IMG/VR virus record: IMGVR_UViG_3300021400_000219
Coordinates: 121,970 to 139,573 of that record
Source of the DNA: a virus
DNA: 17,604 nucleotides
Reading direction: 5' to 3' (one strand)
Part shown: in pieces, positions 1 through 17,604 of the stretch
Numbering within the stretch: position 1 is the first letter of the stretch
How the letters are laid out: each line of letters starts with the position of its first letter
Position numbers and translations under genes: made by a program
The notes under the pieces: generated by a model
What the model was told of the DNA's origin: nothing
What the model saw: the letters and a program-made list of their open reading frames with translations, nothing else
Databases searched by the model: none

Positions 1-367
1 CTTCATCAAATACAGTCTGACTAGCGTTAGTGATAGCCTTGGAAATTTCAGAAGCAAAGTCAACTACATCATCAGTCAGAATATTATCCAGATATTCATC
101 AGTGACAAACTTTGCAGCGGGGTCATCATCAATAGCTCGCAGTGCCTTCATGCTTGCGAGCAGGAGCTTCTTCATCTTATCTCTATCACTGGCCGCATCC
201 TCTTCCTTCTTTCTCTTGGCTTCAGCCTCTTCCCTATGATACTGTGCCTTGGCAATAGCGATTGCATCTTCAACAGAATCTTCAATAGCAACTACAGCAT
301 AACCCTCTCTAAAAGCTTCAAGCAGAACAGGAGTAAGCTTTGCAGTCAATTCATATCTATCAATCAT
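1..367 (-). CDS. Hypothetical protein, partial (N-terminal 122 aa seen; runs off the window start). Acidic and helical, with a KRKKEED stretch
   Basis: The minus-strand reading frame is open from the ATG at 365-367 to position 1 with no stop; I translated it by hand. A promoter lies upstream (TTGATT-17-TATAAT at 402-430). The competing plus ORF 30..239 is Ser-rich and low-complexity and runs against the uniform minus-strand organisation. Confidence 0.55.
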   Translation of the reverse strand, partial: MIDRYELTAKLTPVLLEAFREGYAVVAIEDSVEDAIAIAKAQYHREEAEAKRKKEEDAASDRDKMKKLLLASMKALRAIDDDPAAKFVTDEYLDNILTDDVVDFASEISKAITNASQTVFDE

Positions 368-401
368 TTATTTATCATATCCTTTCTCATTTTCTATATA
401 T

Positions 402-430
402 ATTATAACAAAAATTTTTTTGAAAATCAA
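402..430 (-). promoter_or_regulatory. Sigma-A-type promoter TTGATT-17-TATAAT for gene 1..367
   Basis: Hexamers and spacing read directly from the sequence. Confidence 0.5.
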
Positions 431-900
431 TAAAAACATTTAAAAAGGTAGTGAAATTGCCGAGCAAGATTTTCTCACGGAGAAACACTCATAAAGAGGT
501 AAAACGATATTAAATTGTAGGTTAAAAATGAAGCTTGGTAATCACCCCAGAGCAACCTCAGAAACGAGAAAATTTGAGGATTTGCTTTTTATAAAAATAT
601 ATAGTATAATATAAATGGGGGTAGTATCTTTACCGAGCACGTGGATTAGTATAATATACTATTTAATTAAATAAAATAACGTATAAAGTTTAGTTAAAAA
701 GTTATTTAATTTGATTTATTTTATTAAATATTTTATAATATAATGGGGAAATATTATTATTTTTTTAAAAAATAATAAAAATATCTAAGTATTATTATAT
801 ATAATAATATCTTTTTTATTTTATTATACCAAAAATTTTTTTAAAAATCAAATTTTTTTGTGTTTCCGATCGGAAAAAATAGTTTTTTTTAATATTATAA
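420..900. repeat. Extremely AT-rich block of about 480 bp, including a 20-bp perfect palindrome (TATTATTATATATAATAATA) and three GAAAATCAA repeats
   Basis: Base composition and repeats are visible by eye. No ORFs. Confidence 0.6.
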
Positions 901-924
901 CATATTTTTTTATGAAAATCAAAT

Positions 925-1120
925 CGGTAATAGGTGCGCGTGTGAGCTAAAACCGTGCATATGGGGTGTTGTTAAACCGGTCGGATTTGTGTTAGAAAAA
1001 GTTGCATATGAGATTGTGTTTTCGGGATTCGCGGGGGCGGCGCTGAAAGCCACTCGTGTGAGCAAAATTTTTGCATATGGGGGTCTTGTTCGGGCGCGCG
1101 GAAACGCCGCCAGCACACGC
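925..1120 (+). repeat. Three direct repeats of about 30 bp (CGTGTGAGC-N8-12-TGCATATGGGG-tgtt) in a GC-rich spacer. Iteron-like
   Basis: Copies at about 929-962, about 1003-1021 (partial) and about 1055-1092. They are adjacent to the AT-rich block. Confidence 0.45.
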
Positions 1121-1255
1121 CCGTGCGCCGGCGGTTCAAGGTGTGCCCTATTATGAGGGGTAAGCGTGTGAGCCCTTATAGCCTTAAAGGTATAAAGCTT
1201 TAAAGCTTTAAAGGTCTAGTTTTGCCCGGGCGAATTAGCGCAGGCTAACCGCAGG

Positions 1256-1292
1256 TAAAAATTAAACCCCCAGGGGTTTGGACCCCCTGGGG
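1256..1292 (-). terminator. Intrinsic terminator of the non-coding transcript
   Basis: 9-bp GC stem (CCCCAGGGG/CCCCTGGGG) followed by UUUAAUUUUU on the minus strand. Confidence 0.6.
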
Positions 1293-1586
1293 TAGGACCA
1301 TTTTTTGGCAGGTTGGTGTCCCTTCCACCTACGCTTGTTAAATAAATCCAGTAGGATACATGGTATCACCTCCATAGTATTTGAAACCACTCTTTGGCGG
1401 GCTGGCTTCTACTCCCATTCTATTACGTAAATCCAGAGTAATACATTTCTAAATCACCTCAACAATAATTTTTAATTCTTTAGTGTTTCGCTAGACGAAA
1501 CCTGTGGGGAACCTACGCATGGCCCTCTCTCCCTTCCTAGTCTATTCCGCAGGGGAGGTTTGGCGCCTTGCCCTCTCCCTTGGAAC
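1262..1586 (-). ncRNA. Candidate about 320-nt non-coding transcript bounded by a promoter and a terminator. It has a conserved leader (AUAAUUGUUCCAAGGGAGAGGG), a GTTTCG-tcta-CGAAAC tetraloop hairpin, and two tandem 7-codon mini-ORFs
   Basis: Promoter TTGACA-17-TATACT at 1593-1621 on the minus strand. Intrinsic terminator: hairpin CCCCAGGGG-N-CCCCTGGGG at 1267-1292 followed by UUUAAUUUUU. No ORF above 7 codons. Mini-ORFs MYYSGFT* and MYPTGFI* are each preceded by GAGGTGAT or GGAGGTGATACC. Confidence 0.5.
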
Positions 1587-1713
1587 AATTATAGTATAAC
1601 AGATAGGGCCGTATTTGTCAAGGGGTTTTTGAAAAAAATTTAATGGAATTTTCTGGAAGTTGCGCCCGGGCGCGTTAGCCTAAGCTAACTCCCAGATAAA
1701 GGGAAAGCGGGGA

Positions 1714-2082
1714 TTACTCCCCGCTAACCGCCTTGAAATAGGTGGTGCGCTTCTCCTGCACCTTCTCCACAGTGCCAGCCTCAACCATCTGCCGAAGCAG
1801 AGCCGAAGCCCACTGGGAGGACTTGCCAAAGTTGGCACCCACATCCTTAGCCTGCCGCAGGAGGTTGGGGTCCTCCATCAGGAAATCCAGAATCTGGACC
1901 TTGAACCCCTCGTTCTCCAGCTGCTTCTTGGAAGGCTTGCGCTCACCCTTGGAGCTGTTGCGCTTCTGGTAAGAAGCCTTGCAAGCCTCCAGCTTCTCCA
2001 CAACCTCAGCATCGAAGTTGTTGCGGGACAGGAAGTCAATGGCGGAAGTCAGAGCGTCCACATAAGTCATCTTGGTAGCCAT
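1714..2082 (-). CDS. Family A winged-helix-like DNA-binding protein, paralog 1 of 4 (122 aa)
   Basis: ORF-track frame. The C-terminal 60 aa read as helix-turn-helix plus wing (ILDFL...SQWASALLRQMVEAGTVEKVQEKRTTYFKA). An SD site (AGAAAGGA) sits 8 nt before the ATG. The TAA stop lies in the loop of the AGCGGGGA/TCCCCGCT hairpin. Two promoters lie upstream. Confidence 0.75.
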   Translation of the reverse strand: MATKMTYVDALTSAIDFLSRNNFDAEVVEKLEACKASYQKRNSSKGERKPSKKQLENEGFKVQILDFLMEDPNLLRQAKDVGANFGKSSQWASALLRQMVEAGTVEKVQEKRTTYFKAVSGE

Positions 2083-2132
2083 AGTATCAATCCTTTCTGG
2101 TTTGGGAGGTTTTCCTTCCTCTTTATGTATTT

Positions 2133-2161
2133 ATTGTATCACAGGTTTGAGGGTTTGTCAA
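2133..2161 (-). promoter_or_regulatory. Proximal promoter TTGACA-17-TGnTACAAT for family A gene 1714..2082. A distal TTGACT-17-TATACT promoter lies at 2233-2261
   Basis: Consensus hexamers and an extended -10 TG. Confidence 0.6.
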
Positions 2162-2321
2162 GACCTTTTTTTGATTTTTTTGAAAATCTTTTTTCGGCCT
2201 TGGCCGTTGTCCCTCTCCCTTGGAACAATTATAGTATAGCAGAAGGGGGGCCAAAAGTCAATTACAAAGTAGAAACAAAATGGTTACAATTTGGTTACAG
2301 GCGCCCGGGCGGAAAACTGCA

Positions 2322-2597
2322 TCAAGCGTGATGCAATTTTCCATCAACGACATAAGTTATACTTTCAAGGCCATCATACTCATCAATTTCCCAGTCGGTA
2401 CAGTTGTCAGGAAGGTCTACCATCACAAGGTTTGCGGTGTAGCCAGAAATATCTTTAGAACCATACTCGTGCATTAACATGATTAAACGCTCATCAGTGC
2501 GTTCAATCATGGCGTAAGGATGTTTCAGACCCAGCTTGTTACAAGCCATAGGAGAAAGAGAAAAACCACCATAGCATTTATTCAACACAATCTTCAT
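2322..2597 (-). CDS. Hypothetical protein (91 aa)
   Basis: ORF-track frame. GAAGGAGGT sits 8 nt before the ATG. Promoter TTGACT-17-TATATT at 2629-2657. Confidence 0.7.
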   Translation of the reverse strand: MKIVLNKCYGGFSLSPMACNKLGLKHPYAMIERTDERLIMLMHEYGSKDISGYTANLVMVDLPDNCTDWEIDEYDGLESITYVVDGKLHHA

Positions 2598-2698
2598 TTG
2601 AAGTTACCTCCTTCGTTTCTGTAATTATAATATACCACAGTATTCGCTAATAGTCAAGTTACATTTTGGTTACAGAAATGCCCGGGCGCTTCACTGCG

Positions 2699-2839
2699 CT
2701 AAAGCAGTGAAGAACGCCATTTTATTTTCCAGCAATACCAAAACTTAAAAATATTATACGGTTTTACCCCCATCAAATACGCCCCCTTTTTATGCACTTT
2801 ATACGCATCAAAAAACTTTCTTTCAATAATCTTTCTCAT
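2699..2839 (-). CDS. Small hypothetical protein (46 aa, MRKIIERKFFDAYKVHKKGAYLMGVKPYNIFKFWYCWKIKWRSSLL). Probably translationally coupled to the upstream exonuclease gene
   Basis: Not in the ORF track because it is under 60 aa. The ATG lies 4 nt after the exonuclease TAA, with AAGGGGGAA 8 nt upstream. The TAG stop sits in the loop of the CTTCACTGC/GCAGTGAAG hairpin immediately before GCCCGGGCG, which matches the cassette rule seen elsewhere. Confidence 0.4.
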   Translation of the reverse strand: MRKIIERKFFDAYKVHKKGAYLMGVKPYNIFKFWYCWKIKWRSSLL

Positions 2840-2843
2840 TTAT

Positions 2844-3536
2844 TTATTCCCCCTTTAGAGCCTTTCTATAAACCTGAACTTTACGCCAGCAATTATAAGA
2901 AATAGAATCATCAAAATCAAGGCCAGATTTAATAATTTTCATGTAAATCTGTCTTTCAATGTCCACATCTTCAAGCCCTGTATGTTCTTCAATAAAATCA
3001 GTATTATTAGTGATAAATCTATACGCAATTTCTGCGCTAGTTTGTACGTTGCCACAATCAGAAATAAATCCGTTGCGTTCTGCATAGTTAATAAAAGCGG
3101 GGGTTTTCAAAATAGAACTGCAAGCCATGTTCCAGATGCAAAAATATTCAGTATTATAAGGGAAAAACCAGCGGATAAAAGAACAAGTGATAAAACGTGC
3201 ATCATTATTTGTGGCCCGCTTGTCAAAGCCCATATTATACGCCCCTACTTTATAGGCGTTATACTCTCTCATGTCCGCCCACAAAATACGCCGAATATTT
3301 AACAGCTTTTTCAGGGTTCTTTTACCCTCTTTAATCTGCTCCCAATACTGCGGAATCTTTTCCGCAAAATAAGCGTTCTGCATCATTTCCTTATCAAGGA
3401 AAATTTCAGCCACAACGAAAGAACGCTCGACCAAAATCTCACCAGTGGTATTATCCACAATCTGGTAGCCCACATCATAGGGCAAAGGCTGTTCCACACA
3501 GTTGGCAGTCTCAGTATCAATAATCAGAATATTCAT
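2844..3536 (-). CDS. DEDDh-family (DnaQ-like) 3'-5' exonuclease (230 aa)
   Basis: Exo I motif ILIIDTETAN near the N-terminus and an H-x4-D motif (EHTGLEDVD) near the C-terminus. I set the start to the ATG at 3534-3536, which is preceded by GGGAATTGATACT. The N-terminal extension in the track is a translated promoter and leader. Promoter TTGCAA-16-TATAAT at 3592-3619. Confidence 0.65.
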   Translation of the reverse strand: MNILIIDTETANCVEQPLPYDVGYQIVDNTTGEILVERSFVVAEIFLDKEMMQNAYFAEKIPQYWEQIKEGKRTLKKLLNIRRILWADMREYNAYKVGAYNMGFDKRATNNDARFITCSFIRWFFPYNTEYFCIWNMACSSILKTPAFINYAERNGFISDCGNVQTSAEIAYRFITNNTDFIEEHTGLEDVDIERQIYMKIIKSGLDFDDSISYNCWRKVQVYRKALKGE

Positions 3537-3699
3537 AGTATCAATTCCCTTCTTTTTTTTCTTGGGGTTTCTGACCCCCTCAACAATTATTATTATAGCA
3601 GGTTTTTTGAAAATTGCAAGATGGTAAATTGCACAAAATGCGCAGGTAGTTTTTGTGCAAAATGCCGGGGCGCCCGGGCGGGAGTTAGCCGCAGCTAAC

Positions 3700-3834
3700 T
3701 CACCATGTATGCGTGTCAATGTATTCCACAAAATACCATGCAGGCATACAAAGATAATAAATACCTAACAGAAACAGGGCCGCAATAAGCTTAAAGGGAA
3801 ACAGAATATAATTTTTAATACGCTTTTTATTCAT
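3700..3834 (-). CDS. Small predicted membrane protein (44 aa, MNKKRIKNYILFPFKLIAALFLLGIYYLCMPAWYFVEYIDTHTW)
   Basis: I translated it by hand; it is under the track threshold. AAAGGA sits 9 nt before the ATG. One hydrophobic transmembrane-like segment. The TGA stop directly abuts the GTTAGCCGCAGCTAAC palindrome and GCCCGGGCG. Confidence 0.45.
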   Translation of the reverse strand: MNKKRIKNYILFPFKLIAALFLLGIYYLCMPAWYFVEYIDTHTW

Positions 3835-3878
3835 TTTTATTTATCCTTTCTTTTGGAATAATAGGGGGCTTGCGCCCC

Positions 3879-4229
3879 CTACTTTCTTTTTTGCGTCAAT
3901 GTCAACTCAAACTTCTTTCCGTCAACCTCAAAAGCAATAACTCTTTCCTTGTTAGTGATTTCAAGGTTATCAACGGAGTTAGTCAGAAAGTTAGCAATTT
4001 CCGCAATCAAATGGCCTTTGGTTTCGTTGGGTTTTCTTTCCCTTTTGGTGAATTTGTAAGCCGTAGGCTTTCTGTCTGCCTGCCTTGCTTTCTTTTCCAC
4101 CTTTTTCTGTTCAGCCGTCAAGGGGAACGGGTCTGCGCCCTTGTCGATTTCTTTATCAGTGGCAATGATTTCCATCGCTTCCTGTTCAGAAATATCAAGG
4201 ACTTTCATCAGTCTTTCCTTTTGGTTCAT
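3879..4229 (-). CDS. Family B protein, paralog 1 of 2 (116 aa), adjacent to a family A gene
   Basis: Start set to the internal ATG (codon 27 of the track ORF), which is preceded by AAGGGGTGATACC and promoter TTGACT-17-TATAAT at 4254-4282. Paralog of 9262..9615 with a shared KK..RQADRKP motif. The TAG stop is part of the TAGGGGGC/GCCCCCTA hairpin. Confidence 0.7.
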   Translation of the reverse strand: MNQKERLMKVLDISEQEAMEIIATDKEIDKGADPFPLTAEQKKVEKKARQADRKPTAYKFTKRERKPNETKGHLIAEIANFLTNSVDNLEITNKERVIAFEVDGKKFELTLTQKRK

Positions 4230-4253
4230 GGTATCACCCCTTCCTTGATTATT

Positions 4254-4282
4254 ATTATAAGGGATAGAGGGCCAAAAGTCAA
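4254..4282 (-). promoter_or_regulatory. Promoter TTGACT-17-TATAAT for family B gene 3879..4229
   Basis: Consensus hexamers. It is flanked upstream by two GTTAG/CTAAC palindromes and CCCGGG. Confidence 0.6.
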
Positions 4283-4363
4283 GATAAATTTGTTCGTCAA
4301 TTTGCACAAAAGTGGTTAGTATAGGCTAACCGCACCCGGGAGAGTTAGTGTGCGCTAACTTCC

Positions 4364-4392
4364 AGAAAAAGGAAAAGGCCCCACATGGGGCC
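4364..4392 (-). terminator. Intrinsic terminator after family A gene 4399..4761
   Basis: GGCCCCauguGGGGCC followed by UUUUCCUUUUUCU. Confidence 0.65.
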
Positions 4393-4398
4393 TAATCC

Positions 4399-4761
4399 TC
4401 AAATGTCCATGGCCTTGAAGTAGGTGACACGCTTGTCAACATACTTGTCAACCATGCCGTTGAGATACAGGGTGCGGAGCAGACCGCTCACCCGCTGGCT
4501 GGTAGCATCTGCCAGCTCAGGCACCCCAGCGCAAATCTCAGAGATGCGGAAACCCTTGTCCGAATCATCCCGCAGGAAATCCAGAATCTTGGAGCGAATG
4601 GCATCGTTTTCCACCTGCTTGGCGGAAGGCTTGCGCTCAGCCGTGGACTTCTTGGCAAAGCCCTCGGCAATCTTTTCCAGCTTCTCCCGCAGGGCAGTTT
4701 CCTCAGCAGGGACGAAAGTCAGGGCCATCTCAATAGCAGTCTTATTAGTCAGCTTAGTCAT
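4399..4761 (-). CDS. Family A winged-helix-like DNA-binding protein, paralog 2 (120 aa)
   Basis: Start set to the ATG at 4759-4761, preceded by AGTGAGTGATACT; the identical context occurs at paralog 4. Promoter TTGACA-17-TATAAT at 4831-4859, with a second promoter TTGCAA-16-TATAAT at 4961-4988. A strong intrinsic terminator (GGCCCCatgtGGGGCC plus UUUUCCUUUUUCU) follows directly after the TGA. Confidence 0.75.
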   Translation of the reverse strand: MTKLTNKTAIEMALTFVPAEETALREKLEKIAEGFAKKSTAERKPSAKQVENDAIRSKILDFLRDDSDKGFRISEICAGVPELADATSQRVSGLLRTLYLNGMVDKYVDKRVTYFKAMDI

Positions 4762-5037
4762 AGTATCACTCACTTTCTCCGTTTTAACGAGTTCGGCTCT
4801 CAATCTTTTGTTTTCCTTTACTGTACTTGTATTATAGCACAGCTTGGGGAGTTTGTCAAGAGGTTTTGAAAACTTTTTTCGGATTATTTTACACCGACCA
4901 TTAACTCTCAAGGAGTGGCTCTCTTTCGCTCGCCGTCCCCAACCCCTCTTGACATTTATTATTATAGCAGATTTCTCCCAAATTGCAAGATGGGATTTTG
5001 CACAAATTAGATTAACTTCTTTTGGTTAAAATGTCAA

Positions 5038-5066
5038 TAGACAAGCGCATGTTTTTGTGATAAAAT
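5038..5066 (+). promoter_or_regulatory. Plus-strand promoter TAGACA-17-TGaTAAAAT. It fires convergently toward the 3' end of gene 5171..5458 and into GC-rich element A
   Basis: Hexamers and spacing. A TTGCACAA box sits upstream, and a divergent minus promoter (TTGCAA-16-TATAAT at 4961-4988) sits back-to-back with it. Confidence 0.45.
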
Positions 5067-5069
5067 TAG

Positions 5070-5145
5070 TGGGGGGTCTGCGCGCGGCGGCACCGGCCGT
5101 TATCGGGACGCGCGTGTGTGTGCGTGTGTCGCTTTAAAGAGCTAA
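5070..5145 (+). repeat. GC-rich element A, with alternating purine-pyrimidine runs: GCGCGCG...CCGGCCGTTA...CGCGCGTGTGTGTGCGTGTGTCGC...CTTTAAAG..CTAAAG
   Basis: One of five related copies. The others are at about 1085-1215, 10410-10480, 14045-14125 and 16950-17040. Each ends in CCCGGG or the gene-end hairpin. Confidence 0.55.
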
Positions 5146-5170
5146 AGCGCCCGGGAGAGTTAGCGAGGGC

Positions 5171-5458
5171 TTACCCCTCGCTCGTATCTACTCCCAGAAT
5201 AATCAACAGACTACAGATAGTGCCCCACGCATGGACGCCCATGTCCTCAGGGATTGCATCCCACACATCAGGATACAGACGGCGCACACCAGAGAGAAGC
5301 ATCCCGCCCCAGTTACCACCGCAAGCGGTACACAAGTCAAGGAAATCTTTAAAACTCATTTTAGTTTTCTGCGCCATGCACGCATAGACAACAACTTCAT
5401 CGCCCCACTCGTTCCGCACAGTATCAAGGGCTTCCATGAAATCAGAATGAAGAATCAT
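5171..5458 (-). CDS. Hypothetical protein (95 aa)
   Basis: Its start overlaps the stop of the upstream small basic gene (ATGA overlap at 5455-5458), with AAAGGAG 8 nt upstream. The TAA stop is in the loop of the CGAGGG/CCTCG hairpin. Confidence 0.65.
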   Translation of the reverse strand: MILHSDFMEALDTVRNEWGDEVVVYACMAQKTKMSFKDFLDLCTACGGNWGGMLLSGVRRLYPDVWDAIPEDMGVHAWGTICSLLIILGVDTSEG

Positions 5459-5601
5459 CTTGCACACTCCTTTCTCAAATCAGCTTTCAGATGGTGGCGA
5501 GCCATCCGCCGACAACTTCTCTTAATGTTTCTGTTGGAATAGGAATCAGTCCAGTAACGCCCACGGCGCAGACCCACACTCTTAGCCTTGAAGTTATTCA
5601 T
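5455..5601 (-). CDS. Small, very basic protein (48 aa, R/K-rich), possibly nucleic-acid binding
   Basis: Internal ATG of track ORF 5455..5673, preceded by AGAGGGAGGAA. Promoter TTGACA-17-TATACT at 5632-5660. First gene of a two-gene operon. Confidence 0.55.
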   Translation of the reverse strand: MNNFKAKSVGLRRGRYWTDSYSNRNIKRSCRRMARHHLKADLRKECAR

Positions 5602-5716
5602 TGCTTTGTTCCTCCCTCTTGGATTGTCTATAGTATAGCAGATAATCAGGGATTTGTCAATACTTTTGGACAAAAAAGTTTAAGGAAATATTTTCCAGGG
5701 CCCGGGCACTTGGAAA

Positions 5717-5995
5717 TTACTCCCAAGTCCCTTCCAGATAAAGCTGGATAATTCTAGTAGCCATTTTCTTGGGCTCCAGCATAGTCACGTCATCCTCATC
5801 CCAAGGGAACTGATAGGATTCAACCATTCCCTTGTCACTCCCATAGGTACCAGCATGACAAGCAACATCACCTTCATGCCAAGGGAAACGCAACTGCATC
5901 CCTTCAAAAATAGGATTAACAGTGAAAGGAACGCTTGCAAAAGTCAGGCAGGCAATCACAGCATTAATAGCATCAGTATACTTGTTAGTGAACAT
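5717..5995 (-). CDS. Hypothetical protein (92 aa)
   Basis: Start at the ATG at 5993-5995, preceded by AAAGGAGGAA. Promoter TTGACA-17-TACAAT at 6026-6054 with a short conserved leader (GACTACAGTAAAACAAAGGAGG). The TAA stop is in the loop of the ACTTGG/CCAAGT hairpin. Confidence 0.7.
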   Translation of the reverse strand: MFTNKYTDAINAVIACLTFASVPFTVNPIFEGMQLRFPWHEGDVACHAGTYGSDKGMVESYQFPWDEDDVTMLEPKKMATRIIQLYLEGTWE

Positions 5996-6025
5996 TTTTT
6001 GTTCCTCCTTTGTTTTACTGTAGTC

Positions 6026-6054
6026 ATTGTACCACATGGTAAAGCATTTGTCAA
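6026..6054 (-). promoter_or_regulatory. Promoter TTGACA-17-TGgTACAAT with an upstream UP-like element (AATTCCATTAAATTTTTTTGAAAAA)
   Basis: Hexamers and spacing. The same roughly 50-bp upstream module recurs at 1625-1665, 6583-6635, 7351-7395, 8589-8633 and 9181-9225. Confidence 0.65.
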
Positions 6055-6115
6055 TAGGTTTTTCAAAAAAATTTAATGGAATTTTTTTCCAGTTACCCGG
6101 GCGTGTGCTGGAAAT

Positions 6116-6295
6116 TTATTCCAGCACTTCCACCTCTTCCCAATCCCAAAACTCTTCATTAGGATTCCAGAATGTGGCAAAATCATCACATTCATCAATG
6201 GCAGAAACTCCCAGTTTACAGCGTCCATCCTTTTCCCAGTAGGGACAATCCCAGCCGTTGACAGTGCAGTAAATAACCATTCTTTTTTCTTTCAT
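6116..6295 (-). CDS. Small Cys-rich acidic protein (59 aa, C-x6-C-x8-C-x9-C), possibly metal-binding
   Basis: Under the track threshold. Its ATG overlaps the TGA of gene 6292..6504 as an ATGA overlap. GGAAAGTGATACA sits before the ATG. The TAA stop is in the loop of the GCTGGAA/TTCCAGC hairpin next to CCCGGGCG. Confidence 0.5.
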   Translation of the reverse strand: MKEKRMVIYCTVNGWDCPYWEKDGRCKLGVSAIDECDDFATFWNPNEEFWDWEEVEVLE

Positions 6296-6504
6296 TGTAT
6301 CACTTTCCTTTCTTCAAGTTCACAATCTTCACGAGTCATTAGATAATCAAACTCTTTCAAGCACTCATAGTTTCCCGCAAGCGCATACTCTACAATATCT
6401 CTTGCAGTAGTCCAAGCAATGTAGTTTTCAGCATCGCAATGGTCAATCCTTGCATCAAAGATGTGGCGCAGGGTATCCACAATTTCAGACGAGATAATAT
6501 ACAC
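6292..6504 (-). CDS. Hypothetical protein (70 aa, GTG start)
   Basis: ORF-track frame. GGAAGGTGATACATT precedes the GTG. Promoter TTGACA-17-TATACT at 6554-6582 with the conserved leader UUGUUCCAAGGGAAGG. Confidence 0.55.
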   Translation of the reverse strand: MYIISSEIVDTLRHIFDARIDHCDAENYIAWTTARDIVEYALAGNYECLKEFDYLMTREDCELEERKVIQ

Positions 6505-6647
6505 AATGTATCACCTTCCTATTGGATTTGTTTCCTTCCCTTGGAACAACTATAGTATAGCACAGCAGAGGGTCTTTGTCAATACTAAATTGAAAAAAAT
6601 TTGATGGAATTTTTGGAAATGTTTTCCAGTGCCCGGGTGATGGTGAC

Positions 6648-6827
6648 TTAGTCACCATCCCTTTCTTCAAATTCACATACAGGACAAATAAAATCTCTAA
6701 AGTCTTCCTCTTCCCAATCAGATTCATAGATAGGCTCGCCGCACTCGGGACAATTATAAAATCGTTCATCCCAATTTACGAAACCGCCGAATACATTTTC
6801 AACAATCTTTGCATTCAGTTCCCACAT
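6648..6827 (-). CDS. Small zinc-ribbon-like acidic protein (59 aa, CPEC...CPVC, D/E-rich C-terminus)
   Basis: Internal ATG of track ORF 6648..6908, preceded by AAGGAGGT with 7 nt spacing. That SD site overlaps the stop of the upstream 34-aa peptide gene. The TAA stop is in the loop of the GGTGAC/GTCACC hairpin. Confidence 0.6.
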   Translation of the reverse strand: MWELNAKIVENVFGGFVNWDERFYNCPECGEPIYESDWEEEDFRDFICPVCEFEERDGD

Positions 6828-6840
6828 GGAATTTACCTCC

Positions 6841-6945
6841 TTACCAACCAAAAATCCGAGAGAGTATAACAAGTATTGCATCAAATACAGCTCCAATACC
6901 AATGGCACCCATAATCATCCAAAATAAAACATCCATGTCTTTCAT
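6841..6945 (-). CDS. Tiny hydrophobic membrane peptide (34 aa, MKDMDVLFWMIMGAIGIGAVFDAILVILSRIFGW)
   Basis: Hand translation. GAGGGAGGT sits 6 nt before the ATG. Promoter TTGACT-16-TATACT at 6975-7002 sits immediately upstream with no other ORF available. Single transmembrane segment. Confidence 0.45.
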   Translation of the reverse strand: MKDMDVLFWMIMGAIGIGAVFDAILVILSRIFGW

Positions 6946-7041
6946 GTTATTACCTCCCTCATTTCTGTAATTATAGTATACCACAAATTATCCAAAAGTC
7001 AAGTTACAATTTGGTTACAAACACCCGGGCGCGAAGGTGAC

Positions 7042-7281
7042 TTAGTCACCCTCATTCGTCTTCATTGGAAACAGGTCGTCCAGATTGGTAACACCTGGAA
7101 TAAATTCAGTAATAAAAGAAAAAGGTCTTGCTTCTGCCAATTCTACGTTGTCAATGTCCCACACATCATCAAAGGCTTCTTCGCACGGCGGGCGTAATCC
7201 CTTCCAAAATTTGGTTTCTGCTTCCTCTGCGGTTTCCGCTTCAATCATGCAATAACCAGAAAAATCAATGTACCATTTCAT
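7042..7281 (-). CDS. Small highly acidic protein (79 aa), candidate DNA-mimic or anti-defence protein
   Basis: ORF-track frame. AAAGGAG sits 9 nt before the ATG. Promoter TTGACA-17-TATACT at 7322-7350. The TAA stop is in the loop of the same GGTGAC-tta-GTCACC hairpin used by 6648..6827. Confidence 0.7.
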   Translation of the reverse strand: MKWYIDFSGYCMIEAETAEEAETKFWKGLRPPCEEAFDDVWDIDNVELAEARPFSFITEFIPGVTNLDDLFPMKTNEGD

Positions 7282-7321
7282 TAGATGATACTCCTTTCAT
7301 TTCTTTTCTTAGGTTGAGTAT

Positions 7322-7350
7322 AGTATAACACTTCACAGGGCATTTGTCAA
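7322..7350 (-). promoter_or_regulatory. Promoter TTGACA-17-TGtTATACT for acidic gene 7042..7281
   Basis: Consensus hexamers and an extended -10. Confidence 0.65.
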
Positions 7351-7439
7351 TAGAAAATTGAAAAAAATTTAATGGAATTTATTCCCATTTACCCGGGCGC
7401 GTTAGCTGCTGCTAACTCTGGAAGAAAAAGGAAGGGGGA

Positions 7440-7805
7440 TTACTCCCCCTTCACCTGGAAGCGGCTGACCCGCTTCTCCACAACCTTCTCCACGGTTCCA
7501 GCTTCTACCAGCTGGCGCAGAAGGGCGGAAGCCTGCTGGCTGGAAGAGAGTTCCAGTTCGGCGGCTACTTCCTTCGCCTGCATAGGCTCGTGGTCAGTCA
7601 GCAGTTCAACGATGCGGGCCTTGATACCCTCGTTTTCAATCTGCTTCTTGGTGGGCTTGCGCTCGCCCTTGGACTTGGAAGCGTTCCGCTTCTCATAGCT
7701 GGCCTTGCAAGCAACCAGCTTTTCCATGGCTTCCTCGTTGAAGTCAGCGGGCAGGGAAGCAATAGCCATTTCCAGAGCCTTCACATAAGTCATCTTGTTA
7801 GTCAT
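7440..7805 (-). CDS. Family A winged-helix-like DNA-binding protein, paralog 3 (121 aa)
   Basis: Start set to the ATG at 7803-7805 (GGTAGTGCATACT context). The C-terminus (...VEKRVSRFQVKGE) parallels paralog 1. The stop is in the loop of the AAGGGGGA/TCCCCCTT hairpin. Two tandem promoters at 7880-7908 and 8019-8047. Confidence 0.75.
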   Translation of the reverse strand: MTNKMTYVKALEMAIASLPADFNEEAMEKLVACKASYEKRNASKSKGERKPTKKQIENEGIKARIVELLTDHEPMQAKEVAAELELSSSQQASALLRQLVEAGTVEKVVEKRVSRFQVKGE

Positions 7806-8117
7806 AGTATGCACTACCTTTCTCTGTTTTAACGAGTTCAGCTCTCAATCTGTTTTGTTCTTTCCCTTACTGTGGCTTTATTATACCACAGGTTCAGGGG
7901 TTTGTCAAGAGTTTTTTTGAATTTCTCTTGATTTTTTTGGAGCCATTTTTTAGGTGGGCTACTTCCAACACCCGACTGTTGGCGGTTTTTTAGGTGCGCT
8001 CCCTCACCCGACATCATTATATTACCACAGGTTGCTCCATTTGTCAAGGGTTTTTTCAAAAGTTTTTTCTGGAATTTCTACCAAGATTTTCCAGCGACCC
8101 GGGCGAGTTAGCGGGGG

Positions 8118-8495
8118 TTAACCCCGCTTGTACTCTTTAGTGCCCATAGAGTAAGGAATGTTGTACATCTCACAAGCTTCAATGGCGTACCCGATTGCCA
8201 GATTTGCCATTTCCTGGGCTTGCTCATACTTTCTGTTAGGGGTAATCTTGTAAAGAAAATGGTCATTCTGAACCTGTTCAAACAAGTAGGACATTTTCAG
8301 TCGTGCATGAGCTTCGACGGCAAGCCGCTCAGATTTGGTAGCTTTTGGCATTTTAATCCATGCTAAACACTGAAAATGTTCATTCTGTCTGATGCTGGAA
8401 AGACGCTGTGCTGGGGTGTCTTTGCCAGTTTCACCCAGCTTGAAAACACCATTCTTACGGCAGAAATAATTAAAACCAGTATAAAAGCAAGCCAT
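8118..8495 (-). CDS. Hypothetical protein (125 aa)
   Basis: ORF-track frame. Promoter TTGACA-17-TATACT at 8560-8588. The TAA stop is in the loop of the AGCGGGG/CCCCGCT hairpin next to CCCGGGCG. Confidence 0.65.
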   Translation of the reverse strand: MACFYTGFNYFCRKNGVFKLGETGKDTPAQRLSSIRQNEHFQCLAWIKMPKATKSERLAVEAHARLKMSYLFEQVQNDHFLYKITPNRKYEQAQEMANLAIGYAIEACEMYNIPYSMGTKEYKRG

Positions 8496-8649
8496 TATTC
8501 ATTCTCCATTCATTTTTTATTGATTGGGGTTTACCTTCGTTCCCCTCAACCTTGATTATAGTATAGCAGATAGGAATGGATTTGTCAATACCTTTTTTCA
8601 AATTTTTTAATGGAATTTTTTTCCAGTTGCCCGGGCGCAGGAGTTAGCA

Positions 8650-8955
8650 TTAGCTAACTCCATTTTCTTCCAGACAAAATTCAAAACTCAAATCTTTTAC
8701 CACTTTTTGGGAAATGTATTCACGCACAAGGAAAAGCTCTAAATCTCTAGCCTGCTCCTCTACATAGCTACGGCGCAAATCGCGCACAGTGGAAAGATTT
8801 ACCATCGGGTATTCCATAGGATAACCACGCGCAACCACAATTACATTGTAAAGATTTTCCACGGGGTTCACCCTCATTCTCTTTTTCTTCTGGAATTTAT
8901 TGGTTTTATTGCGTTCAACTTTCGTTCTAAATTCTTTCATTTTTGCCTTGCTCAT
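8650..8955 (-). CDS. Hypothetical protein with a basic N-terminus (101 aa)
   Basis: Start set to the ATG at 8953-8955, which overlaps the TGA of the upstream membrane-protein gene (ATGA). The TAA stop lies in the loop of the GTTAGC-atta-GCTAAC palindrome. Confidence 0.6.
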   Translation of the reverse strand: MSKAKMKEFRTKVERNKTNKFQKKKRMRVNPVENLYNVIVVARGYPMEYPMVNLSTVRDLRRSYVEEQARDLELFLVREYISQKVVKDLSFEFCLEENGVS

Positions 8956-9119
8956 GAGAACACACCCCCAAAATGAAGCACCCAAAATAAACAACAAACC
9001 CCACTCATTGCCATTTCAATATACAAAACAGGGCGGTAATTATCCTCGGCAGTATCCAGCTCTTTCCAGCTCCAAAGGAAAATCACCATTAGCACAATCG
9101 CAATAATCAAATCTTTCAT
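8952..9119 (-). CDS. Small membrane protein (55 aa, one N-terminal transmembrane helix)
   Basis: Internal ATG of track ORF 8952..9140, preceded by CAGGAGGT 7 nt upstream. Promoter TTGACA-17-TATACT at 9152-9180. Confidence 0.6.
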   Translation of the reverse strand: MKDLIIAIVLMVIFLWSWKELDTAEDNYRPVLYIEMAMSGVCCLFWVLHFGGVFS

Positions 9120-9261
9120 TTTAATTACCTCCTGGTTCATTTCTTGAGTATAGTATAACAGATGGGAGAGGATTTGTCAATACCTTTTTTAGAAAAATTT
9201 ACTGGAAATGTTTTCCAAGTGCCCGGGCGGCGCTTTAGCGCACTGAAGCGCTAAAGCATCC

Positions 9262-9615
9262 TCACTTTCTGGGGGCTGATAATACTACTTTGTATTTAGT
9301 ATTTTCAAACGTAAAAATAAACTCTCTTTCTACGTTGGTTATTTCTAACGCTTCCCCGCCATTTTCATTTATTGCGGTTGTGAGAATATCCATTATTGCG
9401 CGTTTTGCGTTGTTTGCTTTACGTTCCTTTTTGGGGAATTTATAAGCGGATACTTTGCGGTCAGCTTGACGCATTTTTTTTGCTACTTTCTGTTGTTCAG
9501 AATTTAACTCAAAAAGTTTTGCCCCGTGGTCTATTGCATCATCATCAGCTAATACTTGTTTAGCTTCTTCCTCTGTCAAATCTAATACCTGCATTAAATG
9601 TTCGATTCTCTCCAT
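9262..9615 (-). CDS. Family B protein, paralog 2 (117 aa). Co-transcribed with the family A gene upstream
   Basis: AAAGGGGGT sits 8 nt before the ATG. There is no promoter or terminator between it and 9645..10019. The TGA stop is followed by the GCTTTAGCGC/GCGCTAAAGC hairpin. Confidence 0.75.
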   Translation of the reverse strand: MERIEHLMQVLDLTEEEAKQVLADDDAIDHGAKLFELNSEQQKVAKKMRQADRKVSAYKFPKKERKANNAKRAIMDILTTAINENGGEALEITNVEREFIFTFENTKYKVVLSAPRK

Positions 9616-9644
9616 TTTTATTTACCCCCTTTTTGGGGAGGGGG

Positions 9645-10019
9645 TTAAACCCCCTCACCCATGGCCTTGAAATAAGTAATGCGCTTATCTACGTACTTAT
9701 CTACCATTCCGTTCAGGTAGAGCGTCCGCAGAAGTCCGCTCACCCTCTGGGAAGTCGCATCGTTCAGAGCGGGAACACCTGCGCAGATTTCAGAGATACG
9801 GAAACCTCTGTCCACATCTTCCCGCAGGAAATCCAGAATTTCCGCACGGACGGCGTCGTTCTCTGCCTGCTTTGCGCTAGGCTTGCGGGGAGCGGTGTTC
9901 TTCTTAATGGCCTGTTCCTTCATCTTCTCCAGCTTTTCCACAACATCCGTCATGTCAGCGGGAACGTAGGACAGAGCAACTTCCAGAGCCTTAACAGTAG
10001 TCATCTTATTGGTAGCCAT
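9645..10019 (-). CDS. Family A winged-helix-like DNA-binding protein, paralog 4 (124 aa)
   Basis: Start at the ATG at 10017-10019 (AGTGAGTGATACT context). It is almost identical to paralog 2 over the C-terminal 70 aa. The TAA stop is in the loop of the GGGGAGGGGG/CCCCCTCACCC hairpin. Tandem promoters at 10073-10101 and 10225-10253. Confidence 0.75.
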   Translation of the reverse strand: MATNKMTTVKALEVALSYVPADMTDVVEKLEKMKEQAIKKNTAPRKPSAKQAENDAVRAEILDFLREDVDRGFRISEICAGVPALNDATSQRVSGLLRTLYLNGMVDKYVDKRITYFKAMGEGV

Positions 10020-10072
10020 AGTATCACTCACTTTCTCTGTTTGTGGGGTTTATCAGCTCCCCTTGATGTATT

Positions 10073-10101
10073 AAGTATAGCACAGGTTGAAGGGTTTGTC
10101 A
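10073..10101 (-). promoter_or_regulatory. Proximal promoter TTGACA-17-TGcTATACT for family A gene 9645..10019. A distal promoter TTGACA-17-TATATT lies at 10225-10253
   Basis: Consensus hexamers. Tandem double promoters are seen before all four family A genes. Confidence 0.6.
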
Positions 10102-10629
10102 AGAGTTTTTTGCAGTTTTTCTGATTTTTTTTGTGAGAACCACGAATGGAAAAAACTCTCAAAAAATTATCGTTTGAAACTCTGTCCCTAGGGCTTTGGG
10201 GCCCCTTGCCCTTTGGACAAGTATAATATAACACATTGGGGCGCGTTTGTCAATACTGATTTGAAAATTTGGGGGCATTCTCTGTTTTGCACAATTTTGA
10301 TGCAAAAATTGCGTCATTTTTGTGCATTTTGACGGCGCGCCCGGGTGAACTACCAATTTCAGGAAAAGCTGGGGTCAAGAGAGAACAAGGAAATTCATTG
10401 AAAAATTTGGTAACGATTTCCAGCGCGCGACACCGGAACCCCTGGGCCGTGTGCGTGTGCGACGGGTGCACGCAGTATTTATTTATACAAGCGGAACTAA
10501 TAGAAAAATCAATTTAAAATATTTATACATATTTATTTATTATTAAGGGTACCGGCGCAATTCTCAAATCAAAAACCTTCCAGGTCTATTTACTTCTGGA
10601 AAATGAAATAAAAATAGGGGCTGATTTAT

Positions 10630-10731
10630 TTTCAAAAATGAGATGAAAAAACGAGAGTATTTCTTTCGTAGATTCAAAGGAAACAATTTCGTTTTTCAAT
10701 CCAAAAATCATAAGGAAACACTCTCGTTTTT
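10630..10731 (-). terminator. Large hairpin terminator (12-bp stem AAAAACGAGAGU/ACUCUCGUUUUU with a roughly 60-nt loop), followed by a second terminator at 10566-10601
   Basis: Perfect 12-bp inverted repeat at 10647-10658 and 10720-10731, followed on the minus strand by UCAUCUCAUUUUUG. The second hairpin, UUCCAG-N12-CUGGAA, is followed by GGUUUUUGAUUUG. Confidence 0.5.
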
Positions 10732-10735
10732 CAAT

Positions 10736-10888
10736 TCAGAAATCTTCAATTTTTTTATTTTTTTCTTTGGCTCGATTATACTCTGAACCTTTGCCCTTTT
10801 TATTAGCTATTCTTTTGGACCTTTTCCGCAGAGTATTTAAACCATCACCATCAGTCTTTTTAATTTCTTTAACGGTTTTTTCATCCAT
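10736..10888 (-). CDS. Small lysine-rich basic protein (50 aa, MDEKTVKEIKKTDGDGLNTLRKRSKRIANKKGKGSEYNRAKEKNKKIEDF)
   Basis: Hand translation; under the track threshold. GGGAGGT sits 9 nt before the ATG, which lies just after the TAA of HAD gene 1. Its TGA stop is immediately followed by a large terminator hairpin at 10647-10731 and a second terminator. Confidence 0.45.
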   Translation of the reverse strand: MDEKTVKEIKKTDGDGLNTLRKRSKRIANKKGKGSEYNRAKEKNKKIEDF

Positions 10889-10891
10889 TTA

Positions 10892-11341
10892 TTAAAGACC
10901 TCCCAGAACTTCAAGAATATTATTTACATCATAGGCATTTCCGCCTGCATTATTCCATTCAATTCTATTTCTTTCTTCATCATCAAACAGGATGCCGATT
11001 TCATTTACTACGGTACTTTTGGGGGTGCCATAGGAAACAATTTTCACATCATCAAAATGGACGCTTGCCAGATGTTTTTTTAACCACATCTTTTTTGCTT
11101 CTGTTACAACCTTGTTGTAATCGGGGTTATCTTCCTTAGAGAGCCAAGAGACAACACCAATTTTCCATCCAAGGGCCTGTAACTTGTTCAGCTTGTGGGC
11201 CAGCGCAGAAAGCCGAATCAGGGGTTTTGCGATTTCATAGGGAAGGGGATTTCTCTCAATTAGATAGGAGAGCCAATTTTCCACGCCATACAGATCGGCA
11301 ATAGTCCCATCCATGTCGAAATAAATAGCCTTGTTCATCAT
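10892..11341 (-). CDS. HAD-superfamily hydrolase, 5'(3')-nucleotidase-like, paralog 1 (149 aa)
   Basis: Motif I (IYFDMDGTIADL) and motif IV (GILFDDEE). Start set to the ATG at 11339-11341, downstream of promoter TTGACT-17-TATTAT at 11390-11418. The 30-aa N-terminal extension in the track is translated leader. Confidence 0.7.
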   Translation of the reverse strand: MMNKAIYFDMDGTIADLYGVENWLSYLIERNPLPYEIAKPLIRLSALAHKLNKLQALGWKIGVVSWLSKEDNPDYNKVVTEAKKMWLKKHLASVHFDDVKIVSYGTPKSTVVNEIGILFDDEERNRIEWNNAGGNAYDVNNILEVLGGL

Positions 11342-11485
11342 TCTGACCAACCCTTTCTTTAAAAGGTTTTTTATCTTTTCTGTATTATTATAATACCAAA
11401 TTTTTTTATAAAAGTCAATAGGGAATCGCAAATTTTAGAAGTTTGTGCAATTTGCACAAAAGCGCCCGGGCGAGTTACCCTGTGC

Positions 11486-11725
11486 TTACAAGGTAACTTT
11501 GCACTGTCTAAAATCATGCCACAGATGGGGCTGAGTCAGCGGAGACCGCAGGGAATAAGCTTGGTATTGCAAGAAAGATAAAATGCGGATTTCTGTTATT
11601 GTAGTTTCATCATCTAAATCAAACTTTTTATTTATTACAGAGCCGTGCAATCTGCCAGGGGTTTTTGCAAAAACTTTAGTAGTAAAACCAAACGGGTCCA
11701 TAATCTTAATCTCATAATAATTCAT
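11486..11725 (-). CDS. Hypothetical protein (79 aa). Second gene of an operon. Its 3' extent is uncertain
   Basis: ATG at 11723-11725, preceded by AAAGGAGAA 9 nt upstream. The C-terminal third reads through a hairpin-rich region, so the gene may be shorter than annotated. Confidence 0.45.
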   Translation of the reverse strand: MNYYEIKIMDPFGFTTKVFAKTPGRLHGSVINKKFDLDDETTITEIRILSFLQYQAYSLRSPLTQPHLWHDFRQCKVTL

Positions 11726-11765
11726 TTTTTTATTCTCCTTTCTTTTGGCGTATTCTTTCGGGGTT

Positions 11766-11927
11766 TTATCCCCGAAAGATAACATTTCCAGAGAGGTTAT
11801 TTACAAGCTTGACAGGCTCGTTTTTAACCATGGCCAGGGTTTCGGCCAGAATCTTAATGGCCCGCAGGTCATTCATAGAGGAAACGGGGGTCTTGCCCAC
11901 GTAGATGGTAAACAGAGTGATATTCAT
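11766..11927 (-). CDS. Small hypothetical protein (53 aa)
   Basis: Internal ATG, preceded by AAGGAGGT 7 nt upstream. Promoter TTGACA-17-TATAAT at 11960-11988. The TAA stop is in the loop of the 10-bp stem TCTTTCGGGG/CCCCGAAAGA. Confidence 0.55.
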   Translation of the reverse strand: MNITLFTIYVGKTPVSSMNDLRAIKILAETLAMVKNEPVKLVNNLSGNVIFRG

Positions 11928-12046
11928 TGAAGTTACCTCCTTATTCATTTCGTACCCTTATTATAAGCGATGTTTTGCGATTTGTCAAGGGGTTTATGCG
12001 ATTTTTCTTCTGGAATTTTTTGGTTATGGCGCCCGGGTGGCTGGCC

Positions 12047-12490
12047 TTACCCGATATGGGCGGCCAGCCAAGCCAGCATCTTTTTGCTTTCTTTAGCGCA
12101 CCGGATTTTCATCCCGCCGCCGTTCTTCTGGCTTTCCCGCTCGGTCTTGCAGAACTCGGTGCAGAAGGCGGTGAACTCGTCCCGGTTCATCATATAGACC
12201 TGATAATCGGCGGTAACGTAGGCCCAGAGGTTGCTGTGGGTGCGCTCCATATAGAGGGCCCAGATTTCATCATAAGTTTCCCGGCCTTCGCACAGGGTGG
12301 CGCTCATAAGGGTGAAGGCAGAAGCCTTGACGGAGATGAGCATTTCACCAAGCTCGATATCAGAGCCTTTGTCATATGCACCGCTATCATGGGTGGTGCG
12401 GTCGATGCCCATATAGTGGCACAGATCGTGCTCACGGGCAATGCCCTTATTAGTAGCGGGGGAAACGTGGTCAATCTTGAAGGTCTTCAT
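12047..12490 (-). CDS. Hypothetical protein (147 aa)
   Basis: Start at the ATG at 12488-12490, preceded by AGGAAAGGGAG. Promoter TTGACT-17-TATACT at 12522-12550. The TAA stop is in the loop of the GGCTGGCC/GGCCAGCC hairpin. The overlapping plus ORF 11927..12523 is rejected. Confidence 0.65.
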   Translation of the reverse strand: MKTFKIDHVSPATNKGIAREHDLCHYMGIDRTTHDSGAYDKGSDIELGEMLISVKASAFTLMSATLCEGRETYDEIWALYMERTHSNLWAYVTADYQVYMMNRDEFTAFCTEFCKTERESQKNGGGMKIRCAKESKKMLAWLAAHIG

Positions 12491-12726
12491 CTGAAGCACT
12501 CCCTTTCCTTAGGATGGTTATAGTATAGCACCATTCCCCGGGATAGTCAATACAAAATCGCAAATTTCCCCTTGTGCAAATTATACAAATGTTGGAGCGG
12601 ATTTTTGGGGGCTGTTGTGCAAGTTGCACAATTAGTGTAACCTGGGTCACATTAAAAGTAACAAAAGAGTTACAATCTCTAACAATCAATTACAATCTTT
12701 TTTTTACTTTCAAAACACTTTTTTTA

Positions 12727-12911
12727 AGTTAGCAGTTAGCAAAGGGTAATGCTAGTTAGCACAAGCTAATTGTTGTTAGTTCGAACTAACTCCGGTTAGC
12801 AGGGACTAACTGGAGTTAGCCTAGGCTAACTTTAGCACACTAAAGCTGTAGCGATTTAGCGAACTAAAGTGCGCCGGACCTGGCAATTTGAACAATTAGC
12901 GGCTGCTAACT
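12727..12911. repeat. Array of eight short palindromes of the GTTAGC-N4-6-GCTAAC or TTTAG-N4-CTAAA type
   Basis: Read directly from the sequence: AGTTAGCAGTTAGCA, TTAGCacaaGCTAA, GTTAGTTCGAACTAAC, GGTTAGcagggaCTAAC, AGTTAGCCTAGGCTAACT, CTTTAGcacaCTAAAG, TTTAGcgaaCTAAA, TTAGCggctGCTAA. The same palindrome type sits at nearly every gene junction. Confidence 0.7.
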
Positions 12912-13169
12912 TTGTGCATTTTGACGAGGTTTCGGGATTCGTCAAGTTGCACAAAAATGTAACCAAATTGTAACCAAAATTTGTGCAATTTGACGGTGGC
13001 GCGAACTCGGCTGCCAACGACTGCGCTGGGCCACAGTGCACTCGTTGGCGGCCGGTTCGTCATTTTGCACAAATGCGTGCGTGCGAGGGGCCTTAACTTT
13101 ATGCATTATGACGAAAAAAAATTTTTGTGCAAAATGACGAATCAAATCCTGATTCGTCAAAATGCACAA

Positions 13170-13463
13170 AAAAAGAGGCATTGCCCGGCCTCATCGGGGG
13201 GAAGCTTGACGCCCTTCCCTGGCGGTGGTGTCCACTTTCGGGGACACGCCCGGCTCCGTTTGCTAGCCGCAGGAGCGTCGCGGCGCTGGGGTCGTTCCCT
13301 TGCCCCTTGGGGAACTTGATGGCCTCCATTTCTATCCCGCGGCCTTGGGGGCGGCCTAGCTACTTTGTGGGGAGTATCGCCCACGTTTCGCCGACGCGGC
13401 TGGGATTTTGGTGTCATCGCGCATCCCGTGCGCTCAAGAGGGACAAGTCAACCTCTTTTCTAT
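13170..13463 (-). ncRNA. Candidate GC-rich structured non-coding RNA of about 290 nt
   Basis: Promoter TTGACA-17-TATAAT at 13470-13498 on the minus strand. Intrinsic terminator GAGGC-N8-GCCUC followed by U7, at 13167-13192 in plus coordinates. GC content is far above the window average. There is no SD site and no conserved ORF. It contains a GTGTCCCC-GAAA-GTGGACAC tetraloop hairpin and a GUGGGCGAUACUCCCCAC hairpin. Confidence 0.45.
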
Positions 13464-13540
13464 GGTCTTATTATAGCACCCGCAAGGGGTTTTGTCAAGG
13501 GTTTTTTCTTTTTTTTTTTTTGTTCCCGGAGGGCCGGGGC

Positions 13541-13699
13541 TTAGTAGCCCCAGCCGATGGAGGTTACCCTCCATCCCTCCTCCCGCAGTGCGGGATAAAG
13601 GGCGGCGAAACTCGCCAACCCGTGTTCCCACACACGGGACTCACAGGCCCACAGGCCAGTGAAGAGGTTCCGATGGAACCGGATGTATTCAATTTTCAT
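13541..13699 (-). CDS. Small hypothetical protein (52 aa, W-rich)
   Basis: Internal ATG of track ORF 13541..13816, preceded by AAAGGAGGT. Promoter TTGACA-17-TATAAT at 13720-13748 with the conserved leader GATTACAGTAAAACAAAGGAGG. The TAA stop is in the loop of the GGGGCT/AGCCCC hairpin. Confidence 0.55.
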   Translation of the reverse strand: MKIEYIRFHRNLFTGLWACESRVWEHGLASFAALYPALREEGWRVTSIGWGY

Positions 13700-13759
13700 G
13701 GAAGTGACCTCCTTTGTTTTACTGTAATCATTATAGCAGACCCGCCCGGGTTTGTCAAC

Positions 13760-13925
13760 CCTTTTTTTCATTTTTTTTATTTTTTTTTGGTTCCCCATAC
13801 CCCTCCGGGGAACCACTGGCCGGCTATTTTTTACCTCCCGCCCTAGGGGGTGGCCCTTGGTACTTTGTGGGGTATCTTGCCCACGTTTCCCAGAGGGAGG
13901 GCCCGGAGGGTTTCCCCTCCTGACA
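13760..13925 (-). ncRNA. Second GC-rich non-coding segment, a partial paralog of the 13170-13463 RNA
   Basis: It shares about 30 nt with the other RNA (GAAACGUGGGC.AGAUAC.CCCACAAAGUA). It lies downstream of a weaker promoter, TAGACT-17-TATTAT, at about 13930-13960. It ends in the hairpin GGUUCCCC...GGGGAACC, followed by an A-rich run rather than a U-run. Confidence 0.3.
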
Positions 13926-14007
13926 TGATTATAATACCACAGGCCCGGCTAAAAGTCTATTGACAAATCTCACAAATCGGGATGTTCTATTTTGTGCATT
14001 TTTACTC

Positions 14008-14037
14008 TTGACAGCCGAGCCTATTTTGTGGTATAAT
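14008..14037 (+). promoter_or_regulatory. Plus-strand promoter TTGACA-18-TGgTATAAT, transcribing into GC-rich element B
   Basis: Near-consensus hexamers. The conserved upstream sequence GCATTTTTACTCTTGACA is shared with the promoter at 16916. Confidence 0.55.
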
Positions 14038-14138
14038 ATTTCTGTACTGCCTGCGCGCGCGGTCGCCGGCCGTTAGCGGGGGCTAACTGTGCCTGGGTGT
14101 GCGCCTTTATTGCAATAAAGCACTAAAGTGCACAAGGG

Positions 14139-14171
14139 CAAAAAACTACGAGGATTTTTTAATCCTCGTAG
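14139..14171 (-). terminator. Intrinsic terminator overlapping the stop codon of 14159..14290
   Basis: CUACGAGGAU-UAA-AAAAUCCUCGUAG followed by UUUUUUG. The stop codon is in the loop. Confidence 0.65.
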
Positions 14172-14290
14172 TCAATGGCGATGACCTTCCAGCCCTTGGG
14201 CGGTTCGTAGTTTTCCGGCAGGCCCTTCCAGAGAATCAATTCAGTATCGGCCCACTCTCCATCAATCTTTCTGATTTCAATGCTCCACAT
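14159..14290 (-). CDS. Small hypothetical protein (43 aa)
   Basis: Internal ATG of track ORF 14159..14383. Promoter TTGACA-17-TATAAT at 14343-14371 and a leader of the AAUCAGAAAGAGGGAAGGAAAACC type. The TAA stop is in the loop of terminator ACGAGGAU/AUCCUCGU, followed by UUUUUUG. Confidence 0.5.
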   Translation of the reverse strand: MWSIEIRKIDGEWADTELILWKGLPENYEPPKGWKVIAIDYED

Positions 14291-14385
14291 AATCTTTTTT
14301 CCTTTCTGGTTTGTTAGGTTTTCCTTCCCTCTTTCTGATTGTATTATAGCAGACTCAACCGGGTTTGTCAACCCCTTTTTCAAAT

Positions 14386-14529
14386 TTATTTAATTCTTTT
14401 TACTTTGATAACCTTAGCCCCAGAGTATTCAGCTTTTCCCTCTTTCAGAAATTTGCGGTTAGGATTGACAAGGGTGATGGTAGATTCTTCGCCGCAAAGG
14501 CTGATGGTAATTTCATAAATCTTTTTCAT
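14386..14529 (-). CDS. Small hypothetical protein (47 aa)
   Basis: Hand translation. Promoter TTGACA-17-TATAAT at 14563-14591 has no other ORF downstream of it. GGAAAGGAAA sits before the ATG. Confidence 0.4.
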   Translation of the reverse strand: MKKIYEITISLCGEESTITLVNPNRKFLKEGKAEYSGAKVIKVKRIK

Positions 14530-14609
14530 TTTTTTTCATTTCCTTTCCTTTTTTCTGTCTTTATTATAGCATCGGCCGGGCGATTTGTCAACCCCTTTTT
14601 TGAAATTTT

Positions 14610-14756
14610 TTAGGGAAATTTATCTCTCCCTAAAAAACAATCCCGCATAAATTCCAACTGTTCCAGAGAAAAGCGGGCCGCAAATTGTGCGGGCGTCTCT
14701 TCAAAGAGATGGTATCCGTTGGCAACCATTTCCATTACAACTTCCAGCTTTTTCAT
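14610..14756 (-). CDS. Small hypothetical protein (48 aa)
   Basis: Internal ATG, preceded by AAAGGAGGAA. Promoter TTGACA-16-TATAAT at 14787-14814. The N-terminal WYNKGTKTKEE in the track is a translated -10 element and leader. Confidence 0.55.
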   Translation of the reverse strand: MKKLEVVMEMVANGYHLFEETPAQFAARFSLEQLEFMRDCFLGRDKFP

Positions 14757-15022
14757 TTTGTGTTCCTCCTTTGTTTTTGTACCTTTATTATACCATACTT
14801 TTGGCAAATGTCAAGACCTTTTTTCAATTTTCTTTTGGTCTTTGCGGGTCCGACCCCCGCACCCTCTGAAGGGCTGTTGTCGGCTTGGAGGTCCTTCCTA
14901 CTGGGACCCCGTCCTTGATTATTATTATAGCAGATAATAGCCAAAAGTCAATTACAAAATGGTTACAATTTTATTTCAGAATGGTTACAATTTGCGCCCG
15001 GGCAAATGGGAAAAAGAGGGAA

Positions 15023-15487
15023 TTACTTCCCTCTCGCCCATGTCAGAACGTCCATAATCATTTCAGGATTGAAGGCCCAACCTTCCATTTCTTCCCACTC
15101 AATCACATTGTTTTCTTCATCGTCAAACAGAATCCCATTTTTCACGGTGGGCACTGTGCTTTTGGGCGTCCCATAGGGAACAATGTTGATTTCATCAAAG
15201 TGAACGCTTGCAAGGTGTTTCTTGAGCCAATTCTTTTTGGCTTCAATAACCTTTTCGTCAAATTCCTTGTTGCTATTCTTAGCTAACCAACTAACTACCC
15301 CGATTGTCCATCCCTTTTTCTGAAGGTTATTCAACCGACGGGCAAGGGCGTTCATGTTTACCAGAGGCTTAGCAACTTCATAGGGGAAGGGATTGTTTTC
15401 CAGTAGATAACCCAGCCAGTTTTCTACGCCGTAGAAGTTGGCGATTGTTCCATCCATGTCAAAGTAGATTGCCCGATTGATTTTCAT
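15023..15487 (-). CDS. HAD-superfamily hydrolase, 5'(3')-nucleotidase-like, paralog 2 (154 aa)
   Basis: IYFDMDGTIANF and GILFDDEE motifs. AAAAGGAG sits 9 nt before the ATG. Promoter TTGACA-16-TATACT at 15519-15546. The TAA stop is in the loop of the GAGGGAA/TTCCCTC hairpin. Confidence 0.75.
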   Translation of the reverse strand: MKINRAIYFDMDGTIANFYGVENWLGYLLENNPFPYEVAKPLVNMNALARRLNNLQKKGWTIGVVSWLAKNSNKEFDEKVIEAKKNWLKKHLASVHFDEINIVPYGTPKSTVPTVKNGILFDDEENNVIEWEEMEGWAFNPEMIMDVLTWARGK

Positions 15488-15590
15488 TTTGTTCAGCTCC
15501 TTTTCTTTTTCTGATTATAGTATACCACAAATTCCGGGATTGTCAAGAGTTTTTTTCAAAAAAATCAAAAAACTTTTTTCAAAAAACCTC

Positions 15591-15619
15591 TTGACAAATT
15601 GAAAAAACTGTGATACAAT
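15591..15619 (+). promoter_or_regulatory. Plus-strand promoter TTGACA-17-TGtGATACAAT, whose transcript starts AAAGGGGGAAUUA followed by U19
   Basis: It sits back-to-back with the minus promoter of HAD gene 2 (15519-15546). The two -35 regions form an inverted repeat, CCTCTTGACAAATT. Confidence 0.55.
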
Positions 15620-15632
15620 AAAGGGGGAATTA

Positions 15633-15651
15633 TTTTTTTTTTTTTTTTTTT
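15633..15651 (+). repeat. Homopolymeric T19 tract at +15 of a plus-strand transcript
   Basis: Counted directly. A second tract, T26, lies at 17475-17500 in the same context. There are also T13 at 13511-13523 and T-runs at 13766-13790. Confidence 0.8.
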
Positions 15652-15705
15652 GGTTAGCTTAGGCTAACTTAGGTTAGTATGTGCTAACTACCCGGGCGCA
15701 AGAAA

Positions 15706-16026
15706 TCAGCCCTTGGGCTGATTCTCGCAAGCCTTTTTATTATTGTTCAGGGTTTTCATTAAAGACTTGGGGCACTTTTCGCAGTTGTGGCAATTCTTGT
15801 AAATGCTGATTCCCTGACTAACAGTTGCGATAAACATTGTTACCAGATTGTTAGTAGTTGCATTGTATACAATCACAATCCCCTTTTCAGTGAGAACAAC
15901 CTTGCCATCGTTGTTGTCGTAGGTTTCTGCGATTGCAGGCCCAAACTCGCCCTTGCAATAGTCGATGATGTAGGAAATTCTTTCCATCCTCTCAACCTTG
16001 GCGTGATAACTGACTTTCTTTGTCAT
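15706..16026 (-). CDS. Hypothetical protein (106 aa) with a C-terminal Cys cluster (CHNCEKC)
   Basis: ATG at 16024-16026, preceded by AAAAGGGG 9 nt upstream. Promoter TTGACA-17-TATACT at 16060-16088. Confidence 0.6.
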   Translation of the reverse strand: MTKKVSYHAKVERMERISYIIDYCKGEFGPAIAETYDNNDGKVVLTEKGIVIVYNATTNNLVTMFIATVSQGISIYKNCHNCEKCPKSLMKTLNNNKKACENQPKG

Positions 16027-16149
16027 TTTTGACAACCCCTTTTCTTATTTTCTGACTAAAGTATAGCACACATTCCCGCAGTTGTCAATACCTTTTTTCA
16101 AATTTTTTCAGATTTTTTTGAACCGGGCGAATGGAAAAAGCTGGAAGTG

Positions 16150-16479
16150 TTACCACTCCCAGCCATCAAACCAACCATCATACCGAACAGAAACAATCTC
16201 ATCGTCATAGATAATGGGGGTATTTCTGTCATACATTACCATTGACACAATGTCACCCACAATCCAGTCACCTTCGCAATCTGTAAAGCACCATTCATTC
16301 CCGTTGAAATCCTTGCAGGTGACAAGTTTGCACTCGTCGTTGATTTCTACTATCACAGTTGTCATTGCATACAGGTTAGCAGTCTTTCCGCTTGCGGCGT
16401 CAGCGTTCACACTTGCGCCGATGCACATACCGCACACCATAACCACCAAAAGAACCATCACACTAATCAGCTTTTTCAT
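16150..16479 (-). CDS. Secreted Cys-rich small protein with an N-terminal Sec signal peptide (109 aa)
   Basis: MKKLISVMVLLVVMVCGMCIGASVNA followed by DAA, which is a typical signal peptide with an AxA cleavage site. AAAGGAGGAAAA sits 6 nt before the ATG. Promoter TTGACA-16-TATAAT at 16510-16537. Confidence 0.7.
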   Translation of the reverse strand: MKKLISVMVLLVVMVCGMCIGASVNADAASGKTANLYAMTTVIVEINDECKLVTCKDFNGNEWCFTDCEGDWIVGDIVSMVMYDRNTPIIYDDEIVSVRYDGWFDGWEW

Positions 16480-16585
16480 TTTGTTTTCCTCCTTTGTTTT
16501 ACTGTAATCATTATACCATACTTTTGGAATTTGTCAAGAGGTTTTTTCAAATTTCCCGGAAAATCTTTTGAGAGGGTTTCCCCTC

Positions 16586-16807
16586 TCAAAAAATGTTTAC
16601 CATTTCAGGCTTTACCATCTCAACAGGAAGGAAACAACCGCTTTTGCAGTAAACTTCTTGTTTCACGTTTCCATCTTTGATAACCAGACGATACACGCCG
16701 CAGGTTCTTCCAGCCGCTTCCATTTTTGCTTGTTTCCAAGCTTTTCCAAAAGCTGCAGTATCCTCAAACTCAAACCCCGCAACCTGATAAACAAACTTCT
16801 TAGCCAT
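16586..16807 (-). CDS. Hypothetical protein (73 aa)
   Basis: AAGGAAAGGGG sits before the ATG. Promoter TAGACA-17-TATAAT at 16840-16868. The TGA stop is inside terminator hairpin TTTTGAGAGGG/CCCTCTCAAAA. Confidence 0.7.
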   Translation of the reverse strand: MAKKFVYQVAGFEFEDTAAFGKAWKQAKMEAAGRTCGVYRLVIKDGNVKQEVYCKSGCFLPVEMVKPEMVNIF

Positions 16808-16915
16808 TTTAATGACCCCTTTCCTTAATTTCTATATTTATTATAGCATCCTGTAAGCTATTTGTCTATTGGTAAATTGCACAAAAAAGTTTTTGATTTT
16901 TGGGCATTTTTACTC

Positions 16916-16944
16916 TTGACATTCGCTGTAAATTGTGGTAAAAT
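16916..16944 (+). promoter_or_regulatory. Plus-strand promoter TTGACA-17-TGgTAAAAT, transcribing into GC-rich element C
   Basis: Hexamers and spacing. An upstream TTGCACAA box lies at about 16877-16884. Confidence 0.55.
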
Positions 16945-17046
16945 AAAATGGGGAGCTGTTGTTCGCGCGCGCCGAAGGCCGTTAGCGGCCGCTAACCGGG
17001 TGTGCGTGTGCGCACCTTTATAGCTTTAATGGGTTAAAGTAACCGG

Positions 17047-17076
17047 GTAAAAAAGAGAAGGACTTTTCAGTCCTTC
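17047..17076 (-). terminator. Intrinsic terminator overlapping the stop codon of 17067..17294
   Basis: GAAGGACU-GAAA-AGUCCUUC followed by UCUUUUUUACC. The stop TGA is in the loop. Confidence 0.65.
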
Positions 17077-17294
17077 ATCCCCATTTCTACGAAAACTTCA
17101 AAGCCTTCAAAGTAGTAAGTCCGCCATTCGCCTTCAAATTCAATTTCTTCCCGCTCCGCCATTTCAGACAGAACTACTTCAACTTCCTGCAAGGCCCGCC
17201 ATTCTGCAGCATCACCATCAAACCGAACTGCTACAACACCATCTTCAAACTCAACCTCAAAAGCTTCCAGCATTTCAAGAATCATTTCTAACAT
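17067..17294 (-). CDS. Small extremely acidic protein (75 aa, about one third E/D), candidate DNA-mimic or anti-restriction-like protein
   Basis: AGAAAGGAAA sits before the ATG. Promoter TTGACT-16-TATACT at 17347-17374. The TGA stop is in the loop of terminator GAAGGACU/AGUCCUUC, followed by UCUUUUUUACC. Confidence 0.7.
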   Translation of the reverse strand: MLEMILEMLEAFEVEFEDGVVAVRFDGDAAEWRALQEVEVVLSEMAEREEIEFEGEWRTYYFEGFEVFVEMGMKD

Positions 17295-17433
17295 TGTTTT
17301 ATTTCCTTTCTGGTTTGTTGGGTTTTCCTTCCCTCTTTCTGATTATAGTATAGCATAAATTCCCGGAAAGTCAAGAGTTTTTTACAGAAAAGTTGTACAA
17401 ATGCCGCACACATTTTTTGTACAGTTTGTCTAT

Positions 17434-17462
17434 TGACTTTTTTCTCTTGGATGTGATACAAT
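17434..17462 (+). promoter_or_regulatory. Plus-strand promoter TTGACT-17-TGtGATACAAT, whose transcript starts GAAGGGGGAUUC followed by U26
   Basis: Paralogous to the promoter at 15591. A TTGTACAA palindrome box lies between it and the divergent minus promoter at 17347-17374. Confidence 0.55.
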
Positions 17463-17604
17463 GAAGGGGGATTCTTTTTTTTTTTTTTTTTTTTTTTTTA
17501 AAGGGTTGCGCAAACCAACCCTCCGGGGAAAAGAGAAAAGGATTTTTCACCCTTTTTCTCCATCCCCATTACGTTTTAAAAGTTTTTGCCACTTTACATA
17601 ATAC

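Follow-up and report, generated by a model that had tools for sequence, protein, structure and literature searches.

The locus described here raises the question of what is done by a long stretch of DNA without genes in the early region of a TAG-recoded gut phage distantly related to phAss-1. The window, that is, the whole stretch of DNA that was analysed, comprises 17,604 nucleotides (positions 121,970 to 139,573 of IMG/VR record IMGVR_UViG_3300021400_000219). An original prediction, made from the letters of this stretch, took an A+T-rich block and adjoining direct repeats at 420-1215 for a candidate replication origin or genome terminus. To our knowledge, phAss-like TAG-recoded phages of gut Firmicutes are represented by assemblies only, and we know of no account of their transcription programme, origin or DNA ends. 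Following the analyses below, we tentatively read 420-1215 as the core of a 1.35-kb control region that brings a long array of early cassettes, each with a single gene, to its end, an interpretation to which we give somewhat less than an even chance.

Extent and composition of the gene-free region

The predicted lack of genes over about 800 bp was borne out, and the actual ORF-free span is larger: it covers 1,346 bp (368-1713) and is bounded on both sides by the minus strand's genes, with a start codon at 367 and a stop at 1714. No open reading frame longer than about 65 amino acids lies within 368-1713, and reading through TAG, TGA or TAA gave no plausible gene there, coding potential being absent in any genetic code. 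The readthrough frames were all rejected, as every one of them crosses terminators and is broken by indels in relatives; a 145-aa gene called from one such frame in the related locus L036 was judged spurious. Start codons of tiny ORFs at the recurring string ATGGGG were likewise rejected, since L036 and L037 lack the ATG, and because this ATG is not conserved a coding reading of the region is disfavoured. Searches of the region against Rfam, both at gathering thresholds and at E <= 5, matched no family, and tRNA/tmRNA scans of it returned nothing.

The description of 420-900 as nearly all A and T holds for 601-900 (14.7% G+C) but not for 420-600 (30.9%), and the whole of 420-900 is 20.8% G+C. 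The 20-bp perfect palindrome that had been noticed lies at 790-809 (TATTATTATATATAATAATA), and the variant of a GC-rich element expected after the repeats proved to be a dispersed GCCCGGGCG copy at 1224-1232.

A cluster of predicted promoters in the A+T-rich block

Judged by its sequence, the A+T block consists of clustered predicted promoters, five in number, host-type (sigma-70/sigma-A) and of one family, TTGATT/TTGCTT-17-TATAAT. The form TTGATT-17-TATAAT occurs at four sites in 395-930, compared with 0.32 expected from dinucleotide shuffles of the same A+T-rich stretch, and four sites were reached in 0/500 shuffles; the fifth site, PR1, reads TTGCTT-17-TATAAT. Three of the promoters (PL1, PL2 and PL3) are predicted to fire leftward, toward a gene for a 163-aa protein, and two (PR1 and PR2) rightward. 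PL1 (894-922) and PL2 (823-851), both on the minus strand, are TTGATT-17-TATAAT sites with an extended TG and stand in tandem 71 bp apart. The gene-proximal PL3 (402-430, minus strand), in which TTGATT-17-TATAAT is followed by ATATATAGAAAATGAGAAAGG, is predicted to drive the 163-aa gene (ATG at 367-365). On the plus strand, PR1 occupies 582-621, with a predicted start within the G run at 617-621, and PR2 with its upstream A/T block occupies 691-748 (TTGATT 711-716, TATAAT 734-739, G run 745-748). For the minus-strand promoters, starts are predicted near 887, 816 and 395; the plus-strand ones would start near 617 and 745. No ORF in any genetic code lies downstream of PR1 and PR2, which leaves the rightward promoters without a gene to drive.

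PL3 and PR1 stand back to back, separated by a spacer (441-581) that is moderately conserved (70-96% identity), contains the conserved cores ATTGCCGAGCAAGAT and GGAGAAACACTCAT and gave only weak structure with RNAalifold. Because the PL promoters would fire leftward and the PR promoters rightward, PL2 and PR2 face each other, with A/T-only palindromes between their predicted starts (about 816 and 745). These convergent starts are about 70 bp apart, and transcriptional interference is therefore implied. Face-to-face promoter switches are familiar from coliphage 186 (pR/pL) and P2 (Pe/Pc), where the transcripts of strong convergent promoters likewise overlap by less than about 100 nt; here, in contrast, there is no gene for the rightward promoters to drive and no attached repressor gene, and only one lineage has the arrangement. 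The hexamers and the 17-bp spacing are retained in L035, L036 and L037 even where the spacers differ. In PR1 of L035 and L036, for example, the spacer sequence is different, the hexamers and 17-bp spacing are kept, and the -35 is improved to TTGATT.

Bipartite repeat units and palindromes

Direct repeats do exist beside the A+T block, as predicted, but the three roughly 30-bp copies are not equal, and only two of them are complete. The repeat is a rigid 28-bp unit, CGTGTGAGC-N9-RCATATGGGG, present in two full and two degenerate copies in a single orientation, immediately upstream of PL1 and interleaved with G+C-rich palindromes. CGTGTGAGC has exactly three exact copies (at 939, 1055 and 1165) and no other in 17.6 kb, and TGCATATGGGG is present at 956 and 1072. 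All units lie on the plus strand. The two full units are U1 (939-966; CGTGTGAGC-TAAAACCGT-GCATATGGGG), which scores 35 bits with the position weight matrix (PWM), and U3 (1055-1082; CGTGTGAGC-AAAATTTTT-GCATATGGGG), which is 82% identical to U1 and is the copy best kept in distant lineages (90% identity over 32 nt with L014, and related copies in L042). The head of U2 (986-1013; TTTGTGTTA-GAAAAAGTT-GCATATGAGA) has decayed and its tail is kept; U4 (1165-1192; CGTGTGAGC-CCTTATAGC-CTTAAAGGTA) has kept its head, with a decayed tail that in L036 reads TTATAGGCG. The tail-keeping copy at 986-1013 had been overlooked in the first reading. Units start 47, 69 and 110 bp apart in the window and 46-110 bp apart in L036; the overall range of 46-116 bp is irregular, not helically phased and different between relatives.

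A PWM scan found the unit limited to this region in every 20-kb relative locus and absent from phAss-1. A dispersed phage-specific promoter was rejected for these 20-kb neighbourhoods, as there is no other PWM copy and the unit matches sigma-70 hexamers poorly. A CRISPR-like array, with near-identical whole repeats and spacers of uniform length, does not fit either: each unit is unconstrained in its central 9 nt, and the distances from one unit to the next vary from 19 to 88 bp. Readings as attP or parS were set aside, with integrase and ParAB genes absent nearby and the repeat anatomy wrong.

Palindromes accompany both the promoters and the units. Two A/T-only palindromes occupy 754-809, a near-perfect one of 25 bp (754-778) and the perfect one of 20 bp (790-809); at the equivalent place in L035, L036 and L037 the sequence is replaced by two other perfect A/T palindromes of 20 and 18 bp. 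The palindrome TTTCCGATCGGAAA (863-876) keeps its arms in relatives while its central 2 nt vary. U3 is followed by a G+C-rich inverted repeat (1104-1134; arms about 12 bp, 4-nt centre), and a G+C-rich palindrome of different sequence also follows the unit in L014 and L042. A tandem repeat of the CTTTAAAG palindrome (1186-1213) contains perfect palindromes of 18 bp and 16 bp; positions 1194-1215 are identical in 5/5 aligned genomes, and an 8-bp copy just upstream of them is deleted in L002. The last dispersed cassette-boundary element (1224-1248) combines GCCCGGGCG (1224-1232) with a small TTAGC..GCTAA hairpin. The intrinsic terminator of the last early cassette (1268-1292, minus strand) lies just outside 420-1215.

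Conservation of the layout across relatives

Loss of the repeats in relatives had been set beforehand as an observation that would speak against the original prediction; instead, the repeats and the whole layout are kept in seven genomes of three lineages. Element order was compared in full in the window, L001, L002, L037, L036 and L035, and also in L033. It runs invariantly from the last CCCGGG through the CATATG/GTGTGAGC units, the forward promoter(s) and the A/T palindromes to the reverse promoter(s), the proximal promoter and the gene of the 163-aa family. L033 has no A/T palindromes and no reverse promoters, and it has one forward promoter where the window lineage has two in tandem. The core of this order is also retained in the distant lineages L014/L033 and L042. 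These lack the long A+T block and keep the units, with 40-70 bp of A+T-rich DNA beside them; in L042 the units are about 280 bp from the nearest strong promoter. The opposing promoters and the long A+T block are restricted to the window's lineage.

Identity to L035 is concentrated in four islands, at 691-770 (92.5%), 855-925 (93%), 1049-1140 (96.7%) and 1190-1262 (90.4%), compared with 75.9% for the adjacent gene. The PR2 island (691-748; 92.5% against L035) is among these four best-conserved islands, and for 1190-1262 the range of identity is 90-93%. Conservation is poor in segments 771-854, 926-1048 and 1141-1189. Lineages with about 31% identity in the flanking proteins still carry the units. 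Because the units and the layout are conserved, and each locus has them once only, the noncoding region is real and acts in cis.

A motif scan of IMG/VR returned 17 chance matches and one true relative, L014, and the same kind of scan of GTDB returned two chance matches and one relative, L042. The only further loci from protein-based scans, run on IMG/VR and JGI metagenomes, were L033 and L039, and phage and plasmid collections contained no similar DNA except a 44-bp promoter match to phAss-1.

Position between two promoter classes

The GCCCGGGCG element has 39 matches on both strands at about 20 sites, compared with 2.2 matches expected. These sites share one pattern: a stop codon, a hairpin, GCCCGGGCG, an A-rich tract and TTGACA-17-TATAMT. 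The TTGACA promoters behind GCCCGGGCG constitute class I, with about 40 such promoters, accompanied by GCCCGGGCG elements, to the right of the region. Class II promoters have a conserved A7T5 spacer and an ATATATAGAAA start region; PL3 is the first of them, the class continues downstream, and the 40-nt consensus of PL3 recurs downstream in L001, L036 and L033. In phAss-1, 24 class II copies lie between 55.8 and 125.8 kb and class I is clustered at 127.7-135.9 kb. The region thus sits where single-gene early cassettes yield to the second promoter class. The array itself is plastic, with cassettes and 86-bp units gained and lost between close relatives.

With regard to the surrounding array, the PeSL cassettes of T4-type hyperplastic regions (PMC2839356, PMC4122927) and the SPO1 host-takeover module (PMC10531801) offer a comparison. 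In those systems, as here, each small early gene is flanked by a composite hairpin/terminator and a strong early promoter, one boundary motif (here GCCCGGGCG) is common to the cassettes, and cassette content varies between close relatives. They differ from this array in motif sequence, host and phage group, and the interval described here is the gene-free end of the array and not a standard cassette.

Our preferred explanation, which we hold tentatively and at slightly below even confidence, is that the region is a transcription control and boundary region with putative protein-binding repeats. The units would be binding sites for a sequence-specific protein of phage or host origin. Such a protein, together with interference between the opposing promoters, could set the timing of passage from the class I cassettes to the class II part of the genome, making the region a switch or insulator between two transcription programmes; the same DNA might serve replication as well. 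Asymmetric direct units are unusual for the operators of dimeric repressors, which counts against this control reading, and a unique, conserved repeat cluster beside A+T-rich DNA fits an origin equally well.

Origin, DNA-end and other explanations

A replication origin is rather unlikely in our estimate, whether of the iteron type, in which an initiator binds the bipartite units and the adjoining A+T-rich DNA melts, or of a T7/T4-like type, in which PL1 and PL2 transcribe into the palindromic stretch of 10-15% G+C and supply an RNA that primes replication. The repeats form a unique, conserved cluster with a single orientation, and iteron origins such as lambda ori, P1 oriR and those of plasmids likewise have direct repeats beside A+T-rich DNA in a cluster unique in the genome; each distant lineage also has 40-70 bp of A+T-rich DNA beside its units. 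Iteron origins, however, contain three or more tandem direct repeats of about 17-22 bp with regular, helically phased spacing, and DnaA boxes are common, if not universal, at them. Here the units are bipartite, 28 bp long and irregularly spaced (46-116 bp, variable between relatives), only two are intact, and neither a recognisable adjacent initiator gene nor DnaA boxes were found: 368-1713 contains 0 matches to TTATCCACA with at most one mismatch, and Pfam and PHROG scans of the window's flanking genes and the downstream genes of L001 and L036 gave no initiator, helicase-loader or Rep family within 10 kb, where most neighbours have no assigned function. The GC skew of the coding strand does not change from one side to the other (+0.08 to +0.11 in three loci; lower downstream in L035, at +0.017), and the whole-genome skew extremes of phAss-1 track strand switches at 3.5 and 43 kb and not its gap. 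The iteron-type layout originally proposed therefore for the most part did not hold up, given the irregular spacing, the unchanged skew and the lack of a DnaA box or recognisable initiator gene. For its A+T-rich component the 14.7% G+C stretch at 601-900 would be a candidate, but conserved promoters occupy it, and a promoter cluster explains the block better. The promoter-primed variant draws on the T7 primary origin (promoters 1.1A/1.1B), which lies at the early/next-class boundary, and on T4 oriF/oriG, all of which combine a promoter with an unwinding element. In these systems, as here, a tandem pair of promoters is directed into very A+T-rich DNA where early and later genes meet: by sequence, PL1 (922->894) and PL2 (851->823) point into the A/T-only palindromes of 754-809, and palindromic character there is maintained although the sequence is replaced. 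Unlike in T7 and T4, the promoters here are host-type and not dependent on a phage RNA polymerase or MotA, opposing promoters are present, and the long A+T block is missing from two related lineages (L014/L033 and L042); nor was similar sequence found in plasmid or phage collections.

The remaining explanations are weaker still. A noncoding RNA locus is distinctly unlikely. In that reading, rightward RNAs of 0.55-0.7 kb from PR1 and PR2 would contain the units with the G+C hairpins and act as a protein sponge or pair as antisense with the PL1/PL2 transcripts, and the 163-aa gene would have a long structured leader transcribed from PL1 and PL2. The conserved promoters without a downstream ORF, the G runs conserved at predicted starts, the fold of the minus strand of 925-1300 (z = -2.96) and the 1104-1134 hairpin, which G-U pairs make more stable on the minus strand, argue for it; the plus strand reaches only z = -1.68, covariation terms are near zero, Rfam matched nothing even when relaxed to E <= 5, the putative RNA is interrupted by large indels and replaced segments, and the rightward RNAs have no convincing terminators. 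A DNA-end site, either a packaging site or the inner limit of an early segment that enters first or is terminally repeated, comparable to the T5 iss stop, is improbable as well, and the more specific idea that the early array is the first DNA to enter, possibly within a long terminal repeat, with this region as its inner stop or boundary signal, is quite improbable. If true, it would give a TAG-recoded siphovirus of gut Clostridia a device for two-step entry, or a terminal-repeat boundary, that resembles T5 iss but is unrelated to it in sequence. On another improbable reading, PR1 and PR2, along with the four units of one direction that all end in a G run, would form a battery of rightward start sites whose antisense transcription shuts off the early array. 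The region resembles T5 untranslated repeat region 3/iss (bioRxiv 10.1101/866236; AY587007 annotation) in being a gene-free, repeat- and palindrome-rich stretch (1.3 kb here, within the 1.2-1.7 kb of the comparison) closing a block of small early genes on its inner side, with noncoding islands more conserved than the flanking ORFs, and the early blocks of both phages include a deoxyribonucleotidase gene. It differs in having no sequence similarity to T5, none of the paired DnaA boxes that lie within large inverted repeats in iss, strong promoters in both directions and a Firmicute-type host instead of E. coli. SPO1 carries its host-takeover module inside a 13-kb terminal redundancy (PMC10531801), and in phAss-1, the only relative analysed with PhageTerm (PMC10607447), the class I array abuts the PhageTerm-chosen genome end, with a comparable gap 11.1 kb (8.2%) inside. 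That cut nevertheless falls within an ordinary cassette spacer and not at the gap, which itself has no units; with the one relative so analysed opened 11 kb from the equivalent gap, the terminus of the original prediction is unlikely. Assemblies collapse terminal repeats, which are hence invisible in them, and contig ends near 883/884, 1080 and 567 were rejected as termini, being uninformative because A+T-rich or variable DNA breaks assemblies. Least probable are decayed, empty cassettes, that is, remnant promoters and spacers of lost genes that are now functionless. The gain and loss of cassettes and 86-bp units in the array and the poor conservation of 771-854, 926-1048 and 1141-1189 agree with such decay, but the four islands reach 90-97% identity beside a gene at 76%, seven genomes share one element order, and the units outlast the divergence of flanking proteins to about 31% identity.

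Implications of the proposed transcription control

Under the preferred reading as a transcription control and boundary region, this DNA is a conserved landmark that marks the exact border between two promoter classes. If it does control the switch from early genes to the next class, it would connect early genes written in the standard code with the recoded DNA that comes later in the genome. The five predicted start sites can be checked in metatranscriptomes, and the 28-bp bipartite motif may serve as bait for a binding protein, for which four winged-helix paralogues among the phage proteins would be the first candidates. The 163-aa family, for which neither Pfam nor PDB gave a match, is an unlikely partner for the units because it is acidic (pI 4.6-4.8). 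The early block also holds two 5'-deoxyribonucleotidase-like genes (PHROG 2643, E = 6e-13).

A gene-free region closes the early gene array

The early cassette array of this phage is closed by a conserved, cis-acting region that is gene-free from 368 to 1713 (1,346 bp), between a minus-strand gene that starts at 367 and encodes 163 aa in relatives, and a 122-aa gene (1714-2082). Readings of 368-1713 with recoded stop codons yielded no credible gene, bearing out the original prediction that about 800 bp here encode none. The block at 420-900, described there as almost entirely A and T, is so at 601-900 (14.7% G+C) and not at 420-600 (30.9% G+C), while 930-1215 has 51.4% G+C. The window has ten perfect palindromes of 14 bp or longer, five of them within 660-1213, and the predicted 20-bp one is present at 790-809.

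The array itself consists of small genes, nearly all on the minus strand, with one near-consensus sigma-70-type promoter apiece; a scan found 87 promoter-like sites in the window compared to 32 expected, with about 40 strong ones on the minus strand. A phage collection search gave no close match to the window. As tblastx linked window 3,000-15,500 to 127-135.4 kb of the distantly related phage phAss-1 (OQ749652, “Caudoviricetes code 15 clade”), and relatives' genes just past the window's left end contain in-frame TAG codons, the source phage is a TAG-recoded, distant relative of phAss-1, whose predicted host is a member of Clostridia (PMC10607447). In the related locus L001, genes with three to six in-frame TAG codons lie at 12338-12724 and 13063-13686 (minus strand) and 16242-16901 (plus strand); a 207-aa MarR-type HTH protein and an NlpC/P60 peptidase are among their products. 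Genes within the window are all readable in the standard code, and recoding therefore begins directly after the studied region.

Several array genes are paralogues: four winged-helix-like proteins ending ...LLRQ/TL..G.V.K...KR..YFKA (1714-2082, 4399-4911, 7440-7814, 9645-10031), two copies of a 117/142-aa protein (3879-4307, 9262-9615) and two 5'-deoxyribonucleotidase-like HAD proteins of PHROG 2643 (10892-11431, 15023-15487), whose similarity to T5 Dmp is confined to the HAD motif. The second A+T-richest stretch of the window (10480-10760, about 28% G+C) holds weak promoter-like sites and only very short ORFs. An unusually G+C-rich part of the array carries a strongly Arg/Pro-rich 86-aa ORF (MTPKSQPRRRNVGDTPHKVARPPPRPRDRNGG..., 13157-13417, minus strand), directly preceded by a perfect TTGACA-17-TATAAT promoter (13498 to 13470).

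Opposed promoters and bipartite repeats

The A+T block is made up of five promoter motifs, some opposed in orientation, and the largest repeat families of the region (D1 and D6) are promoter copies. Three predicted leftward promoters, PL1 (922 to 894), PL2 (851 to 823) and PL3 (430 to 402), read TTGATT-17-TATAAT with an extended TG; of the rightward ones, PR2 (711-739) has the same hexamers and spacing and PR1 (582-610) reads TTGCTT-17-TATAAT, and both have a G run where transcription is expected to start. Four TTGATT-17-TATAAT sites were found compared to 0.32 expected, and none of 500 dinucleotide shuffles of the same A+T-rich stretch contained at least four. PL2 and PR2 stand face to face with predicted starts about 70 bp apart, between which lie the A/T-only palindromes 754-778 and 790-809, and PL3 and PR1 are arranged back to back.

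The adjoining repeats represent a locally unique motif that is kept across three lineages. Within the window, CGTGTGAGC is restricted to 939, 1055 and 1165, and TGCATATGGGG is present at 956 and 1072; comparison with relatives resolves these into a rigid bipartite 28-mer, CGTGTGAGC-N9-RCATATGGGG. Three direct repeats of roughly 30 bp had been predicted, and while the repeats exist, only two copies are intact (939-966 and 1055-1082), with the head decayed in a further unit at 986-1013 and the tail in another at 1165-1192. Once corrected for how far the A+T block extends and how many repeats are intact, the earlier observation stands. All copies share one orientation, the distance between units (46-116 bp) varies within and between genomes, and a G+C-rich inverted repeat (1104-1134) follows the third unit. 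A position-weight scan confined the unit to the studied region in every 20-kb locus and detected none in phAss-1.

Conservation across lineages

Relative loci were collected through exact-protein look-ups, a protein family search, and motif matches in IMG/VR (L014 and L033, from a 138.8-kb contig) and GTDB (L042, from a contig binned as Lachnospiraceae). The order of core elements was invariant in all seven genomes examined, running from the last CCCGGG through three to four CATATG/GTGTGAGC units, forward promoter(s) (a tandem pair in the window lineage, single in L033), A/T palindromes, one or two reverse promoters and a proximal promoter to the 163-aa-family gene; the L033 version is shorter, without A/T palindromes and reverse promoters. 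Compared to L035, four noncoding islands exceed the adjacent gene (75.9% DNA identity), namely 691-770 (92.5%), 855-925 (93%), 1049-1140 (96.7%) and 1190-1262 (90.4%), whereas 771-854, 926-1048 and 1141-1189 are mostly replaced. The sequence of the 20-bp palindrome is not conserved in L035, L036 and L037, where the equivalent position holds two other A/T palindromes, also perfect, of 20 and 18 bp; the property is retained and the sequence is not.

In two distant lineages (L014/L033 and L042), CCCGGG, a class II promoter (the class beginning at PL3) and the units accompanied by G+C-rich palindromes are retained, as is a 163-aa protein homologue (31% identity in L014); the long A+T block and the rightward promoters are missing. 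In L042 (SFNX01000030.1, a 31.9-kb Lachnospiraceae MAG contig), units, CCCGGG, class II promoter and homologue lie at 4340-5430; the binning may hint at the host or be an artefact.

A border between promoter classes

PL3 falls into a second class of promoters, whose 40-nt consensus consists of TTGAyw, an A7T5 spacer, TATAAT and then ATATATAGAAAaTGAGAAAGG. Class II promoters carry on downstream in L001 (13831, 14919, 18883), L036 and L033, and phAss-1 has 24 copies within 55.8-125.8 kb, with strong promoters devoid of the A7T5 spacer concentrated at 127.7-135.9 kb. This downstream continuation and the split along phAss-1 indicate that the studied region is the border between class II and the TTGACA promoters of the early cassettes (class I). 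A comparable gene-free gap in phAss-1 (123,463-124,840) has phased T tracts and no units. The window lineage, phAss-1 and the IMG/VR contig all share the class II consensus, which is suggestive of a dedicated factor or of a temporal class. Our tentative reading, to which we give slightly less than an even chance, is that the predicted promoters of the A+T block drive transcription, that the bipartite units bind a protein, and that together they would govern the passage out of the early cassettes into the transcription class that follows. The region adds a new case to an established type of phage control region, and no such element has been described for this phage group.

The main rival is a replication origin, since a unique conserved repeat cluster adjoins A+T-rich DNA and a tandem promoter pair is directed into A/T palindromes, much as promoters are directed into such DNA at the T7 primary origin and T4 oriF/G, which are promoter-dependent. 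We nevertheless consider an origin unlikely: a search of the region allowing up to one mismatch gave no DnaA box, no initiator-like family was found among the neighbour genes (most of which have no known function), and no similar DNA was found among plasmids. In addition, unit spacing is without phasing, the long A+T block is limited to one lineage, and coding-strand GC skew is alike on both sides at three loci (+0.08 to +0.11), with L035 lower downstream (+0.017).

A terminus at the gap is unsupported in phAss-1, the sole relative analysed, because the PhageTerm cut by which its authors linearised the pseudo-circular contig (PMC10607447) lies 11.1 kb away, within a normal cassette spacer at the class I array's outer end. 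This position leaves room for the early array as the genome's leading end, with the studied region as the inner boundary of first-entering or terminally repeated DNA; the two 5'-deoxyribonucleotidase-like proteins noted above are also encoded in the window array. A parallel would then be the end of the terminal redundancy of SPO1, in which the host-takeover module lies (PMC10531801). As assemblies cannot show terminal repeats, we retain this boundary only as a long shot. A structured RNA gene is likewise not supported, with no Rfam family match in the region, modest fold z-scores over 925-1300 (plus strand -1.7, minus strand -3.0) and covariation terms close to zero in an alignment of five sequences; transcripts from PR1 and PR2 are possible.

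Cassette spacers and their plasticity

In the array, minus-strand spacers each run from the stop codon through a hairpin, GCCCGGGCG, a short operator-like repeat and an A-rich tract to TTGACA-17-TATA(A/C)T. With at most one mismatch, GCCCGGGCG matched 39 times over the two strands, at about 20 sites, compared to 2.2 matches expected. The palindromic (C)GCCCGGGC(G) is present in almost all early-array intergenic spacers throughout the window (about 20 sites, such as 1663-1672, 2302-2311, 3671-3680, 8629-8637, 11463-11472 and 14995-15004), about 50 bp upstream of the -35 hexamer and right behind the preceding gene's hairpin, a spacer architecture similar to that of PeSL cassettes in T4-type phages. 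Copies of CCCGGG follow one another in L033 at intervals of 0.5-1.5 kb along 9.6 kb, and the series ends precisely at the studied region. On the minus strand (2262-2311, 8589-8638, 11419-11472 and other spacers), the stretch from GCCCGGGCG to the -35 hexamer contains several distinct types of short repeat, namely TGGAAA..TTTCCA inverted repeats, TGTAAC-N5-TGTAAC direct repeats and TTGTGCAAATTGCACAA palindromes, which look like operators of different regulators and would define promoter sub-families.

A complete promoter-to-terminator cassette at 1262-1621 (minus strand) is gene-less; its sole content is a tandem pair of 86-bp units, each of which carries a strong Shine-Dalgarno and a 7-codon ORF (1446 to 1423, MYYSGFT*; 1361 to 1338, MYPTGFI*). 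Every relative of the lineage has one or two copies of the pattern M-Y-[YP]-[ST]-G-F-[TIV] (MYYSGFI in L037, MYPTGFV in L035). Recombination appears active in the early-array spacers, where whole-block insertions distinguish close relatives. Relative to window position 1624 or so, L005 has an additional cassette, about 370 bp long and carrying a CCCGGG of its own, and other relatives, L002 and L006-L009 among them, differ by inserts of about 90 bp and 29-53 bp relative to 1540-1575 and 1020, the small insert measuring 29 bp in L002/L006-L009 and 52-53 bp in L010/L005. One 86-bp mini-ORF unit is missing in some close relatives.

Follow-up and report, generated by a model that had tools for sequence, protein, structure and literature searches.

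Candidate PeSL-like terminator-promoter cassettes with a GC-palindrome core in the variable early region of a rumen phage

The early genes of an uncultured sheep-rumen phage are probably organized as PeSL-like composite terminator-promoter cassettes to which a GC core resembling a protein-binding site has been added. In the 17,604-nt stretch of DNA analysed here (the window), every gene is on the minus strand, and about 35 small ORFs are distributed among some 25-30 promoter-driven units in a hyperplastic early region (Table 1). For the PeSLs of T4-type phages, the proposed mechanism is recombination in the linker, which moves ORF cassettes and leaves neighbouring expression intact (PMC2839356, PMC4122927). 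A preliminary description of the window had drawn this comparison, and it is apt: composite terminator-promoter cassettes are common to both, and the rumen phage adds the GC core. A second likeness, to SPO1-type phages, is no more than an analogy: among named phages, the closest relatives fall in the phAss-1 / Enterococcus phage EF1 group and outside the SPO1 type. All promoters, terminators and ends of transcripts given below are predicted from sequence.

The window is identical to ENA ERZ28612966 scaffold_111, from a phage of ~174 kb. Genes flanking it on the scaffold contain in-frame TAG codons, which this large phage appears to read as sense. It is a distant relative of the phAss-1 / EF1 group and is best read as a non-T4, Clostridia-type phage. 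Searches of Pfam and PHROGs were mostly empty, giving a family match for just three of the ~35 ORFs. Four genes encode winged-helix (wHTH) paralogs; the model (pLDDT 83) matches ArsR/SmtB/MarR/Zalpha winged helices, and PHROG matches to regulators were weak. The first promoter before each paralog leads into a short non-coding stretch, and each gene has its own second promoter (2161, 7908, 4859 and 10102). Our comparison set comprised 34 closely related contigs from sheep and cattle rumen, with variants 85-98% identical.

Table 1. Predicted features of the early region (positions in the window)
Feature	Position	Strand	Elements or basis
Hyperplastic early-gene region	1225..17374	-	gene calls, promoters, variable gene content across 34 related contigs
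End of last unit	1225..1292	-	terminator hairpin 1292-1268, GTTAGC-like palindrome, CCCGGG 1230-1225, no promoter after
Junction module, full element set	1593..1689	-	GTTAGC-N4-GCTAAC hairpin, CGCCCGGGCG (CCCGGG 1670-1665), TTCCAG..TTCCA and A/T block, promoter 1621-1593
Terminator hairpin holding stop codon	1725-1706	-	precedes GTTAGC hairpin of 1593..1689
Winged-helix paralog 1 of 4	1714..2082	-	alignment of paralogs
Other three winged-helix paralogs	7440-7805, 4399-4761, 9645-10019		
Junction module	2233..2335	-	stop-codon hairpin 2335-2318, CGCCCGGGCG (2309-2304), TGTAACC direct repeats, promoter 2261-2233
Junction module	2629..2712	-	stop-codon hairpin 2712-2689, CCCGGG 2686-2681, TGTAAC repeats, promoter 2657-2629
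Junction module	3592..3701	-	GTTAGC palindrome hairpin 3701-3682, CGCCCGGGCG (3678-3673), TTTGCACAAAA/TTTGTGCAA block, promoter TTGCAA-16-TATAAT 3619-3592
Junction module	4254..4393	-	T-run terminator 4393-4376, GTTAGC palindrome 4360-4343, CCCGGG 4340-4335, second GTTAGC palindrome and TTGTGCAAA, promoter 4282-4254
Unit end	5150..5182	-	stop-codon hairpin 5182-5162, CCCGGG 5155-5150, GC-rich repeat element, no close promoter
Junction module	5632..5728	-	stop-codon hairpin 5728-5708, CCCGGG 5706-5701, TGGAAA..TTTCC block, promoter 5660-5632
Junction module	6026..6127	-	stop-codon hairpin 6127-6105, CCCGGG 6101-6096, CTGGAAAAAAATTCCATTAAATTTTTTT block, promoter 6054-6026
Junction module	6554..6659	-	stop-codon hairpin 6659-6639, CCCGGG 6637-6632, TGGAAA..TTTCCA block, promoter 6582-6554
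Junction module	6973..7050	-	stop-codon hairpin GGTGAC-TAA-GTCACC 7050-7036, CCCGGG 7029-7024, TGTAACCAAATTGTAAC, promoter 7002-6973
Junction module, full element set	7322..7452	-	stop-codon terminator hairpin 7452-7431 with T-run, GTTAGC palindrome 7416-7401, CCCGGG 7397-7392, TGGGAAT..ATTCCA block, promoter 7350-7322
Junction module	8019..8128	-	stop-codon hairpin 8128-8110, CCCGGG 8103-8098, CTGGAAA..TTCCAG block, promoter 8047-8019, short non-coding stretch downstream
Junction module	8560..8661	-	GTTAGC palindrome hairpin with stop codon 8661-8640, CCCGGG 8635-8630, CTGGAAAAAAATTCCA block, promoter 8588-8560
Junction module	9152..9257	-	hairpin GCTTTAGCGC..GCGCTAAAGC 9257-9232, CCCGGG 9227-9222, TTGGAAAACATTTCCAG block, promoter 9180-9152
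CCCGGG without upstream gene	10225..10345	-	CCCGGG 10345-10340, TGCACAAAA/TTGTGCAAAA palindromes, promoter 10253-10225
Junction module	11390..11497	-	imperfect hairpin GTTACC..GGTAAC around stop codon, CGCCCGGGCG (11470-11465), TTTTGTGCAAATTGCACAAA palindrome, promoter 11418-11390
Junction module	11960..12070	-	imperfect stop-codon hairpin, CCCGGG 12037-12032, A/T block with TTCCAG, promoter 11988-11960
Promoter	12522..12550	-	CCCGGG (12542-12537) in spacer
Sub-region, strong promoters without upstream CCCGGG box	13470..17374	-	17374, 16868, 16537, 16088, 15546, 14814, 14591, 14371, 13498; CCGG in spacer of some
Promoter	13730..13761	-	-35 box is loop of short hairpin (GGG-TTGACAAA-CCC), CCCGGG (13750-13745) in spacer; same layout at 14374-14343
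Junction module	14924..15034	-	stop-codon hairpin 15034-15015 with T-run, GCCCGGGCG (15002-14997), ATTGTAACCATT repeats, promoter 14951-14924
Non-collinear unit end	15653..15723	-	stop-codon hairpin 15723-15704, CCCGGG 15696-15691, two GTTAGC palindromes 20 bp apart (15688-15653), poly-A tract

The repeated motifs far exceed chance. CCCGGG occurs 22 times in the window where dinucleotide-preserving shuffles predict 3.42 +/- 1.85, and none of 200 shuffles reached 22. Twenty copies occupy intergenic junctions of the gene strand, each past the end of a gene or RNA, and at 17 of them a strong TTGACA-17-TGnTATAAT promoter comes next; the other two copies (13750 and 12542) fall within promoter spacers. 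The hexamer is restricted to the early region, with 19 sites across 12.3 kb and none over the following 8 kb. There are 87 promoter-like sites where 32 +/- 6.6 would be expected, and near-consensus extended -10 promoters are found mainly on the minus strand (~31-35, versus 4-5 on the plus strand). GTTAGC-N4-GCTAAC with up to two mismatches has 20 matches (0.49 expected), and TGTAACCAAATTGTAAC-like and AATTCCATTAAATTTTTTT-like sites are seen 6 and 5 times (0.11 and 0.10 expected). A perfect hairpin with a 6-12 bp stem encloses the stop codon in 22 of 35 genes; in 7 of the remaining 13, the next ORF lies no more than 13 nt downstream.

What recurs robustly, at 17 sites, is a hairpin, 1-12 nt, CCCGGG and then a promoter, the hexamer typically lying 40-46 nt upstream of the -35 box. 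Anchored on CCCGGG, the elements are collinear. The preliminary description had proposed a longer module of five elements at about 20 junctions; the boundary module is real, but it was overstated. The full order is found at two or three junctions (1670, 7397 and ~8635). The GTTAGC palindrome, although enriched, precedes CCCGGG at only 6-8, and perfect stop-codon hairpins are confined to the 22 genes above. The 9-mer named as a conserved element, GCCCGGGCG, has only five exact copies, the real consensus being the 10-bp palindrome CGCCCGGGCG, and instead of two A/T block variants there are at least three upstream classes (TGGAA..TTCCA with A/T tracts; TGTAAC direct repeats; TTGTGCAA/TGCACAA palindromes). 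Several units are bicistronic, so not every gene is a self-contained cassette, and the module does not span the whole 16 kb, as the upstream third has promoters without an upstream CCCGGG box. The near-consensus sigma-A promoters are indeed enriched, but 12 strong ones lack the box, namely most of those at 13.5-17.4 kb and the second promoter before each wHTH paralog. Three CCCGGG sites, conversely, have no promoter nearby, so promoter function does not strictly depend on the core. Among cultured or published relatives, Enterococcus phage H1 and Phass-1 carry the hairpin-promoter composite without the GC core, in the same architecture as the hairpin-loop -35 promoter at 13730..13761.

Substitution rates among variants were 0% in the -35 box, 1.1% in CCCGGG, 3.2% in the extended -10, 6.3% in coding and 6.8% in other non-coding sequence, and 15% in the 3-nt flanks of CCCGGG; since the contigs share kinship, these counts, like those of breakpoints below, are not fully independent. 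At orthologous sites the hexamer is nearly invariant and its flanks vary, including indels. CCCGGG is kept by selection about as strongly as promoter hexamers, and in related genomes this core of the boundary changes less than coding sequence does. In a logo it forms the centre of the symmetric CGCCCGGGCG, and such symmetry points to duplex DNA bound by a protein dimer, perhaps one that regulates or insulates early transcription. For a classical HTH operator, an uninterrupted GC palindrome of 10 bp is short, and no protein binding CCCGGG was identified; the wHTH proteins may be what binds the repeated palindromes. Comparable junctions in other rumen phages have GCCCGGGC, GGCCGGCC or CCGGGC as the GC core.

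The hairpins show a different signature. Unique changes per nucleotide were 0.10 in stems versus 0.28 in loops, 29 of 57 stem changes produced sense-strand G·U pairs, where the neutral expectation is 0.31 (P about 1e-3), and compensated pairs were present. The hairpins thus behave as sense-strand structures, most simply RNA, rather than as DNA operators. Conceivably CCCGGG also acts in the transcript, forming with the preceding hairpin a processing, pausing or termination signal at early mRNA 3′ ends. The sense-strand selection would suit this idea, as would the tie of the box to unit ends, its presence at three ends without a promoter, and the class A modules, in which the box comes before a second hairpin (TGGAA..TTCCA) with a T-run and so would be transcribed. 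We nonetheless consider it unlikely: an RNA signal gives no reason for the motif and its 2-nt extensions to form a symmetric palindrome, folds revealed no consistent pairing partner for CCCGGG, the hexamer also occurs in promoter spacers, and its distance to the -35 box is constrained as well.

Gene-order maps show that the backbone is kept in the 34 related contigs and that cassettes are inserted, deleted, replaced and relocated. Three different upstream cargos adjoin CCCGGG 2309, with homology restarting exactly at the hexamer. In one contig (L048), a 109-aa gene cassette has moved ~11 kb and is inserted at 5150..5182 between two copies of CCCGGGCGCTT, an 11-bp duplication. At CCCGGG 7397/7029 a cassette has been relocated and gene order reshuffled, and 7397 is the crossover point in contig L026. 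The same boundary flanks different cargo, which, together with collinearity and conservation, supports the shuffling interpretation of the preliminary description. Eight of 84 unique breakpoints fall no more than 3 nt from CCCGGG, where chance would put 1.3 (P 4e-5; P 8e-4 with a non-coding-only null). Junction density per 100 bp is 3.9 at stop codons, 3.0 at CCCGGG+-3, 1.1 in the leader/RBS and 0.17 in ORF interiors, and the zone of stop codon, hairpin and CCCGGG is ~20 times denser than ORF interiors. Selection for viable recombinants alone would also put junctions at gene boundaries.

These data bear on whether a dedicated, integron-like system is at work, in which a phage or host nuclease or recombinase would recognise CGCCCGGGCG, possibly along with the single-stranded DNA hairpin next to it, and would cut and rejoin there, actively moving ORF cassettes. 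An almost invariant CCCGGG whose direct flanks, small indels included, are the most variable positions is what such a system predicts, and crossovers do occur at hexamer edges in both directions. The 11-bp core duplication flanks one insertion, and per-bp junction density at the core is ~4 times that of longer promoter homologies. A hairpin whose sequence varies always precedes the core, an order that recalls attC behind integron cassettes, and the G·T-type stem changes suit a sense-strand ssDNA hairpin as well as RNA. Type II enzymes typically show such strict specificity for palindromes, and GCCCGGGC and GGCCGGCC are the SrfI and FseI sites. We still find this explanation improbable. Searches of the window and its 10-kb flanks turned up no integrase, transposase or nuclease, and a GIY-YIG match in some relatives is weak; ~90% of breakpoints lie elsewhere (stop codons, RBS or leader, promoters); cargo left borders usually lack the core; and an orthologous site in another phage alternates between CCCGGGC and GGCCGGCC. 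Cassette exchange at the proposed recombination boundary is upheld, but not its dedicated nature. Very unlikely, and already disfavoured, is the view that the repeats were left behind when a single promoter module of an ordinary early operon array was recently duplicated in tandem, with CCCGGG a functionless hitch-hiker and cargo differences due to ordinary illegitimate recombination and selection. Long identical stretches are common to module copies (AATTCCATTAAATTTTTTT in three), selection by itself would place breakpoints at gene borders, and related phages do without the core. Yet conservation of CCCGGG exceeds that of the surrounding non-coding DNA ~6-fold and that of its own flanks ~13-fold; the hexamer persists in modules that otherwise fall into three unrelated classes, and at least three further lineages of rumen phages have analogous GC cores with different flanks.

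In the PeSL-like cassette reading, which we favour, transcription by a host RNA polymerase of the sigma-A type would begin at ~30 near-consensus extended -10 promoters. An A/T-tract block, UP-like or curved, precedes each of them, and each would drive one or two small ORFs of no recognisable family. Units would end in an RNA hairpin around the stop codon. Hairpins with a T-run are apparently true intrinsic terminators; many lack one, which makes the terminator label uncertain for them, and 3′-end stabilisation or attenuation is the more likely role. CGCCCGGGCG, just past the hairpin, would be bound as double-stranded DNA by a dimeric protein. Because the same composite junction recurs ~20 times in direct orientation, it could serve as a portable linker. 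Recombination in the junction, including its 6-11 bp GC core, and in the conserved leader/RBS, probably general rather than dedicated, would insert, delete, replace and relocate ORF cassettes and leave the expression of their neighbours unbroken.

When aligned on CCCGGG, the window proved collinear at 20 of its 22 boxes, with a hairpin, 1–12 nt and then CCCGGG; a predicted promoter comes next at 17, and the remaining two boxes lie inside promoter spacers. The distance from box to −35 hexamer is 40–46 nt at 10 of these 17 sites and 21–23 nt in a short class with TGTAAC repeats. The preliminary description had proposed a five-element boundary module recurring about 20 times. Its hairpin, box and promoter are borne out by these counts, but the full five-element order is present at only two to three junctions. 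All credible genes lie on the minus strand (window of 17,604 bp, 42% GC), which carries ~31 near-consensus extended −10 promoters (TTGACA-16/17-TGnTATAAT or TATACT) versus 4–5 on the plus strand; nine of the ~31 score 12/12, and A/T-tract blocks lie upstream of these predicted promoters. Against dinucleotide-preserving shuffles, CCCGGG was observed 22 times with 3.42 ± 1.85 expected (none of 200 shuffles reached 22), sigma-70-type promoter matches 87 times with 32 ± 6.6 expected, GTTAGC-N4-GCTAAC with at most two mismatches 20 times with 0.49 expected, and TGTAACCAAATTGTAAC-like and AATTCCATTAAATTTTTTT-like motifs six and five times with 0.11 and 0.10 expected.

Individual elements vary more than had been supposed. 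A perfect hairpin with a 6–12 bp stem encloses the stop codon in 22 of 35 genes and is absent from 13, seven of which have the next ORF within 13 nt. The hairpins are 15–28 nt long and of unrelated sequence, and only ~7 of the 22 gene-end perfect hairpins have a T-run. The GTTAGC palindrome precedes CCCGGG at 6–8 junctions and not at the rest, and the 9-mer GCCCGGGCG, taken for a standard element, has five exact copies. The upstream blocks, described as two variants, fall into at least three classes, one with TGGAA..TTCCA and phased A/T tracts, one with TGTAAC direct repeats and one with TTGTGCAA/TGCACAA palindromes. Several units are bicistronic, so that not every gene is its own cassette, and the box, expected at nearly every promoter, is absent upstream of 12 strong ones, which comprise most of those at 13.5–17.4 kb and the second promoter before each of four winged-helix paralogs. 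CCCGGG is restricted to the early region, the block of small minus-strand genes, with 19 boxes in 12.3 kb versus none in the next 8 kb; GC content is 43% in this region (window 1–12300) versus 34% in an adjoining part of the same genome (L023:13536-20693).

Exact-protein look-ups showed the window to be 100% identical to scaffold_111 of ENA assembly ERZ28612966, a sheep-rumen contig of 174,221 bp, and retrieved 34 related loci, assembled from the rumen of sheep and cattle. The portion read was the window plus 10 kb on each side, out of 174 kb. Megablast against INPHARED phages gave no nucleotide match to the window. Homologues of a 230-aa exonuclease-like protein, 35–41% identical, occur in phage Phass-1 and in Enterococcus phages of 140 kb; the protein has no relative among 185,579 GTDB genomes and thus offers no prophage or host clue. 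The Enterococcus matches initially suggested a Herelleviridae (SPO1-like) identity, which was dropped because phAss-1 and Enterococcus phage EF1 have been placed together in a separate, proposed new family with TAG recoding and hosts predicted among Clostridia (PMC10607447). Genes flanking the early region contain 3–13 in-frame TAG codons each and no other in-frame stops, which indicates that TAG has apparently been reassigned, as in genetic code 15. None is present in the 35 early ORFs, which terminate at TAA (22), TGA (11) or TAG (2). TAG-rich flanking genes beside TAG-free early ORFs are the published pattern of late-gene recoding. The TAG-terminated genes 4229..3879 and 2839..2699 would gain 13–14 residues if TAG were read through late in infection.

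Pfam and PHROGs searches of 30 window proteins returned only the 5′-deoxynucleotidase family (two paralogs), an exonuclease family and weak winged-helix matches; all but three of the ORFs tested are without a family. The 5′(3′)-deoxyribonucleotidase-like HAD protein is the sole family kept in all related phages examined. A model of one winged-helix paralog (pLDDT 83) has a C-terminal 65-residue portion that matches ArsR/SmtB/MarR/Zalpha folds, and two other loci, L001 and L007, carry three and two copies of this protein. One or more kinds of the repeated palindromes might be bound by the four paralogs. Each of their genes is preceded by a promoter, a 60–110 nt non-coding stretch and a second promoter.

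Positions of genes, promoters and repeats (window coordinates unless a locus is named)
Feature	Position	Strand	Remarks
TAG-bearing flanking genes	L032:102-1856(-), L032:1858-3099(-), L022:14051-14674(-), L022:13326-13712(-), L022:17230-17889(+)	as marked	
5′(3′)-deoxyribonucleotidase-like HAD paralogs	15023-15487, 10892-11341	minus	64% identity
Winged-helix paralogs (four)	1714-2082, 4399-4761, 7440-7805, 9645-10019	minus	~120 aa; 36-62% identity
Candidate small RNAs	13460-13170, 13940-13830, 14920-14850, 8020-7940, 10225-10130, 4960-4870, 2230-2170, 1590-1250	minus	GC-rich, promoter-driven, ORF-free
Reverse promoters into GC-rich element	5038-5190, 14008-14160, 16916-17075	plus	predicted strong; one 12/12 with TG
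Homopolymer tracts A21, A27 (read on minus strand)	15632-15655, 17470-17497		plus-strand promoters 15591, 17433 directly upstream
GTTAGC-N4-GCTAAC palindromes, five	12735-12830		exact 20-bp period
GTTAGC-N4-GCTAAC palindromes, two	15653-15688		20 bp apart

Further non-coding features were noted. None of the ORF-free GC-rich stretches reached Rfam threshold (at E ≤ 1 the whole window gave merely two sub-threshold chance matches), and no tRNA or tmRNA genes were found in the window; the distant phage L001 has a conserved counterpart (~8830-8930) of the one at 4960-4870. Promoters opposing gene direction point into a repeated non-coding GC-rich element of ~110–140 nt (cgcgcgc..ggccGTTAGCgg..gtgtgcg..ctttaaag) that has no Rfam match; further copies at ~1080-1230 and ~10400-10470 have no promoter, and the same pairing of reverse promoter and GC hairpin also occurs in L001, L003, L007 and Phass-1. 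The plus-strand promoters beside the homopolymer tracts would transcribe AAGGGGGAATT and then 21–27 T. Three related contigs (L033–L035) begin at the first tract, which therefore either breaks assemblies or marks a physical end. The five phased GTTAGC-N4-GCTAAC palindromes sit in a 600-bp non-coding region (12560-13170) full of large palindromes, TTGTGCAAA repeats and CTTTAGC..GCTAAAG repeats, whose sequence is reminiscent of an iteron array, a centromere-like array or an origin; L032 has a comparable field of repeats (5200-6700) upstream of its early region. An extremely A/T-rich non-coding block at 430-900, with several TTGATT-17-TATAAT promoter-like sites, separates the early region from the next gene (366..1).

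To compare elements, we aligned orthologous sequence from ten variants of 85–98% identity and scored how many aligned bases differ. Differences amounted to 0% in the −35 hexamer, 1.1% in CCCGGG, 3.2% in the extended −10, 6.3% in coding sequence, 6.8% in other non-coding sequence, 8.3% in both the GTTAGC palindromes and the UP block, 9.6% in the promoter spacer and 15% in the 3-nt flanks of CCCGGG, the variants being phylogenetically related and the substitutions therefore not independent events. Site by site, the hexamer is nearly invariant while its flanks substitute and gain or lose bases. In the hairpins, loops have 0.28 unique events per nt versus 0.10 in stems; 29 of 57 stem changes create a G·U pair on the sense strand (neutral expectation 0.31, P about 1e-3), and several seeming stem breaks are compensated doubles. 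These rates and the G·U bias argue that the hairpins, including the gene-end GTTAGC type, are selected as sense-strand structures. Selection at the RNA level would be the simplest reading, and single-stranded DNA of the same polarity also fits. A role of GTTAGC-N4-GCTAAC purely as a double-stranded DNA operator is weakened, since nearly every substitution in its arms is C→T, read on the sense strand, and keeps G·U pairing; the 20-bp-phased array of five copies nonetheless has the look of a protein-binding array.

The 34 related contigs differ widely in gene content. Gene-order maps show a conserved backbone on which cassettes are replaced or relocated, with 0 to 9 genes between the 125-aa and 116-aa genes. 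Three alleles occur 3′ of the exonuclease gene, and identity restarts exactly at CCCGGGCGCCTGTAACC in each: the window carries two inserted genes, the gene-free form of L022 and similar contigs has only a stop-codon hairpin, T-run and GTTAGC palindrome, and an unrelated gene of 61 aa is present in L025 and L028. The 79-aa gene is relocated in L026, where the join is the 3′ edge of the CCCGGG at 7397 and a TGTAAC-class promoter replaces the TGGAA-class one. In L048 the 109-aa gene lies ~11 kb from its window position under a different promoter, inserted at the equivalent of the box at 5155 between two copies of CCCGGGCGCTT. Eight of 84 unique homology breakpoints fall within 3 nt of CCCGGG versus 1.3 expected (binomial P 4e-5, and 8e-4 against a non-coding-only null), where positions are BLAST segment ends accurate to a few bases and the breakpoints, again, are not independent. 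Junctions per 100 bp number 3.9 at the stop codon, 3.0 at CCCGGG ± 3, 1.8 in the hairpin 3′ arm, 1.1 in the leader/RBS, 0.8 in the promoter, 0.5 in other non-coding sequence and 0.17 in ORF interiors. The main exchange zone thus runs from the cassette 3′ end through the GC core, a second is the leader/RBS, and CCCGGG is one crossover hot spot among several sites.

Related junctions were found in other phages. IMG/VR phages with exonucleases 54–63% identical have a promoter density equal to that of the window. L001 has GCCCGGGCG or CCCGGTCC ahead of the UP block, L002 has CCGGGC between ATATAT repeats, and the junctions of a further rumen group (L009, L017, L021) run from a terminator through TGGAAAA/TTTTCCA repeats, which enclose GCCCGGGC or GGCCGGCC, and a UP block to a promoter; within this group one orthologous site alternates between the two cores. 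Scanning IMG/VR for CCCGGG-N-TGGAAAA-N-TTCCA yielded 13 loci, these three and 10 chance matches in unrelated GC-rich contigs. In sequence, CCCGGG is identical to the SmaI/XmaI target and GCCCGGGC to the SrfI target; no relevant paper turned up when the literature was searched for GCCCGGGC together with 'phage'. Enterococcus phage H1 (OP534061, positions 91.5-100 kb) and Phass-1 (OQ749652) share with the window homologous exonuclease and nucleotidase genes, many small genes and a TTGACA/TGnTATAAT promoter right behind a hairpin, and Phass-1 also its TAG recoding. They differ, as do low-GC relatives, in lacking the GC core; instead the hairpin loop is itself the −35 box (AAGGGG-TTGACAA-CCCCTT), at most early-gene junctions in the two published genomes, a layout also present in the window at 13761-13730 and 14374-14343. 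Because core-less relatives share the composite, the hairpin–promoter unit is a family trait, with the GC core as a lineage-specific extra. The Phass-1 paper returned no match to a text search for 'promoter', and such junctions are not discussed there (PMC10607447).

The closest known system is the promoter early stem-loop (PeSL) of T4-type phages, in which a stem-loop is combined with a strong early promoter preceded by an A/T-rich block, ~100 bp in all. PeSLs are densest ahead of ORFans in hyperplastic regions; their copies recombine to delete, insert or replace genes, with crossovers at several positions in the element, and a G/C motif was suggested, as a speculation, to be the target of a protein (Arbiol et al. 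2010, PMC2839356; Comeau et al. 2014, PMC4122927). A stem-loop that acts as terminator or attenuator and cassette mini-circles formed during infection are further PeSL traits. The junctions of Enterococcus phage H1 and Phass-1, with the −35 box in the loop, are likewise PeSL-like. The window matches this in size and composition, with a sigma-70-type promoter; in its density in hyperplastic regions beside ORFans; in indels, replacements and relocations among close relatives, with crossovers in or beside the element; and in a G/C-rich motif suspected as a protein target. The likeness drawn in the preliminary description is therefore upheld, anatomically and comparatively, in an unrelated lineage: the window seems to work like a PeSL from outside the T4 set, its nearest named relatives being the 140-kb Enterococcus phages and Phass-1 (PMC10607447), in a Clostridia-type phage with apparent TAG reassignment rather than a T4-type myovirus of Gram-negatives. 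To the PeSL design it adds a separate hairpin enclosing the stop codon, a near-invariant palindromic core (CGCCCGGGCG) between hairpin and promoter, and interchangeable upstream blocks.

The SPO1 host-takeover module offers a parallel in architecture; relatedness to SPO1-type phages is not supported. That module groups ~25 small early genes into numerous short operons, each equipped with strong sigma-A promoters and RBSs (Stewart et al. 1998, as summarised in PMC6873191). Modules of this type lie in the terminal redundancy of the phage. The window likewise clusters small early genes in short operons behind predicted strong sigma-A promoters and RBSs. No sequence relationship was found, and its nearest named relatives are in the group of phAss-1 and EF1. 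We know of no conserved GC core or cassette shuffling reported for SPO1. GTTAGC-N4-GCTAAC was ruled out as an SPO1 late −35 box (CGTTAGA), the −10 partner being absent. In cluster A mycobacteriophages, too, one short site, the stoperator, recurs 20–30 times across the genome in the intergenic gaps that follow genes. Stoperators, however, are 13-mers that are asymmetric and oriented, and the immunity repressor of a temperate phage (that of L5) binds them; the site here is a symmetric GC palindrome in an apparently lytic phage.

Our favoured reading, which we hold to be likely, is that the junctions are insulator-plus-promoter units that would serve host RNA polymerase in regulation and, being repeated, would double as recombination linkers, with the GC core most likely a DNA site for a protein. 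A more specialized system is conceivable, in which the phage has a dedicated enzyme of its own, be it a nuclease, a nickase or a recombinase, that recognizes the hairpin and CGCCCGGGCG at cassette 3′ ends and actively excises and inserts ORF cassettes, the core variants GCCCGGGC, GGCCGGCC and CCGGGC marking related systems in other rumen phages. This would amount to an integron-like gene-shuffling machine within a lytic phage early region. Integrons pair a tyrosine-recombinase integrase with attC sites of 57–141 bp that carry paired core sites; like them, the window has ORF-sized cassettes ending in a structured element, one cassette at differing positions, and insertion between repeated cores. 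It departs from them in that the scanned window proteins contain no integrase or other recombinase domain, the short hairpins lack R′′/L′′/L′/R′ organization, and cassettes carry or adjoin their own predicted promoters; GTTAGC..GCTAAC has the order opposite to RYYYAAC..GTTRRRY and too short a hairpin, which rules it out as a core-site pair. We consider the dedicated enzyme unlikely.

An RNA-level role for CCCGGG also seems improbable. The adjoining hairpins bear the marks of sense-strand selection; CCCGGG itself has no consistent pairing partner in minimum-energy folds, and a logo over 129 distinct contexts is a symmetric palindrome, C-G-CCCGGG-C-G, with asymmetric outer flanks. This symmetry points to recognition of the GC core as double-stranded DNA, we infer by a dimer or a type II-like enzyme. 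A roadblock-terminator model was rejected on geometry: a polymerase halted by a protein whose site lies only a few nt past the hairpin would still have the 3′ arm of the hairpin to transcribe. That the repeats are functionless leftovers of duplication is disfavoured by the conservation data, and we give it very little credence. A synthetic or cloning artefact, suggested by SmaI sites beside consensus promoters, was dismissed because independent metagenomes from sheep and cattle contain the locus again, in naturally varying forms.

The strictly conserved 10-bp GC palindrome offers a handle for discovering either a regulator of early transcription or an activity for site-specific recombination, and the modules are predicted to be ready-made, insulated strong expression units for Firmicutes. 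Rumen populations supply natural before-and-after alleles, which opens the recombination mechanism to study by sequence alone. PeSL-type shuffling would reach beyond T4-type phages of Gram-negatives to an unrelated group of large phages of gut and rumen in which TAG is apparently reassigned, and such a spread suggests a convergent, general route by which lytic phages trade host-takeover ORFans.

Follow-up and report, generated by a model that had tools for sequence, protein, structure and literature searches.

In a large uncultured phage of the rumen and in phages related to it, a short GC-only palindrome separates nearly all neighbouring small early genes, and cassettes are gained, lost and swapped exactly at this motif. 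The stretch of DNA that we analysed (17,604 nt, hereafter the window) belongs to a scaffold of ~174 kb from a sheep-rumen phage and is best read as the hyperplastic early-gene region of that phage, an array of ~30 self-contained minus-strand cassettes. We called 35 minus-strand genes, whose coding sequence takes up 9,495 of the 17,604 nt. The original GC estimate of roughly 40% holds: GC content in the window ranges from 30 to 54% per kb (mostly ~35–50%), and the phage DNA next to it has 31–34%.

Number, placement and hairpin coupling of the motif

CCCGGG occurs 22 times in the window, as opposed to 3.42 ± 1.85 times in dinucleotide shuffles, none of which (0/200; maximum 9) reached the observed count. 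All 20 coordinates listed in the original prediction, which had estimated about 20 copies, indeed carry the hexamer, and two copies had been missed (12537 and 13745). Far from being equally frequent in genes, the motif is absent from them: no copy falls within the called coding sequence, an outcome with a chance of 4e-8 if placement were uniform. The assertion that the motif is always found at a terminator–promoter junction holds for 20 copies, each of which has the stop-codon hairpin of a minus-strand cassette on one side and the following cassette's sigma-70-type promoter on the other; it fails for the two added ones, which occupy promoter spacers, flanked by the -35 and the -10 box. R-CCCGGG-Y is the window consensus and fits 20 of the 22 sites, with the palindromic octamer GCCCGGGC present at 10; the 9-mer GCCCGGGCG, said to be there almost always, was overstated, being found exactly on at least one strand at only nine sites. 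A relaxed form expected at about 16124 is present as well (Table 1).

The junction motif is tightly coupled to the upstream hairpin, not to the promoter. The 3' end of the hairpin lies 1–4 nt from CCCGGG at 12 of the 16 oriented sites in the window, and in other phages 0–5 nt from the motif at 73 of 147 sites (~8% at random positions), whereas the distance from the motif to the -35 box varies from 3 to 89 nt. Moreover, the copies at 1225, 5150 and 15691 end convergent plus-strand units and have no promoter after them, and numerous promoters early in the array are without a junction copy. These features, together with three precise motif-to-motif indels without shared promoter homology (see below), argue against the motif being purely a transcriptional operator or insulator, bound by a dimeric phage or host regulator that would shut the promoters with spacer copies and insulate neighbouring cassettes, the joins being a by-product of the motif forming the upstream edge of a conserved promoter module. 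Paralogous promoter modules do start right at the motif, the motif is symmetrically conserved and its spacer copies occupy a fixed place, all of which an operator would explain, and long-range regulators such as KorB tolerate variable promoter distance; we nonetheless regard this explanation as rather unlikely.

At 14 of the 20 junctions, hairpin and motif follow 9–21 nt after the stop codon, which often lies inside the hairpin, and the hairpins are devoid of the U-run of intrinsic terminators. This geometry, and the fact that plus-strand units are closed by the same hairpin-then-motif order, could reflect an RNA-level element in which the hairpin and CGCCCGGGCG form the 3' end of the message and signal its processing, stability or factor-dependent termination. 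However, the conservation is strand-symmetric without obvious RNA use, a search of Rfam gave no family match, the promoter-spacer copies are not transcribed within a 3' end, and a GC-rich hybrid right after a hairpin opposes intrinsic termination, so that a role at the RNA level appears very unlikely.

Table 1. Motif copies and associated features (window coordinates).
Feature	Coordinates	Strand	Context
Junction motif GCCCGGGC	1224..1231		minus-strand hairpin TTAGC-CTGC-GCTAA on one side, end of plus-strand GC-rich unit on the other
Junction motif GCCCGGGC	1664..1671		hairpin 1672-1691, 1 nt off; -35 box at 1621, 43 nt downstream
Junction motif GCCCGGGC	2303..2310		hairpin 2311-2342 holds stop codon of gene 2322-2597; lower-coordinate edge (transcriptionally downstream end) of 91-aa cassette missing in L043
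Junction motif GCCCGGGC	2680..2687		hairpin 2689-2712; higher-coordinate edge (transcriptionally upstream end) of the same cassette
Junction motif GCCCGGGC	3672..3679		hairpin 3680-3703, GTTAGC-N4-GCTAAC type
Junction motif ACCCGGGA	4334..4341		hairpin 4343-4360, after canonical terminator of winged-helix gene 4399-4761
Junction motif GCCCGGGA	5149..5156		hairpins abut both sides, owing to convergence of a minus-strand gene with a plus-strand GC-rich unit
Junction motif GCCCGGGC	5700..5707		hairpin 5708-5728, stop codon in loop
Junction motif ACCCGGGC	6095..6102		hairpin 6105-6127
Junction motif GCCCGGGT	6631..6638		hairpin 6639-6659, TAA in loop
Junction motif ACCCGGGC	7023..7030		hairpin 7033-7053; one edge of 79-aa cassette
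Junction motif ACCCGGGC	7391..7398		hairpin 7399-7418; opposite edge of 79-aa cassette
Junction motif ACCCGGGC	8097..8104		adjoins hairpin GCGGGG-TTAA-CCCCGC
Junction motif GCCCGGGC	8629..8636		hairpin 8640-8661 (GGAGTTAGC-TAAT-GCTAACTCC), stop codon in loop
Junction motif GCCCGGGC	9221..9228		hairpin 9232-9257
Junction motif GCCCGGGT	10339..10346		edge of long non-coding stretch; promoter 86 nt downstream
Junction motif GCCCGGGC	11464..11471		hairpin 11473-11498
Junction motif GCCCGGGT	12031..12038		9 nt past stop codon of 147-aa nuclease-like gene
147-aa gene, restriction-endonuclease-like fold	12047..12490	-	first gene of motif-dense part of array
Promoter-spacer copy	12536..12543		TTGACTAT-CCCGGG-GAATGGTGCTATACT; promoter of 147-aa nuclease-like gene
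Promoter-spacer copy	13744..13751		TTGACAAA-CCCGGG-CGGGTCTGCTATAAT
Junction motif GCCCGGGC	14996..15003		hairpin 15015-15034
Junction motif ACCCGGGC	15690..15697		two plus-strand GTTAGC-type hairpins on one side, minus-strand hairpin 15704-15723 on the other
Relaxed copy CCGGGCG	16123..16129		junction position
Motif-to-motif cassette	2310..2686	-	promoter, 91-aa gene and hairpin
Motif-to-motif cassette with 79-aa gene	7030..7397	-	at differing places in three relatives

Gain, loss and swap of cassettes exactly at the motif

Comparison with related phages of different cassette content bore out the earlier suggestion of a cassette junction, as the joins fall exactly at the motif where one phage has a whole cassette that another lacks. 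The two motif-to-motif cassettes of Table 1 are precisely missing from their places in relative L043, and at each join a single copy of the motif remains; the 79-aa cassette is re-inserted elsewhere in L043, with a motif that has decayed to CCCGGA. An independent lineage offers a further case, in which L009 lacks a 1.3-kb cassette that L004 and L053 carry, the join being at gcgCCCGGGc, and at six further sites in L039 and L042 the flanks to the left and to the right differ in origin and switch at the motif. Blocks of homology end within 6 nt of the motif in 7 of 37 non-redundant cases, above chance whether all positions (P = 1.7e-5) or only non-coding ones (P = 1.9e-3) are considered. Many blocks end elsewhere, especially at the edge of promoter and ribosome-binding site, and the motif is thus one of at least two preferred boundaries. 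Ordinary homologous recombination within a shared promoter module of ~100 nt would also leave a sharp switch at the motif, and a crossover inside the motif itself is required only by the three precise indels. Some of the junctions come from metagenome assemblies, in which identical 100-nt modules could yield chimeras; the key joins recur across independent assemblies.

The octamer keeps its position in many diverged uncultured phages. Of 261 unique sites with unrelated flanks, taken from contigs of diverged uncultured phages and from metagenome contigs binned as Clostridia, 74% are GCCCGGGC; a non-palindromic CCGGGCGC takes the place of the motif in a related lineage (L032). Repeated promoter segments sometimes follow the motif, which is conserved independently of them and is not, as had been considered, simply part of a longer duplicated segment.

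Can the joins be explained by passive microhomology, with no protein reader? Being the longest perfect repeat of high GC content within intergenic DNA that is A/T-rich, and self-complementary in addition, the motif would then be the preferred place for replication slippage or template switching; the adjacent hairpin and motif–motif pairing would draw cassette ends together, and the motif would persist as motif-bearing cassettes spread among co-infecting phages. Consistent with such a process, the precise indels retain one copy of a short direct repeat that has a hairpin directly beside it, half-sites vary independently, the outer R/Y positions change fast, and small modules are ~90% identical between phages whose genes are ~65% identical. 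Exchange at the PeSLs (promoter-early stem-loops) of T4-type phages is likewise thought to need short homology only (PMC2839356). On the other hand, one octamer has been kept across lineages differing in promoters, operators and GC content, unlike PeSL stems, which differ among T4 subgroups (PMC4122927). Between close relatives, the central hexamer is more constrained than its flanks, with 3 changes in 222 positions compared to 88 in 1850 (p = 0.015), and passive repeats leave unexplained the copies just past the -35 box and their concentration on one gene family. We therefore think it quite unlikely that microhomology suffices, and recombination at the motif is probably enzymatic rather than passive.

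A candidate reader of the motif

Among promoter-like sites, 58 of 664 carry CCGGG or CCCGG 1–7 nt past the -35 box, where 7.6 would be expected, as opposed to 0 of 98 in the examined related loci without GCCCGGGC (L032-L034, L037). Flank frequencies around the promoter-oriented set of motifs are mirror-symmetric to +/-3 (C 50% versus G 56%, ‘not A’ versus ‘not T’). Because of this strand-symmetric conservation, the unrelated flanks, the fixed spacer copies and the copy in the promoter of a nuclease-like gene itself, the motif is a candidate protein site, so that the recognition site originally proposed appears plausible. The winged-helix proteins that had been put forward as binding it fare poorly, since none of 35 promoters of the winged-helix family has a spacer copy.

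The product of the 147-aa gene is the leading candidate for the reader, on circumstantial grounds. Diverged orthologues have a spacer copy in their own promoter in 12 of 20 cases (p = 3e-8), spacer copies being present in promoters of other genes too, and contigs encoding the protein hold 9–28 GCCCGGGC per 16–20 kb, mostly downstream of the gene; yet motif copies are few in L062 and L063, which have an orthologue of 64% identity. Four residues, E20, D44, K55 and E105, are invariant. In structure, the protein comes closest to Type IIP enzymes reading GC-only palindromes; a Foldseek search gave nothing significant, and neither Pfam nor PADLOC returned a match. It is plausible that this protein reads the motif, although as a nuclease with ~20 cut sites in its own genome it would need protection or restraint, neither of which was found.

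The motif is identical to the Type IIP sites of SmaI/XmaI (CCCGGG) and SrfI (GCCCGGGC), and it could in principle be a restriction-modification or methylation target kept by a host or phage enzyme, with no role in cassettes. It is a contiguous GC palindrome of 6–8 bp, as are these known Type II sites, and depletion of GATC (3 seen, 40 expected) makes clear that restriction pressure has left its mark on other parts of this genome's sequence. Phages, however, are normally poor in restriction targets, whereas the motif is found at six times its expected frequency and in a single architectural position, and the 38 kb of scaffold examined yielded no methyltransferase as a partner for the candidate enzyme, nor any recombinase; we consider a restriction target extremely improbable.

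Known systems and a proposed mechanism

The closest known systems include PeSLs, the mobile regulatory cassettes of T4-type phages (PMC2839356, PMC4122927). Akin to PeSLs, the elements described here are composite, with a stem-loop that immediately precedes a strong early promoter of the sigma-70 type and a ribosome-binding site, repeat between small ORFan genes of a hyperplastic region, coincide with insertions, deletions and replacements among close relatives, and leave cassettes transcriptionally self-contained. They differ in that a discrete GC-only palindrome, the sole part conserved across distant lineages, lies between stem-loop and promoter; that several joins fall exactly in this palindrome, mapped PeSL crossovers being in A/T-rich or -10/Shine-Dalgarno parts; that the hairpins are without U-runs and often enclose the stop codon; and that the phages are unrelated to T4. 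In a T4 hyperplastic region, GGGC was involved in about half of 13 deletions that removed small non-essential ORFs, in some cases with GCCC as its inverted-repeat partner, and a sequence-specific protein initiating targeted recombination was proposed (Mosig et al., 1998, as described in PMC2839356). GCCCGGGC is exactly GCCC abutting GGGC; in T4, going by that description, the motif does not regularly mark the boundary of every cassette.

Like integrons, the array consists of co-oriented small cassettes, each ending in a variable structured site with a short conserved crossover core, and cassettes are gained and lost precisely. As opposed to integrons, every cassette brings a promoter of its own, the 38 kb examined revealed neither an integrase nor attI nor a common promoter, and the core, RCCCGGGY, is itself palindromic and outside the hairpin, while the attC core GTTRRRY is within the folded site. 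The stoperators of cluster A mycobacteriophages and the KorB operators of IncP plasmids are 12 to 30 intergenic copies of one short site for one regulator and, like the motif, lie at variable distances from promoters. Stoperators, however, are asymmetric and follow the direction of transcription, and KorB sites, 13-bp TTTAGCSGCTAAA, are bound by a ParB-family protein; recombination joins are marked by neither, and no regulator of either type was found here. The phage endonuclease I-TevI reportedly (Edgell et al., 2004) binds a copy of its recognition sequence overlapping its own promoter and thereby represses itself, an arrangement that the spacer copies of the putative 147-aa nuclease gene appear to resemble; I-TevI differs in being a GIY-YIG homing endonuclease with a single genomic target.

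In light of these comparisons, we slightly favour the view that the array consists of PeSL-like mobile regulatory cassettes in which R-CCCGGG-Y, most often GCCCGGGC, is a protein-read boundary mark and exchange point, with the 147-aa protein as the candidate reader. Each cassette runs from the motif through an optional operator-like element, an A/T-rich upstream region, a sigma-70-type promoter and a ribosome-binding site to one or two small genes, a hairpin, often with the stop codon inside, and the next motif. A symmetric phage protein would read the motif as double-stranded DNA and nick, cut or otherwise initiate recombination at cassette boundaries; joining of two motif copies would allow a cassette to be excised, inserted or replaced, leaving one copy, and the same protein may act as a repressor wherever a copy sits within a promoter spacer.

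Placement of the motif at cassette junctions

The 17,604-nt window holds 22 copies of the CCCGGG hexamer, a 6.4-fold enrichment over the 3.42 ± 1.85 expected from dinucleotide shuffles, none of 200 of which reached 22. All 20 copies listed in the original prediction are present at the correct coordinates, as is a relaxed copy at about 16124 (CCGGGCG, 16123-16129), but two more, at 12537 and 13745, had been overlooked. The statement that the core is almost always embedded in the 9-mer GCCCGGGCG was too strong: the exact 9-mer is found on at least one strand at 9 of the 22 sites, the palindromic octamer GCCCGGGC at 10, and R-CCCGGG-Y fits 20. In line with the earlier view that coding constraints do not explain the motif, no copy lies within the 35 called genes (9,495 nt), the chance of which is 4e-8 under uniform placement. 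The scaffold DNA flanking the array (9.7 kb and 7.1 kb, 16.8 kb together) holds no copy either, with only ~0.15 expected on each side and ~0.3 in total at 31-34% GC. The motif is not simply part of one long duplicated segment, as it is preceded by a wide variety of hairpins, followed by at least three types of element, and retained in other phages with unrelated flanks. A literature search for the octamer returned cloning primers only, and a keyword search on phage cassette repeats yielded nothing new.

Were the motif a target of restriction or methylation, depletion rather than the observed enrichment would be expected, since Type II targets should be under-represented in a phage genome and CCCGGG is over-represented; avoidance of CCGG, looked for as a sign of MspI-like activity, was absent. 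GATC is depleted (3 versus 40 expected in the window, 0.07 of expectation; 9 versus 81 in the flanks), suggesting that the genome is under pressure from a host restriction system that targets GATC.

Some 35 small genes, all called on the minus strand and few with family matches, are packed into the 17.6 kb. Along the direction of transcription, a junction consists of a gene end, a hairpin, 1-4 nt, (c)G-CCCGGG-C(g), an optional operator-like element, an A/T-rich tract, a promoter (TTGACAAAT, 17 nt, TATAmT; TTGACA-N17-TATAmT), AGGAGG and the next gene, and the order of hairpin, motif, A/T-rich tract, promoter and AGGAGG is kept at 20 junctions. At 14 of the 20 the stop codon is 9-21 nt away from the motif, and in 12 of these it falls within the hairpin, where it is frequently the TAA in a GTAA loop. 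Hairpin sequences vary, GTTAGC-N4-GCTAAC being recurrent. The operator-like elements, found between the motif and the -35 box, fall into three classes, namely inverted repeats (TGGAA-N5-TTCCA), direct repeats (GTAAC-N6-GTAAC) and palindromes (TGTGCA/TGCACA).

Of 16 oriented window sites, 12 have a hairpin ending 1-4 nt ahead of CCCGGG; in other phages the gap is 0-5 nt for 73 of 147 sites, compared to ~8% for random positions. The distance between motif and -35 box varies between 21 and 86 nt within the window and between 3 and 89 nt elsewhere, and a fixed-phase promoter element was rejected on this ground: the motif is coupled to the hairpin, not to the promoter. Because no T-run follows them on the transcribed strand, these hairpins are not canonical intrinsic terminators, of which the window contains few, as separate structures. 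At 1225, 5150 and 15691 a plus-strand unit converges on the same motif copy, likewise ending hairpin-then-motif, and the palindrome therefore serves both directions. A signal for RNA 3' ends, another explanation of the motif, is hard to reconcile with the strand symmetry of its conservation. An Rfam scan gave no match at gathering thresholds and only two chance-level matches at E ≤ 1, neither at the motif, and a scan for tRNA and tmRNA found none.

Other elements were observed in and around the array (Table). Strong plus-strand (antisense) promoters drive a repeated GC-rich unit of the pattern GCGCGCG..GGCCGTTAGCGG..GCTAAC..GTGTGCGTGTGCGC..CTTTAnAGC..TAAAG, two of which end at a CCCGGG copy; these units may be small RNAs. 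Two plus-strand promoters (TTGACA/TTGACT, then TGTGATACAAT) lead into GAAGGGGGA and next an unbroken run of at least 19 T. Long non-coding stretches dense in GTTAGC-N4-GCTAAC and CTTTAGC..GCTAAAG palindromes and in TTTGTGCAAAATGACGA repeats look like clustered protein-binding sites or an origin. A transcribed leader between the tandem promoters of a winged-helix gene, with no Rfam match, is 89-92% identical across three phages, their genes being ~65% identical; its 5' GTCAAGRGG pairs with CCYCTTGAC overlapping the -35 box of the proximal promoter, with a compensatory change in one pair. On both sides of the window most called genes carry 2-13 in-frame TAG codons each and stop at TAA or TGA, whereas array genes have no in-frame TAG and stop at TAA, TGA and TAG; TAG therefore appears to be recoded by the phage in non-early genes.

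Table. Coordinates of features in the window and in related loci (L handles; L040 and L049 include scaffold DNA flanking the window).
Feature	Locus	Coordinates	Remarks
Operator-like elements (examples)	window	8597-8628; 2262-2302; 11419-11463	upstream of early promoters, at most junctions
GC-rich units, ~100 nt	window	~1040-1220; 5038-5148; 14008-14130; 16916-17040; also 10400-10470	plus strand
Promoters before T-run	window	15591-15650; 17433-17500	plus strand
Palindrome-dense stretches	window	12560-13450; 380-1220	non-coding
Palindrome-dense stretch	L049	7000-8600	non-coding
Leader, ~100 nt	window	4850-4956 (-)	
Leader, ~100 nt	L001	11072-11178 (-)	
Leader, ~100 nt	L031	8840-8948 (+)	
Genes with in-frame TAG	L049	1-7000	
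Genes with in-frame TAG	L040	13794-18383	
204-207-aa gene	L040	14518-15132	just outside window; faint Crp/MarR-type HTH family matches only
Flanking protein used in tblastn	L040	18486-19829	
230-aa family	window	2844-3536	weak, sub-threshold exonuclease-family similarity only
Winged-helix family, ~122 aa, multi-copy	window	1714-2082; 4399-4761; 7440-7805; 9645-10019	four paralogues; weak MarR/TrmB-like matches
Two NT5C-like 5'-nucleotidases	window	10892-11341; 15023-15487	array family
116-aa family			
147-aa family	window	12047-12490 (-)	nuclease-like
125-aa ORF	window	8118-8495	weak, sub-threshold T5orf172 domain match (E = 0.019)
CCGGGCGC junctions	L032	4474-11415	one orientation throughout
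Indel, 91-aa cassette	window	2310-2686	absent in L043
Indel, 79-aa cassette	window	7030-7397	absent in L043
Indel, 1.3-kb cassette	L004, L053		unrelated lineage; absent in L009

Conservation of the motif and exchange of cassettes

All data are metagenomic. In reverse-complement orientation, the window forms part of a sheep-rumen metagenome scaffold of 174,221 bp (13.5 kb at 100% identity); 38 kb of this scaffold were read. Megablast of the window against deposited phages gave no nucleotide match, and tblastn with one flanking protein gave no matches beyond Bacillus phage G and a faecal phage (~31% identity). Dozens of uncultured viral contigs of 15-240 kb were recovered by pattern and protein-based searches, and a scan of genome contigs returned five true arrays, all on Clostridia-binned metagenome contigs, and five chance matches in high-GC Actinobacteria. 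In these viral and Clostridia-binned contigs GCCCGGGC occupies the same place in the architecture, with a density of 0.5-1.7 per kb, amid hairpins, operators, promoters and genes unlike those of the window. The binning of the related contigs, together with the style of the promoters and ribosome-binding sites, only suggests a host among the Firmicutes.

The octamer GCCCGGGC accounts for 74% of 261 unique sites. When sites were oriented by their promoters, the flank frequencies mirrored each other to three bases beyond the hexamer: 89% G upstream and 86% C downstream at the first base out, 50% C and 56% G at the second, and not A upstream and not T downstream at the third. Selection for base pairing within the palindrome was rejected, as left/right complementarity at single sites is no higher than column frequencies predict, which favours a pair of half-sites that are read independently. 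Comparison of close relatives showed changes at 3 of 222 positions of the central hexamer, compared to 88 of 1,850 in the flanks (p = 0.015), and the outer R/Y positions flip readily. Four other phages (L064-L067) lack the motif in the first 7-11 kb of the fetched locus and then carry about one copy per kb, and five loci of 28-30% GC (L033-L036 and L038) share the array core genes and lack the motif wholly. In the related locus L032, which also carries CCCGGG, the non-palindromic CCGGGCGC forms the junction between terminator and promoter, bracketed by AATATATT-type inverted repeats.

When genomes were split at CCCGGG, most inter-motif segments turned out to be kept whole as units, at 92-100% identity. 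The 230-aa array protein is identical on eleven contigs from different samples, among which cassette content varies. Three exact motif-to-motif indels leave one copy behind: in all three, the left flank runs to '...gCCCGGG' and the right flank starts from 'CCCGGGc...', with nothing else in common. Six further sites in two related loci (L039 and L042) have flanks of different origin on either side of the motif. The ends of high-identity blocks lie within 6 nt of the motif in 7 of 37 non-redundant cases, against 0.83 expected (P = 1.7e-5; P = 1.9e-3 when compared with non-coding positions only); block ends also fall at the edge of the promoter and ribosome-binding site, the motif not being the sole boundary. 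A promoter module of ~100 nt can be 100% identical between genomes that differ in both flanks, and L043 has the 79-aa gene between two other genes, accompanied by its hairpin, a promoter and a motif decayed to CCCGGA. For parents sharing such a module, ordinary recombination within it would likewise give a sharp switch at the motif, and a crossover in the motif itself is demanded only by the three precise indels. Assembly chimeras are unlikely for the main junctions, because these recur in independent assemblies. Passive microhomology could also produce such joins, a self-complementary direct repeat beside a hairpin being near ideal for slippage, but it leaves unexplained both the constancy of the motif across lineages and the copies within promoters described below. 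Taken together, the genome comparisons show the motif to be a selected, clade-wide and strand-symmetric boundary mark at which cassettes are joined.

Spacer copies and a candidate reader protein

The copies at 12537 and 13745 lie in promoter spacers, 2-3 nt beyond the -35 box. Among the 664 promoter-like sites of all related loci, 58 contain a spacer CCGGG or CCCGG versus 7.6 expected, clustered 1-7 nt after the -35 box, and none of 98 such sites does in the four examined loci without GCCCGGGC (L032-L034 and L037). A protein bound at this position would block RNA polymerase. Clustering of the open reading frames in motif-bearing loci gave five families conserved in the arrays, namely the 230-aa, winged-helix, NT5C-like, 116-aa and 147-aa families. 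In the 147-aa family, 12 of 20 diverged orthologues have a spacer copy in their own promoter (p = 3e-8; 6 of 12 in the strict promoter set), as opposed to 0 of 35 in the winged-helix, 0 of 16 in the 230-aa and 0 of 13 in the 116-aa family; spacer copies also occur in promoters of other genes. One explanation is a site for a regulator only, with recombination as a by-product. The mechanism that we propose gives the motif two roles: a symmetric protein would read it as duplex DNA, nicking or cutting beside the hairpin at junctions, which would promote exchange, and acting as a repressor at spacer copies.

E20, D44, K55 (within S-V-K) and E105 are invariant in the 147-aa family, and the AlphaFold2 model of the protein (pLDDT 94.5) scored 7.3 against HhaI, 6.4 against NhoI, 6.0 against HinP1I, 5.6 against I-Ssp6803I, 5.2 against Eco15I and 5.1 against ThaI. 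A profile search of the family against PDB sequences gave a chance match only, and Foldseek of the protein against the PDB nothing significant. Contigs encoding the protein have dense motif arrays, chiefly downstream of the gene, which in the window is the first in the motif-dense part. Counting against the link, two loci (L062 and L063) have the gene and few motif copies, spacer copies are shared by other genes, and L032 has the non-palindromic CCGGGCGC. As the alignment-based search for the family returned 7 loci only, absence of the gene from motif-free relatives is not a genome-wide claim. The 147-aa nuclease-like protein is our best candidate for the motif reader, albeit a doubtful one.

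The winged-helix family occurs in 17 lineages; in the window, the paralogues at 1714, 4399 and 7440 are followed by a canonical terminator, and those at 1714 and 4399 are preceded by tandem promoters. The two 5'-nucleotidases, the 230-aa protein and the 147-aa protein are co-conserved in arrays, a set that recalls the pre-early genes of phage T5, which have host-DNA-degradation functions. The 125-aa ORF may, judging by its domain match, be a second small nuclease of the array.

Comparison with known cassette systems

The PeSLs of T4-type phages combine a stem-loop and an early promoter between ORFans in hyperplastic regions, and indels map to them (PMC2839356, PMC4122927). Akin to PeSLs, the present elements place a stem-loop directly ahead of an early promoter of sigma-70 type and a Shine-Dalgarno sequence (at 20 junctions), they recur many times within a hyperplastic region whose genes are small and for the most part unknown, and indels or replacements between close relatives map to them. 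The two differ in that (i) the lineage is not that of a T4-type (Tevenvirinae) myovirus; (ii) a discrete GC palindrome is here the sole element conserved across lineages; (iii) several joins lie within this palindrome, whereas mapped PeSL joins lie in A/T-rich or -10/Shine-Dalgarno parts; and (iv) the motif-adjacent hairpins lack U-runs. Other traits of PeSLs are stem-loops that act as effective transcription terminators and excised cassette mini-circles that arise via recombination between flanking elements. Half of 13 deletions in T4 hyperplastic regions involved GGGC, sometimes with GCCC as inverted repeat, and a sequence-specific protein was proposed as their cause (PMC2839356); GCCCGGGC corresponds to these halves, GCCC and GGGC, abutted.

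In integrons, the cassettes adjoin a gene for the tyrosine integrase IntI, with attI and a common promoter, an arrangement not seen in the 38 kb of scaffold, whose gene tables list no integrase family. Their attC sites are imperfect inverted repeats with a GTTRRRY core and their cassettes are promoterless, whereas here the RCCCGGGY core lies outside the hairpin and each cassette carries a promoter of its own; the analogy to integron cassettes is one of function alone. Stoperators are asymmetric, oriented with transcription and bound by an immunity repressor, in contrast to the symmetric motif. In its fullest form, which we consider improbable, our proposal is that a clade of large uncultured rumen and gut phages would possess an integrase-free, integron-like cassette system, in which a small restriction-endonuclease-fold protein recognises hairpin-adjacent GCCCGGGC, starts site-specific excision and insertion of promoter-bearing cassettes and represses itself via the copy in its own promoter.

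Little is understood of how phages acquire and shed the small early genes on which host takeover and counter-defence depend. The PeSLs of T4-type phages are the main case on record, and since 2010 it has been an open question whether their exchange is driven by a dedicated protein. Here the exchange point is one 8-bp palindrome, shared among many uncultured phages of Clostridia from rumen and gut, and with a candidate reader protein encoded in the same array the question can be reduced to a binding and cleavage experiment. The motif could also serve as an automatic delimiter of cassettes in phage contigs from metagenomes, and help to track the traffic of accessory genes between phages.

Follow-up and report, generated by a model that had tools for sequence, protein, structure and literature searches.

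Genomic setting

The window, a stretch of 17,604 nucleotides from a viral record of IMG/VR (IMGVR_UViG_3300021400_000219, positions 121,970 to 139,573), is a minus-strand array of small gene cassettes. A pattern scan for TTGACA, spacers of 16-17 nt and TATAAT-like -10 hexamers, most of them preceded by TG, found 26 near-consensus sigma-70 promoters on the minus strand of the window versus 4 on the plus strand. Within 150 nt downstream of each minus-strand promoter lies an ORF of 34-154 codons led by a Shine-Dalgarno (SD) site, with the exception of two units that have no protein ORF, namely the upstream one of two tandem promoters (2261-2233) and the micro-ORF unit described here. The repeat TTAGC-N4-GCTAA...CCCGGGC (repeat families D13 and D16) is found at the cassette junctions.

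Few of the window proteins are recognisable. They include two NT5C-type deoxyribonucleotidases, the winged-helix proteins of family A, present in four copies, and an exonuclease-like PHROG, alongside several unknowns; family B has two copies that are 45% identical. Searches of the 35 window proteins against Pfam and PHROGs revealed no modifying enzyme, exporter or receptor, and ARAGORN found no tRNA or tmRNA. In INPHARED, no phage matched the whole window (megablast) or the micro-ORF RNA (blastn). The same 122-aa family A protein is present on 19 metagenomic contigs. The sample names STEW19, WILK20 and SHIW14, together with MAGs from goat rumen and omasum, indicate that the phage is probably of rumen origin.

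A short transcription unit with three micro-ORFs

The unit consists of the following features, given in the direction of transcription.

1664..1689, minus strand: upstream cassette-boundary repeat, TTAGC-N4-GCTAAC...CCCGGGC
1593..1621, minus strand: sigma-70-type promoter, with -35 TTGACA at 1621-1616, a 17-nt spacer with TG and -10 TATACT at 1598-1593
1544..1586, minus strand: 5' leader hairpin, seen in the MFE and centroid folds, in which the SD-like purine-rich arm AAGGGAGAGGG pairs with CCUCCCC
1491..1533, minus strand: micro-ORF 1, MRRFPTGFV, with SD GGGAGAGAGGG at 1533-1523, ATG at 1520 and a TAG stop at 1493-1491
1420..1460, minus strand: micro-ORF 2, MYYSGFT, with SD GAGGTGAT at 1460-1453, ATG at 1446 and tandem stops TAA TAG at 1425-1420
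1338..1373, minus strand: micro-ORF 3, MYPTGFI, with SD GGAGGTGAT at 1373-1365, ATG at 1361 and a TAA stop
1293..1337, minus strand: conserved segment after ORF3, a small hairpin AGGUGG-AAGGGACA-CCAACCU and then GCCAAAAAAUGG
1257..1292, minus strand: intrinsic terminator, CCCCAGGGG-loop-CCCCTGGGG with a 9-bp G+C-rich stem, then the T-run UUUAAUUUUU
1224..1250, minus strand: downstream cassette-boundary repeat, TTAGC-N4-GCTAA...CCCGGGC, families D13 and D16

The promoter matches the consensus at 11 of 12 positions and, together with the terminator, brackets a minus-strand transcript of ~330 nt. The nearest gene beyond the terminator is ~900 nt away, behind promoter-like sites of its own. In this TAG-recoded phage, the micro-ORF RNA is an early unit transcribed autonomously from a strong promoter, and the three SD-led micro-ORFs are all the coding content that it conserves. 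An earlier note on this DNA had placed the promoter at the same position and the terminator at 1256-1292, and had described MYYSGFT and MYPTGFI as each preceded by a strong SD; these elements were all found again. It had counted two micro-ORFs, about 75 nt apart, in a transcript with no ORF longer than 7 codons. There are three, the 9-codon MRRFPTGFV (1520-1491) having been missed, and from start to start the heptapeptide ORFs are separated by 85 nt. Its description of a transcript without a protein gene holds, this unit being the sole one of the 26 when the tandem-pair upstream member is set aside. The same is true of its remark that the unit takes the place of family B in the A-B modules, as B follows two of the other three A genes.

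The 5' leader hairpin overlaps a shared 22-nt leader (1592-1571). This leader was thought to recur in three other cassettes of the window; an exact copy was found in one (2232-2211) and loose resemblance elsewhere. Alone, it matches 8 large IMG/VR contigs in which the sequence after the leader differs. The segment forming the leader hairpin is itself swapped or enlarged in two relatives of the phage (L011 and L021). Further downstream, the TAG stop of ORF1 sits in the loop of a hairpin GGUUUCG/CGAAAC (1502-1485).

When compared with shuffles, the fold of the whole transcript gave z = -1.5, a stability that is not significantly greater, and the RNA is for this reason regarded as mRNA-like rather than structured. 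Folding revealed no convincing alternative terminator/antiterminator pairings and no mutually exclusive helices. Rfam gave no gathering-level match in the whole window; in E-value mode, matches between 1100 and 1750 were at chance level alone (E ~0.6 or more), so that the Rfam comparison suggested earlier for this transcript assigned it to no family. Mechanical ORFs of 38 and 42 aa that start at TTG or GTG within the transcript have no SD and are unconserved.

All three micro-ORFs are intergenic and have an SD, an ATG start, 7-9 codons and a core that abuts the stop codon, ORF1 having the core F-P-T-G-F-V in common with the motif of ORF2 and ORF3. The motif [FY]x[ST]GF[VITA]-stop occurs three times in the window versus a mean of 0.007 in 1000 dinucleotide shuffles, and three times versus 0 when an ATG and an SD are also demanded; this definition was made after the data were seen, which is offset by the independent recurrence of the motif elsewhere.

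Relatives found by synteny and selection on the peptide

Relatives of the locus were reached through the flanking proteins, so that the micro-ORFs played no part in the search. The upstream 122-aa protein, in exact copies, led to L010-L019, and homologues of the downstream 163-aa protein with 65-96% identity led to the others (L020-L026 and L097-L099). The three-ORF cassette is found in the window type and in L098, a two-ORF cassette (ORF1 and ORF2) in L014, L021, L023/24, L097 and L099, and a one-ORF cassette with its own promoter (MYPTGFV) in L020. In L025/L026 there is no cassette; the gap falls exactly between two CCCGGGC boundary repeats and the flanks are otherwise unchanged. L014 and L098 contain an additional 72-aa gene cassette, which lies upstream of the micro-ORF cassette and does not replace it. 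The finding of a normal gene in the homologous slot, with loss of the mini-ORFs, had been named as evidence against the initial proposal; the related slots instead keep micro-ORFs.

ORF1 is kept in every relative with a two- or three-ORF cassette, the changes being CCC/CCA, ACA/ACG and GTC/GCC only. In ORF2, TAC/TAT and ACG/ACT/ACA are synonymous and ACT/ATT replaces Thr by Ile at the last residue. ORF3 is missing from the two-ORF variants; elsewhere it varies synonymously (CCT/CCA/CCG, GGA/GGG) and by ATT/GTT (Ile to Val) in L020 and L098. In the alignment derived from synteny, variable sites amount to 0/34 at core codon positions 1 and 2, 3/17 at core codon position 3, 3/9 in the last sense codon and 68/219 in the remainder of the transcript. 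The six core substitutions (CCC/CCA, ACA/ACG, TAC/TAT, CCT/CCA/CCG and GGA/GGG) are all synonymous, as compared with an expectation of 23.5% for random single-base changes in the core codons (P ~2e-4). Only the last residue changes non-synonymously, always to another of V, I, T and A. Conservation of the peptides, a check proposed earlier for the heptapeptides, is seen in core changes that are synonymous only and in the retention of ORF1 in L021, whose leader and ORF1 SD have given way to unrelated sequence with a new, correctly spaced AGGAGGT.

Outside the ORFs, conservation is uneven. The AT-rich inter-ORF spacers diverge freely, more than any other part of the transcript. The segment 1293..1337 is ~94% conserved between the window and L020, and the terminator stem shows compensatory variants (CCUCUGCGGG/CCGCAGAGG) in L020 and L098. 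Since selection acts on the amino-acid sequence, translation matters, and the alignments argue strongly that the micro-ORFs form a translated family selected for its peptide (probability of about 0.9).

Recurrence of the motif in other phages and in bacteria

JGI metagenomes were scanned with the pattern GAGG-N5-11-ATG TAY YMN WSN GGN TTY RYN TAR, and GTDB genomes with the same pattern ending in TRR. By a back-of-envelope estimate, chance would give ~15-30 hits in these two scans; families were obtained instead. Most non-phage units were ascertained by this peptide-shaped pattern and their conservation is partly ascertainment. Some matches (L044, L054/L071, L074, L078 and L087) were put down to chance. 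Scans of IMG/VR with three micro-ORF patterns gave 0 hits.

Group A comprises further relatives of the phage RNA (L028, L031, L033 and L034), in which a small hairpin begins ~9 nt past each stop. Group C consists of phage-like contigs with tandem MKY[YF]TGFT and MYYTGF[ITV], both TAG-ended and followed by a terminator. In both groups, 2-3 tandem micro-ORFs are found per RNA, and partner ORFs that lie outside the search pattern share the core, namely MRRFPTGFV in group A and MKY[YF]TGFT in group C. A hairpin comparable to that of segment 1293..1337, with CCGCCAAA(A/C)A, follows the micro-ORFs in the two-ORF variants of group A and in group C. In group D, a lipoprotein gene lies downstream of MYYTGFT. 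The motif was also observed singly in intergenic positions (L027, L029, L037, L046, L051, L057, L076 and L063). Among them, the micro-ORF of a Ruminococcus MAG (L057) precedes a ParB-like gene and, like that of a Christensenellaceae MAG (L076), is in a uORF-like position, and L063 is a minimal gene made of a promoter, GGAGGTG, MYPSGFV and a terminator 9 nt past the stop.

Group B carries MY[PSY]SGF[VIT] within a conserved RNA of ~340 nt and has no homology to the phage RNA outside the ORF. At least 27 matches (~29 counting likely metagenome duplicates) come from the goat omasum MAG RGIG2907, at least 6 from UBA4248 and two from a Myxococcota MAG. In the consensus fold of 30 copies (RNAalifold), 24 of the 55 pairs show compensatory changes, and the SD and ORF are left unpaired, flanked by helices. 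Copies are mostly TGA-ended. A search with the 3' domain (nhmmer) returned 47 copies that all carry the ORF, which is weak evidence because these loci had themselves been retrieved via the ORF. A co-directional downstream gene is present in ~70% of copies, and about a quarter face a convergent gene. Group B was considered as a strict cis leader and set aside: it is probably not one, because only ~70% of copies have a co-directional gene. Rfam gave no match at the micro-ORF sites of 20 other loci, nor for group B under the E-value threshold.

In the loci collected, 84 distinct units share with the three window ORFs the SD, the ATG, the 7-9 codons, the stop-abutting core and the intergenic position. 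Counts over these 84 units are descriptive, many units being related and most ascertained by pattern. The Ser/Thr position is encoded by 10 codons, AGC and AGT included, so that Ser appears as both TCN and AGY, and all four codons are used at the Gly position. The stops are TAA in 35 units, TAG in 25 and TGA in 24. In 62/84 units the base after the stop is C, a count over related sequences rather than independent events.

The presence of the same motif (Tyr/Phe-x-Ser/Thr-Gly-Phe-Val/Ile/Thr/Ala-stop) in unrelated phages and bacteria points, at the level of sequence, to a portable and undescribed micro-peptide module. Full-text literature searches on the peptide strings and related terms returned nothing relevant, and the micro-ORF family is widespread, combined with many unrelated RNA contexts and apparently without prior description. 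If this is correct, a 7-codon ORF with a defined core would be a portable functional module shared by phages, mobile elements and distant bacteria. Such a module, the multi-copy structured RNA included, is invisible to gene callers, Rfam and small-protein catalogues.

TAG recoding of the phage

Each of the genes just past the left end of the window contains 5-7 TAG codons in frame and has TAA as its stop. Among them are two in L010, at 8338-8724 and 9063-9686, whose homologues occur in L011, L020 and L025. The in-frame TAGs of the neighbouring genes align with Gln in homologues, and the phage family is accordingly assigned a code in which TAG is Gln. Within the window, the minus-strand mechanical ORFs of at least 60 aa end in TAA (21), TGA (21) and TAG (1). 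This usage fits the published picture of recoded gut phages, whose early genes can be read with the standard code (10.1101/2021.08.26.457843). The recoding literature has yet to settle how such phages switch from the standard to the recoded state (10.1101/2021.08.26.457843), and the early-cassette position of the micro-ORFs in a TAG-recoded phage would give a handle on how these phages manipulate termination. Since TAG is read as Gln in this family, the TAG stop of ORF1 is a conditional one, and its read-through late in infection is physically possible.

Possible modes of action

The phage RNA would act by being translated. The stop-abutting core, as a nascent chain in the ribosome, would slow peptide release, and ribosomes, possibly with release factors, would be held on an abundant RNA. 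Lacking a downstream cistron, the RNA would yield an occupied ribosome or release factor, or be stabilised itself, instead of exerting control in cis. We favour this pausing at termination tentatively, at somewhat under even odds and by analogy, because the invariants of the family match those of short nascent peptides that act in the tunnel at termination. The family is invariably anchored at the stop codon by its core, is confined to 7-9 codons, frequently has C after the stop and spans distant lineages; it is embedded in RNA scaffolds or lies just before terminators or genes. A stop followed by C is a weak termination context in bacteria, and C stands there in 62/84 units, which are kin sequences. 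Moreover, short peptides are known to block release at the stop codon, for instance MsrDL (PMC10314930) and PepNL (PMC11890864).

Several observations weigh against pausing. The likeness to known arrest motifs is a rough resemblance, and most non-phage examples were found by a pattern that presupposes the peptide. The cassette is dispensable, as it is missing in L025/L026. The folding energy of the transcript does not stand out significantly from that of shuffles (z = -1.5), and no convincing terminator/antiterminator alternatives were found among its predicted pairings. Finally, tandem copies and stand-alone mini-genes such as L063 and the phage cassette suit a released peptide equally.

The release of such micropeptides is the main rival explanation, possible if on balance unlikely. 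The RNA would be a polycistronic mRNA, and its 7-9-residue peptides would be effectors working in trans against a target of the host or the phage; their roles could include those of inhibitor, signal or precursor modified elsewhere. Conservation at the amino-acid level applies to it equally, the slightly different tandem copies in groups A and C would raise the dose, L063 is a bare promoter-SD-ORF-terminator gene, and the phage unit behaves like an accessory cassette within an array of small early genes. Directly encoded peptides of this size exist (MccA, 7 aa; BytA, 5 aa). Nevertheless, the 35 window proteins include no modifying enzyme, exporter or receptor, and no such gene is consistently adjacent to the motif in its other contexts. 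Dose alone is also hard to invoke for the at least 27 matches with near-identical peptides that sit in large structured RNAs of one MAG, and a 7-mer conserved over distant phyla implies a universal target, of which the ribosome is the simplest candidate. Either mechanism would be new, as a minimal nascent-peptide effector of the ribosome or as a class of directly encoded micropeptides.

It is quite improbable that the RNA is a cis-acting attenuator in which translation of the micro-ORFs decides read-through of the terminator (1292-1257). The classical layout, in which an intrinsic terminator comes after a short SD-led ORF, is seen here, with an ORF-to-terminator gap of 45 nt after ORF3 and of 9 nt in L063. 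The group A hairpin ~9 nt past the stop corresponds to the leading edge of a stop-bound ribosome, and some non-phage copies (L057, L076, L051 and group D) lie 35-100 nt upstream of a gene. On the contrary, the gene to the left has promoter-like sites of its own, the region is unchanged in relatives without the cassette, no mutually exclusive helices were found, and about a quarter of the group B copies oppose a convergent gene. Leader-peptide control in its classical form, one of the options raised in the earlier note, is thus unlikely, given that the terminator comes after the ORFs, that the next gene is ~900 nt away and that the cassette is missing in L025/L026. Transcripts reading through the terminator would enter an iteron-/AT-rich, origin-like region and the 163-aa gene to the left.

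We consider it very improbable that a universal termination-arrest core serves, in the early RNA of this phage, as a sponge for RF1 or the ribosome or as a sensor of TAG suppression. RF1 trapped on the micro-ORFs would aid the switch from the standard code to TAG = Gln, and the phage ORFs end in TAG, TAA and TAA, never in TGA, the codon that ends half of the early genes. The value of zero TGA among five phage ORFs is weakly significant, though; relatives without the cassette are likewise recoded, and TGA ends most group B copies.

A function of the RNA alone, as an SD-rich decoy or sponge or as a base-pairing small RNA with incidental micro-ORFs, has very little in its favour. The layout resembles that of a small RNA: GGA/SD-like motifs occur several times, the 5' end folds into a hairpin, a conserved hairpin with an A-tract comes after the ORFs, and a terminator closes the transcript. 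Yet synonymous-only change and the use of both TCN and AGY for Ser would not be expected, the inter-ORF spacers are the least conserved parts, and Rfam has no matching family. Of the three functional options first put forward for this RNA, the two based on translation (stalling and a micropeptide) have gained support, and the SD-only decoy is weakened because such a decoy would not conserve the peptide.

Least of all can we credit a recoded protein gene of 60 aa running from ORF1 through two TAG codons into ORF3, which agrees with the recoding of the phage and its neighbouring genes (5-7 in-frame TAGs aligned to Gln), with the common frame of ORF1 and ORF3 in the window, where TAG alone intervenes, with an ENA gene call of 60 aa in L011 and with a 3-nt indel between variants that preserves the frame, but which in close variants shows four non-synonymous changes and the indel versus one synonymous change, is interrupted by an in-frame TGA after 18 codons in the three-ORF variant L098, crosses the terminator or ends at varying places in the two-ORF variants and leaves the conserved ORF2 in another frame. 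As a conserved code-15 gene it was rejected, neither frame nor amino-acid sequence being conserved among relatives. Selection for an open read-through frame from ORF1 was also considered; it is suggestive in 14 variants and is broken by L098.

Comparison with known systems

The lambda bar minigenes are strong-SD two-codon ORFs in otherwise non-coding transcripts, without a conserved peptide, and their effect is peptidyl-tRNA drop-off and tRNA starvation. The phage RNA resembles them as a phage-encoded transcript that is otherwise non-coding and carries strong-SD ORFs, and differs in that its ORFs have 7-9 codons and a conserved peptide, as opposed to about two codons with a peptide-independent effect. 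In insects, the RNA of tarsal-less/polished rice contains tandem micro-ORFs that share a short motif and encode peptides of 11-32 aa; this eukaryotic likeness is architectural only and does not involve homology.

Functional genes of 5-7 codons are also known beside modifying enzymes, as in microcin C (mccA, MRTGNAN) and the biarylitides (bytA, MRYYH). MccA has a C-terminal Asn and an adjacent MccB-like adenylating enzyme; the micro-ORF peptides end in V, I, T or A, and no such enzyme is found among the 35 window proteins. BytA is defined by M-x-Y-x-H beside a cytochrome P450, and this motif, P450 and radical-SAM enzymes are absent from the window. A precursor of a ribosomally synthesised, modified peptide (RiPP) was rejected in the same way, as none of the 35 window proteins is such an enzyme.

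Like leader (arrest) peptides of the ErmCL, MsrDL and TnaC type, the phage micro-ORFs are SD-led and short and encode a conserved peptide. A regulated cistron on the same transcript is not found, and the search for a helix switch showed small hairpins ~9 nt past stops and no antiterminator pairing. Among the closest systems are MsrDL (MYLIFM) and the related erm/msr leader peptides. MsrDL is a hexapeptide whose nascent chain, from within the exit tunnel, keeps RF1 and RF2 from acting at UAA; its ORF precedes an intrinsic terminator, needs a macrolide and controls msrD in cis (PMC10314930). MsrDL shares with the phage ORFs a tiny SD-led frame (6 codons in MsrDL), a hydrophobic/aromatic composition and a Met-Tyr start, and differs from the phage RNA, which lacks a downstream cistron and has another motif, three tandem copies and the position of an accessory cassette. 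PepNL, with at least 13 residues by the numbering of the paper, interferes with the release factor and so arrests at its stop codon, an arrest that is lifted when the stop is read through (PMC11890864). TnaC, a peptide of 24 aa, is likewise arrested at termination. Both PepNL and TnaC are longer than the phage micro-ORFs, regulate a downstream gene and show no sequence similarity to them. The relief of PepNL by read-through is conceptually relevant to the TAG-ended ORF1 in a phage that later suppresses TAG.

Cassette junctions, promoters and leader

The repeat TTAGC-N4-GCTAA...CCCGGGC is present at every cassette junction of the window:
1224-1250 and 1664-1689, junction repeats
4329-4359, 5144-5174, 8092-8122 and 11459-11489, further examples

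Among the relatives by synteny, the micro-ORF cassette is missing in L025 and L026, where the limits of the deletion are precisely two junction repeats, and an additional cassette was found in L014 and L098, inserted at one such repeat. The junction repeats look like cassette exchange sites.

Two promoters precede a gene of family A, the winged-helix family:
2133-2261, tandem promoters, 100 nt apart

The first of these promoters bears the 22-nt leader ATAATTGTTCCAAGGGAGAGGG, identical to that of the micro-ORF RNA, and the order of promoter, leader and second promoter was also found in eight IMG/VR contigs of 100-200 kb (L002-L009). This purine-rich leader is similar to a 5' SD-like mRNA stabiliser.

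Origin-like region

The region is kept across the comparison loci L010-L099:
600-1140, origin-like region
939-966, 986-1013 and 1055-1082, three iteron-like repeats, CGTGTGAGC-N10-TGCATATGGGG

The iteron-like repeats and a G+C-rich palindrome adjoin a stretch of 15% G+C (600-900) that contains several promoter-like AT-rich repeats.

Micro-ORF RNAs in other contigs

Comparable micro-ORFs were found in several settings:
L038, L040, L042 and L049, group C, phage-like contigs with a short terminated transcript carrying two tandem micro-ORFs
L063:7330-7470, minimal gene of an uncultured-bacterium MAG, with promoter-like site, GGAGGTG, micro-ORF and intrinsic terminator
L043:5636-5979 and about 40 further loci (L030-L096), group B RNA of about 340 nt, including the MAGs RGIG2907 (JAFRYG01) and UBA4248 (DGWW01)
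L034:about 430-520, minus strand, a divergent variant within the phage RNA family

The group C micro-ORFs, MKY[YF]TGFT followed by MYYTGF[ITV], both stop at TAG, and their transcript has the downstream element CCGCCAAACAAG in common with the RNA family of the window. In L063, ATG TAT CCC AGC GGA TTC GTC TAG encodes MYPSGFV, the terminator begins 9 nt 3' of the stop, and the interval holds no further ORF or structure. The group B RNA, for which no Rfam counterpart was found, contains 24 covarying base pairs and has its micro-ORF, MY[PSY]SGF[VIT], in a single-stranded stretch. At least 27 scan matches lie within RGIG2907, a single goat-omasum MAG, and about 70% of the copies are followed by a co-directional gene, frequently for a lipoprotein.

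TAG as a sense codon

In the phage family, TAG is a sense codon: genes contain 5-7 in-frame TAGs, aligned opposite Gln in homologues, and terminate with TAA. Examples lie immediately past the left end of the window:
L010:8338-8724 and L010:9063-9686, minus strand, TAG-bearing genes with homologues in L011, L020 and L025

ORF2 is in the +2 frame relative to ORF1 in every variant except L034, in which both share one frame, so that suppression of the ORF1 TAG would join them as MRRFPTGFVqRNNKKLKMVEVLEMYYSGFT. Inside the window, TAG stops are nearly absent from the early cassettes; one is found in a gene of protein family B:
3879-4229, minus strand, family B gene ending in TAG

Public gene calls on the long contigs L010 and L011 lengthen this gene by 12-13 codons past its TAG. 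As the phage is recoded, the protein may possibly exist in an early form and a late form with an extended C-terminus.

Follow-up and report, generated by a model that had tools for sequence, protein, structure and literature searches.

Conserved overlap of stop codons with hairpins in a promoter-hairpin cassette array of a large rumen phage

Introduction

The closest described systems to the locus reported here are the PeSL cassettes of T4-type phages, in which crossovers occur in the stem-loop (PMC2839356, PMC4122927), and the stop-proximal terminators of Firmicutes. According to PMC7858274 (citing Johnson et al. 2020) and PMC12207403, terminators in B. subtilis lie a few nucleotides past stop codons because transcription outruns translation. 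In E. coli, the ribosome represses a terminator a few base pairs past the stop codon almost completely (PMC4824070), and 3' stem-loops are found at transcript ends of both the Rho-independent and the Rho-dependent type (PMC13613805).

Results

The window, the whole stretch of 17,604 nucleotides that was analysed, comes from a 174 kb metagenomic contig of a large rumen phage. The 35 curated genes all lie on the minus strand and form an array of single-gene units, in each of which a strong sigma-70-type promoter and a ribosome-binding site (RBS) precede an ORF that is closed by a hairpin. We located 31 strong promoters of the sigma-70/sigma-A type (TTGACA-N16-18-TGnTATAAT) between 1591 and 17374, all reading the minus strand, about one per gene or short operon. 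Long non-coding stretches are present at about 370-1700, 10100-10740 and 12540-13540. The exonuclease shares 41% identity with its counterpart in Enterococcus phages of ~140 kb, and a Firmicute host is suggested by the promoter and RBS types and by the closest relatives that have been isolated.

A sequence-only reading of this DNA had proposed that at least 20 genes have their stop codon in the loop or at the stem edge of a hairpin; indeed, stop and hairpin (6 bp or longer) overlap in 24 of the 35 genes, 22 with Watson-Crick pairs only and 2 with G.U pairs included. The five hairpins quoted there are all present, at plus-strand positions 1706-1725, 6642-6656, 7036-7050, 8643-8658 and 14146-14171, within 1-2 nt of the positions given in that reading, the genes being on the minus strand. 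Of the 24 hairpin genes, 19 have the stop in the loop and 5 have it in the stem or at the stem edge. Watson-Crick stems of at least 8 bp were found at 16 of the 35 gene stops, compared with 25 of the 932 (2.7%) remaining TAA, TAG and TGA triplets of the minus strand; for stems of at least 6 bp the figures are 22/35 and 10.8%, respectively. Seen from the side of the hairpins, the window has 24 perfect ones with 8 bp or more, and 16 of these coincide with a gene stop; 12 stops lie no more than 2 nt from the hairpin centre. Folding of 60-nt windows by RNAfold gave a mean MFE of -18.6 for stops and -11.4 for random windows (Mann-Whitney p = 2.5e-7), and the shuffled controls that the earlier reading had suggested, here dinucleotide shuffles, gave z < -2 at 20/35 stops. 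For the 11 genes without a counted hairpin, the next ORF of the same operon comes immediately in 6, the TAA of gene 12490-12047 lies in a 15-nt loop closed by an 8-bp stem (GGCTGGCC/GGCCAGCC, 12039..12069, CCCGGG 1 nt on), and the gene ending at 4399 has a terminator 6 nt downstream.

As had been noticed from the sequence, some of the hairpins carry a U-run and others do not; a U-tract is present in 6 of the 24 stop hairpins and missing from 18, so their general function cannot be canonical termination. On the minus strand, as for all hairpins described here, U-tracts accompany the intrinsic-terminator-like hairpin GAAGGACT-GAAA-AGTCCTTC at 17057..17076 (TGA stop of gene 17294-17067), an 11-bp hairpin with two G.U pairs at 16139..16164 (TAA of gene 16479-16150 in a GUAA loop), an 8-bp hairpin at 15015..15034 (TAA of the NT5C-like gene 15487-15023 in a GUAA loop) and a 9-bp hairpin with a GUAA loop at 7431..7452 (TAA of the wHTH-like gene 7805-7440). 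The 12-bp hairpin with its T6 tract at 14145..14172 has the form of a canonical intrinsic terminator, with the TAA of gene 14290-14159 at the stem/loop edge, and AGCGGGGA-GUAA-TCCCCGCT at 1706..1725, on the stop of the wHTH-like gene 2082-1714, is followed by a U-rich tail. Three hairpins without a U-tract lie inside operons, at the ends of genes 11766, 9645 and 3879: a 10-bp hairpin with loop AUAAAA at 11754..11779 (TAA of gene 11927-11766), with no promoter between it and the RBS and ATG of the next gene, 11725, an 8-bp hairpin at 9638..9656 upstream of gene 9615 (TAA of the wHTH-like gene 10031-9645), and an 8-bp hairpin with a GCAA loop at 3862..3881 upstream of gene 3834, where the TAG of gene 4229-3879 makes up the first 3 nt of the stem. 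There is also an 11-bp hairpin with a GAAA loop at 16566..16591 (TGA of gene 16807-16586 in the 5' arm), one of up to 14 bp with G.U pairs at 14603..14621 that adjoins the next promoter (TAA of gene 14756-14610), and one of 10 bp with one G.U at 13536..13551 (TAA of gene 13699-13541).

The motif CCCGGG, a symmetric palindrome (cGCCCGGGCg) restricted to the cassette array, occurs in 22 copies (1225..15696), 10 of them exact GCCCGGGC, at the start of the next putative operator-promoter module. In minus-strand reading its first C is at 15696, 15002, 13750, 12542, 12037, 11470, 10345, 9227, 8635, 8103, 7397, 7029, 6637, 6101, 5706, 5155, 4340, 3678, 2686, 2309, 1670 and 1230. Just before 20 of the 22 copies lies a hairpin, 0-6 nt from the start of the motif (11 nt in one case), and this neighbourhood is also found family-wide, beyond the window. 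CCCGGG follows 6 nt after the 8-bp hairpin at 15704..15723 (TGA of gene 16026-15706 in the 3' arm) and 3 nt after the 9-bp hairpin with loop UAAAU at 6105..6127 (stop of gene 6295-6116), and GCCCGGGC follows 1 nt after the 9-bp hairpin with two G.U pairs and loop UAA at 5708..5728 (stop of gene 5995-5717) and 2 nt after the 9-bp hairpin at 2689..2712 (TAG of gene 2839-2699 in the loop), and directly abuts the 7-bp core (15 bp with G.U) at 2318..2335 (TGA of gene 2597-2322 in the 3' arm). Two unrelated genes have GGTGAC-TAA-GTCACC in common: gene 7281-7042 ends in GGTGAC-UAA-GTCACC at 7036..7050 (10 bp with G.U), with CCCGGG 2 nt past the extended stem, and gene 6827-6648 in GATGGTGAC-UAA-GTCACCATC at 6639..6659, with CCCGGG 1 nt on.

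A generic boundary palindrome, GTTAGC-N4-GCTAAC, contains both TAG and TAA, and about 8 stop hairpins are recognisable derivatives of it (gene stops at 8650, 3700, 5171, 8118, 11486, 1714, 9262 and 2699). The forms at 8640..8661 (GGAGTTAGC-UAAU-GCTAACTCC, TAA of gene 8940-8650 in the loop), 3682..3701 (GAGTTAGC-UGCG-GCTAACTC, TGA of gene 3834-3700 over the first bases) and 11473..11498 (11 bp, TAA of gene 11725-11486) are followed by GCCCGGGC after 4, 3 and 2 nt, respectively, and the 3' arms of the 7-bp hairpin at 8110..8128 (TAA of gene 8495-8118 in the loop) and the 8-bp hairpin with loop GUAAG at 5162..5182 (stop of gene 5458-5171) run through GCTAACTC into CCCGGG. Most hairpins share no pre-existing element; the 5' arm consists of the closing codons of the gene itself, the stem is gene-specific and the 3' arm co-varies with the 5' arm. 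Beyond the hairpin at 7431..7452 lie a separate generic palindrome (7401-7416) and then CCCGGG (7392-7397), and beyond that at 1706..1725 a generic palindrome (1674-1689) and then GCCCGGGC (1664-1671); that the palindrome precedes GCCCGGGC even where the gene already has a terminator counts against our best explanation.

The pattern is conserved across about 100 related loci, and close relatives retain the hairpins. Gene 11725-11486 differs from its counterpart in locus L012 by one double compensatory change, accompanying a Thr-to-Ser codon change, and the close relatives show three G-C to G.U changes and one TAA-to-TGA change within a loop; two variants carry a stem-disrupting C.A, which indicates that selection on pairing is not absolute. 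It had been argued that the idea would fall if homologues lacked the hairpins, and we found the stop in a perfect hairpin in 36 of 63 non-redundant NT5C-like orthologues (50-75% identity), with stems of unrelated sequence; by RNAfold, 48/63 have a hairpin at the stop compared with 16/63 at a control position. Over the stop of the exonuclease orthologues in loci L001, L002, L007 and L009 the hairpin differs from locus to locus, and three different downstream sequences are joined directly after the exonuclease stop. Mosaic junctions fall at the CCCGGG edge (8-9), at the RBS/ATG (about 9) and in promoter hexamers (about 4), and L013 lacks one cassette, the gap running precisely from one CCCGGG to another. 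Stop-in-loop hairpins are present even in L003, L007 and Enterococcus phage H1, which contain no CCCGGG, and in phage H1 the -35 element of the next promoter forms the loop of the stop hairpins. The sequence-only reading had offered a by-product of cassette boundaries as one explanation. Its suggestion that the hairpin belongs to the mobile unit, with the gene ending inside, is largely upheld, since mosaic junctions with close relatives show each ORF moving as a pair with its hairpin, GCCCGGGC forms the end of the unit and about 8 hairpins derive from the generic palindrome, but most hairpins are no shared pre-existing element, given 5' arms made from the genes' own codons, gene-specific stems and a co-varying 3' arm.

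Family-wide, single mismatches bridged by the helix in stop hairpins are G.U in 28 cases and A.C in 5 (p = 7e-5), and within the window about 10 and 2, respectively. In tetraloops the stop occupies loop positions 2-4 in 30/62, and the first loop base is G in 23 of these 30 (GTAA 20, GTGA 3). GNRA loops make up 27/60 stop-overlapping tetraloops compared with 15/136 other hairpins, and the GNRA tetraloop G-UAA is the commonest loop. The other explanation offered from the sequence was a coupling of the translation stop to transcription termination or RNA 3'-end stability. The excess of G.U over A.C, the GNRA loops, the compensatory change and the conservation in orthologues support an RNA-level function, and the hairpins act on the sense strand, most likely as RNA, although G.T wobbles and GNA/GNRA-type loops are stable in single-stranded DNA too, so that the sense-strand bias does not strictly separate RNA from sense-strand single-stranded DNA.

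Discussion

The stop-in-hairpin pattern is real and conserved, as seen in the enrichment, the sense-strand pairing bias, the conservation in homologues and the module junctions. We propose, with moderate confidence in the explanation as a whole, that the window is the early, hyperplastic region of a large phage in which almost all small genes are separate transcription units. The stem-loop would act in the sense-strand transcript, its 5' arm being the last 2-4 codons of the gene, its loop holding the stop, most commonly in the form of UAA within a G-UAA GNRA tetraloop, and its non-coding 3' arm co-evolving with the 5' arm. The hairpins with a U-tract, roughly one in four, are probably ordinary intrinsic terminators, and those without would most likely terminate transcription partially (as attenuators or insulators) and protect the 3' end of the upstream message. 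That terminators are mixed with attenuators or 3' stabilisers is probable because only 6 have a U-tract and 3 are intercistronic within one operon. A stop inside the hairpin would be tolerable if RNA polymerase runs ahead of the ribosome, as described for Bacillus.

The overlap could instead have been selected as a coupling device, in which a ribosome on the loop stop melts both arms of a terminator or insulator, so that translated messages read through to the next cassette and untranslated ones terminate. Stops are found at the centre of the loop much more often than within the 5' arm or immediately before it (in 25 related loci their offset from the hairpin centre peaks sharply at 0, with depletion at -4 to -8), 3' arms of 7-12 nt fit the ribosome footprint, the stop-proximal terminator of E. 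coli sets a precedent (PMC4824070), and the overlap persists despite ample non-coding stretches, which make space saving a weak reason for it. However, the host is probably a Firmicute, judging by the promoters, the RBS type and the relatedness to Enterococcus phages, and in such a host RNA polymerase outruns the ribosome (PMC7858274), which would then come too late to influence termination; most hairpins lack a U-tract, and a strong promoter in every cassette makes read-through unnecessary for expression. We regard such gating as unlikely. A functionless overlap, in which recombination joined ORFs, including many young ORFans, to a generic boundary hairpin that was already in place, the ORFs read to its TAG (GTTAGC) or TAA (GCTAAC) and the hairpins later drifted apart, agrees with the palindrome remnants in about 8 stop hairpins, with GGTGAC-TAA-GTCACC in two unrelated genes and with the three sequences joined directly past the exonuclease stop. 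It is likewise unlikely: stems are mostly unique and made from the gene's own codons, random frames predict about two thirds of stops in the 3' arm or beyond whereas the loop dominates, and orthologues of 50-75% identity retain the stop hairpin with fully different arms, which requires ongoing selection; the NT5C-like orthologues suggest that pairing was repeatedly and independently re-created after C-terminal codon changes.

ORFs of integrons also end inside attC, and the hairpin with GCCCGGGC might similarly serve recombination at the DNA level: a dedicated phage enzyme would recognise the site as a cruciform or a folded single strand and move the cassettes, and the stop would be in the hairpin only because the ORF runs into the site. 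A structure-conserved, sequence-variable hairpin beside a conserved core at 20/22 sites and family-wide, the symmetry expected for DNA recognition, the restriction of the motif to the array, the 8-9 junctions exactly at it and the motif-to-motif deletion would all fit. Yet among the window proteins we found neither an integrase nor an HUH nuclease nor any other recombinase, and junctions are equally numerous at RBS/ATG and promoter hexamers, as fits recombination at any short shared sequence. The hairpins are of 17-30 nt without R/L boxes or extrahelical bases, and a promoter is present in every cassette; the G.U bias and GNRA preference fit RNA at least equally well, and stop-in-loop hairpins exist in the CCCGGG-less L003, L007 and phage H1. 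We regard this reading, too, as unlikely. As for chance or base composition, short inverted repeats are common here (hairpins of at least 6 bp hold 10% of all bases), but the enrichment of stems of at least 8 bp and the dinucleotide-shuffle z-scores rule it out, conservation in about 100 loci also speaks against it, and we give it practically no weight.

In the explanation that we favour, ORF and hairpin would form a minimal self-sufficient module ending 0-6 nt upstream of the palindrome GCCCGGGC, which would open the next operator-promoter module. Such modules may be shuffled between related phages by recombination at short shared sequences (GCCCGGGC, RBS/ATG, promoter hexamers), a logic shared with the PeSL cassettes of T4-type phages. 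The array is an unusually compact variant of the known phage promoter-terminator cassettes and no new kind of system.

Coincidence of gene stops and hairpins

We curated 35 genes in the window, every real gene lying on the minus strand and encoding a product of 34-230 aa; genes are named here by their coordinates or by their stop-side end alone. The sequence-only reading had claimed that stop codons are embedded in hairpins at 20 or more genes and this was borne out, since 24 of the 35 gene stops overlap a hairpin of at least 6 bp, 19 of them lying in the loop and the other 5 within the stem or on its edge, and all five examples that it quoted were found in the window. Perfect Watson-Crick stems of at least 8 bp cover 16 of the 35 gene stops, compared with 25 of the 932 other TAA, TAG or TGA triplets on the same strand (2.7%), and 16 of the 24 perfect hairpins of this length in the whole window lie on a gene stop; at 12 genes the hairpin centre is within 2 nt of the stop. 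Folding of the 60 nt around each stop, as the same reading had proposed, gave a mean MFE of -18.6 kcal/mol against -11.4 kcal/mol for random windows (p = 2.5e-7), and z was below -2 at 20 of the 35 stops relative to dinucleotide-shuffled controls. Two outcomes had been named as counting against the claim, a lack of enrichment over other positions and homologues without hairpins; enrichment was found, and the homologues do carry hairpins.

Eleven genes have no stop hairpin, and in six of these the next ORF of the same operon starts immediately, hence the feature is present at almost every transcription-unit end. Across 569 ORF stops from 25 related IMG/VR loci, the offset between the stop and the nearest hairpin centre peaks sharply at 0, with a second, broad shoulder at -8 to -20 that corresponds to the usual position of a downstream terminator. 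The overlap between stops and hairpins is real, far beyond chance, strongly non-random and conserved.

Pairing on the sense strand

Single mismatches connecting two helices in stop-overlapping hairpins are G.U in 28 cases and A.C in 5 across the family (p = 7e-5), and about 10 and 2, respectively, in the window alone; this asymmetry places the selection for pairing on the sense strand rather than in duplex DNA. The commonest placement of the stop in tetraloops is at loop positions 2-4 (30 of 62), and the first loop base is G in 23 of these 30 (GTAA in 20, GTGA in 3), so that the stop forms the NRA of a GNRA tetraloop. We considered whether GNRA could be a general property of the hairpins of this family, but only 15 of the 136 hairpins away from stops have a GNRA loop (and 8 a TYNC loop), as compared to 27 of 60 stop-overlapping tetraloops, so that the GNRA signal is a feature of loops that contain a stop and not of the hairpins in general. 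TAG, being unable to complete GNRA, is seldom found in loops. The G.U bias, the GNRA loops and the rarity of TAG would fit an RNA structure, and they separate it less strictly from single-stranded DNA of the sense strand.

Conservation of the hairpin

The stop hairpins are retained in the close relatives L009, L012 and L013, which are 85-98% identical to the window. The hairpin of gene 11725-11486 reads GTTACC...GGTAAC in the window and GTTAGC...GCTAAC in L012, a double compensatory change that goes along with a Thr-to-Ser codon change. Elsewhere in these relatives three changes convert G-C to G.U, two create C.A mismatches and one loop stop changes from TAA to TGA.

At greater distance we collected 63 non-redundant metagenomic orthologues (50-75% identity) of the NT5C-like gene 15487-15023. 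In 36 of the 63 the stop falls within a hairpin whose stem is perfect over at least 6 bp, and RNAfold places a hairpin at the stop in 48 of 63; the figure for a control position 90 nt upstream is 16 of 63. These stems have unrelated sequences, for instance TCAAGGGGAT-GTAAAA, AAAGGCACTT-TAAG, AAAGGGCT-GTAA and CTCAAGGGTC-TGCGTT, and exonuclease orthologues likewise have stop hairpins with differing stems. The identical GGTGAC-TAA-GTCACC hairpin is found at 6639-6659 and 7036-7050, after two genes whose proteins have no detectable similarity and both end in Gly-Asp, which suggests either a shared 3' module or convergence.

Organisation of the cassette boundary

The minus strand has 31 near-consensus sigma-70/sigma-A promoters (TTGACA-N16-18-TGnTATAAT), about one per gene or short operon, and the intergenic modules of 40-87 nt fall into repeat families with 9-20 copies. 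On the transcribed strand, the last codons of a gene form the 5' arm of the hairpin, followed by the stop in the loop, the 3' arm and a CCCGGG palindrome, and then by one or two operator-like repeats, an AT-rich stretch, the -35 and -10 boxes, the RBS leader and the next ORF. The palindrome (consensus cGCCCGGGCg) starts 0-6 nt past the 3' arm, or 11 nt at one site. Three types of operator-like repeat are seen, TGGAAAnnnTTTCCA, TGTAACCAAAnTGTAAC and TGTGCAAATTGCACA. A hairpin precedes CCCGGG in 20 of its 22 copies, and CCCGGG is found within 16 nt downstream of 12 of the 24 stop hairpins. All 22 copies lie in the ~15 kb array (1225-15696), with none in 15 kb of flanks (L036 and the identical contig L010), and the array has a GC content of 40-47% compared with 28-36% in the flanking phage DNA. 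The exact form, GCCCGGGC, occurs 10 times against 0.23 expected, and a generic palindrome, GTTAGC-N4-GCTAAC, has 17 copies when up to one mismatch is allowed (0.01 expected). The composite of GTTAGC-N4-GCTAAC and CCCGGG is found in 21 stretches of large IMG/VR contigs; an exact-pattern scan of IMG/VR for CCCGGG with the TGGAAAA...TTTCCA operator gave no match, and a literature search on GCCCGGGC in phages returned nothing relevant. The symmetry of GCCCGGGC argues for a motif that would be recognised on duplex DNA.

The stop hairpins differ in what follows them, in agreement with the earlier observation that some carry a U-run and others lack one: a U-tract is present in 6 of the 24 (17067, 16150, 15023, 14159, 7440 and 1714), where a GC-rich stem followed by a U-tract corresponds to a putative canonical terminator, and in none of the other 18. 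The terminator after gene 4399 is also a GC-rich hairpin with a U-tract, and at the three genes 1714, 4399 and 7440, which have a U-tract terminator of their own, a separate GTTAGC-N4-GCTAAC then lies just before CCCGGG. The hairpins at 11766, 9645 and 3879 each separate two genes that share an operon, with no promoter downstream of the hairpin, and cannot therefore be efficient terminators.

Two further roles or origins were considered. GCCCGGGC might replace the U-tract, or be bound by a protein that acts as a roadblock and so aids polymerase release; both proposals were rejected on geometry, since the hairpin would still be untranscribed when a protein on the motif stalled the polymerase, and the GC-rich hybrid opposes release. 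An origin similar to that of P-nucleotides, by hairpin opening at cassette ends, was also rejected, the loops (TAA, GTAA) being non-palindromic and often of odd length.

Module junctions

We aligned the window to L009, L012 and L013 and mapped the junctions as the positions where similarity starts or stops. Eight or nine junctions are at the edge of CCCGGG, about nine at the RBS or ATG, about four in the -35 or -10 hexamers and one or two in the hairpin loop just past the stop. Gene 7281-7042 and its hairpin are joined, beyond CCCGGG, to different operator-promoter modules in the window and in L012, and the same ORF module is also found in L013 at another position. L013 has no cassette 2686-2309, its absence being exact from CCCGGG to CCCGGG. 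The exonuclease gene has a junction within the hairpin loop: in L009 the gene terminates in GGGGGAA-TAAAT-TTCCCCC followed by T7, and in the window and L012 two different ORFs are joined directly after the same TAAAT. The junction pattern thus points to two independently assorting modules, one comprising the ORF and its hairpin and the other GCCCGGGC, the operators, the promoter and the leader, which on these alignments are evidently joined at short conserved sequences.

Gene content and phage affiliation

The window proteins are for the most part ORFans. Pfam and PHROGs searches with 30 window proteins assigned two NT5C-like nucleotidases, one DEDD-like exonuclease and four paralogues of ~120 aa that have weak matches to MarR-type and other transcriptional-regulator families. 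The NT5C-like 5'-deoxyribonucleotidase paralogues (15023-15487 and 10892-11341, minus strand) are 64% identical and both belong to the array; one has a GUAA hairpin terminator at its end and the other directly precedes a 50-aa ORF. The four ~120-aa paralogues, which we term wHTH-like (1714-2082, 4399-4761, 7440-7805 and 9645-10031, minus strand), share 36-74% identity. Their number roughly equals that of the operator-like repeat classes between GCCCGGGC and the -35 boxes (TGGAAA..TTTCCA, GTAACC repeats, GTGCAA..TTGCAC and GTTAGC..GCTAAC), and they may be candidate cognate regulators of these repeats.

An exact-protein look-up retrieved the close relatives and a 174 kb metagenome contig that is 100% identical to the window (L010; ENA ERZ28612966, scaffold_111). 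The best isolated relatives of the exonuclease are in ~140 kb Enterococcus phages and share 41% identity with it, and a YonG_N domain was found in one of the flanking genes. With the entire window as query, megablast gave no match among 50,697 phage records, and a PHROGs search with the flanking genes gave no match naming a phage family. The promoter type, the RBS type and the relatives (Enterococcus phages, YonG_N) suggest a phage that would be large, virulent and Firmicute-infecting.

Other elements in the window

A tRNA scan found none in the window, and the Rfam 15 covariance models gave no match on either strand at E <= 0.1. On the plus strand, a perfect sigma-70-type promoter followed by a conserved GC-rich unit of ~100 nt, without an Rfam match, occurs at 14008-14140, 16916-17050 and 5038-5160, with the pattern GGGG..CTGCGCGCG..CCGGCCGTTAGCGGGGGCTAAC..GCGTGTGCG..GCTTTAAAG..CCGGG, and related GC-rich patches lie at 10380-10480 and 920-1160; these units are small RNA candidates, convergent with the gene array. 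Strong minus-strand promoters with no ORF behind them are located at 1621, 2261, 10253, 13498, 13959 and 14951, several with a common leader, AATTGTTCCAAGGGAGAGGG, and then GC-rich structured sequence, and these may encode non-coding RNAs or be cassette remnants. The region 12560-13160 has no genes and is dense in palindromes of every operator-like class of the array, including at least four tandem GTTAGC-N4-GCTAAC, TTTAGC..CTAAAG, TTGTGCAACTTGCACAA, GTAACCAAA repeats and TGACGAATC..GATTCGTCA; it is ~90% conserved in L012 and looks like a putative cluster of protein-binding sites. Runs of 20-26 T on the plus strand (A on the gene strand) at 15627-15652 and 17466-17500 are directly behind plus-strand promoters and a GGGGGA motif. 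The very AT-rich stretch 380-930 (30% GC) contains three copies of a 42-nt repeat, each with a weaker promoter-like TTGATT-N17-TATAAT and no ORF after it.

Comparison with known systems

The best-supported reading is that the stop hairpins would be RNA 3' stem-loops of self-contained early-gene units. The set would be a mixture of canonical terminators and hairpins without a U-tract, the latter probably attenuating read-through and protecting the upstream 3' end. Stem-loops mark 3' ends, Rho-independent and Rho-dependent alike (PMC13613805). In Bacillus subtilis, terminators lie only a few nt past stops, a spacing attributed to transcription running ahead of translation (Johnson et al. 2020, as cited in PMC7858274 and PMC12207403), whereas in E. 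coli inverted-repeat centres are ~25 bp past stops (PMC6060812), transcript 3' ends are 25-75 nt past stops (PMC12207403) and a terminator as near to the stop as those of B. subtilis is repressed by the ribosome (PMC4824070). The window hairpins resemble the stop-proximal terminators of B. subtilis and other runaway-transcription bacteria, as these citing papers describe them, in that the hairpin is within the ribosome footprint of the stop; they differ in that the stop is centred in the loop, often of a GNRA tetraloop, and is not a few nt upstream, and in that three quarters of them lack a U-tract. A stop inside the hairpin exceeds both the E. coli and the B. subtilis spacing baselines, and the B. 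subtilis spacing together with the repression by the ribosome in E. coli indicates that the design fits a host whose transcription and translation are uncoupled. The overlap itself may be selected, as a ribosome gate, or may simply be tolerated.

The way in which the modules are shuffled agrees with the model of promoter-early stem-loop (PeSL) cassettes described in T4-type phages (Arbiol et al. 2010, PMC2839356; Comeau et al. 2014, PMC4122927), in another lineage and with another layout. In both, small ORFans are flanked by repeated intergenic modules of ~100 bp that combine a strong early promoter of sigma-70 type with an AT-rich upstream region and are accompanied by a stable stem-loop, and the endpoints of insertions, deletions and replacements among close relatives fall within the modules. 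PeSL cassettes are further characterised by excised mini-circles of a cassette with a chimeric motif. However, the lineage of the window phage differs, its nearest isolates being ~140 kb Enterococcus phages and not T4-like ones, and the stem-loop, which in the PeSL of phi1/RB49 commonly overlaps the -35 and -10 boxes, lies between them or is just upstream, here precedes the promoter and is formed from the final codons and the stop of the gene before it. At 24 gene ends it sits 20-60 nt upstream of the -35 box, with the additional palindrome GCCCGGGC and several classes of operator-like repeats in between, and the hairpins are gene-specific and outside the repeated module. The isolated Enterococcus phage H1 (OP534061.1 92990-111646; e.g. 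at locus 2124, 3514 and 5244) has a still more compressed design than the window, in which the -35 hexamer of the following promoter forms the loop of the terminator hairpin, with the TGA within TTGACA acting as the stop. Stops are placed in hairpins in Enterococcus phage EF1 as well.

We also weighed whether the variable hairpin and GCCCGGGC could together be the attC-like recombination site of an undescribed phage-borne cassette exchange, in which cassettes with their own promoters would be moved by a phage enzyme recognising the palindrome beside the folded hairpin, and the stop would lie in the loop by capture of ORFs flush against the site. As in integrons, small single-gene cassettes follow one another in an array, an ORF may terminate within the boundary element, this element is conserved in structure and variable in sequence beside a short conserved core, and cassette deletion is precise from boundary to boundary. 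An attC site spans 57-141 bp as an imperfect palindrome and has R''-L''/L'-R' boxes (RYYYAAC ... GTTRRRY) as well as extrahelical bases, while the window hairpins are 15-30 nt, mostly perfect and devoid of these boxes, and the core GCCCGGGC is outside the stem. Integron cassettes are generally promoterless and expressed from Pc, whereas each window cassette has a consensus promoter. No integrase (IntI, with attI and Pc) was found beside the array within the proteins scanned, and neither a recombinase nor a nuclease acting on hairpins was found by Pfam and PHROGs among 30 of the 35 window proteins, nor a recombinase among five right-flank proteins, the five being a minority of the flank ORFs in the ~33 kb of the 174 kb contig that the analysis covered. 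We consider such an enzyme-driven exchange unlikely, because of the lack of a recombinase among these proteins, because the junctions are spread over several kinds of short sequence, RBS/ATG and promoters included, and because relatives without CCCGGG (L003, L007) also have stop-in-loop hairpins.

The early-gene units preferred here share with the morons of lambdoid phages, which are isolated promoter-gene-terminator insertions without conserved flanks, the organisation of an autonomous single-gene transcription unit with its own promoter and terminator, but they are arrayed head to tail by dozens and have boundary modules in common. REP/BIME elements comprise many near-identical palindromes after stops; the stop hairpins nearly all differ, and only GTTAGC-N4-GCTAAC is repeated. 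RNase III processing, reported for SP82 early mRNA according to the reference list of PMC4838370, was considered as well; stems of 7-12 bp would be short for RNase III. We found no description of the stop-in-loop (GNRA) register or of the GCCCGGGC boundary motif in the literature searched. The feature belongs with PeSL-like regulatory cassettes and Firmicute-type stop-proximal terminators, as a variant.

Significance

Dozens of tiny early ORFans are found in the large virulent phages that infect Firmicutes of the gut and rumen, and the turnover of these ORFans shapes host takeover. The data describe a regular early-gene grammar of promoter, RBS, ORF, stop-bearing hairpin and GCCCGGGC that is common to ~100 metagenomic loci, and highlight a new, strongly over-represented palindrome together with its set of operator-like repeats. 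Since a stop in a G-UAA-capped hairpin marks a real gene end, the grammar provides an annotation rule for very small phage genes and for the ends of transcription units. It also extends the idea of the mobile regulatory cassette (PeSL) beyond T4-type phages, and offers a natural test bed for the encounter of a terminating ribosome with a 3' hairpin that holds its own stop.

Follow-up and report, generated by a model that had tools for sequence, protein, structure and literature searches.

A five-copy GC-rich element and antisense promoters at early-gene cassette borders of a large uncultured rumen/gut phage

Related repeat and antisense systems

The oop RNA of bacteriophage lambda is a short, non-coding cis-antisense RNA made from a convergent promoter; it exists in a single copy, its terminator is defined, and its target, cII, is known. 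Its promoter is constitutive and of the host type, lies downstream of a gene, and fires back into the 3' end. REP/BIME of enterobacteria are GC-rich, orientation-specific, multi-copy imperfect palindromes located after gene ends; REPs are chromosomal, uncoupled from a promoter, and dependent on a RAYT transposase. The early region of SP82, a large Firmicutes phage, reportedly carries conserved intergenic stem-loops on the sense mRNA. Bs-RNase III processing hairpins are described for its early mRNA (Panganiban and Whiteley 1983, as cited in PMC4838370). The promoter-early stem-loops (PeSLs) of T4-type phages are, according to two reports (PMC2839356, PMC4122927), mobile regulatory cassettes. 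In Kayvirus phage K, RNA-seq has revealed small non-coding RNAs from the early region in the terminal repeat (PMC9241854), and they count as a precedent for the antisense-RNA reading given below.

The window, the whole analyzed stretch of 17,604 nucleotides, is an array of ~35 minus-strand promoter–gene–terminator cassettes from a ~170-kb phage contig; the nearest isolates of this large uncultured rumen/gut phage are ~140-kb Enterococcus phages. Five GC-rich elements (e1–e5) are located at cassette borders. Like PeSLs, as portrayed in those reports, the array combines an early sigma-70–type promoter with stem-loop motifs repeated between small, variable early genes, and strain indels and replacements break at the repeated motif. 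It differs from them, in a likeness drawn by description and not by sequence, in the phage group, in the CCCGGGCG and palindrome added at each border, and in having elements behind an extra promoter that opposes the genes, which falls outside the PeSL definition given there. The convergent placement is that of oop, whereas the phage of the window, known from sequence alone, carries several copies in one genome, with a GC-rich 5' domain that is large, and has no predicted plus-strand terminator at e2, e4, and e5. Unlike the SP82 hairpins, again compared by description, the elements are defined on the antisense strand. With REP/BIME they share being GC-rich, orientation-specific, multi-copy, and positioned after gene ends; no RAYT-like transposase was seen among the window genes. 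The five elements have no match in Rfam, GenBank phages (INPHARED), or bacterial genomes, and they appear to be this lineage's own form of a promoter-plus-hairpin cassette unit that is multi-copy in related phages.

Layout of the elements and their promoters

Herein, we show the repeat itself, the promoters, and the orientation of these promoters. The pattern GCGCGC-N15-45-GTGTGC matches the window five times, always on the plus strand (1094, 5080, 10423, 14053, and 16965), where shuffles give an expectation of 0.02 and none of 200 reaches the observed count. These are exactly the sites at which the first-pass annotation had placed five GC-rich copies, and that observation stands. Where it had spoken of an otherwise AT-rich genome, the window is only moderately AT-rich, with a GC content of 42%. 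The full layout that it had described (GGCCGTTAGCGG hairpin, CTTTAnnGC, and TAAAG) is found in e4 and e5 only: in the alignment, e1 is devoid of GGCCGT, e2 carries GTTATC, and e3 is devoid of the CTTTA/TAAAG tail. The elements contain degenerate copies of a generic border module, consisting of CCCGGGCG and the palindrome TTAGC-N4-GCTAA.

Element e1 (1076–1216, plus strand) consists of an ATGGGGG leader, GGGCGCGCGG, an inner GC hairpin, GGTGTGCCC, CGTGTGAGC-CCTTATAGCC, and CTTTAAAG repeats. It is present as first annotated but extends further, with the true 3' block CGTGTGAGC at 1165–1173, and its core (1092–1148) is identical across five strain variants. Two degenerate tandem e-like units, read from the sequence, occupy 930–1075 on the plus strand; each starts with TGCATATG(G/A)G and ends with CGTGTGAGC (TGCATATG at 956, 1003, and 1072; CGTGTGAGC at 939, 1055, and 1165). 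Element e3 (10422–10476, plus strand) reads GCGCGCG, CCGG..CTGG, and CGTGTGC, followed by the hairpin GTGTGCG-ACGGG-TGCACGC and GTATTTATTT. This second hairpin appears in the terminator scan as a plus-strand terminator-like site, and pairing is kept in both of its two strain substitutions. Neither promoter scan gave an acceptable promoter for e1 or e3.

The other three elements follow near-consensus sigma-70–type plus-strand promoters at 5038, 14008, and 16916, as had been proposed and as two independent scans agree. That of e2 (5038–5066) reads TAGACA-17-TG-TAAAAT with TTGCACAA upstream (4998–5005); e2 itself (5069–5149, plus strand) is composed of GTGGGGGG, TGCGCGCG, GGCCGTTATCGG, a 22-nt alternating ACGCGCGTGTGTGTGCGTGTGT tract, and a GCTTTA..TAAAGC hairpin. 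The promoter of e4 with its upstream motif (13991–14037, plus strand) is TTTGTGCA-N9-TTGACA-18-TG-TATAAT, matching the consensus at 12 of 12 positions; e4 (14044–14128, plus strand) contains TGCGCGCGCG, GCCGGCC-GTTAGC-GGGG-GCTAAC, CCTGGG-TGTGCGCC, and CTTTA..TAAAG hairpins. The promoter of e5 (16916–16944, plus strand; TTGACA-17-TG-TAAAAT) lies back to back with a minus-strand promoter at 16868, with TTGCACAA at 16877–16884; e5 (16948–17040, plus strand) contains ATGGGGAGCTGTTGTT, CGCGCGCGC, GGCC-GTTAGC-GGCC-GCTAAC, CCGGG-TGTGCGTGTGCGCAC, and CTTTA..TAAAG hairpins.

All three promoters face the 3' ends of genes, as annotated, namely of the minus-strand genes 5171–5458, 14159–14290, and 17067–17294. 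An ORF check confirmed that no consistent ORF lies downstream on the plus strand. The suggested (A/U)UGGGG transcript start would not apply to e4, whose leader is ATTTCTGTACTGCC. The antisense RNAs had also been proposed to end at bidirectional gene-end hairpins, which is unsupported for e2, e4, and e5, where the terminator scan predicted no plus-strand terminator downstream. The terminator hairpin of gene 14159–14290 (14146–14171, minus strand) is missing from the scan list on both strands, and predicted e5 transcription meets the terminator of gene 17067–17294 (17057–17076, minus strand). The hairpins after e4 and e5 are not predicted plus-strand terminators because the T-run is on the minus strand only.

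Only five plus-strand promoters equal the ~35 minus-strand gene promoters in quality, and three of these precede elements. The other two, equally strong, lie ahead of a different unit, in which GGGGGA(A/T)T precedes T19–25. One copy (15591–15700, plus strand) contains the promoter, AAAGGGGGAATTA, T19, two GTTAG-type palindromes, and CCCGGGCG; the second (17433–17499, plus strand) contains GGGGGATTC and T25. This second class is also found in strain L132, and L139 has a version of the 17433 unit with a T-run of 30 nt and a different sequence after it.

Folding and conservation in related phages

A common RNA fold of the five copies found no support in the covariance check: RNAalifold finds no consensus (−7.5 kcal/mol, with an unfavorable covariation term). 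The stem arms carry almost no covariation because they are conserved in sequence. Folding-energy z-scores from e1 to e5 (−1.22, +0.79, −0.37, −0.87, and −1.00) are ordinary for the composition. A stem that includes G·U pairs could arise between the (CG)n and (UG)n runs; in folds of the trimmed cores of e1, e3, e4, and e5, (CG)n does pair with (UG)n, with 3–5 G·U pairs, and e2 adopts a minimum-energy fold unlike the other four. The plus strand of all five trimmed cores folds 3–10 kcal/mol better than the minus strand, an advantage that is largely explained by G/U richness, since shuffled sequences show it too. In the diverged e1 ortholog of an 81%-identity relative (L147), the proposed outer stem loses pairs and another pairing is favored. 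A 95%-identity strain (L183) has orthologs of e4 and e5 behind the same promoters, with conserved cores and a diverged e4 leader. Its e4 carries an extra G in the 5' arm that interrupts the (CG) run and would still allow 8 bp of stem once the register shifts.

The antisense promoter module is homologous across the clade, as relatives whose marker protein is 54–63% identical share the promoter type. In several of them, as at e4, precisely 9 nt separate TTTGTGCA from TTGACA (for example, L159_9130, L008_13808, and L008_8901). Their promoter leads into a different GC-rich hairpin, R1, at +2/+3. R1 and the window elements share a slot formed by a homologous antisense promoter type, a GC-rich element, and the terminator of the convergent gene. 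The R1 model has 70 distinct copies, every one antisense to genes; 32 have a full promoter at fixed distance, and 38 are without a complete promoter. Selection has acted on the hairpin at this position in these relatives: in an alignment of 20 copies, 91% of cells pair, both sides change in 11 of 14 pairs, and the covariation score is 0.573, compared with 0.146 in shuffles and 0.07–0.10 in slid controls. The stem base (C)GGCGCGC...GCGCGCC(G) is part of the likeness between R1 and the window elements. R1 is, however, a clean 14-bp Watson–Crick hairpin with a covarying stem and a ~12-nt purine-rich loop ending in GCGC(Y), whereas the window elements are longer, have varied centers, and carry (TG)n in place of the Watson–Crick 3' arm. 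Even with filters off, the window elements give no hit to the R1 model, so the two are linked by position and not by a homology that has been demonstrated. No strand bias is seen in the R1 stems (7 G·U versus 3 A·C); together with the 38 promoter-incomplete copies, this means that the role of the hairpin need not be in the antisense RNA. Of the short structured antisense RNAs proposed in the first-pass annotation, the transcription half is supported by promoters equal to those of genes and by recurrence of the module in relatives; the fold of the window copies is not.

Alternative readings and a possible antisense role

At the DNA level, the elements may serve as a recombination junction, a protein operator or roadblock, or Z-DNA. 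The DNA-level element of the first-pass annotation is partly borne out in another form, as a generic palindrome in e4 and e5 and as cassette indels between strains that break exactly at a neighboring CCCGGGCG. The elements would then be a variant cassette-junction module, CCCGGGCG plus palindrome or hairpin, serving as a recombination site with incidental transcription, which we consider unlikely. CCCGGG occurs 22 times versus 3.4 expected, about once per intergenic region; it lies ~10 nt or less from e1 (at 1225), abuts e2 (at 5150), and is found ~80 nt upstream of e3. Both e4 and e5 carry GCCGGCC-GTTAGC, a degenerate GCCCGGGCG-GTTAGC, and the e4 ortholog of L183 has CCCGGG where the window has CCTGGG. 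Cassette 2312–2688 is precisely missing in strain L133, with the break directly after CCCGGGCG on both sides, and L129 has other sequence after the same CCCGGGCG motif. In L147, e2 is absent, and e2 and its promoter are swapped at the same CCCGGG junction for another upstream module; between L008 and L169, some mosaic breakpoints fall inside R1 hairpins. A junction precedent is given by the PeSLs of T4-type phages (PMC2839356, PMC4122927). This breakpoint evidence comes, however, from a few strain pairs and not from a statistical survey, and the (CG)n and (TG)n arms stay unexplained because ordinary junctions do without them. In addition, conservation of the antisense promoter spans a clade in which marker-protein identity has fallen to 54–63%, which argues that transcription itself is selected.

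Alternatively, TTAGC-N4-GCTAA would be the functional core, at which a phage DNA-binding protein, bound a short way past the antisense promoter and likewise at ordinary cassette borders, blocks or regulates polymerases, with the GC arms as context; in a variant, hairpins in the antisense RNA titrate an RNA-binding protein. The palindrome has 11 exact sites versus 0.12 expected, with fixed half-sites and a varying 4-nt center, and 20 sites with at most two mismatches. Two of the 11 are the centers of e4 and e5; five of the looser matches make up a tandem array (12735, 12755, 12775, 12795, and 12815) with an exact 20-bp spacing, as expected for an array occupied along a single helical face. In the second antisense class (15591, L132), such palindromes follow directly, and GTTAG-type palindromes also occur in the distant relatives L001 and L169. 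Candidate binders are four paralogous winged-helix–like 120-aa proteins of the window that weakly match phrog_2440, "transcriptional regulator" (E = 9e-4). A compensatory T-A for C-G change at 12775 also fits a hairpin. The palindrome cannot unite the five copies because e1 and e3 are without it and that of e2 is damaged, and we regard it as quite improbable that it is the core.

It is very unlikely that negative supercoiling driven by transcription turns the alternating (CG)n and (TG/CG)n tracts into left-handed Z-DNA and that these tracts act as torsional sinks or as marks for a Z-DNA-binding protein. Alternating purine–pyrimidine runs reach 22 nt in e2, 16 nt in e5, 14 nt in e3, and 10 nt in e4, and by rough arithmetic, not shuffles, runs of 16 and 22 would seldom arise in a random sequence as long as the window. 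The copies vary in tract length and one strain is minus a CG unit, as expected if alternation and not exact sequence is constrained. However, GC-rich alternating runs of at least 9 nt are not elevated (11 observed versus 11.9 shuffled), (CG)4 alone is short for a B-to-Z transition, and the L183 ortholog of e4 keeps the element with its (CG) run broken. Comparison lends Z-DNA no support: relatives conserve stem complementarity at this position and not alternation, and their R1 hairpins are not alternating tracts. Moreover, transcription units converge on e2, e4, and e5, and there the twin-domain model would give positive supercoiling, which disfavors Z-DNA.

Use of the promoter-plus-element units as priming sites or origins, at which a short host-polymerase transcript primes phage DNA synthesis, perhaps through an R-loop at the G-run or a hairpin-loop end as at plasmid single-strand origins, is highly improbable. 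The leaders of e1, e2, and e5 have G4–G6 runs near the expected start, and e1 and e3 adjoin very AT-rich DNA (10–28% GC). R1 loops often hold (T/C/A)AGCG(T/C), a motif of only 5–6 nt that we take to resemble the CS-6 loop motif of ssoA origins. At least five origins in 17 kb, and in relatives close to one for every cassette, are nonetheless implausible, e4 is without a G-run, and R1 transcripts are predicted to start with GAAAUUU and not with a G-run. Small leaderless peptides from the ATG/GTG of the (A/T)TGGGG leader can practically be dismissed: e1, e2, and e5 do have ORFs of 28, 21, and 15 codons that start at ATGGGG or GTGGGG, in one frame and with a loosely similar R-A-P-x-A-V-x-G stretch read by eye, but this stretch follows from a shared nucleotide block. 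The start codon lies only 2–4 nt past the −10 hexamer, ahead of where transcripts usually start and thus probably outside the RNA; in e4, the matching frame is without a start codon, e3 offers no counterpart, and the unit at 961 encodes only MGCC.

The reading we favor, with somewhat less than an even chance, is that the elements are structured 5' domains of antisense transcripts made by host RNA polymerase in mobile early-gene cassettes resembling PeSLs. RNA accumulation, the proposed fold in the window copies, and RNA action are herein what we infer. The five elements would be lineage-specific copies of a GC-rich module bordering these cassettes, with e1 and e3 as promoter-less copies, either relics or reached by read-through. 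At e2, e4, and e5, the module begins ~5–15 nt past the expected start of a strong sigma-70/sigma-A–type promoter. Because strong host-type promoters point against early genes, host polymerase would, early in infection, produce a non-coding antisense RNA whose 5' end is the GC-rich element. Within this RNA, (CG)n would pair with the downstream (UG)n via G-C and G·U around a variable inner hairpin, and the compact domain may shield the RNA against 5'-end–dependent decay. The transcript would enter the convergent early gene by way of its terminator and 3' end, where antisense pairing or polymerase collision may insulate or damp the neighboring cassette.

Architecture of the early region

The window, with a GC content of 42%, is an early, host-takeover type region. 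It consists of a dense run of small minus-strand genes, every one of which is served by a separate near-consensus extended −10 promoter (TTGACA-17-TGnTATAAT) and ends in a hairpin or terminator. About 35 consensus promoters are located on this gene strand. A high degree of repetition marks the upstream regions, the 5′ leaders, and the hairpins at gene ends, and repeat families of 40 to 87 nt, present in 5 to 20 copies per family, span the promoter together with its upstream region. From position 1 to 13536, the window has the same sequence as the 174-kb contig ENA ERZ28612966 scaffold_111; beyond the T-run close to its right-hand limit, it no longer matches this contig. There are also several strain variants. 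A family assignment is absent for most window proteins. The nearest isolates for the minus-strand protein 2844–3536 (phrog_20187) are Enterococcus phages of ~140 kb and Phass-1, with 35–43% identity, and uncultured IMG/VR and metagenome contigs match it at 54–81% identity. No tRNA or tmRNA was found in the window by ARAGORN.

Four paralogous minus-strand genes of ~120–128 aa (1714–2082, 4399–4761, 7440–7814, and 9645–10031; 55–59% GC) encode a winged-helix-like C-terminal segment and show a weak match to phrog_2440, "transcriptional regulator." Upstream of each of the four lie two consensus promoters in tandem, with a GC-rich non-coding leader of ~100 nt between them. Two other paralogs, on the minus strand at 10892–11341 and 15023–15487, are HAD-type 5′-nucleotidase-like (phrog_2643, weak Pfam NT5C). 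The promoter at 1621 is followed by a leader of ~330 nt in which the tandem minus-strand 7-codon ORFs MYYSGFT and MYPTGFI (1423–1446 and 1338–1361), with strong ribosome-binding sites (GAGGTGA, GGAGGTGA), could encode a leader or signalling peptide; MYYSGFT is preserved in the 81% identical relative L147 despite two synonymous changes. The minus-strand stretch 13172–13465 (~300 nt, up to 66% GC) has no credible ORF and is flanked by a consensus promoter at 13498 and a terminator at 13175–13192. It has a 30-nt motif (GAAACGTGGGC..CCCCACAAAGTA) in common with 13858–13895, and it folds no better than shuffles (z = 0.06), which indicates no structure beyond composition.

GC-rich elements and antisense promoters

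The five copies claimed in the first-pass annotation stand: the pattern GCGCGC-N15-45-GTGTGC matches exactly the five element sites (e1 to e5, at ~1076, 5069, 10422, 14044, and 16948), all on the plus strand, against 0.02 expected matches. Of the layout proposed as common to them, e4 and e5 have every part, e2 and e1 some parts, and e3 a bare minimum. Extra copies are absent from the 7–8 kb flanking the window on each side. The plus-strand promoters at 5038 (e2), 14008 (e4), and 16916 (e5) likewise are real consensus matches, among only five plus-strand promoters of such quality. They converge on the genes ending at 5171, 14159, and 17067, an arrangement like that of oop, the cis-antisense RNA of lambda. 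Elements e1 and e3 have no promoter. The elements e2, e4, and e5 are not followed by a plus-strand terminator-like site, and the nearest such sites lie far downstream; e3 alone among the elements has one, at 10452–10474.

Two tandem, degenerate units lie ahead of element e1, whose homologous 3′ block, at 1165, is CGTGTGAGC. The region 600–900 is extremely AT-rich (10–16% GC), and minus-strand TTGATT-17-TATAAT promoters lie at 430, 851, and 922. Plus-strand TATAAT-ATAA(A)TGGGG starts are located at ~605–620 and 711–748, just upstream of the e1 array, and a plus-strand transcript from this AT-rich region could cover e1. Leaderless peptides as products of the elements were rejected on start-site geometry and the absence of a shared frame.

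The remaining two plus-strand promoters, at 15591 and 17433, drive another unit, GGGGGA(A/T)T followed by 19–25 T. This second antisense class (15591–15700 and 17433–17499 in the window, ~1580 and ~525 in locus L132, and ~8054 in contig L139) is composed of a consensus promoter, (A)AAGGGGGA(A/T)T, a T-run of 12–30 nt whose length differs among strains, and GTTAG palindromes. Immediately past the T-run at 17475–17499, the window diverges completely from contig L139.

In the predicted folds of the trimmed cores of e1, e3, e4, and e5 (four of five), (CG)n is paired with (UG)n, 3–5 of the pairs being G·U, and the stem encloses a variable inner hairpin; the minimum-energy fold of the e2 core differs from the other four. 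All five cores fold better on the plus than on the minus strand, an energy difference that was dropped as evidence since shuffled sequences show the same bias. The single-sequence folding z-scores, from −1.22 to +0.79, are ordinary for the composition. A fold shared by the five copies and upheld by covariation, as expected of the structured antisense RNAs envisaged earlier, did not emerge: RNAalifold yields −7.5 kcal/mol with an unfavourable covariation term and no consensus fold. The proposed (CG)n/(UG)n arms cannot covary because they are conserved in sequence, and the diverged e1 ortholog of L147 prefers another pairing. Other observations speak for a fold. Two strain substitutions in the e3 hairpin both preserve pairing. 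In the 95% identical relative L183, e4 has a conserved core and a diverged leader, and the extra G in its arm would still allow an 8-bp stem if the register shifts. Given the ordinary energies, the strand bias reproduced by shuffles, and the missing RNAalifold consensus, the evidence for the (CG)n/(UG)n stem in the window copies is weak. For the palindromes, counting G·U versus A·C gave no usable strand preference.

Cassette borders

CCCGGG, usually as GCCCGGGCG, occurs 22 times in the window against 3.4 expected, approximately once per intergenic region (for example at 1225, 1665, 2304, 2681, 5150, 7392, 9222, and 15691). The palindrome TTAGC-N4-GCTAA is present in 11 exact copies (0.12 expected), or 20 if up to two mismatches are allowed, and usually adjoins CCCGGGCG. 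It also forms the centres of e4 and e5 and so is not private to the elements. In e4 and e5, GCCCGGGCG-GTTAGC is present in degenerate form, as GCCGGCC-GTTAGC, and the L183 ortholog of e4 has CCCGGG at the place of CCTGGG in the window. In strain L133, the cassette 2312–2688 is precisely missing between two CCCGGGCG motifs (few junctions were compared); in strain L129, unrelated sequence follows the same motif, and strain indels break exactly after it. In L147, a different upstream module replaces e2 and its promoter at the same junction. By strain comparison, CCCGGGCG thus behaves as a cassette junction, and the borders that it marks can help to predict the sites at which these phages acquire or lose genes. 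Because e4 and e5 carry the degenerate motif, strains break at CCCGGGCG, and e2 is swapped there, the elements are read as modules at the borders of mobile cassettes, lengthened on the 5′ side by a run of (CG)n and on the 3′ side by one of (TG/CG)n.

The reading that we tentatively favour adds a role in RNA to these GC-rich border modules of early cassettes. At e2, e4, and e5, host polymerase would make a non-coding antisense transcript with the element at its 5′ end; the GC-rich element would give this predicted RNA a stable 5′ structure, and the transcript would insulate or damp the convergent neighbouring gene. The strain breakpoints also bear on a reading at the level of DNA, in which the elements are recombination junctions; this is unlikely. 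An origin from a known GC-rich mobile element, which the first-pass annotation had allowed for, gained no backing. No transposase or integrase domain was detected among the 10 window proteins scanned. INPHARED (GenBank phages) gave no DNA match in near or distant mode, either by megablast of the whole window or by blastn of e5, and only chance matches are among those listed in IMG/VR. There, the strict pattern GGCCGTTAGCGGNNGCTAAC found one locus, L001, with a generic palindrome only. The loose pattern gave at least 119 matches, of which the few in contigs below 50% GC are not element-like and the remainder, in GC-rich contigs, were taken as chance.

The more distant phage L001 (IMGVR_UViG_3300021256_000081) has the same one-promoter-per-gene layout and GTTAGC-N4-GCTAAC palindromes, and its non-coding regions hold alternating tracts of another flavour (CATGCATG, ACATGCGCGCATGT, and long TG-rich runs; palindromes and tracts at 1380–1460, 1840–1910, and 2560–3010).

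That the palindrome serves as a protein operator or roadblock is improbable as an account of the elements; it is supported by five GTTAGC-N4-GCTAAC-type palindromes that follow each other exactly 20 bp apart at 12735, 12755, 12775, 12795, and 12815 (stretch 12735–12830), with another at 12895 (12895–12910). This array lies in a non-coding hub of ~900 nt (12560–13450), where TTGCACAA/TTGTGCAA and TGACG repeats are abundant as well. It resembles an array of iterons or a centromere-like array for protein binding and may be an origin or a hub of regulation. Z-DNA as the function of the alternating purine–pyrimidine (CG/TG) tracts is very unlikely: the comparison adds nothing, as the alternation is interrupted in the L183 ortholog of e4, the total of GC-rich alternating runs in the window is not elevated, and e2, e4, and e5 sit between converging transcription units. 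The runs of e2 (22 nt), e5 (16 nt), e3 (14 nt), and e4 (10 nt) would be long enough to flip; that of e1 spans only 6–7 nt.

At most minus-strand promoters, the slot between CCCGGGCG and the promoter holds one of three motif types: TGGAAA..TTCCA inverted repeats (e.g., 6075–6095 and 8609–8630), GTTACA direct repeats (e.g., 2283–2300 and 7003–7020), or TTGTGCAA/TTGCACAA inverted repeats (e.g., 3629–3660 and 11442–11459). Antisense promoters are found solely with the third type. The three types may be operator classes that mark different regulatory groups of cassettes.

R1 units in relatives and known systems

Related phages contain antisense-oriented consensus promoters with a GC-rich hairpin, termed R1, 8–9 nt past the −10. 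An alignment of 20 units yields a 14-bp stem with 91% of cells paired and double-sided changes in 11 of the 14 pairs. Its covariation score is 0.573, compared with 0.146 in shuffles and 0.07–0.10 for slid partners, and template-switch correction in replication can also keep inverted repeats complementary without RNA selection. The loop of ~12 nt is purine-rich and ends in GCGC(Y). The covariance model built from this alignment finds 70 distinct copies, every one antisense to genes and on the minus strand of its locus (L002, L004, L008, L152, L156, L159, L163, L167, L169, L170, and others), at a density of about one copy per cassette in L170. The promoter is complete in 32 of the 70 copies, reduced to TTGACA beside the hairpin in 28, and absent in both parts in 10. 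In the group of 28, the spacer and −10 are lost and TTGACA is kept 5–9 nt from the stem. The stems show no strand bias (7 G·U versus 3 A·C). R1 matches no Rfam family, and the hairpins of three relatives drew no match in an Rfam E-value scan. The model has no match in Enterococcus phage VRE9_2 and one marginal match in Phass-1. On the locus minus strand of Phass-1 (OQ749652.1), an R1-like hairpin, GCGCGCCG...CGGCGCGC, is located at 6861–6897, beside a TTGCACAA motif and immediately against the −10 of a promoter that faces it; hence Phass-1 may be a named, sequenced phage for the study of such units.

The order TTTGTGCA-N9-TTGACA-17/18-TGnTATAAT is found at e4, in looser form at e5, and in several units of L004, L008, L159, L167, and L170; the distance of exactly 9 nt between TTTGTGCA and TTGACA recurs at e4 and in several relatives. 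The antisense promoter modules of the window and its relatives therefore appear homologous. Homologs of the gene neighbouring e5 bear this out: the 95% relative retains e4 and e5, and in the 60–62% relatives their place is taken by R1-type hairpins. Run on the window without filters and with E up to 10, the R1 model gives 28 weak matches, none of them on an element core; one, at 10401–10426 (5.3 bits, E = 5.8), reaches no further than the 5′ edge of e3. Since the model misses the elements, they are treated as positional counterparts of R1. By eye, the stem bases are alike (UUCGGGCGCGC...GGUGUGCCC in e1 versus uCGGCGCGC...GCGCGCCGa in R1), and the elements are possibly much-diverged R1 relatives. 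They illustrate the remodelling of such a unit within one lineage.

Rfam, which includes CRISPR direct-repeat models, had been named as a place to look for the elements; the E-value scan of the window returned two chance-level matches, both away from them. A mimic of CRISPR repeats, such as a solitary repeat unit or RNA anti-CRISPR, was rejected on size, internal diversity among copies, and the lack of bacterial arrays. In 185,579 bacterial and archaeal species genomes, the pattern scan gave five isolated matches in unrelated GC-rich MAGs, taken as chance, and no arrays.

As far as the accounts in PMC2839356 and PMC4122927 go, an architectural parallel is provided by the promoter-early stem-loops (PeSLs), mobile regulatory cassettes of T4-type phages. 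Like these, the window has repeated units, placed between small variable genes, in which an early promoter of host type is combined with a stem-loop or terminator, and its breakpoints between close relatives fall at a repeated motif (few junctions compared). However, PeSLs belong to T4-type myoviruses, whereas the window phage is, by its marker protein, nearest to Enterococcus phages and Phass-1 and has no INPHARED DNA match; the window cassettes are therefore an analogue of PeSLs, which were compared by description, and not a member. With oop-like RNAs, the window shares a promoter convergent with a gene 3′ end but differs in that no intrinsic terminator defining a short RNA is predicted after e2, e4, or e5. 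Small RNAs have been reported from RNA-seq of the Kayvirus terminal-repeat early region (PMC9241854), and PMC4838370 mentions RNase III hairpins of SP82 early mRNA as a precedent. Hence, the kind of thing is already known; neither the variant represented by the elements nor the R1 family behind it matches anything in the libraries searched.

A wider proposal, which we consider a long shot, is that the antisense promoter and GC-hairpin units (R1 and the elements) are undescribed, clade-wide mobile non-coding transcription units of large gut and rumen Firmicutes phages, whose abundant early RNAs would act in trans via the conserved loop of the hairpin or the palindrome. Such RNAs could serve as decoys and titrate an RNA-binding protein or one of host defence, or they could recruit a phage factor, leading to read-through of cassette terminators and antisense silencing of early genes. 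R1, with its 70 distinct copies, strong covariation, fixed orientation, and fixed distance from a consensus promoter, is easy to test. Should the antisense units prove functional, host takeover by large gut and rumen phages would be laid out in arrays of self-contained cassettes. Every cassette would come with a promoter, a terminator, and a border motif, in many cases joined by a non-coding unit that runs counter to the gene, and this would be a compact design to insulate and shuffle dozens of early genes.

Follow-up and report, generated by a model that had tools for sequence, protein, structure and literature searches.

Why should the early region of a large rumen phage carry several very small, very acidic proteins, and what might such proteins bind? 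A first-pass annotation had picked out four genes of this kind as candidate DNA-mimic or anti-defence factors. We examined them within the window, by which we mean the whole 17,604-nucleotide stretch analyzed (positions 121,970 to 139,573 of IMG/VR record IMGVR_UViG_3300021400_000219). The source is an uncultured sheep-rumen phage of ~174 kb, and the window is its early "ORFan" module.

Four acidic genes and their setting

All four ORFs were found on the minus strand with the coordinates and lengths that had been given for them: A (6116–6295, 59 aa), B (6648–6827, 59 aa), C (7042–7281, 79 aa), and D (17067–17294, 75 aa). Their strong negative charge is equally clear (net −9, −14, −13, and −18, respectively; pI 4.05–4.2). 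Asp and Glu make up 25%, 31%, 24%, and 31% of their residues, the last value agreeing with the "about one third" claimed for D. They are the most acidic of the 32 gene models in the window, with D/E fractions 2.6–4.2 SD above the mean of the other 28. Each has a Shine-Dalgarno site and stops at TAA or TGA, and in-frame TAG is absent. Judged by their ribosome-binding sites and by the promoters and hairpins described below, the four ORFs are genuine genes.

Acidity is not rare in related phages and is by itself a weak predictor: in 35 related phage loci, with B homologues left out of the count, ~11% of the small ORFs that follow an RBS reach the same acidity. A, B, C, and D are mutually unrelated, so it is composition alone that groups them; acidity is, in addition, kept across the B and C families. 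The coding strand of the window is rich in purines, and the acidic composition partly reflects this. Two more small acidic genes, absent from the earlier annotation, lie at 6292–6504 (net −9) and 14159–14290 (net −5).

The packaging genes flanking the window read TAG as a sense codon, and next to it lie a gene for a phage sigma factor and a terminase-like gene whose reading frame contains TAG. PHROG matches were obtained for genes neighboring the four, and the module includes a DnaQ-like exonuclease, a HAD deoxyribonucleotidase (one of two deoxyribonucleotidase paralogues), and four wHTH paralogues. Near the four we identified neither a defence gene nor an anti-defence gene. A megablast search of the entire window against GenBank phages gave no match, and a tRNA scan of the window and Rfam searches (at the gathering threshold, and at E up to 1 on ORF-poor stretches) returned chance-level matches only.

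Promoter and hairpin cassettes

We counted 87 promoter-like sites in the window against 32 expected, ~27 of them near-consensus, TG-extended, and on the gene strand. Each of the four genes had been credited with a strong promoter of its own. This holds for C and D, which have consensus sigma-A promoters, and fails for A and B, which are the second genes of bicistronic units. The promoter of D (17347–17374, minus strand, as are all features below) consists of TTGACT, a 16-nt spacer, and a TG-extended TATACT (TTGACT-16-TGcTATACT), and its cassette is 85%–89% identical to those upstream of 15023–15487 and 14159–14290. D ends at an intrinsic terminator (17057–17076) whose hairpin loop contains the TGA stop and which is followed by a T-run. 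C is preceded by TTGACA, a 17-nt spacer, and a TG-extended TATACT (7322–7350; TTGACA-17-TGtTATACT); the hairpin at its stop (7036–7050, GGTGAC-TAA-GTCACC) is followed by CGCCCGGG (7024–7029) and the next promoter.

That next unit, with its promoter at 6975–7002, opens with a gene for a 34-aa hydrophobic peptide (6841–6945) and continues with B. The hairpin at the B stop (6639–6659) has the form GATGGTGAC-TAA-GTCACCATC and precedes CCCGGG (6632–6637), a hexamer occurring 22 times against 3.4 expected. The promoter of A's unit (6554–6582) also serves the 70-aa acidic gene at 6292–6504, whose stop overlaps the start of A (ATGA), the two being translationally coupled. A 9-bp hairpin at the A stop (6105–6127) is again followed by CGCCCGGG (6096–6101) and a further promoter. 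Repeat families D1–D7 span the promoters.

The hyperplastic regions of T4-type phages are bounded by PeSL promoter/stem-loop cassettes (PMC2839356, PMC4122927), and the window has a PeSL-like arrangement, with repeated composites of stem-loop and early promoter around variable ORFan genes. It shares with those regions and with early takeover modules the dense short ORFan genes, the stem-loops and strong early promoters that bound the units, the paralogue families, and the signs of gene reassortment between relatives. It differs from the T4-type regions in lineage, here a TAG-recoded rumen phage with Gram-positive-type promoters, and in the make-up of the cassette (stop codon in the hairpin loop, CGCCCGGG, an A/T tract, TTGACA, and a TG-extended −10). 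Among phage early modules, the host-takeover module of SPO1 is comparable. Genes may be exchanged between relatives: in two related loci (L031 and L032) a homologue of 6292–6504 is instead followed directly by a C-like gene, and the neighbors of B are shuffled. We infer recombination at the cassettes. Each gene is part of a repeated unit of promoter, 5′ UTR, and stop-codon hairpin, and these units probably let such genes shuffle between phages. Since the promoters are of the host sigma-A type and the phage encodes a sigma factor of its own, early expression is plausible, as read from promoter type only.

A proposed role

Our best explanation, offered tentatively and as a whole, is that the source is a TAG-recoded phage of rumen Firmicutes whose module is transcribed by host RNA polymerase, and that the four are small, unrelated, cassette-borne acidic early proteins that act stoichiometrically on nucleic-acid-handling proteins. 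Neither their size nor their folds appear to suit enzymes. Their targets, bound soon after infection, would be basic proteins that handle nucleic acids, whether the host's or the phage's own, and binding would block or redirect them. Non-enzymatic binding of this kind seems to us the most likely role.

Gene B and a possible part in the phage's own early programme

B carries the zinc ribbon attributed to it, with knuckles CPECGEPIYESDW and CPVC; the EEEDFRD segment described as its tail sits instead as a loop between the two knuckles. The four cysteines (C26, C29, C48, and C51) are invariant in 18/18 aligned homologues, and metal binding is predicted. Relatives occur in at least 33 phage or MAG loci (25 IMG/VR contigs and 8 MAG contigs), are always acidic (net −10 to −25), and share the invariant motif CPECGEPIYExD[WY]...CPxC; tblastn against phages gave no match. 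Weak profile matches link B to zinc-ribbon and rubredoxin-like knuckle proteins (the HVO_2753 family, rubredoxin), which likewise have two CPxC motifs ~20 residues apart. B falls below their family thresholds and differs from them in its invariant CPECGEPIYExD[WY] loop, its N-terminal helix, and its uniformly strong negative charge. Our guess is that B would be a conserved zinc-ribbon adaptor or inhibitor for the early replication/nucleotide module or for host RNA polymerase.

In most related loci, one early module holds B together with the DnaQ-like exonuclease, the HAD deoxyribonucleotidase, and the wHTH genes. Its identity compared with that of the neighboring exonuclease is, for example, 69% versus 41% in L006, 59% versus 59% in L011, and 46% versus 44% in L022. 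With conservation across diverged phages close to that of the exonuclease, B has the look of a core early function, and less that of a counter-defence gene under rapid evolution. This bears on a different view of the four, in which they leave host factors alone and work for the early programme of the phage itself, B more than the others. Whether as small accessory subunits or as regulators, they would then act in the exonuclease/replication module, with the four wHTH paralogues, or in the handover from host sigma-A to the phage sigma factor. The usual company of B, its exonuclease-like conservation, and its invariant knuckle motif all fit, and in a phage with a sigma factor of its own, a modulator of sigma-A or RNA polymerase is to be expected. 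We nevertheless find this view doubtful. The related loci gave no conserved operon partner for B: the 34-aa peptide gene is not kept beside its homologues in other phages, and the surrounding gene order is shuffled. In the PDB sequence searches no known phage protein of the anti-sigma or RNAP-binding kind came up as similar, and A and D are too narrowly distributed for core components.

Genes A, C, and D

A had been described as a four-Cys protein rich in Trp, Asp, and Glu, and with four Cys and five Trp it fits that account. Its cysteines are spaced C-x6-C-x8-C-x9-C and precede an acidic/aromatic tail, DDFATFWNPNEEFWDWEEVEVLE. C10, C17, C26, and C36 are invariant in 6/6 sequences and form a putative Cys4 metal-binding knuckle. 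Only five close relatives were found (75%–98% identity), all keeping the four Cys and the Trp residues; an IMG/VR scan gave no match. A would thus be imagined as a Cys4 metal-binding knob displaying an acidic/aromatic peptide tail.

C combines a conserved core (residues 1–50) with a variable acidic tail. AlphaFold2 (AF2), run on 11 sequences and with one of five models confident, predicts a beta-beta-alpha-alpha-beta core and a low-confidence tail (pLDDT 78–80 for C and D). The family, a ~50-aa beta-beta-alpha-beta domain with 102 cluster representatives, has a median net charge of −10, with 60/76 members at −8 or below. Neither C nor a typical family member matched phages by tblastn, nor did the C core match plasmids. 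Similarities to eL20/LX, DpnD/PcfM (PF14207), DUF1381, and the RNAP epsilon subunit YkzG are all below significance, and the family differs from those mini-domains as an unnamed group of 50–60-aa acidic proteins, often with extra tails. Assignment of C to DpnD/PcfM, which its sequence pattern had suggested, or to DUF1381 is not supported: C itself matched neither, and 1/76 and 4/76 family members, respectively, did so at E ~0.003–0.004. C may use a common mini-domain for binding, supplemented by the variable acidic tail.

D is an orphan. Searches of 5.8 billion clustered proteins, of IMG/VR, and of GenBank phages gave no homologue; it is known only from identical copies, which show no sign of selection on it. 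AF2, working from one sequence, predicts an alpha-beta-beta-alpha-beta-beta-beta sandwich, for which a BFVD fold search returned nothing at E up to 1e-3. D matches designed proteins in PDB, and its sequence looks idealized (E/V/F alternation).

The one lead for D is RraB, an inhibitor of RNase E, whose C-terminal two-thirds it resembles weakly but reproducibly. A phmmer search of PDB chains gave VC0424 at E 0.025, and NCBIfam RraB matched in the same register with 13.4 bits (E 0.071), below the family cut-off of 82; Pfam at E up to 1 yielded no match, RraB (PF06877) included. The Smith-Waterman score is 83, compared with a mean of 28 and a maximum of 63 for 5,000 composition-preserving shuffles (z ~10–11). 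By BLASTP, residues 7–61 of D align with 59–115 of E. coli RraB (E 6e-4, 31% identity over 58 aa). The pairwise similarity is therefore above chance and consistent in register. The RraB domain is incomplete, with the N-terminal ~55 residues missing: D aligns only to ~59–115 of the 138-aa RraB, or 62–126 of VC0424, and the alignment includes the stretch ...AE+x+IEa+G.W.TYa.EG.... Both D and RraB (E. coli YjgD; V. cholerae VC0424, PDB 1nxi) are very acidic alpha/beta proteins. D departs from RraB (PF06877/NF008393) in length (75 versus 132–138 aa), in scoring far below the family thresholds, and in being phage-encoded in a Firmicutes-type setting; a search for RraB homologues in deposited phage genomes found none. 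Our guess for D would be a truncated RraB-like module whose partner is a host ribonuclease, or a similar RNA-binding protein, contacted through a basic segment.

DNA mimicry as a possible role

An anti-defence role for the four, as first proposed, is possible. More specifically, at least one could mimic DNA and in this way inhibit restriction-modification, CRISPR, or some other defence that targets DNA, with carboxylates replacing DNA phosphates; we regard this as unlikely. Like Ocr, ArdA, PBS2 Ugi, phi29 p56, AcrF2, and AcrIIA4, the four are small, strongly negative, phage-encoded proteins with 24%–31% Asp plus Glu, probably made early from strong host-type promoters, and A, C, and D are narrow or patchy in distribution, as accessory counter-defence genes are. 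The two deoxyribonucleotidase paralogues may hint at manipulation of the nucleotide pool, which in uracil- and hmU-DNA phages is accompanied by a glycosylase inhibitor. The Asp plus Glu fraction of Ocr is 29% (PMC3439906), and it counts for this reading that DNA mimics are undetectable by sequence (PMC3902945). With E values up to 1 allowed, scans of Pfam, PHROG, and NCBIfam matched no Ocr, ArdA, Ugi, p56, or Acr family, and phmmer and hmmsearch matched no known mimic among all PDB chains.

That lack of any match to a mimic or anti-defence family also weighs against it, and other lines do so as well. The predicted folds of C and D match no known DNA mimic, and structural matches to Acr proteins are no better than those to dozens of unrelated folds. 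A and B are predicted Cys4 metal-binding mini-proteins, and metal-knuckle proteins are, to our knowledge, unlike known DNA mimics. B is conserved in the manner of a core gene, D's only lead is to a regulator of RNase E, the ~11% base rate makes such acidity commonplace, and the neighborhood is free of identified defence or anti-defence genes. Ordinary enzymatic or structural folds had been named as grounds for dropping the proposal; the AF2 models of C and D are small non-enzymatic folds, and the proposal therefore survives that check.

It is very improbable that some of the four, the orphans D and A especially, are young or non-functional ORFs from GA-rich cassette DNA, carried along by repeated promoter cassettes without selected function: the orphan status of D, its idealized look, its matches to designed proteins, and the purine-rich coding strand would suit this, but the unit of D is complete from promoter and RBS through ORF to terminator, one sequence was enough for a confident predicted fold, and D resembles RraB beyond composition, and A keeps its Cys and Trp residues across its relatives.

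Implications

Stoichiometric binding of nucleic-acid-handling proteins remains our preferred role for the four. That at least one of them is the first of a new class of polyanionic inhibitors from phages is a long shot, for which D and the B family are the candidates. If true, D would be the first phage-borne, minimized RraB-like protein, disarming a host ribonuclease or another RNA- or DNA-binding defence factor, and the B family would be an acidic zinc-ribbon typical of a large rumen/gut phage clade that neutralizes a conserved host nucleic-acid-binding protein through charge mimicry. Small acidic early proteins have yielded many of the inhibitors that phages use against host enzymes and defences, and shortlists of such proteins are therefore of practical use as sources of enzyme inhibitors, genome-editing off-switches, and phage therapy aids.

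A hunch from composition has here become four separable targets (a zinc-ribbon family, a family with an unnamed 50-aa domain, an RraB-like orphan, and a Cys4 protein), now placed in a TAG-recoded rumen phage with an early module built of promoter/hairpin cassettes. The related loci that carry B are TAG-poor overall, with clear signs of recoding in some only; within this clade, TAG is a sense codon in at least the source phage.

Acidity and Promoters of the Small Genes

The minus strand carries every credible gene of the 17.6-kb window, for which 32 gene models were built from ORFs with Shine-Dalgarno sites. The first-pass annotation had singled out four of these as small and strongly acidic, and all four ORFs are found exactly where it placed them on that strand: A (6116-6295; 59 aa, net charge −9, 4 Cys, 5 Trp), B (6648-6827; 59 aa, net charge −14, CPEC...CPVC), C (7042-7281; 79 aa, net charge −13), and D (17067-17294; 75 aa, net charge −18, 23 Asp/Glu). 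They are the top four in acidity among the 32 models. Their Asp/Glu (D/E) fractions are 24%–31% and lie 2.6–4.2 SD over the mean of the remaining 28 genes (13.6%, SD 4%). Two further acidic small genes, 6292-6504 (70 aa, net −9) and 14159-14290 (43 aa, net −5), had not been listed. The base rate of such acidity was taken from RBS-preceded ORFs of 40–100 aa in 35 related phage and MAG loci, with B homologues excluded. By the definition used (D/E ≥ 24% and net charge ≤ −9), 37 of 326 such ORFs (11%) are as acidic as A–D. Early regions of this kind thus regularly encode small acidic proteins, and the acidic composition that defines A–D is weakly specific. The four proteins are unrelated to one another.

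A consensus scan of the window detects 87 sigma-70-type sites, where 32 ± 7 are expected. About 27 near-perfect promoters (10–12 of 12 matches) lie on the gene strand immediately 5′ of genes, nearly all of them with a TG-extended −10. The suggestion that A–D each have their own promoter is half right: it holds for C (7350-7322, minus strand) and D (17374-17347, minus strand, with an intrinsic terminator at 17076-17057 on the same strand), but A and B are second genes of their units. In the first unit, driven from a promoter at 6582-6554, the stop of the 70-aa gene (6292-6504) and the ATG of A overlap (ATGA). In the second, with its promoter at 7002-6975, B lies downstream of a gene for a 34-aa hydrophobic peptide (6841-6945). 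With consensus host-type promoters here and, for the recoded block outside the window, a sigma factor of the phage's own, it is reasonable to infer that the window genes are expressed early. A–D are real, small, acidic, phage-borne genes behind host-type promoters, and the original observation on them is in part confirmed.

Protein Families of A, B, and C

Just five close relatives of A were found (75%–98% identity), and all of them keep the four Cys and the Trp residues. The 4-Cys, W-rich composition noted earlier agrees with the residue counts, and there are weak profile hints to Cys-rich domains (zf-CCCH, DUF1540). A reads as a putative metal-binding Cys4 knob that leads into an acidic/aromatic tail.

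For B, relatives are encoded on 25 IMG/VR contigs, the longest of 181 kb, and on eight MAG contigs, several of which are of ruminant-gut origin. Residues C26, P27, E28, C29, E31, P32, I33, Y34, D37, C48, P49, and C51 are invariant, and the homologues are all acidic (net −10 to −25). Profile searches gave generic zinc-knuckle and rubredoxin matches, nothing more specific. The EEEDFRD stretch had been described as a tail; it actually sits between two zinc knuckles.

The ten close relatives of C share an invariant core (residues 1–47), followed by a variable tail. Among 1.84 billion representatives searched with a profile, 102 proteins match at E ≤ 1e-3, most of them 50–60 aa, the length of the C core alone. 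The family has the consensus MxKxYIDFSGYCxIEAxxxEEAExKFW...DDVWDIDxIEE and a median net charge of −10. The family profile matches eL20 weakly (E 0.02, below significance), and a few members weakly match DUF1381 or DpnD/PcfM, also below significance. In an AF2 model of C (11 sequences, pLDDT 80), the predicted order is beta-beta-alpha-alpha-beta, and the tail that follows is of low confidence. Both B and C keep their acidity and key motifs across relatives. The longer tails in six aligned family members (P0008, P0019, P0026, P0028, P0044, and P0049) end in (E/Q)(D/A)FW(N/H/Y)(D/Q)(K/R), which recalls the FW/DW-rich acidic tail of A; this acidic/aromatic motif may be a short linear binding motif.

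Similarity of D to RraB

Beyond identical copies, D has no homologues in 5.8 billion clustered proteins, IMG/VR, or GenBank phages. Its single-sequence AF2 model (pLDDT 78, pTM 0.63) is alpha-beta-beta-alpha-beta-beta-beta. The single specific lead is RraB, an acidic RNase E inhibitor. A phmmer search of PDB with D finds V. cholerae VC0424 (1nxi) at E 0.025, and the NCBIfam RraB model matches D in the same register (E 0.07, far below its cut-off). The Smith-Waterman score of D against the aligned VC0424 segment is 83, whereas 5,000 composition-preserving shuffles average 28 and reach 63 at most. BLASTP with compositional adjustment aligns D 7–61 with E. coli RraB 59–115 (E 6e-4, 31% identity, 58 residues). 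From these matches, D is probably either a descendant of the C-terminal two-thirds of the RraB fold or a convergent version of it. The N-terminal ~55 residues of RraB have no counterpart in D, which falls below every curated threshold for membership of the RraB family. No RraB homologues were found among deposited phage genomes; the only two matches are both bacterial contigs. A–D are non-enzymatic in fold, as far as C and D are concerned according to their predicted structures.

Promoter/Hairpin Cassettes and Possible Gene Shuffling

The promoters sit inside 60–90-nt repeated cassettes (repeat families D1–D7) that extend over 1219-16137, with clear cases at 6017-6103, 6527-6637, 7295-7399, and 8551-8637. 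Within a cassette, the stop-codon hairpin of the upstream gene is followed by CGCCCGGG, an A/T-rich UP-like tract, a TTGACA −35, and a TG-extended −10. The stop codons of A, B, and C lie in hairpin loops, that of both B and C being GGTGAC-TAA-GTCACC, and CCCGGG occurs 22 times in the window versus 3.4 expected. D lies in a second cassette type, shared at 85%–89% identity with 15023-15487 (a deoxyribonucleotidase gene) and 14159-14290. This organization is like that of the PeSL promoter/stem-loop cassettes of T4-type phages, which flank shuffled ORFan genes (PMC2839356, PMC4122927). A homologue of 6292-6504 is found directly upstream of a C-like gene, not of A, in two IMG/VR phages (L031:5833-6120 and L032:5833-6120), and the neighbors of B vary from lineage to lineage. 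Both are consistent with shuffling, and the arrangement in the two phages appears to indicate modular reassortment.

Four paralogous basic proteins of ~120 aa (1714-2082, 4399-4761, 7440-7805, and 9645-10019) show a weak MarR/TrmB-like winged-helix (wHTH) signal, and each is preceded by two tandem consensus promoters. Two of the four are paired with a second, 116-aa family (3879-4229 and 9262-9615), and both families recur in related phage loci. A palindrome, GTTAGC-N4-6-GCTAAC, recurs between genes and adjoins the CCCGGG motif (1219-1249, 1659-1689, 3680-3716, 4329-4359, 5144-5174, 7392-7438, 8092-8122, 11459-11489, 14068-14104, and 16977-17013). The palindrome may serve the wHTH paralogues as an operator, or it may form a hairpin in RNA.

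Source Phage and TAG Recoding

An exact-protein look-up places C and D together on one 174,221-bp ENA scaffold (ERZ28612966 scaffold_111). Exact copies also occur on short contigs of other assemblies, including run SRR873599, which we take to be from a sheep-rumen metagenome study; we read the scaffold label SHIW14-1 likewise. The nucleotide sequence of the window has no match among deposited phage genomes. Among its genes, 2844-3536 matches phrog_20187, a DnaQ-like exonuclease, and 10892-11338 matches phrog_2643, a HAD-type 5′-deoxyribonucleotidase; 15023-15487 is assigned by sequence similarity as a paralogue of the latter (63.7% identity, same homologues matched). Phrog_16527 is also matched by a neighboring gene. 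The two putative deoxyribonucleotidases suggest that the phage manipulates the dNMP pool and, possibly, that its DNA is modified.

Just beyond the window, on the opposite strand, are genes for a terminase-large-like protein, a YonG_N-domain protein, a phage sigma factor (phrog_5767), and an HNH endonuclease, with 13, 9, 4, and 3 in-frame TAG codons, respectively; two further outside genes have seven each. These genes come from scaffold regions past window position 17604 (L001:1-6997) and beyond position 1 (L004:17539-18877). The in-frame TAG codons imply that TAG has a sense meaning in the late genes of the phage, a phenomenon known from gut phages (bioRxiv 10.1101/2021.08.26.457843). Within the window, the 32 early genes end in TAA (22), TGA (9), or TAG (one, 3879-4229), and none has an internal TAG, so that the early module, A–D included, is the same in either code. 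TAG stops are also rare in loci with B homologues (~6% of ORF ends in L006–L040), and some of these loci, L015 for example, gain much coding length when TAG is read through. The B family, whose loci are mostly early regions, may be concentrated in TAG-recoded phages.

Possible Roles

On the general model favored here, which we put forward tentatively, A–D would bind basic proteins that handle nucleic acids, in stoichiometric fashion and at an early stage of infection. For D, RraB-like or Dip-like action on a host ribonuclease or similar factor would be most plausible; the phiKZ protein Dip binds the RNA degradosome of its host (PMC4980113). B would most plausibly have a conserved role with the early replication/nucleotide module or with host RNA polymerase, and A and C are more likely to be accessory binders borne on cassettes.

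It is somewhat unlikely that the role is instead an accessory one internal to the phage, a reading that concerns mainly B. B is kept in the early module together with the exonuclease, deoxyribonucleotidase, and wHTH genes, and its conservation is about that of the exonuclease; no fixed neighbor of B was found across related loci. The specific DNA-mimic, anti-defense role first proposed for A–D is unlikely. They have gross properties in common with known mimics such as Ocr (116 aa, with 34 acidic and 6 basic residues; PMC3439906) and p56 (a UDG inhibitor of 56 aa; PMC2018632), and the sequences of DNA mimics are notoriously divergent (PMC3902945). A–D show no family-level or PDB-level sequence match to DNA-mimic or anti-defense proteins, and the predicted folds of C and D are no closer to known mimics than to unrelated proteins. 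A non-functional young ORF, a reading that concerns mainly D or A, is very improbable.

A–D add to a known group, the small acidic early phage ORFans. More distinctive are the TAG-recoded phage with its code-neutral early module and PeSL-like cassettes, the conserved zinc-ribbon family of B, the unnamed domain family of C, and the RraB-like orphan D.

Noncoding Features

A GC-richer stretch (up to 54%; 12560-13500 and 13760-14100) goes with consensus promoters at 13498-13470 and 14951-14924 on the minus strand and 14008-14037 on the plus strand, the last a 12/12 consensus antisense to 14159-14290. The stretch has no convincing ORF in either genetic code, and Rfam gives chance-level matches only; the promoters may serve small RNAs. 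Two copies of a promoter-like site on the plus strand (15591-15651 and 17433-17494, 91% identical) read TTGACA...TGTGATACAAT and are followed by AAGGGGGA and then a ~20-nt T run. Both copies are divergent from, and upstream of, the promoters that drive D and 15023-15487.

Follow-up and report, generated by a model that had tools for sequence, protein, structure and literature searches.

Features of the gene-free spacer

The stretch of DNA analyzed here (the window; 17,604 nucleotides, positions 121,970 to 139,573 of the IMG/VR record IMGVR_UViG_3300021400_000219) comes from an uncultured gut phage and contains a gene-free spacer at 12551-13166. Read from its sequence, the spacer is a patchwork, about 600 bases long, of putative protein-binding (operator-type) sites (Table 1). 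The -10 element and 5' UTR of the 147-aa gene at its left boundary were 100% conserved across all strain variants. The terminator at the right boundary ends a GC-rich untranslated unit (13175-13460) that is driven by a promoter at 13470-13498, and folding of this unit (~290 nt) was no better than that of shuffled sequences (z = -0.3). The plus-strand promoter-like site inside the spacer matched 9/12 consensus positions, making it weak in this strain. At the equivalent place, strain variants carried a consensus promoter, TTGACT-17-TATAAT, and a T15 run, directed into the array.

The only open reading frames inside the region were 52 to 112 aa long. None was preceded by a promoter/RBS pattern, and none matched Pfam or PHROG. 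An alternative genetic code, an idea taken from the code-15 relative Phass-1, was ruled out because no long ORF appeared with TAG, TGA, or TAA read as sense. Strain variants differed in the region by block replacements that were blind to reading frame. The description of the region as ORF-free in a first-pass annotation was therefore upheld. No Rfam family matched the window at gathering score, and no tRNA or tmRNA was found; relaxed thresholds over 12400-14200 gave chance-level matches only (E of 0.19 or worse). Among the annotated phages of INPHARED, no DNA match to a close relative was obtained. Querying with the array gave one match, an unannotated fecal contig, and an IMG/VR search with the neighboring gene returned no relatives.

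Table 1. Features of the spacer and its boundaries (window coordinates; strand given where assigned)
Feature	Position	Strand	Remarks
Promoter of the 147-aa gene (left boundary)	12522..12550	-	TTGACT-17-TGcTATACT
Promoter-proximal TTGTGCAA box	12572..12579		21 nt upstream of -35, opposite orientation
Perfect 17-bp palindrome TTGTGCAAgTTGCACAA = TTGTGCAA-g-TTGCACAA	12615..12631		Second copy elsewhere
AT-rich TGTAAC/TGTTAC-type hexamers, 10-11 bp spacing	12637..12700	-	GTAAC/GTTAC and (G/A)TTACAATC repeats at 12637-12697
Weak plus-strand promoter-like site, then T9 and T7 runs	12669..12696	+	GTTACA-16-TACAAT
Phased array of predicted DtxR/IdeR-type single-dimer operators	12728..12830		5 units + 1 extra half-site
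Two TTTAG-N4-CTAAA palindromes, TTTAGCACACTAAA and TTTAGCGAACTAAA	12831..12868		At 12831-12844 and 12855-12868
Isolated DtxR-type unit ATTAGCGGCTGCTAAC	12895..12910		Match to GTTAG-N6-CTAAC
Convergent pair of 18-nt composite boxes, TTTGTGCATTTTGACGA + inverse, 11 nt between	12911..12955		Composite-box match
TGTAACCAAATTGTAAC, exact WalR-consensus direct repeat	12958..12974	+	GTAACCAAA twice, 12959 and 12970
Long dyad: composite boxes 12980-12995 and 13057-13073 around GC-rich palindrome	12979..13074		Single-strand fold
Three more composite boxes: 13098-13114 (degenerate), 13124-13140, 13154-13170	13098..13170		Composite-box match
Weak intrinsic terminator (right boundary)	13175..13192	-	5-bp stem + T7

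All seven elements listed in the first-pass annotation were recovered within ~2 bases of where it had placed them, each far beyond chance. Its array of eight TTAGC/GCTAA palindromes was confirmed in number (12728-12910) but split into different classes: five GTTAG-N6-CTAAC units in register, two TTTAG-N4-CTAAA palindromes, and one isolated unit. The five 16-bp units begin at 12735, 12755, 12775, 12795, and 12815 in a strict 20-bp register, with the extra half-site at 12728, so that the hexamers GTTAGC and GCTAAC take turns every 10 bp; the center of the array is TTCGAA (12781-12786). The units at 12755, 12775, 12795, 12815, and 12895 had 0 to 1 mismatch to GTTAG-N6-CTAAC. Across the window, 19 units with ≤1 mismatch were counted against 0.38 expected, and units stood at 13 further places outside the region.

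The position of the units relative to promoters was also consistent. They begin 33 to 36 nt past the -10 in each of the three other plus-strand promoters of the window (14008, 15591, and 16916), and the array of the region begins 38 nt past the -10 of its weak plus-strand promoter. Other units lie 32 to 64 nt upstream of the -35 at six minus-strand promoters. The overlap of operator and promoter core that marks DtxR-family sites was not seen in the window. Location outside the promoter core favors a roadblock or decoy role and disfavors classical occlusion.

The remaining motif blocks were likewise nonrandom. The positional preference of the TTGTGCAA box was also seen in relatives. The 17-bp palindrome was present and perfect, although it does not lie at 12613-12629 as first annotated, and its second copy (11443-11459) is upstream of another promoter. 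As a host operator, TTGTGCAA-N-TTGCACAA was rejected: its 120 metagenome matches had no common neighbor gene family and consisted mostly of chance matches, hairpins of terminator type, or members of this phage group. Within the AT-rich hexamers, 12658-12674 corresponds exactly to the WalR/VicR consensus TGTWAH-N5-TGTWAH (PMC4168254), of which the window holds six exact copies against 0.10 expected, two of them in the region. The four others, also predicted sites, abut the -35 of promoters at 2261, 2657, 7002, and 14951, the placement looked for in such sites; at 7002 and 2261 the abutting repeat is the 17-mer TGTAACCAAATTGTAAC itself. The TTTAG-N4-CTAAA class was phage specific, occurring 26 times in phage loci and never across 877 kb of bacterial loci, and its commonest form in relatives was TTTAGCGCGCTAAA.

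Farther right, the 18-nt composite box TTTGTGCAnnnTGACGAA occurs in seven copies of alternating orientation between 12911 and 13170, out of 10 in the window where 0.06 was expected; TTGACGA-N11-TCGTCAA lies at 12921-12945. In the long dyad, the GC-rich palindrome has arms (13008-13028 and 13034-13054) that are 86% complementary, and the whole dyad folds as single-stranded DNA at -37 kcal/mol (z = -7.1). The boxes at 13124-13140 and 13154-13170 together form a palindrome with 23-nt arms, and GACGAATCA-aatcc-TGATTCGTC lies at 13136-13158. Compared with shuffles, single-strand folds of the region's dyads gave z values of -7.1, -4.5, -8.3, and -4.3. The TTGTGCAA boxes, TGTAAC repeats, and composite box were present at other window promoters too. 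Two further leads, an analogy with the T5 injection-stop signal and a Spo0A reading of TGACGAA based on a 6-base match only, were too thin to adopt.

The array unit in bacterial genomes

The two-unit pattern was searched in GTDB genomes (596 Gb), and at least 120 stretches matched, whereas we estimate about one by chance in a search space of that size with 20 bases fixed. Nearly all matches listed, which came from many phyla, were pairs of units spaced by 20 bp with no further unit, and many had a TTGACA -35 upstream and a start codon close downstream. Among the 120 matches listed, neighbors included feoA (39), feoB (31), an iron ABC binding protein (10), and a DtxR-family gene (23). A feoA, feoB, Fe-binding protein, or DtxR-family gene lay within 3 kb in 63/120 of these, and in 34 the feoA start was no more than 250 nt from the unit pair. 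Pfam identified the neighbors as FeoA (1e-20), FeoB_N (1e-53), and Fe_dep_repress plus Fe_dep_repr_C, and a profile of the adjacent regulators matched the MntR (1e-26), DtxR (1e-18), and IdeR structures. By sequence, the array unit is thus identical to the operator that precedes feoAB in the vicinity of DtxR-family genes, that is, at metal-uptake promoters and next to the regulator gene, where DtxR-family operators are expected in bacteria. The metal sensed by the repressor would be Fe or Mn, as suggested by the feoAB targets only.

[quoted passage not shown] The units of the region have TTAG/CTAA half-sites 6 bp apart and therefore share the half-site and per-dimer geometry of the DtxR/IdeR iron box; the two-unit form is likewise found at bacterial iron-uptake promoters beside DtxR-family genes. 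The phage arrangement differs in several respects. The classical 19-bp iron box accommodates two overlapping dimers 5 bp apart on opposite faces, whereas dimers bound here would be spaced by 20 bp along a single face. In the phages, the pair grows to 5 to 29 tandem units, with tens of sites per genome that lie mostly outside promoter cores, whereas the chromosomal two-unit operators overlap the -10 or directly follow it.

The half-sites were also examined as possible RNA stems. Over 353 units no covariation between half-sites was detected (z between -1.1 and +0.8 at all stem positions), and mismatches on the sense strand showed no G.U bias (16 G.U versus 18 A.C). The array half-sites therefore appear to be read as sequence and not as RNA stems.

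Related phages and strain variants

Arrays of this type were found in 53 IMG/VR stretches. Spacing between units was 20 bp in 286 of ~400 intervals. The longest arrays had 28 to 29 units, the register being kept across 100 bp in the region and 600 bp in relatives, and as many as 13 distinct arrays were packed into 10 kb of one relative. Long arrays that appeared in "genome" bins sit on contigs sharing phage proteins with the window.

Other host-type operators accompany these loci. In 65 related multi-promoter phage loci, matches to the LexA box (46 versus 0.8 expected), Rex (30 versus 0), CtsR (8 versus 0), and WalR (61 versus 10.6) were in excess; the operator consensus strings were checked in published sources (PMC9600882, PMC1409795, PMC2248561, and PMC4168254). 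Equivalent multimotif hubs were present in three distant relatives (L059, L062, and L156), and L156 had 35 DtxR-type units, three CtsR boxes, and, next to its array, four perfect DnaA boxes. ORF-free units made of promoter, hairpin, array, and terminator occurred in L146 (1480-2215), L148, and L059.

Among strains with a 100% identical flanking gene and core promoter, the region itself was a mosaic of lost, swapped, or expanded blocks. The array was shortened to two units in some near-identical strains or had >10 GTAAC/GTTAC repeats in its place in others, and strains L181 to L183 carried an unrelated GC-rich hairpin where the GC-rich dyad stands. A 190-bp core (~12795-12990) was nevertheless 95 to 99% conserved in every variant reaching it. 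Elsewhere the phage is built from stereotyped intergenic cassettes (hairpin, CCCGGGCG box, class element, then promoter); the region has no CCCGGGCG box, the mark of ordinary cassette junctions.

Candidate functions of the region

No DtxR homologue was found in the phage loci examined; seven IMG/VR contigs encode one, and none of these is an array contig. The window encodes four family A winged-helix paralogues, and their reading as divergent DtxR proteins was discarded because hhalign (probability, 53%) indicated generic winged-helix similarity only. The protein that binds the array is probably encoded by the host, for which Clostridia, perhaps Oscillospirales, is no more than a hint. Alternatively, a phage protein of convergent specificity, encoded outside the fragments examined, may bind it.

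With somewhat better than even probability, the region is a control region between divergent promoters, carrying exchangeable operator blocks and, at its core, sites for a host repressor of the DtxR/IdeR/MntR family. The divergent pair would consist of the minus-strand promoter of the 147-aa gene and the plus-strand antisense promoter, with untranslated control DNA between them; the consensus promoter firing into the array in strain variants supports this arrangement. The core (12728-12830 plus 12895-12910) would provide helically phased operators, 20 bp apart, for a metal-dependent repressor of the host. Beginning ~30 to 40 nt beyond the plus-strand promoter, the array would be expected to be covered by metal-loaded repressor over ~100 bp, and such a coat would block the plus-strand noncoding transcript. 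The array and at least 13 further sites in the 17.6-kb window would also sequester repressor on each phage genome copy. The remaining blocks (TTGTGCAA, TGTAAC/WalR, TTTAG-N4-CTAAA, and composite) are class-specific elements found elsewhere just upstream of individual early promoters and presumably bind family A winged-helix proteins or host factors. Since the array matches the DtxR/IdeR/MntR-family site, the phage probably uses this site either to sense a host regulator or to sequester it; gating and titration are both conceivable outcomes of binding, and with the majority of phage sites situated away from promoter cores, steric repression of the classical kind is not the obvious one.

Of these outcomes, titration can be taken further, in what we regard as a tentative and less probable reading. 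Arrays would then be decoys: tens of host-repressor sites on a replicating genome would titrate repressors (DtxR-family here; LexA, Rex, CtsR, and DnaA in relatives) and switch on host regulons. Iron uptake, SOS, redox/fermentation, and Clp/chaperone regulons would come on without an anti-repressor protein, 12728-12910 would be an iron-regulator sponge, and the region as a whole would be a modular "decoy hub," its blocks reshuffled from strain to strain.

Of the earlier interpretation, the noncoding character and the density of dyad and iterated operator-type sites stand, while the roles proposed for the region, as control center, origin, or centromere, are not supported. The recurrence of all motif classes at other promoters and the mosaic state of the region between strains speak against a cis-acting control center of the element. 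Compared with a phage immunity region, divergent promoters are present, the 147-aa flanking protein had no HTH, family, or structure match, and the opposite flank is untranslated. Were the region a replication origin, its dyads phased at 20 bp would serve an initiator protein as iterons and the AT-rich 12640-12727 would be where the strands unwind; transcripts entering the array would prime or activate initiation in the manner of lambda ori or phage c2 ori. Five repeats of 20-bp period do adjoin an AT-rich stretch (23 to 30% GC; 23 to 25% over 12660-12749), as iterons would, promoters fire into arrays in strain variants and relatives, and L156 has its DnaA boxes. Iteron origins such as lambda ori and P1 incC/incA, and type II centromeres such as the parC of R1 or pSK41, likewise have phased tandem repeats of ~20 bp, some with internal dyads, adjoining AT-rich DNA. 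The array differs from both in having no linked initiator or partition genes and no skew signal, in not being unique, and in being dispensable in close strains. The same units at 13 other window sites, and up to 13 arrays per 10 kb in one relative, mean that the array is not a unique site, and near-identical strains delete most of it or replace it. No DnaA box occurs from 11088 to the window end (none within 1.4 kb of the region), and none of the neighboring genes matched Rep, DnaD, or a helicase loader, so that no initiator-like gene adjoins. The annotation had suggested looking for a GC-skew inflection here; the cumulative minimum (near position 21,000) and the strand switch are ~8 kb away. 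With the motif already accounted for as a predicted host repressor operator, an origin is very unlikely.

A centromere or genome-organizing array is unlikely but ranks ahead of an origin. The phage protein bound to it, for example a family A winged-helix protein or an adaptor resembling ParR, omega, or KorB, would share the TTAG half-site preference and polymerize on phased repeats. The 20-bp tandem repeats with internal dyads presumably resemble type II parC sites, and dispersed copies near many promoters recall the KorB/OB or SPbeta SPBRE/MrpR layout; the four family A paralogues and the phage-specific TTTAGCGCGCTAAA-type palindrome point the same way. We also take the palindromes at 12831-12868 to resemble the IncP KorB operator OB (TTTAGCSGCTAAA) in their TTTAGC/GCTAAA half-sites and dispersed global-operator layout. 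Their central spacing differs, however (N4, and TTTAGCGCGCTAAA as the commonest form in relatives), and no ParB-family gene was present in the fragments examined. More broadly, the ten window proteins and the Pfam-matched genes in the 10 kb to the right included no ParA, ParM, TubZ-type, ParB, or ribbon-helix-helix adaptor. The array is dispensable in near-identical strains, and bacteria of many phyla have the very same unit, paired at 20 bp, at feoAB beside DtxR genes, which makes a host binder simpler than a phage binder.

Quite unlikely, too, is a structured noncoding RNA whose product would be plus-strand GUUAGC/GCUAAC hairpins followed by long composite hairpins, acting, for example, as a protein sponge or antisense regulator. 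The complete promoter-hairpin-array-terminator units of L146 and L148, with a similar unit in L059, indicate that an RNA product exists in the first two and could matter there. The dyads of the region fold far better than shuffles, and replacement of the GC-rich dyad by a different hairpin in other strains means that structure was kept and sequence was not. Against this, the 353 units showed neither compensatory change nor sense-strand G.U bias, their stems being conserved in sequence while the loops vary; many arrays sit between a terminator and the next promoter, and no Rfam family matched. The assembly of the phage from stereotyped cassettes and the recombination mosaic among strains would also fit a nonfunctional pile-up, a recombination scar of repeated intergenic cassettes with leftover operator and hairpin pieces. 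Such an origin of the region is highly improbable given the strict 20-bp register over 100 bp here and 600 bp in relatives, the 95 to 99% conserved 190-bp core, the absence of the CCCGGGCG junction box, and the equivalent hubs in L059, L062, and L156.

A control region with sites for a host repressor of the DtxR family has precedents. The tox gene is carried by a phage, corynephage beta. Diphtheria toxin is described as being under the control of DtxR (PMC524172). A phage-borne gene under host DtxR control through the tox operator is a classical precedent, and phage genes controlled by host repressors are already known from single cases (tox/DtxR and phi29/Spo0A). What sets the present case apart is phased arrays of 5 to 29 predicted operators for a host metal sensor, recurring across dozens of contigs from uncultured phages of gut and rumen and sometimes accompanied by consensus LexA, Rex, and CtsR operators; no description of such arrays was found in the literature searched or in annotated phage records. 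If a host repressor binds them, they would offer a protein-free route to sense host iron status or to reprogram regulons by titration. Annotators of this large phage group also gain a concrete way to read its long "ORF-free repeat regions," which might otherwise pass for origins.

Two Firmicute phages offer further comparison. The virulent phage phi29 ties its development to the physiology of its host through sites for host Spo0A (0A boxes) and Spo0J (parS) near early promoters (PMC2731898). Several consensus sites for global DNA-binding proteins of the host are what the two phages would have in common, although the host factors differ, phi29 has 5 to 6 single sites and not phased arrays, and its Spo0A boxes overlap promoters or UP elements, with repression demonstrated. 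The large siphophage SPbeta has a short operator, SPBRE, over about ten intergenic/promoter regions, bound by the master repressor MrpR (PMC10516654). It shares with the present phage a dispersed, short, conserved operator, but SPBRE is bound by a phage-encoded repressor of recombinase fold and is not arrayed, and no MrpR-like gene was seen here. Some genes are SPbeta-like (YonG_N), and a giant tape-measure protein is reported for the relative Phass-1.

Anatomy and setting of the region

The first-pass annotation had described the region between about 12551 and 13170 as ORF-free and packed with palindromes and direct repeats. All of the elements it listed were recovered, displaced by no more than about 2 bases, and the region was non-coding in the standard code and in three recoded readings, its small ORFs giving no match. 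What had been read as a TTAGC/GCTAA array consists of GTTAGC and GCTAAC hexamers alternating every 10 bp, resulting in 16-bp palindromes every 20 bp. Within the window, GTTAG-N6-CTAAC (the unit, up to one mismatch) occurred 19 times against 0.38 expected, the 18-nt composite TTTGTGCAnnnTGACG(AA) 10 times against 0.06, with 7 copies inside the region, and TGTWAH-N5-TGTWAH 6 times against 0.10. The four large dyads folded with z scores of -4.3 to -8.3 against shuffles.

The phage is large and uncultured, and the window falls within its early region. Genes here are nearly all short and on the minus strand, each with its own consensus promoter (TTGACA-17-TGnTATAAT); promoter-like sites numbered 87, with 32 expected. 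The window comes from a scaffold of 174,221 bp, on which the region lies some 39 to 40 kb from one end, and another scaffold, 171 kb long, is laid out in the same way. At the protein level, the closest named relatives were Enterococcus phage EF1 and Phass-1; the latter is a gut phage of the "code 15 clade" with Clostridia as its predicted host. No DNA-level match was found among annotated phages. The 147-aa protein encoded to the left of the region had no match in family and structure searches.

Features of the window and their coordinates
Feature	Position	Strand	Remark
Promoter of 147-aa gene	12522-12550	minus	Left border of region
Weak site GTTACA-16-TACAAT	12669-12696	plus
Phased units	12728-12830		Five units and an extra half-site
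(C)TTTAGC-NN-GCTAAAG palindrome	12831-12868
Isolated unit	12895-12910
Weak terminator	13175-13192	minus	Right border; ends 290-nt GC-rich untranslated unit
GC-rich untranslated units	13175-13460; ~13830-13960	minus	Each with own promoter (consensus one 13470-13498)
Antisense promoters	14008-14087; 15591-15688; 16916-16996; 17433-17499	plus	Within minus-strand gene array
CGCCCGGGCG boxes (examples)	1663-1672; 7392-7399; 8630-8637; 11463-11472
Family A, small winged-helix paralogues	9645-10031; 4399-4911; 7440-7814; 1714-2082	minus
Family B partner genes	9262-9615; 3879-4307		Each after a family A gene (9645-10031, 4399-4911)
HAD-type 5'-deoxynucleotidase-like paralogues (NT5C / phrog_2643)	10892-11431; 15023-15487	minus	Commonest gene family across related loci
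35-bp tandem repeat (1.9 copies)	10677-10744		In low-GC stretch without convincing gene (10250-10890 generally)
TTGTGCA boxes	10288; 10321		Upstream of promoter at 10253

Alignment of all window promoters revealed a stereotyped intergenic cassette which, read on the minus strand, runs from a variable hairpin at the upstream gene end through a CGCCCGGGCG box, a class-specific upstream element and an A-rich stretch to the -35 and -10. The CGCCCGGGCG box (22 in the window against 0.38 expected) was invariant in position, just 3' of the hairpin and 5' of the next class element, and was also frequent in the related phage locus L044. Four kinds of class element, including none, were distinguished: cTGGAAAAnnnTTCCA at 8 promoters, TGTAAC-N5-TGTAAC abutting the -35 at 4, and TTGTGCAA boxes at 6, several of these with weak -35 hexamers. 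Of 219 cases in related contigs, 68 had the TTGTGCAA box 0 to 19 nt ahead of the -35; an inversely oriented partner often lay 30 to 49 nt upstream. The GTTAG-N6-CTAAC unit occurred at 13 further window positions outside the region, beginning 33 to 36 nt after the -10 at three other plus-strand promoters and otherwise lying 32 to 64 nt upstream of minus-strand -35 elements, beside a CCCGGG box. Since its motif classes recur at other promoters, the region collects elements that are elsewhere spread one per promoter; it has no CCCGGGCG junction box. The TTGTGCAA boxes and TGTAAC repeats between its two promoters are ordinary class elements, on which the activity of both the 147-aa gene's promoter and its antisense partner probably depends.

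Three of the four antisense promoters outside the region have one or two units at +33 to +36, and T19 or T25 runs follow two of the four. The two GC-rich untranslated units have a core of some 55 nt in common (GGAAACGTGGGC..CCCCACAAAGTA..GGGCC.CCCCC) and had no Rfam match; the 290-nt unit folded no better than shuffles.

Identity of the phased unit

Arrays of the unit at a 20-bp period were found in 53 IMG/VR stretches, with up to 28 to 29 units; of about 400 intervals, 286 measured 20 bp. In a distant relative (L059), an ORF-free stretch of 2.7 kb holds the region's three types of element next to one another. The position weight matrix was a-GTTAG-T-Y-nn-R-A-CTAAC-t. Half-sites varied independently, compensatory change was absent, and G.U was not above A.C, which points to a protein reading double-stranded half-sites rather than to RNA stems.

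One genome per GTDB species was scanned with a two-unit pattern, giving at least 120 stretches from Firmicutes, Melainabacteria, Spirochaetes, Actinobacteria, Proteobacteria and others. Among the matches listed, nearly all comprised exactly two units 20 bp apart, and many were preceded by a TTGACA -35 and closely followed by a start codon. Genes next to or downstream of these matches included feoA (39 loci), feoB (31), an iron ABC binding protein (10) and a two-domain DtxR-family regulator (23), at least one of which lay within 3 kb at 63 of the 120 loci listed. The profile of the adjacent regulators matched MntR, DtxR and IdeR structures (1e-26 to 1e-15). In the IdeR-DNA structure, CCTAA repeats 1 and 3 of the iron box are contacted by one dimer, and TTAGGNNNNCCTAA has been proposed as the single-dimer consensus (PMC8464063); as this is TTAG-N6-CTAA, its geometry matches the phage unit. 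From these sequence comparisons it was concluded that the unit is a DtxR/IdeR/MntR-family operator, used as a pair by bacteria and amplified by these phages.

Strain variation and the origin question

Ten contigs from other samples encode an identical 147-aa protein. The -10 element, 5' UTR and gene were 100% identical across these strain variants, and upstream of this conserved promoter the region was a mosaic. Three contigs retained it whole at 98.5 to 100% identity, and the other variants reaching it kept a roughly 190-bp core (about 12795-12990) at 95 to 99%. The array was reduced to two units in L181, L182 and L187, which share with L185 a consensus antisense promoter (TTGACT-17-TATAAT) and a T15 run, reading into the array; L183 has more than 10 GTAAC/GTTAC repeats in its place. 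The GC-rich dyad occurred as two unrelated alleles, both hairpins, and the 290-nt unit was missing from three variants. The blocks are therefore exchangeable, with motifs kept and arrangement not. The weak plus-strand site of the window sits where the variants have their strong promoter, and its distance of 38 nt to the first unit fits the 33 to 36 nt at the other three plus-strand promoters, which supports a divergent-promoter control region.

The density of dyads had been taken to suggest an origin, a centromere or a master operator. The phased repeats do adjoin DNA of 23 to 25% GC, as an origin might; the region has no DnaA box, and a search for initiator or partition genes, covering ten window proteins and the genes predicted in the 10 kb lying to the right, found none. 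A skew inflection had been proposed as a check, and the cumulative minimum and coding-strand change fell about 8 kb away, near position 21,000 of the window extended on the right by L173. A unique site is at odds with a relative carrying 13 separate arrays within 10 kb, and exchange of blocks between strains likewise fits poorly with an origin or centromere that is unique. The palindrome-dense region is thus a real feature but not a replication origin. On compositional grounds, positions 21,000 to 21,500 of the extended sequence, about 3.5 kb past the window's right end, are a better place to look for one, combining the skew minimum, 23 to 28% GC and a coding-strand switch.

Candidate binders and proposed consequences

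No DtxR homologue was encoded in the fragments of this and related phages examined, and only 7 IMG/VR contigs with one were found, none of them an array contig. The family A profile gave weak matches to Hop2, MJ223, BlaI/MecI and MarR/TrmB and only generic similarity to DtxR; a host DtxR-family repressor is therefore the simplest candidate for the array binder. Family A was present in 34 related loci and family B proteins are conserved, basic and about 120 aa long; both are candidate binders of phage-specific motifs. For TTGTGCAA, no sign of a host regulon was found, and its density was somewhat higher where family A genes were present (p = 0.008), which hints at a phage-encoded binder. In Phass-1, an unannotated stretch (6640-6760) with a tRNA-like 3' end (GGTTCGACTCCCGTACACTCCACCA) lies just upstream of a TTGTGCAA box cluster and a CGCTAAAG element.

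In the mechanism proposed from these sequence features, the metal-loaded host repressor would bind the five phased units and the isolated unit and block elongation or initiation of a plus-strand non-coding transcript. Unblocked, this transcript would traverse the composite dyads in the direction of the converging GC-rich unit; a candidate for its terminator is the long GC-rich dyad together with the TCATTTTG that comes after it. Besides such iron-gated antisense control, repressor binding could have another consequence, in that the array and other sites on each phage genome copy would remove repressor from host feoAB operators. Since the majority of phage sites are located away from promoter cores, and arrays of up to 29 units bounded by terminators occur in relatives, this titration is a serious, if rather doubtful, possibility. 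Phage-carried sites for host regulators are likewise seen in tox/DtxR and in phi29 with Spo0A and Spo0J, and the dispersed SPBRE/MrpR operators of SPbeta resemble the region's mode; the region differs from all of these in its phased arrays, number of sites and placement outside promoter cores. No description of such arrays was found in the literature consulted or in annotated phage records.

In 65 related multi-promoter phage loci (682 kb), consensus operators of further host regulators were also strongly over-represented, counting palindromes on both strands and with the consensus strings checked against the literature. DtxR-type sites numbered 464 against 1.2 expected, LexA (CGAAC-N4-GTTCG) 46 against 0.8, clostridial Rex (TTGTKAA-N4-TTMACAA) 30 against 0, CtsR 8 against 0 and WalR 61 against 10.6. 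Rex boxes lay about 20 nt upstream of the -35, the slot of the window's class elements, and LexA and Rex boxes also formed tandem runs in early regions (L139 192-250, L149 9718-9935, L134 9136, L145 13576). The window has no LexA, Rex or CtsR sites; its TGTAAC-N5-TGTAAC repeats are exact matches to the WalR consensus.

The (C)TTTAGC-NN-GCTAAAG palindrome was found at 24 sites in related loci and was phage-specific in the sequences compared, with 26 copies in all and none in 877 kb of bacterial loci; we take it to resemble the KorB operator TTTAGCSGCTAAA. In one ORF-free unit of L156 (3950-4960), a promoter is followed by about 35 DtxR-type units, then by three CtsR operators that match exactly (AGTCAAAGAAAGTCAAA) and by four DnaA boxes (TGTGGATAA), all perfect and placed just upstream of the next promoter. 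In L146 (1480-2215), a complete ORF-free transcription unit comprises a TTGTGCA box, a consensus promoter, a GC hairpin, 29 units spaced exactly 20 bp, whose 40-bp super-period decays in the 3' direction, and finally an intrinsic terminator.
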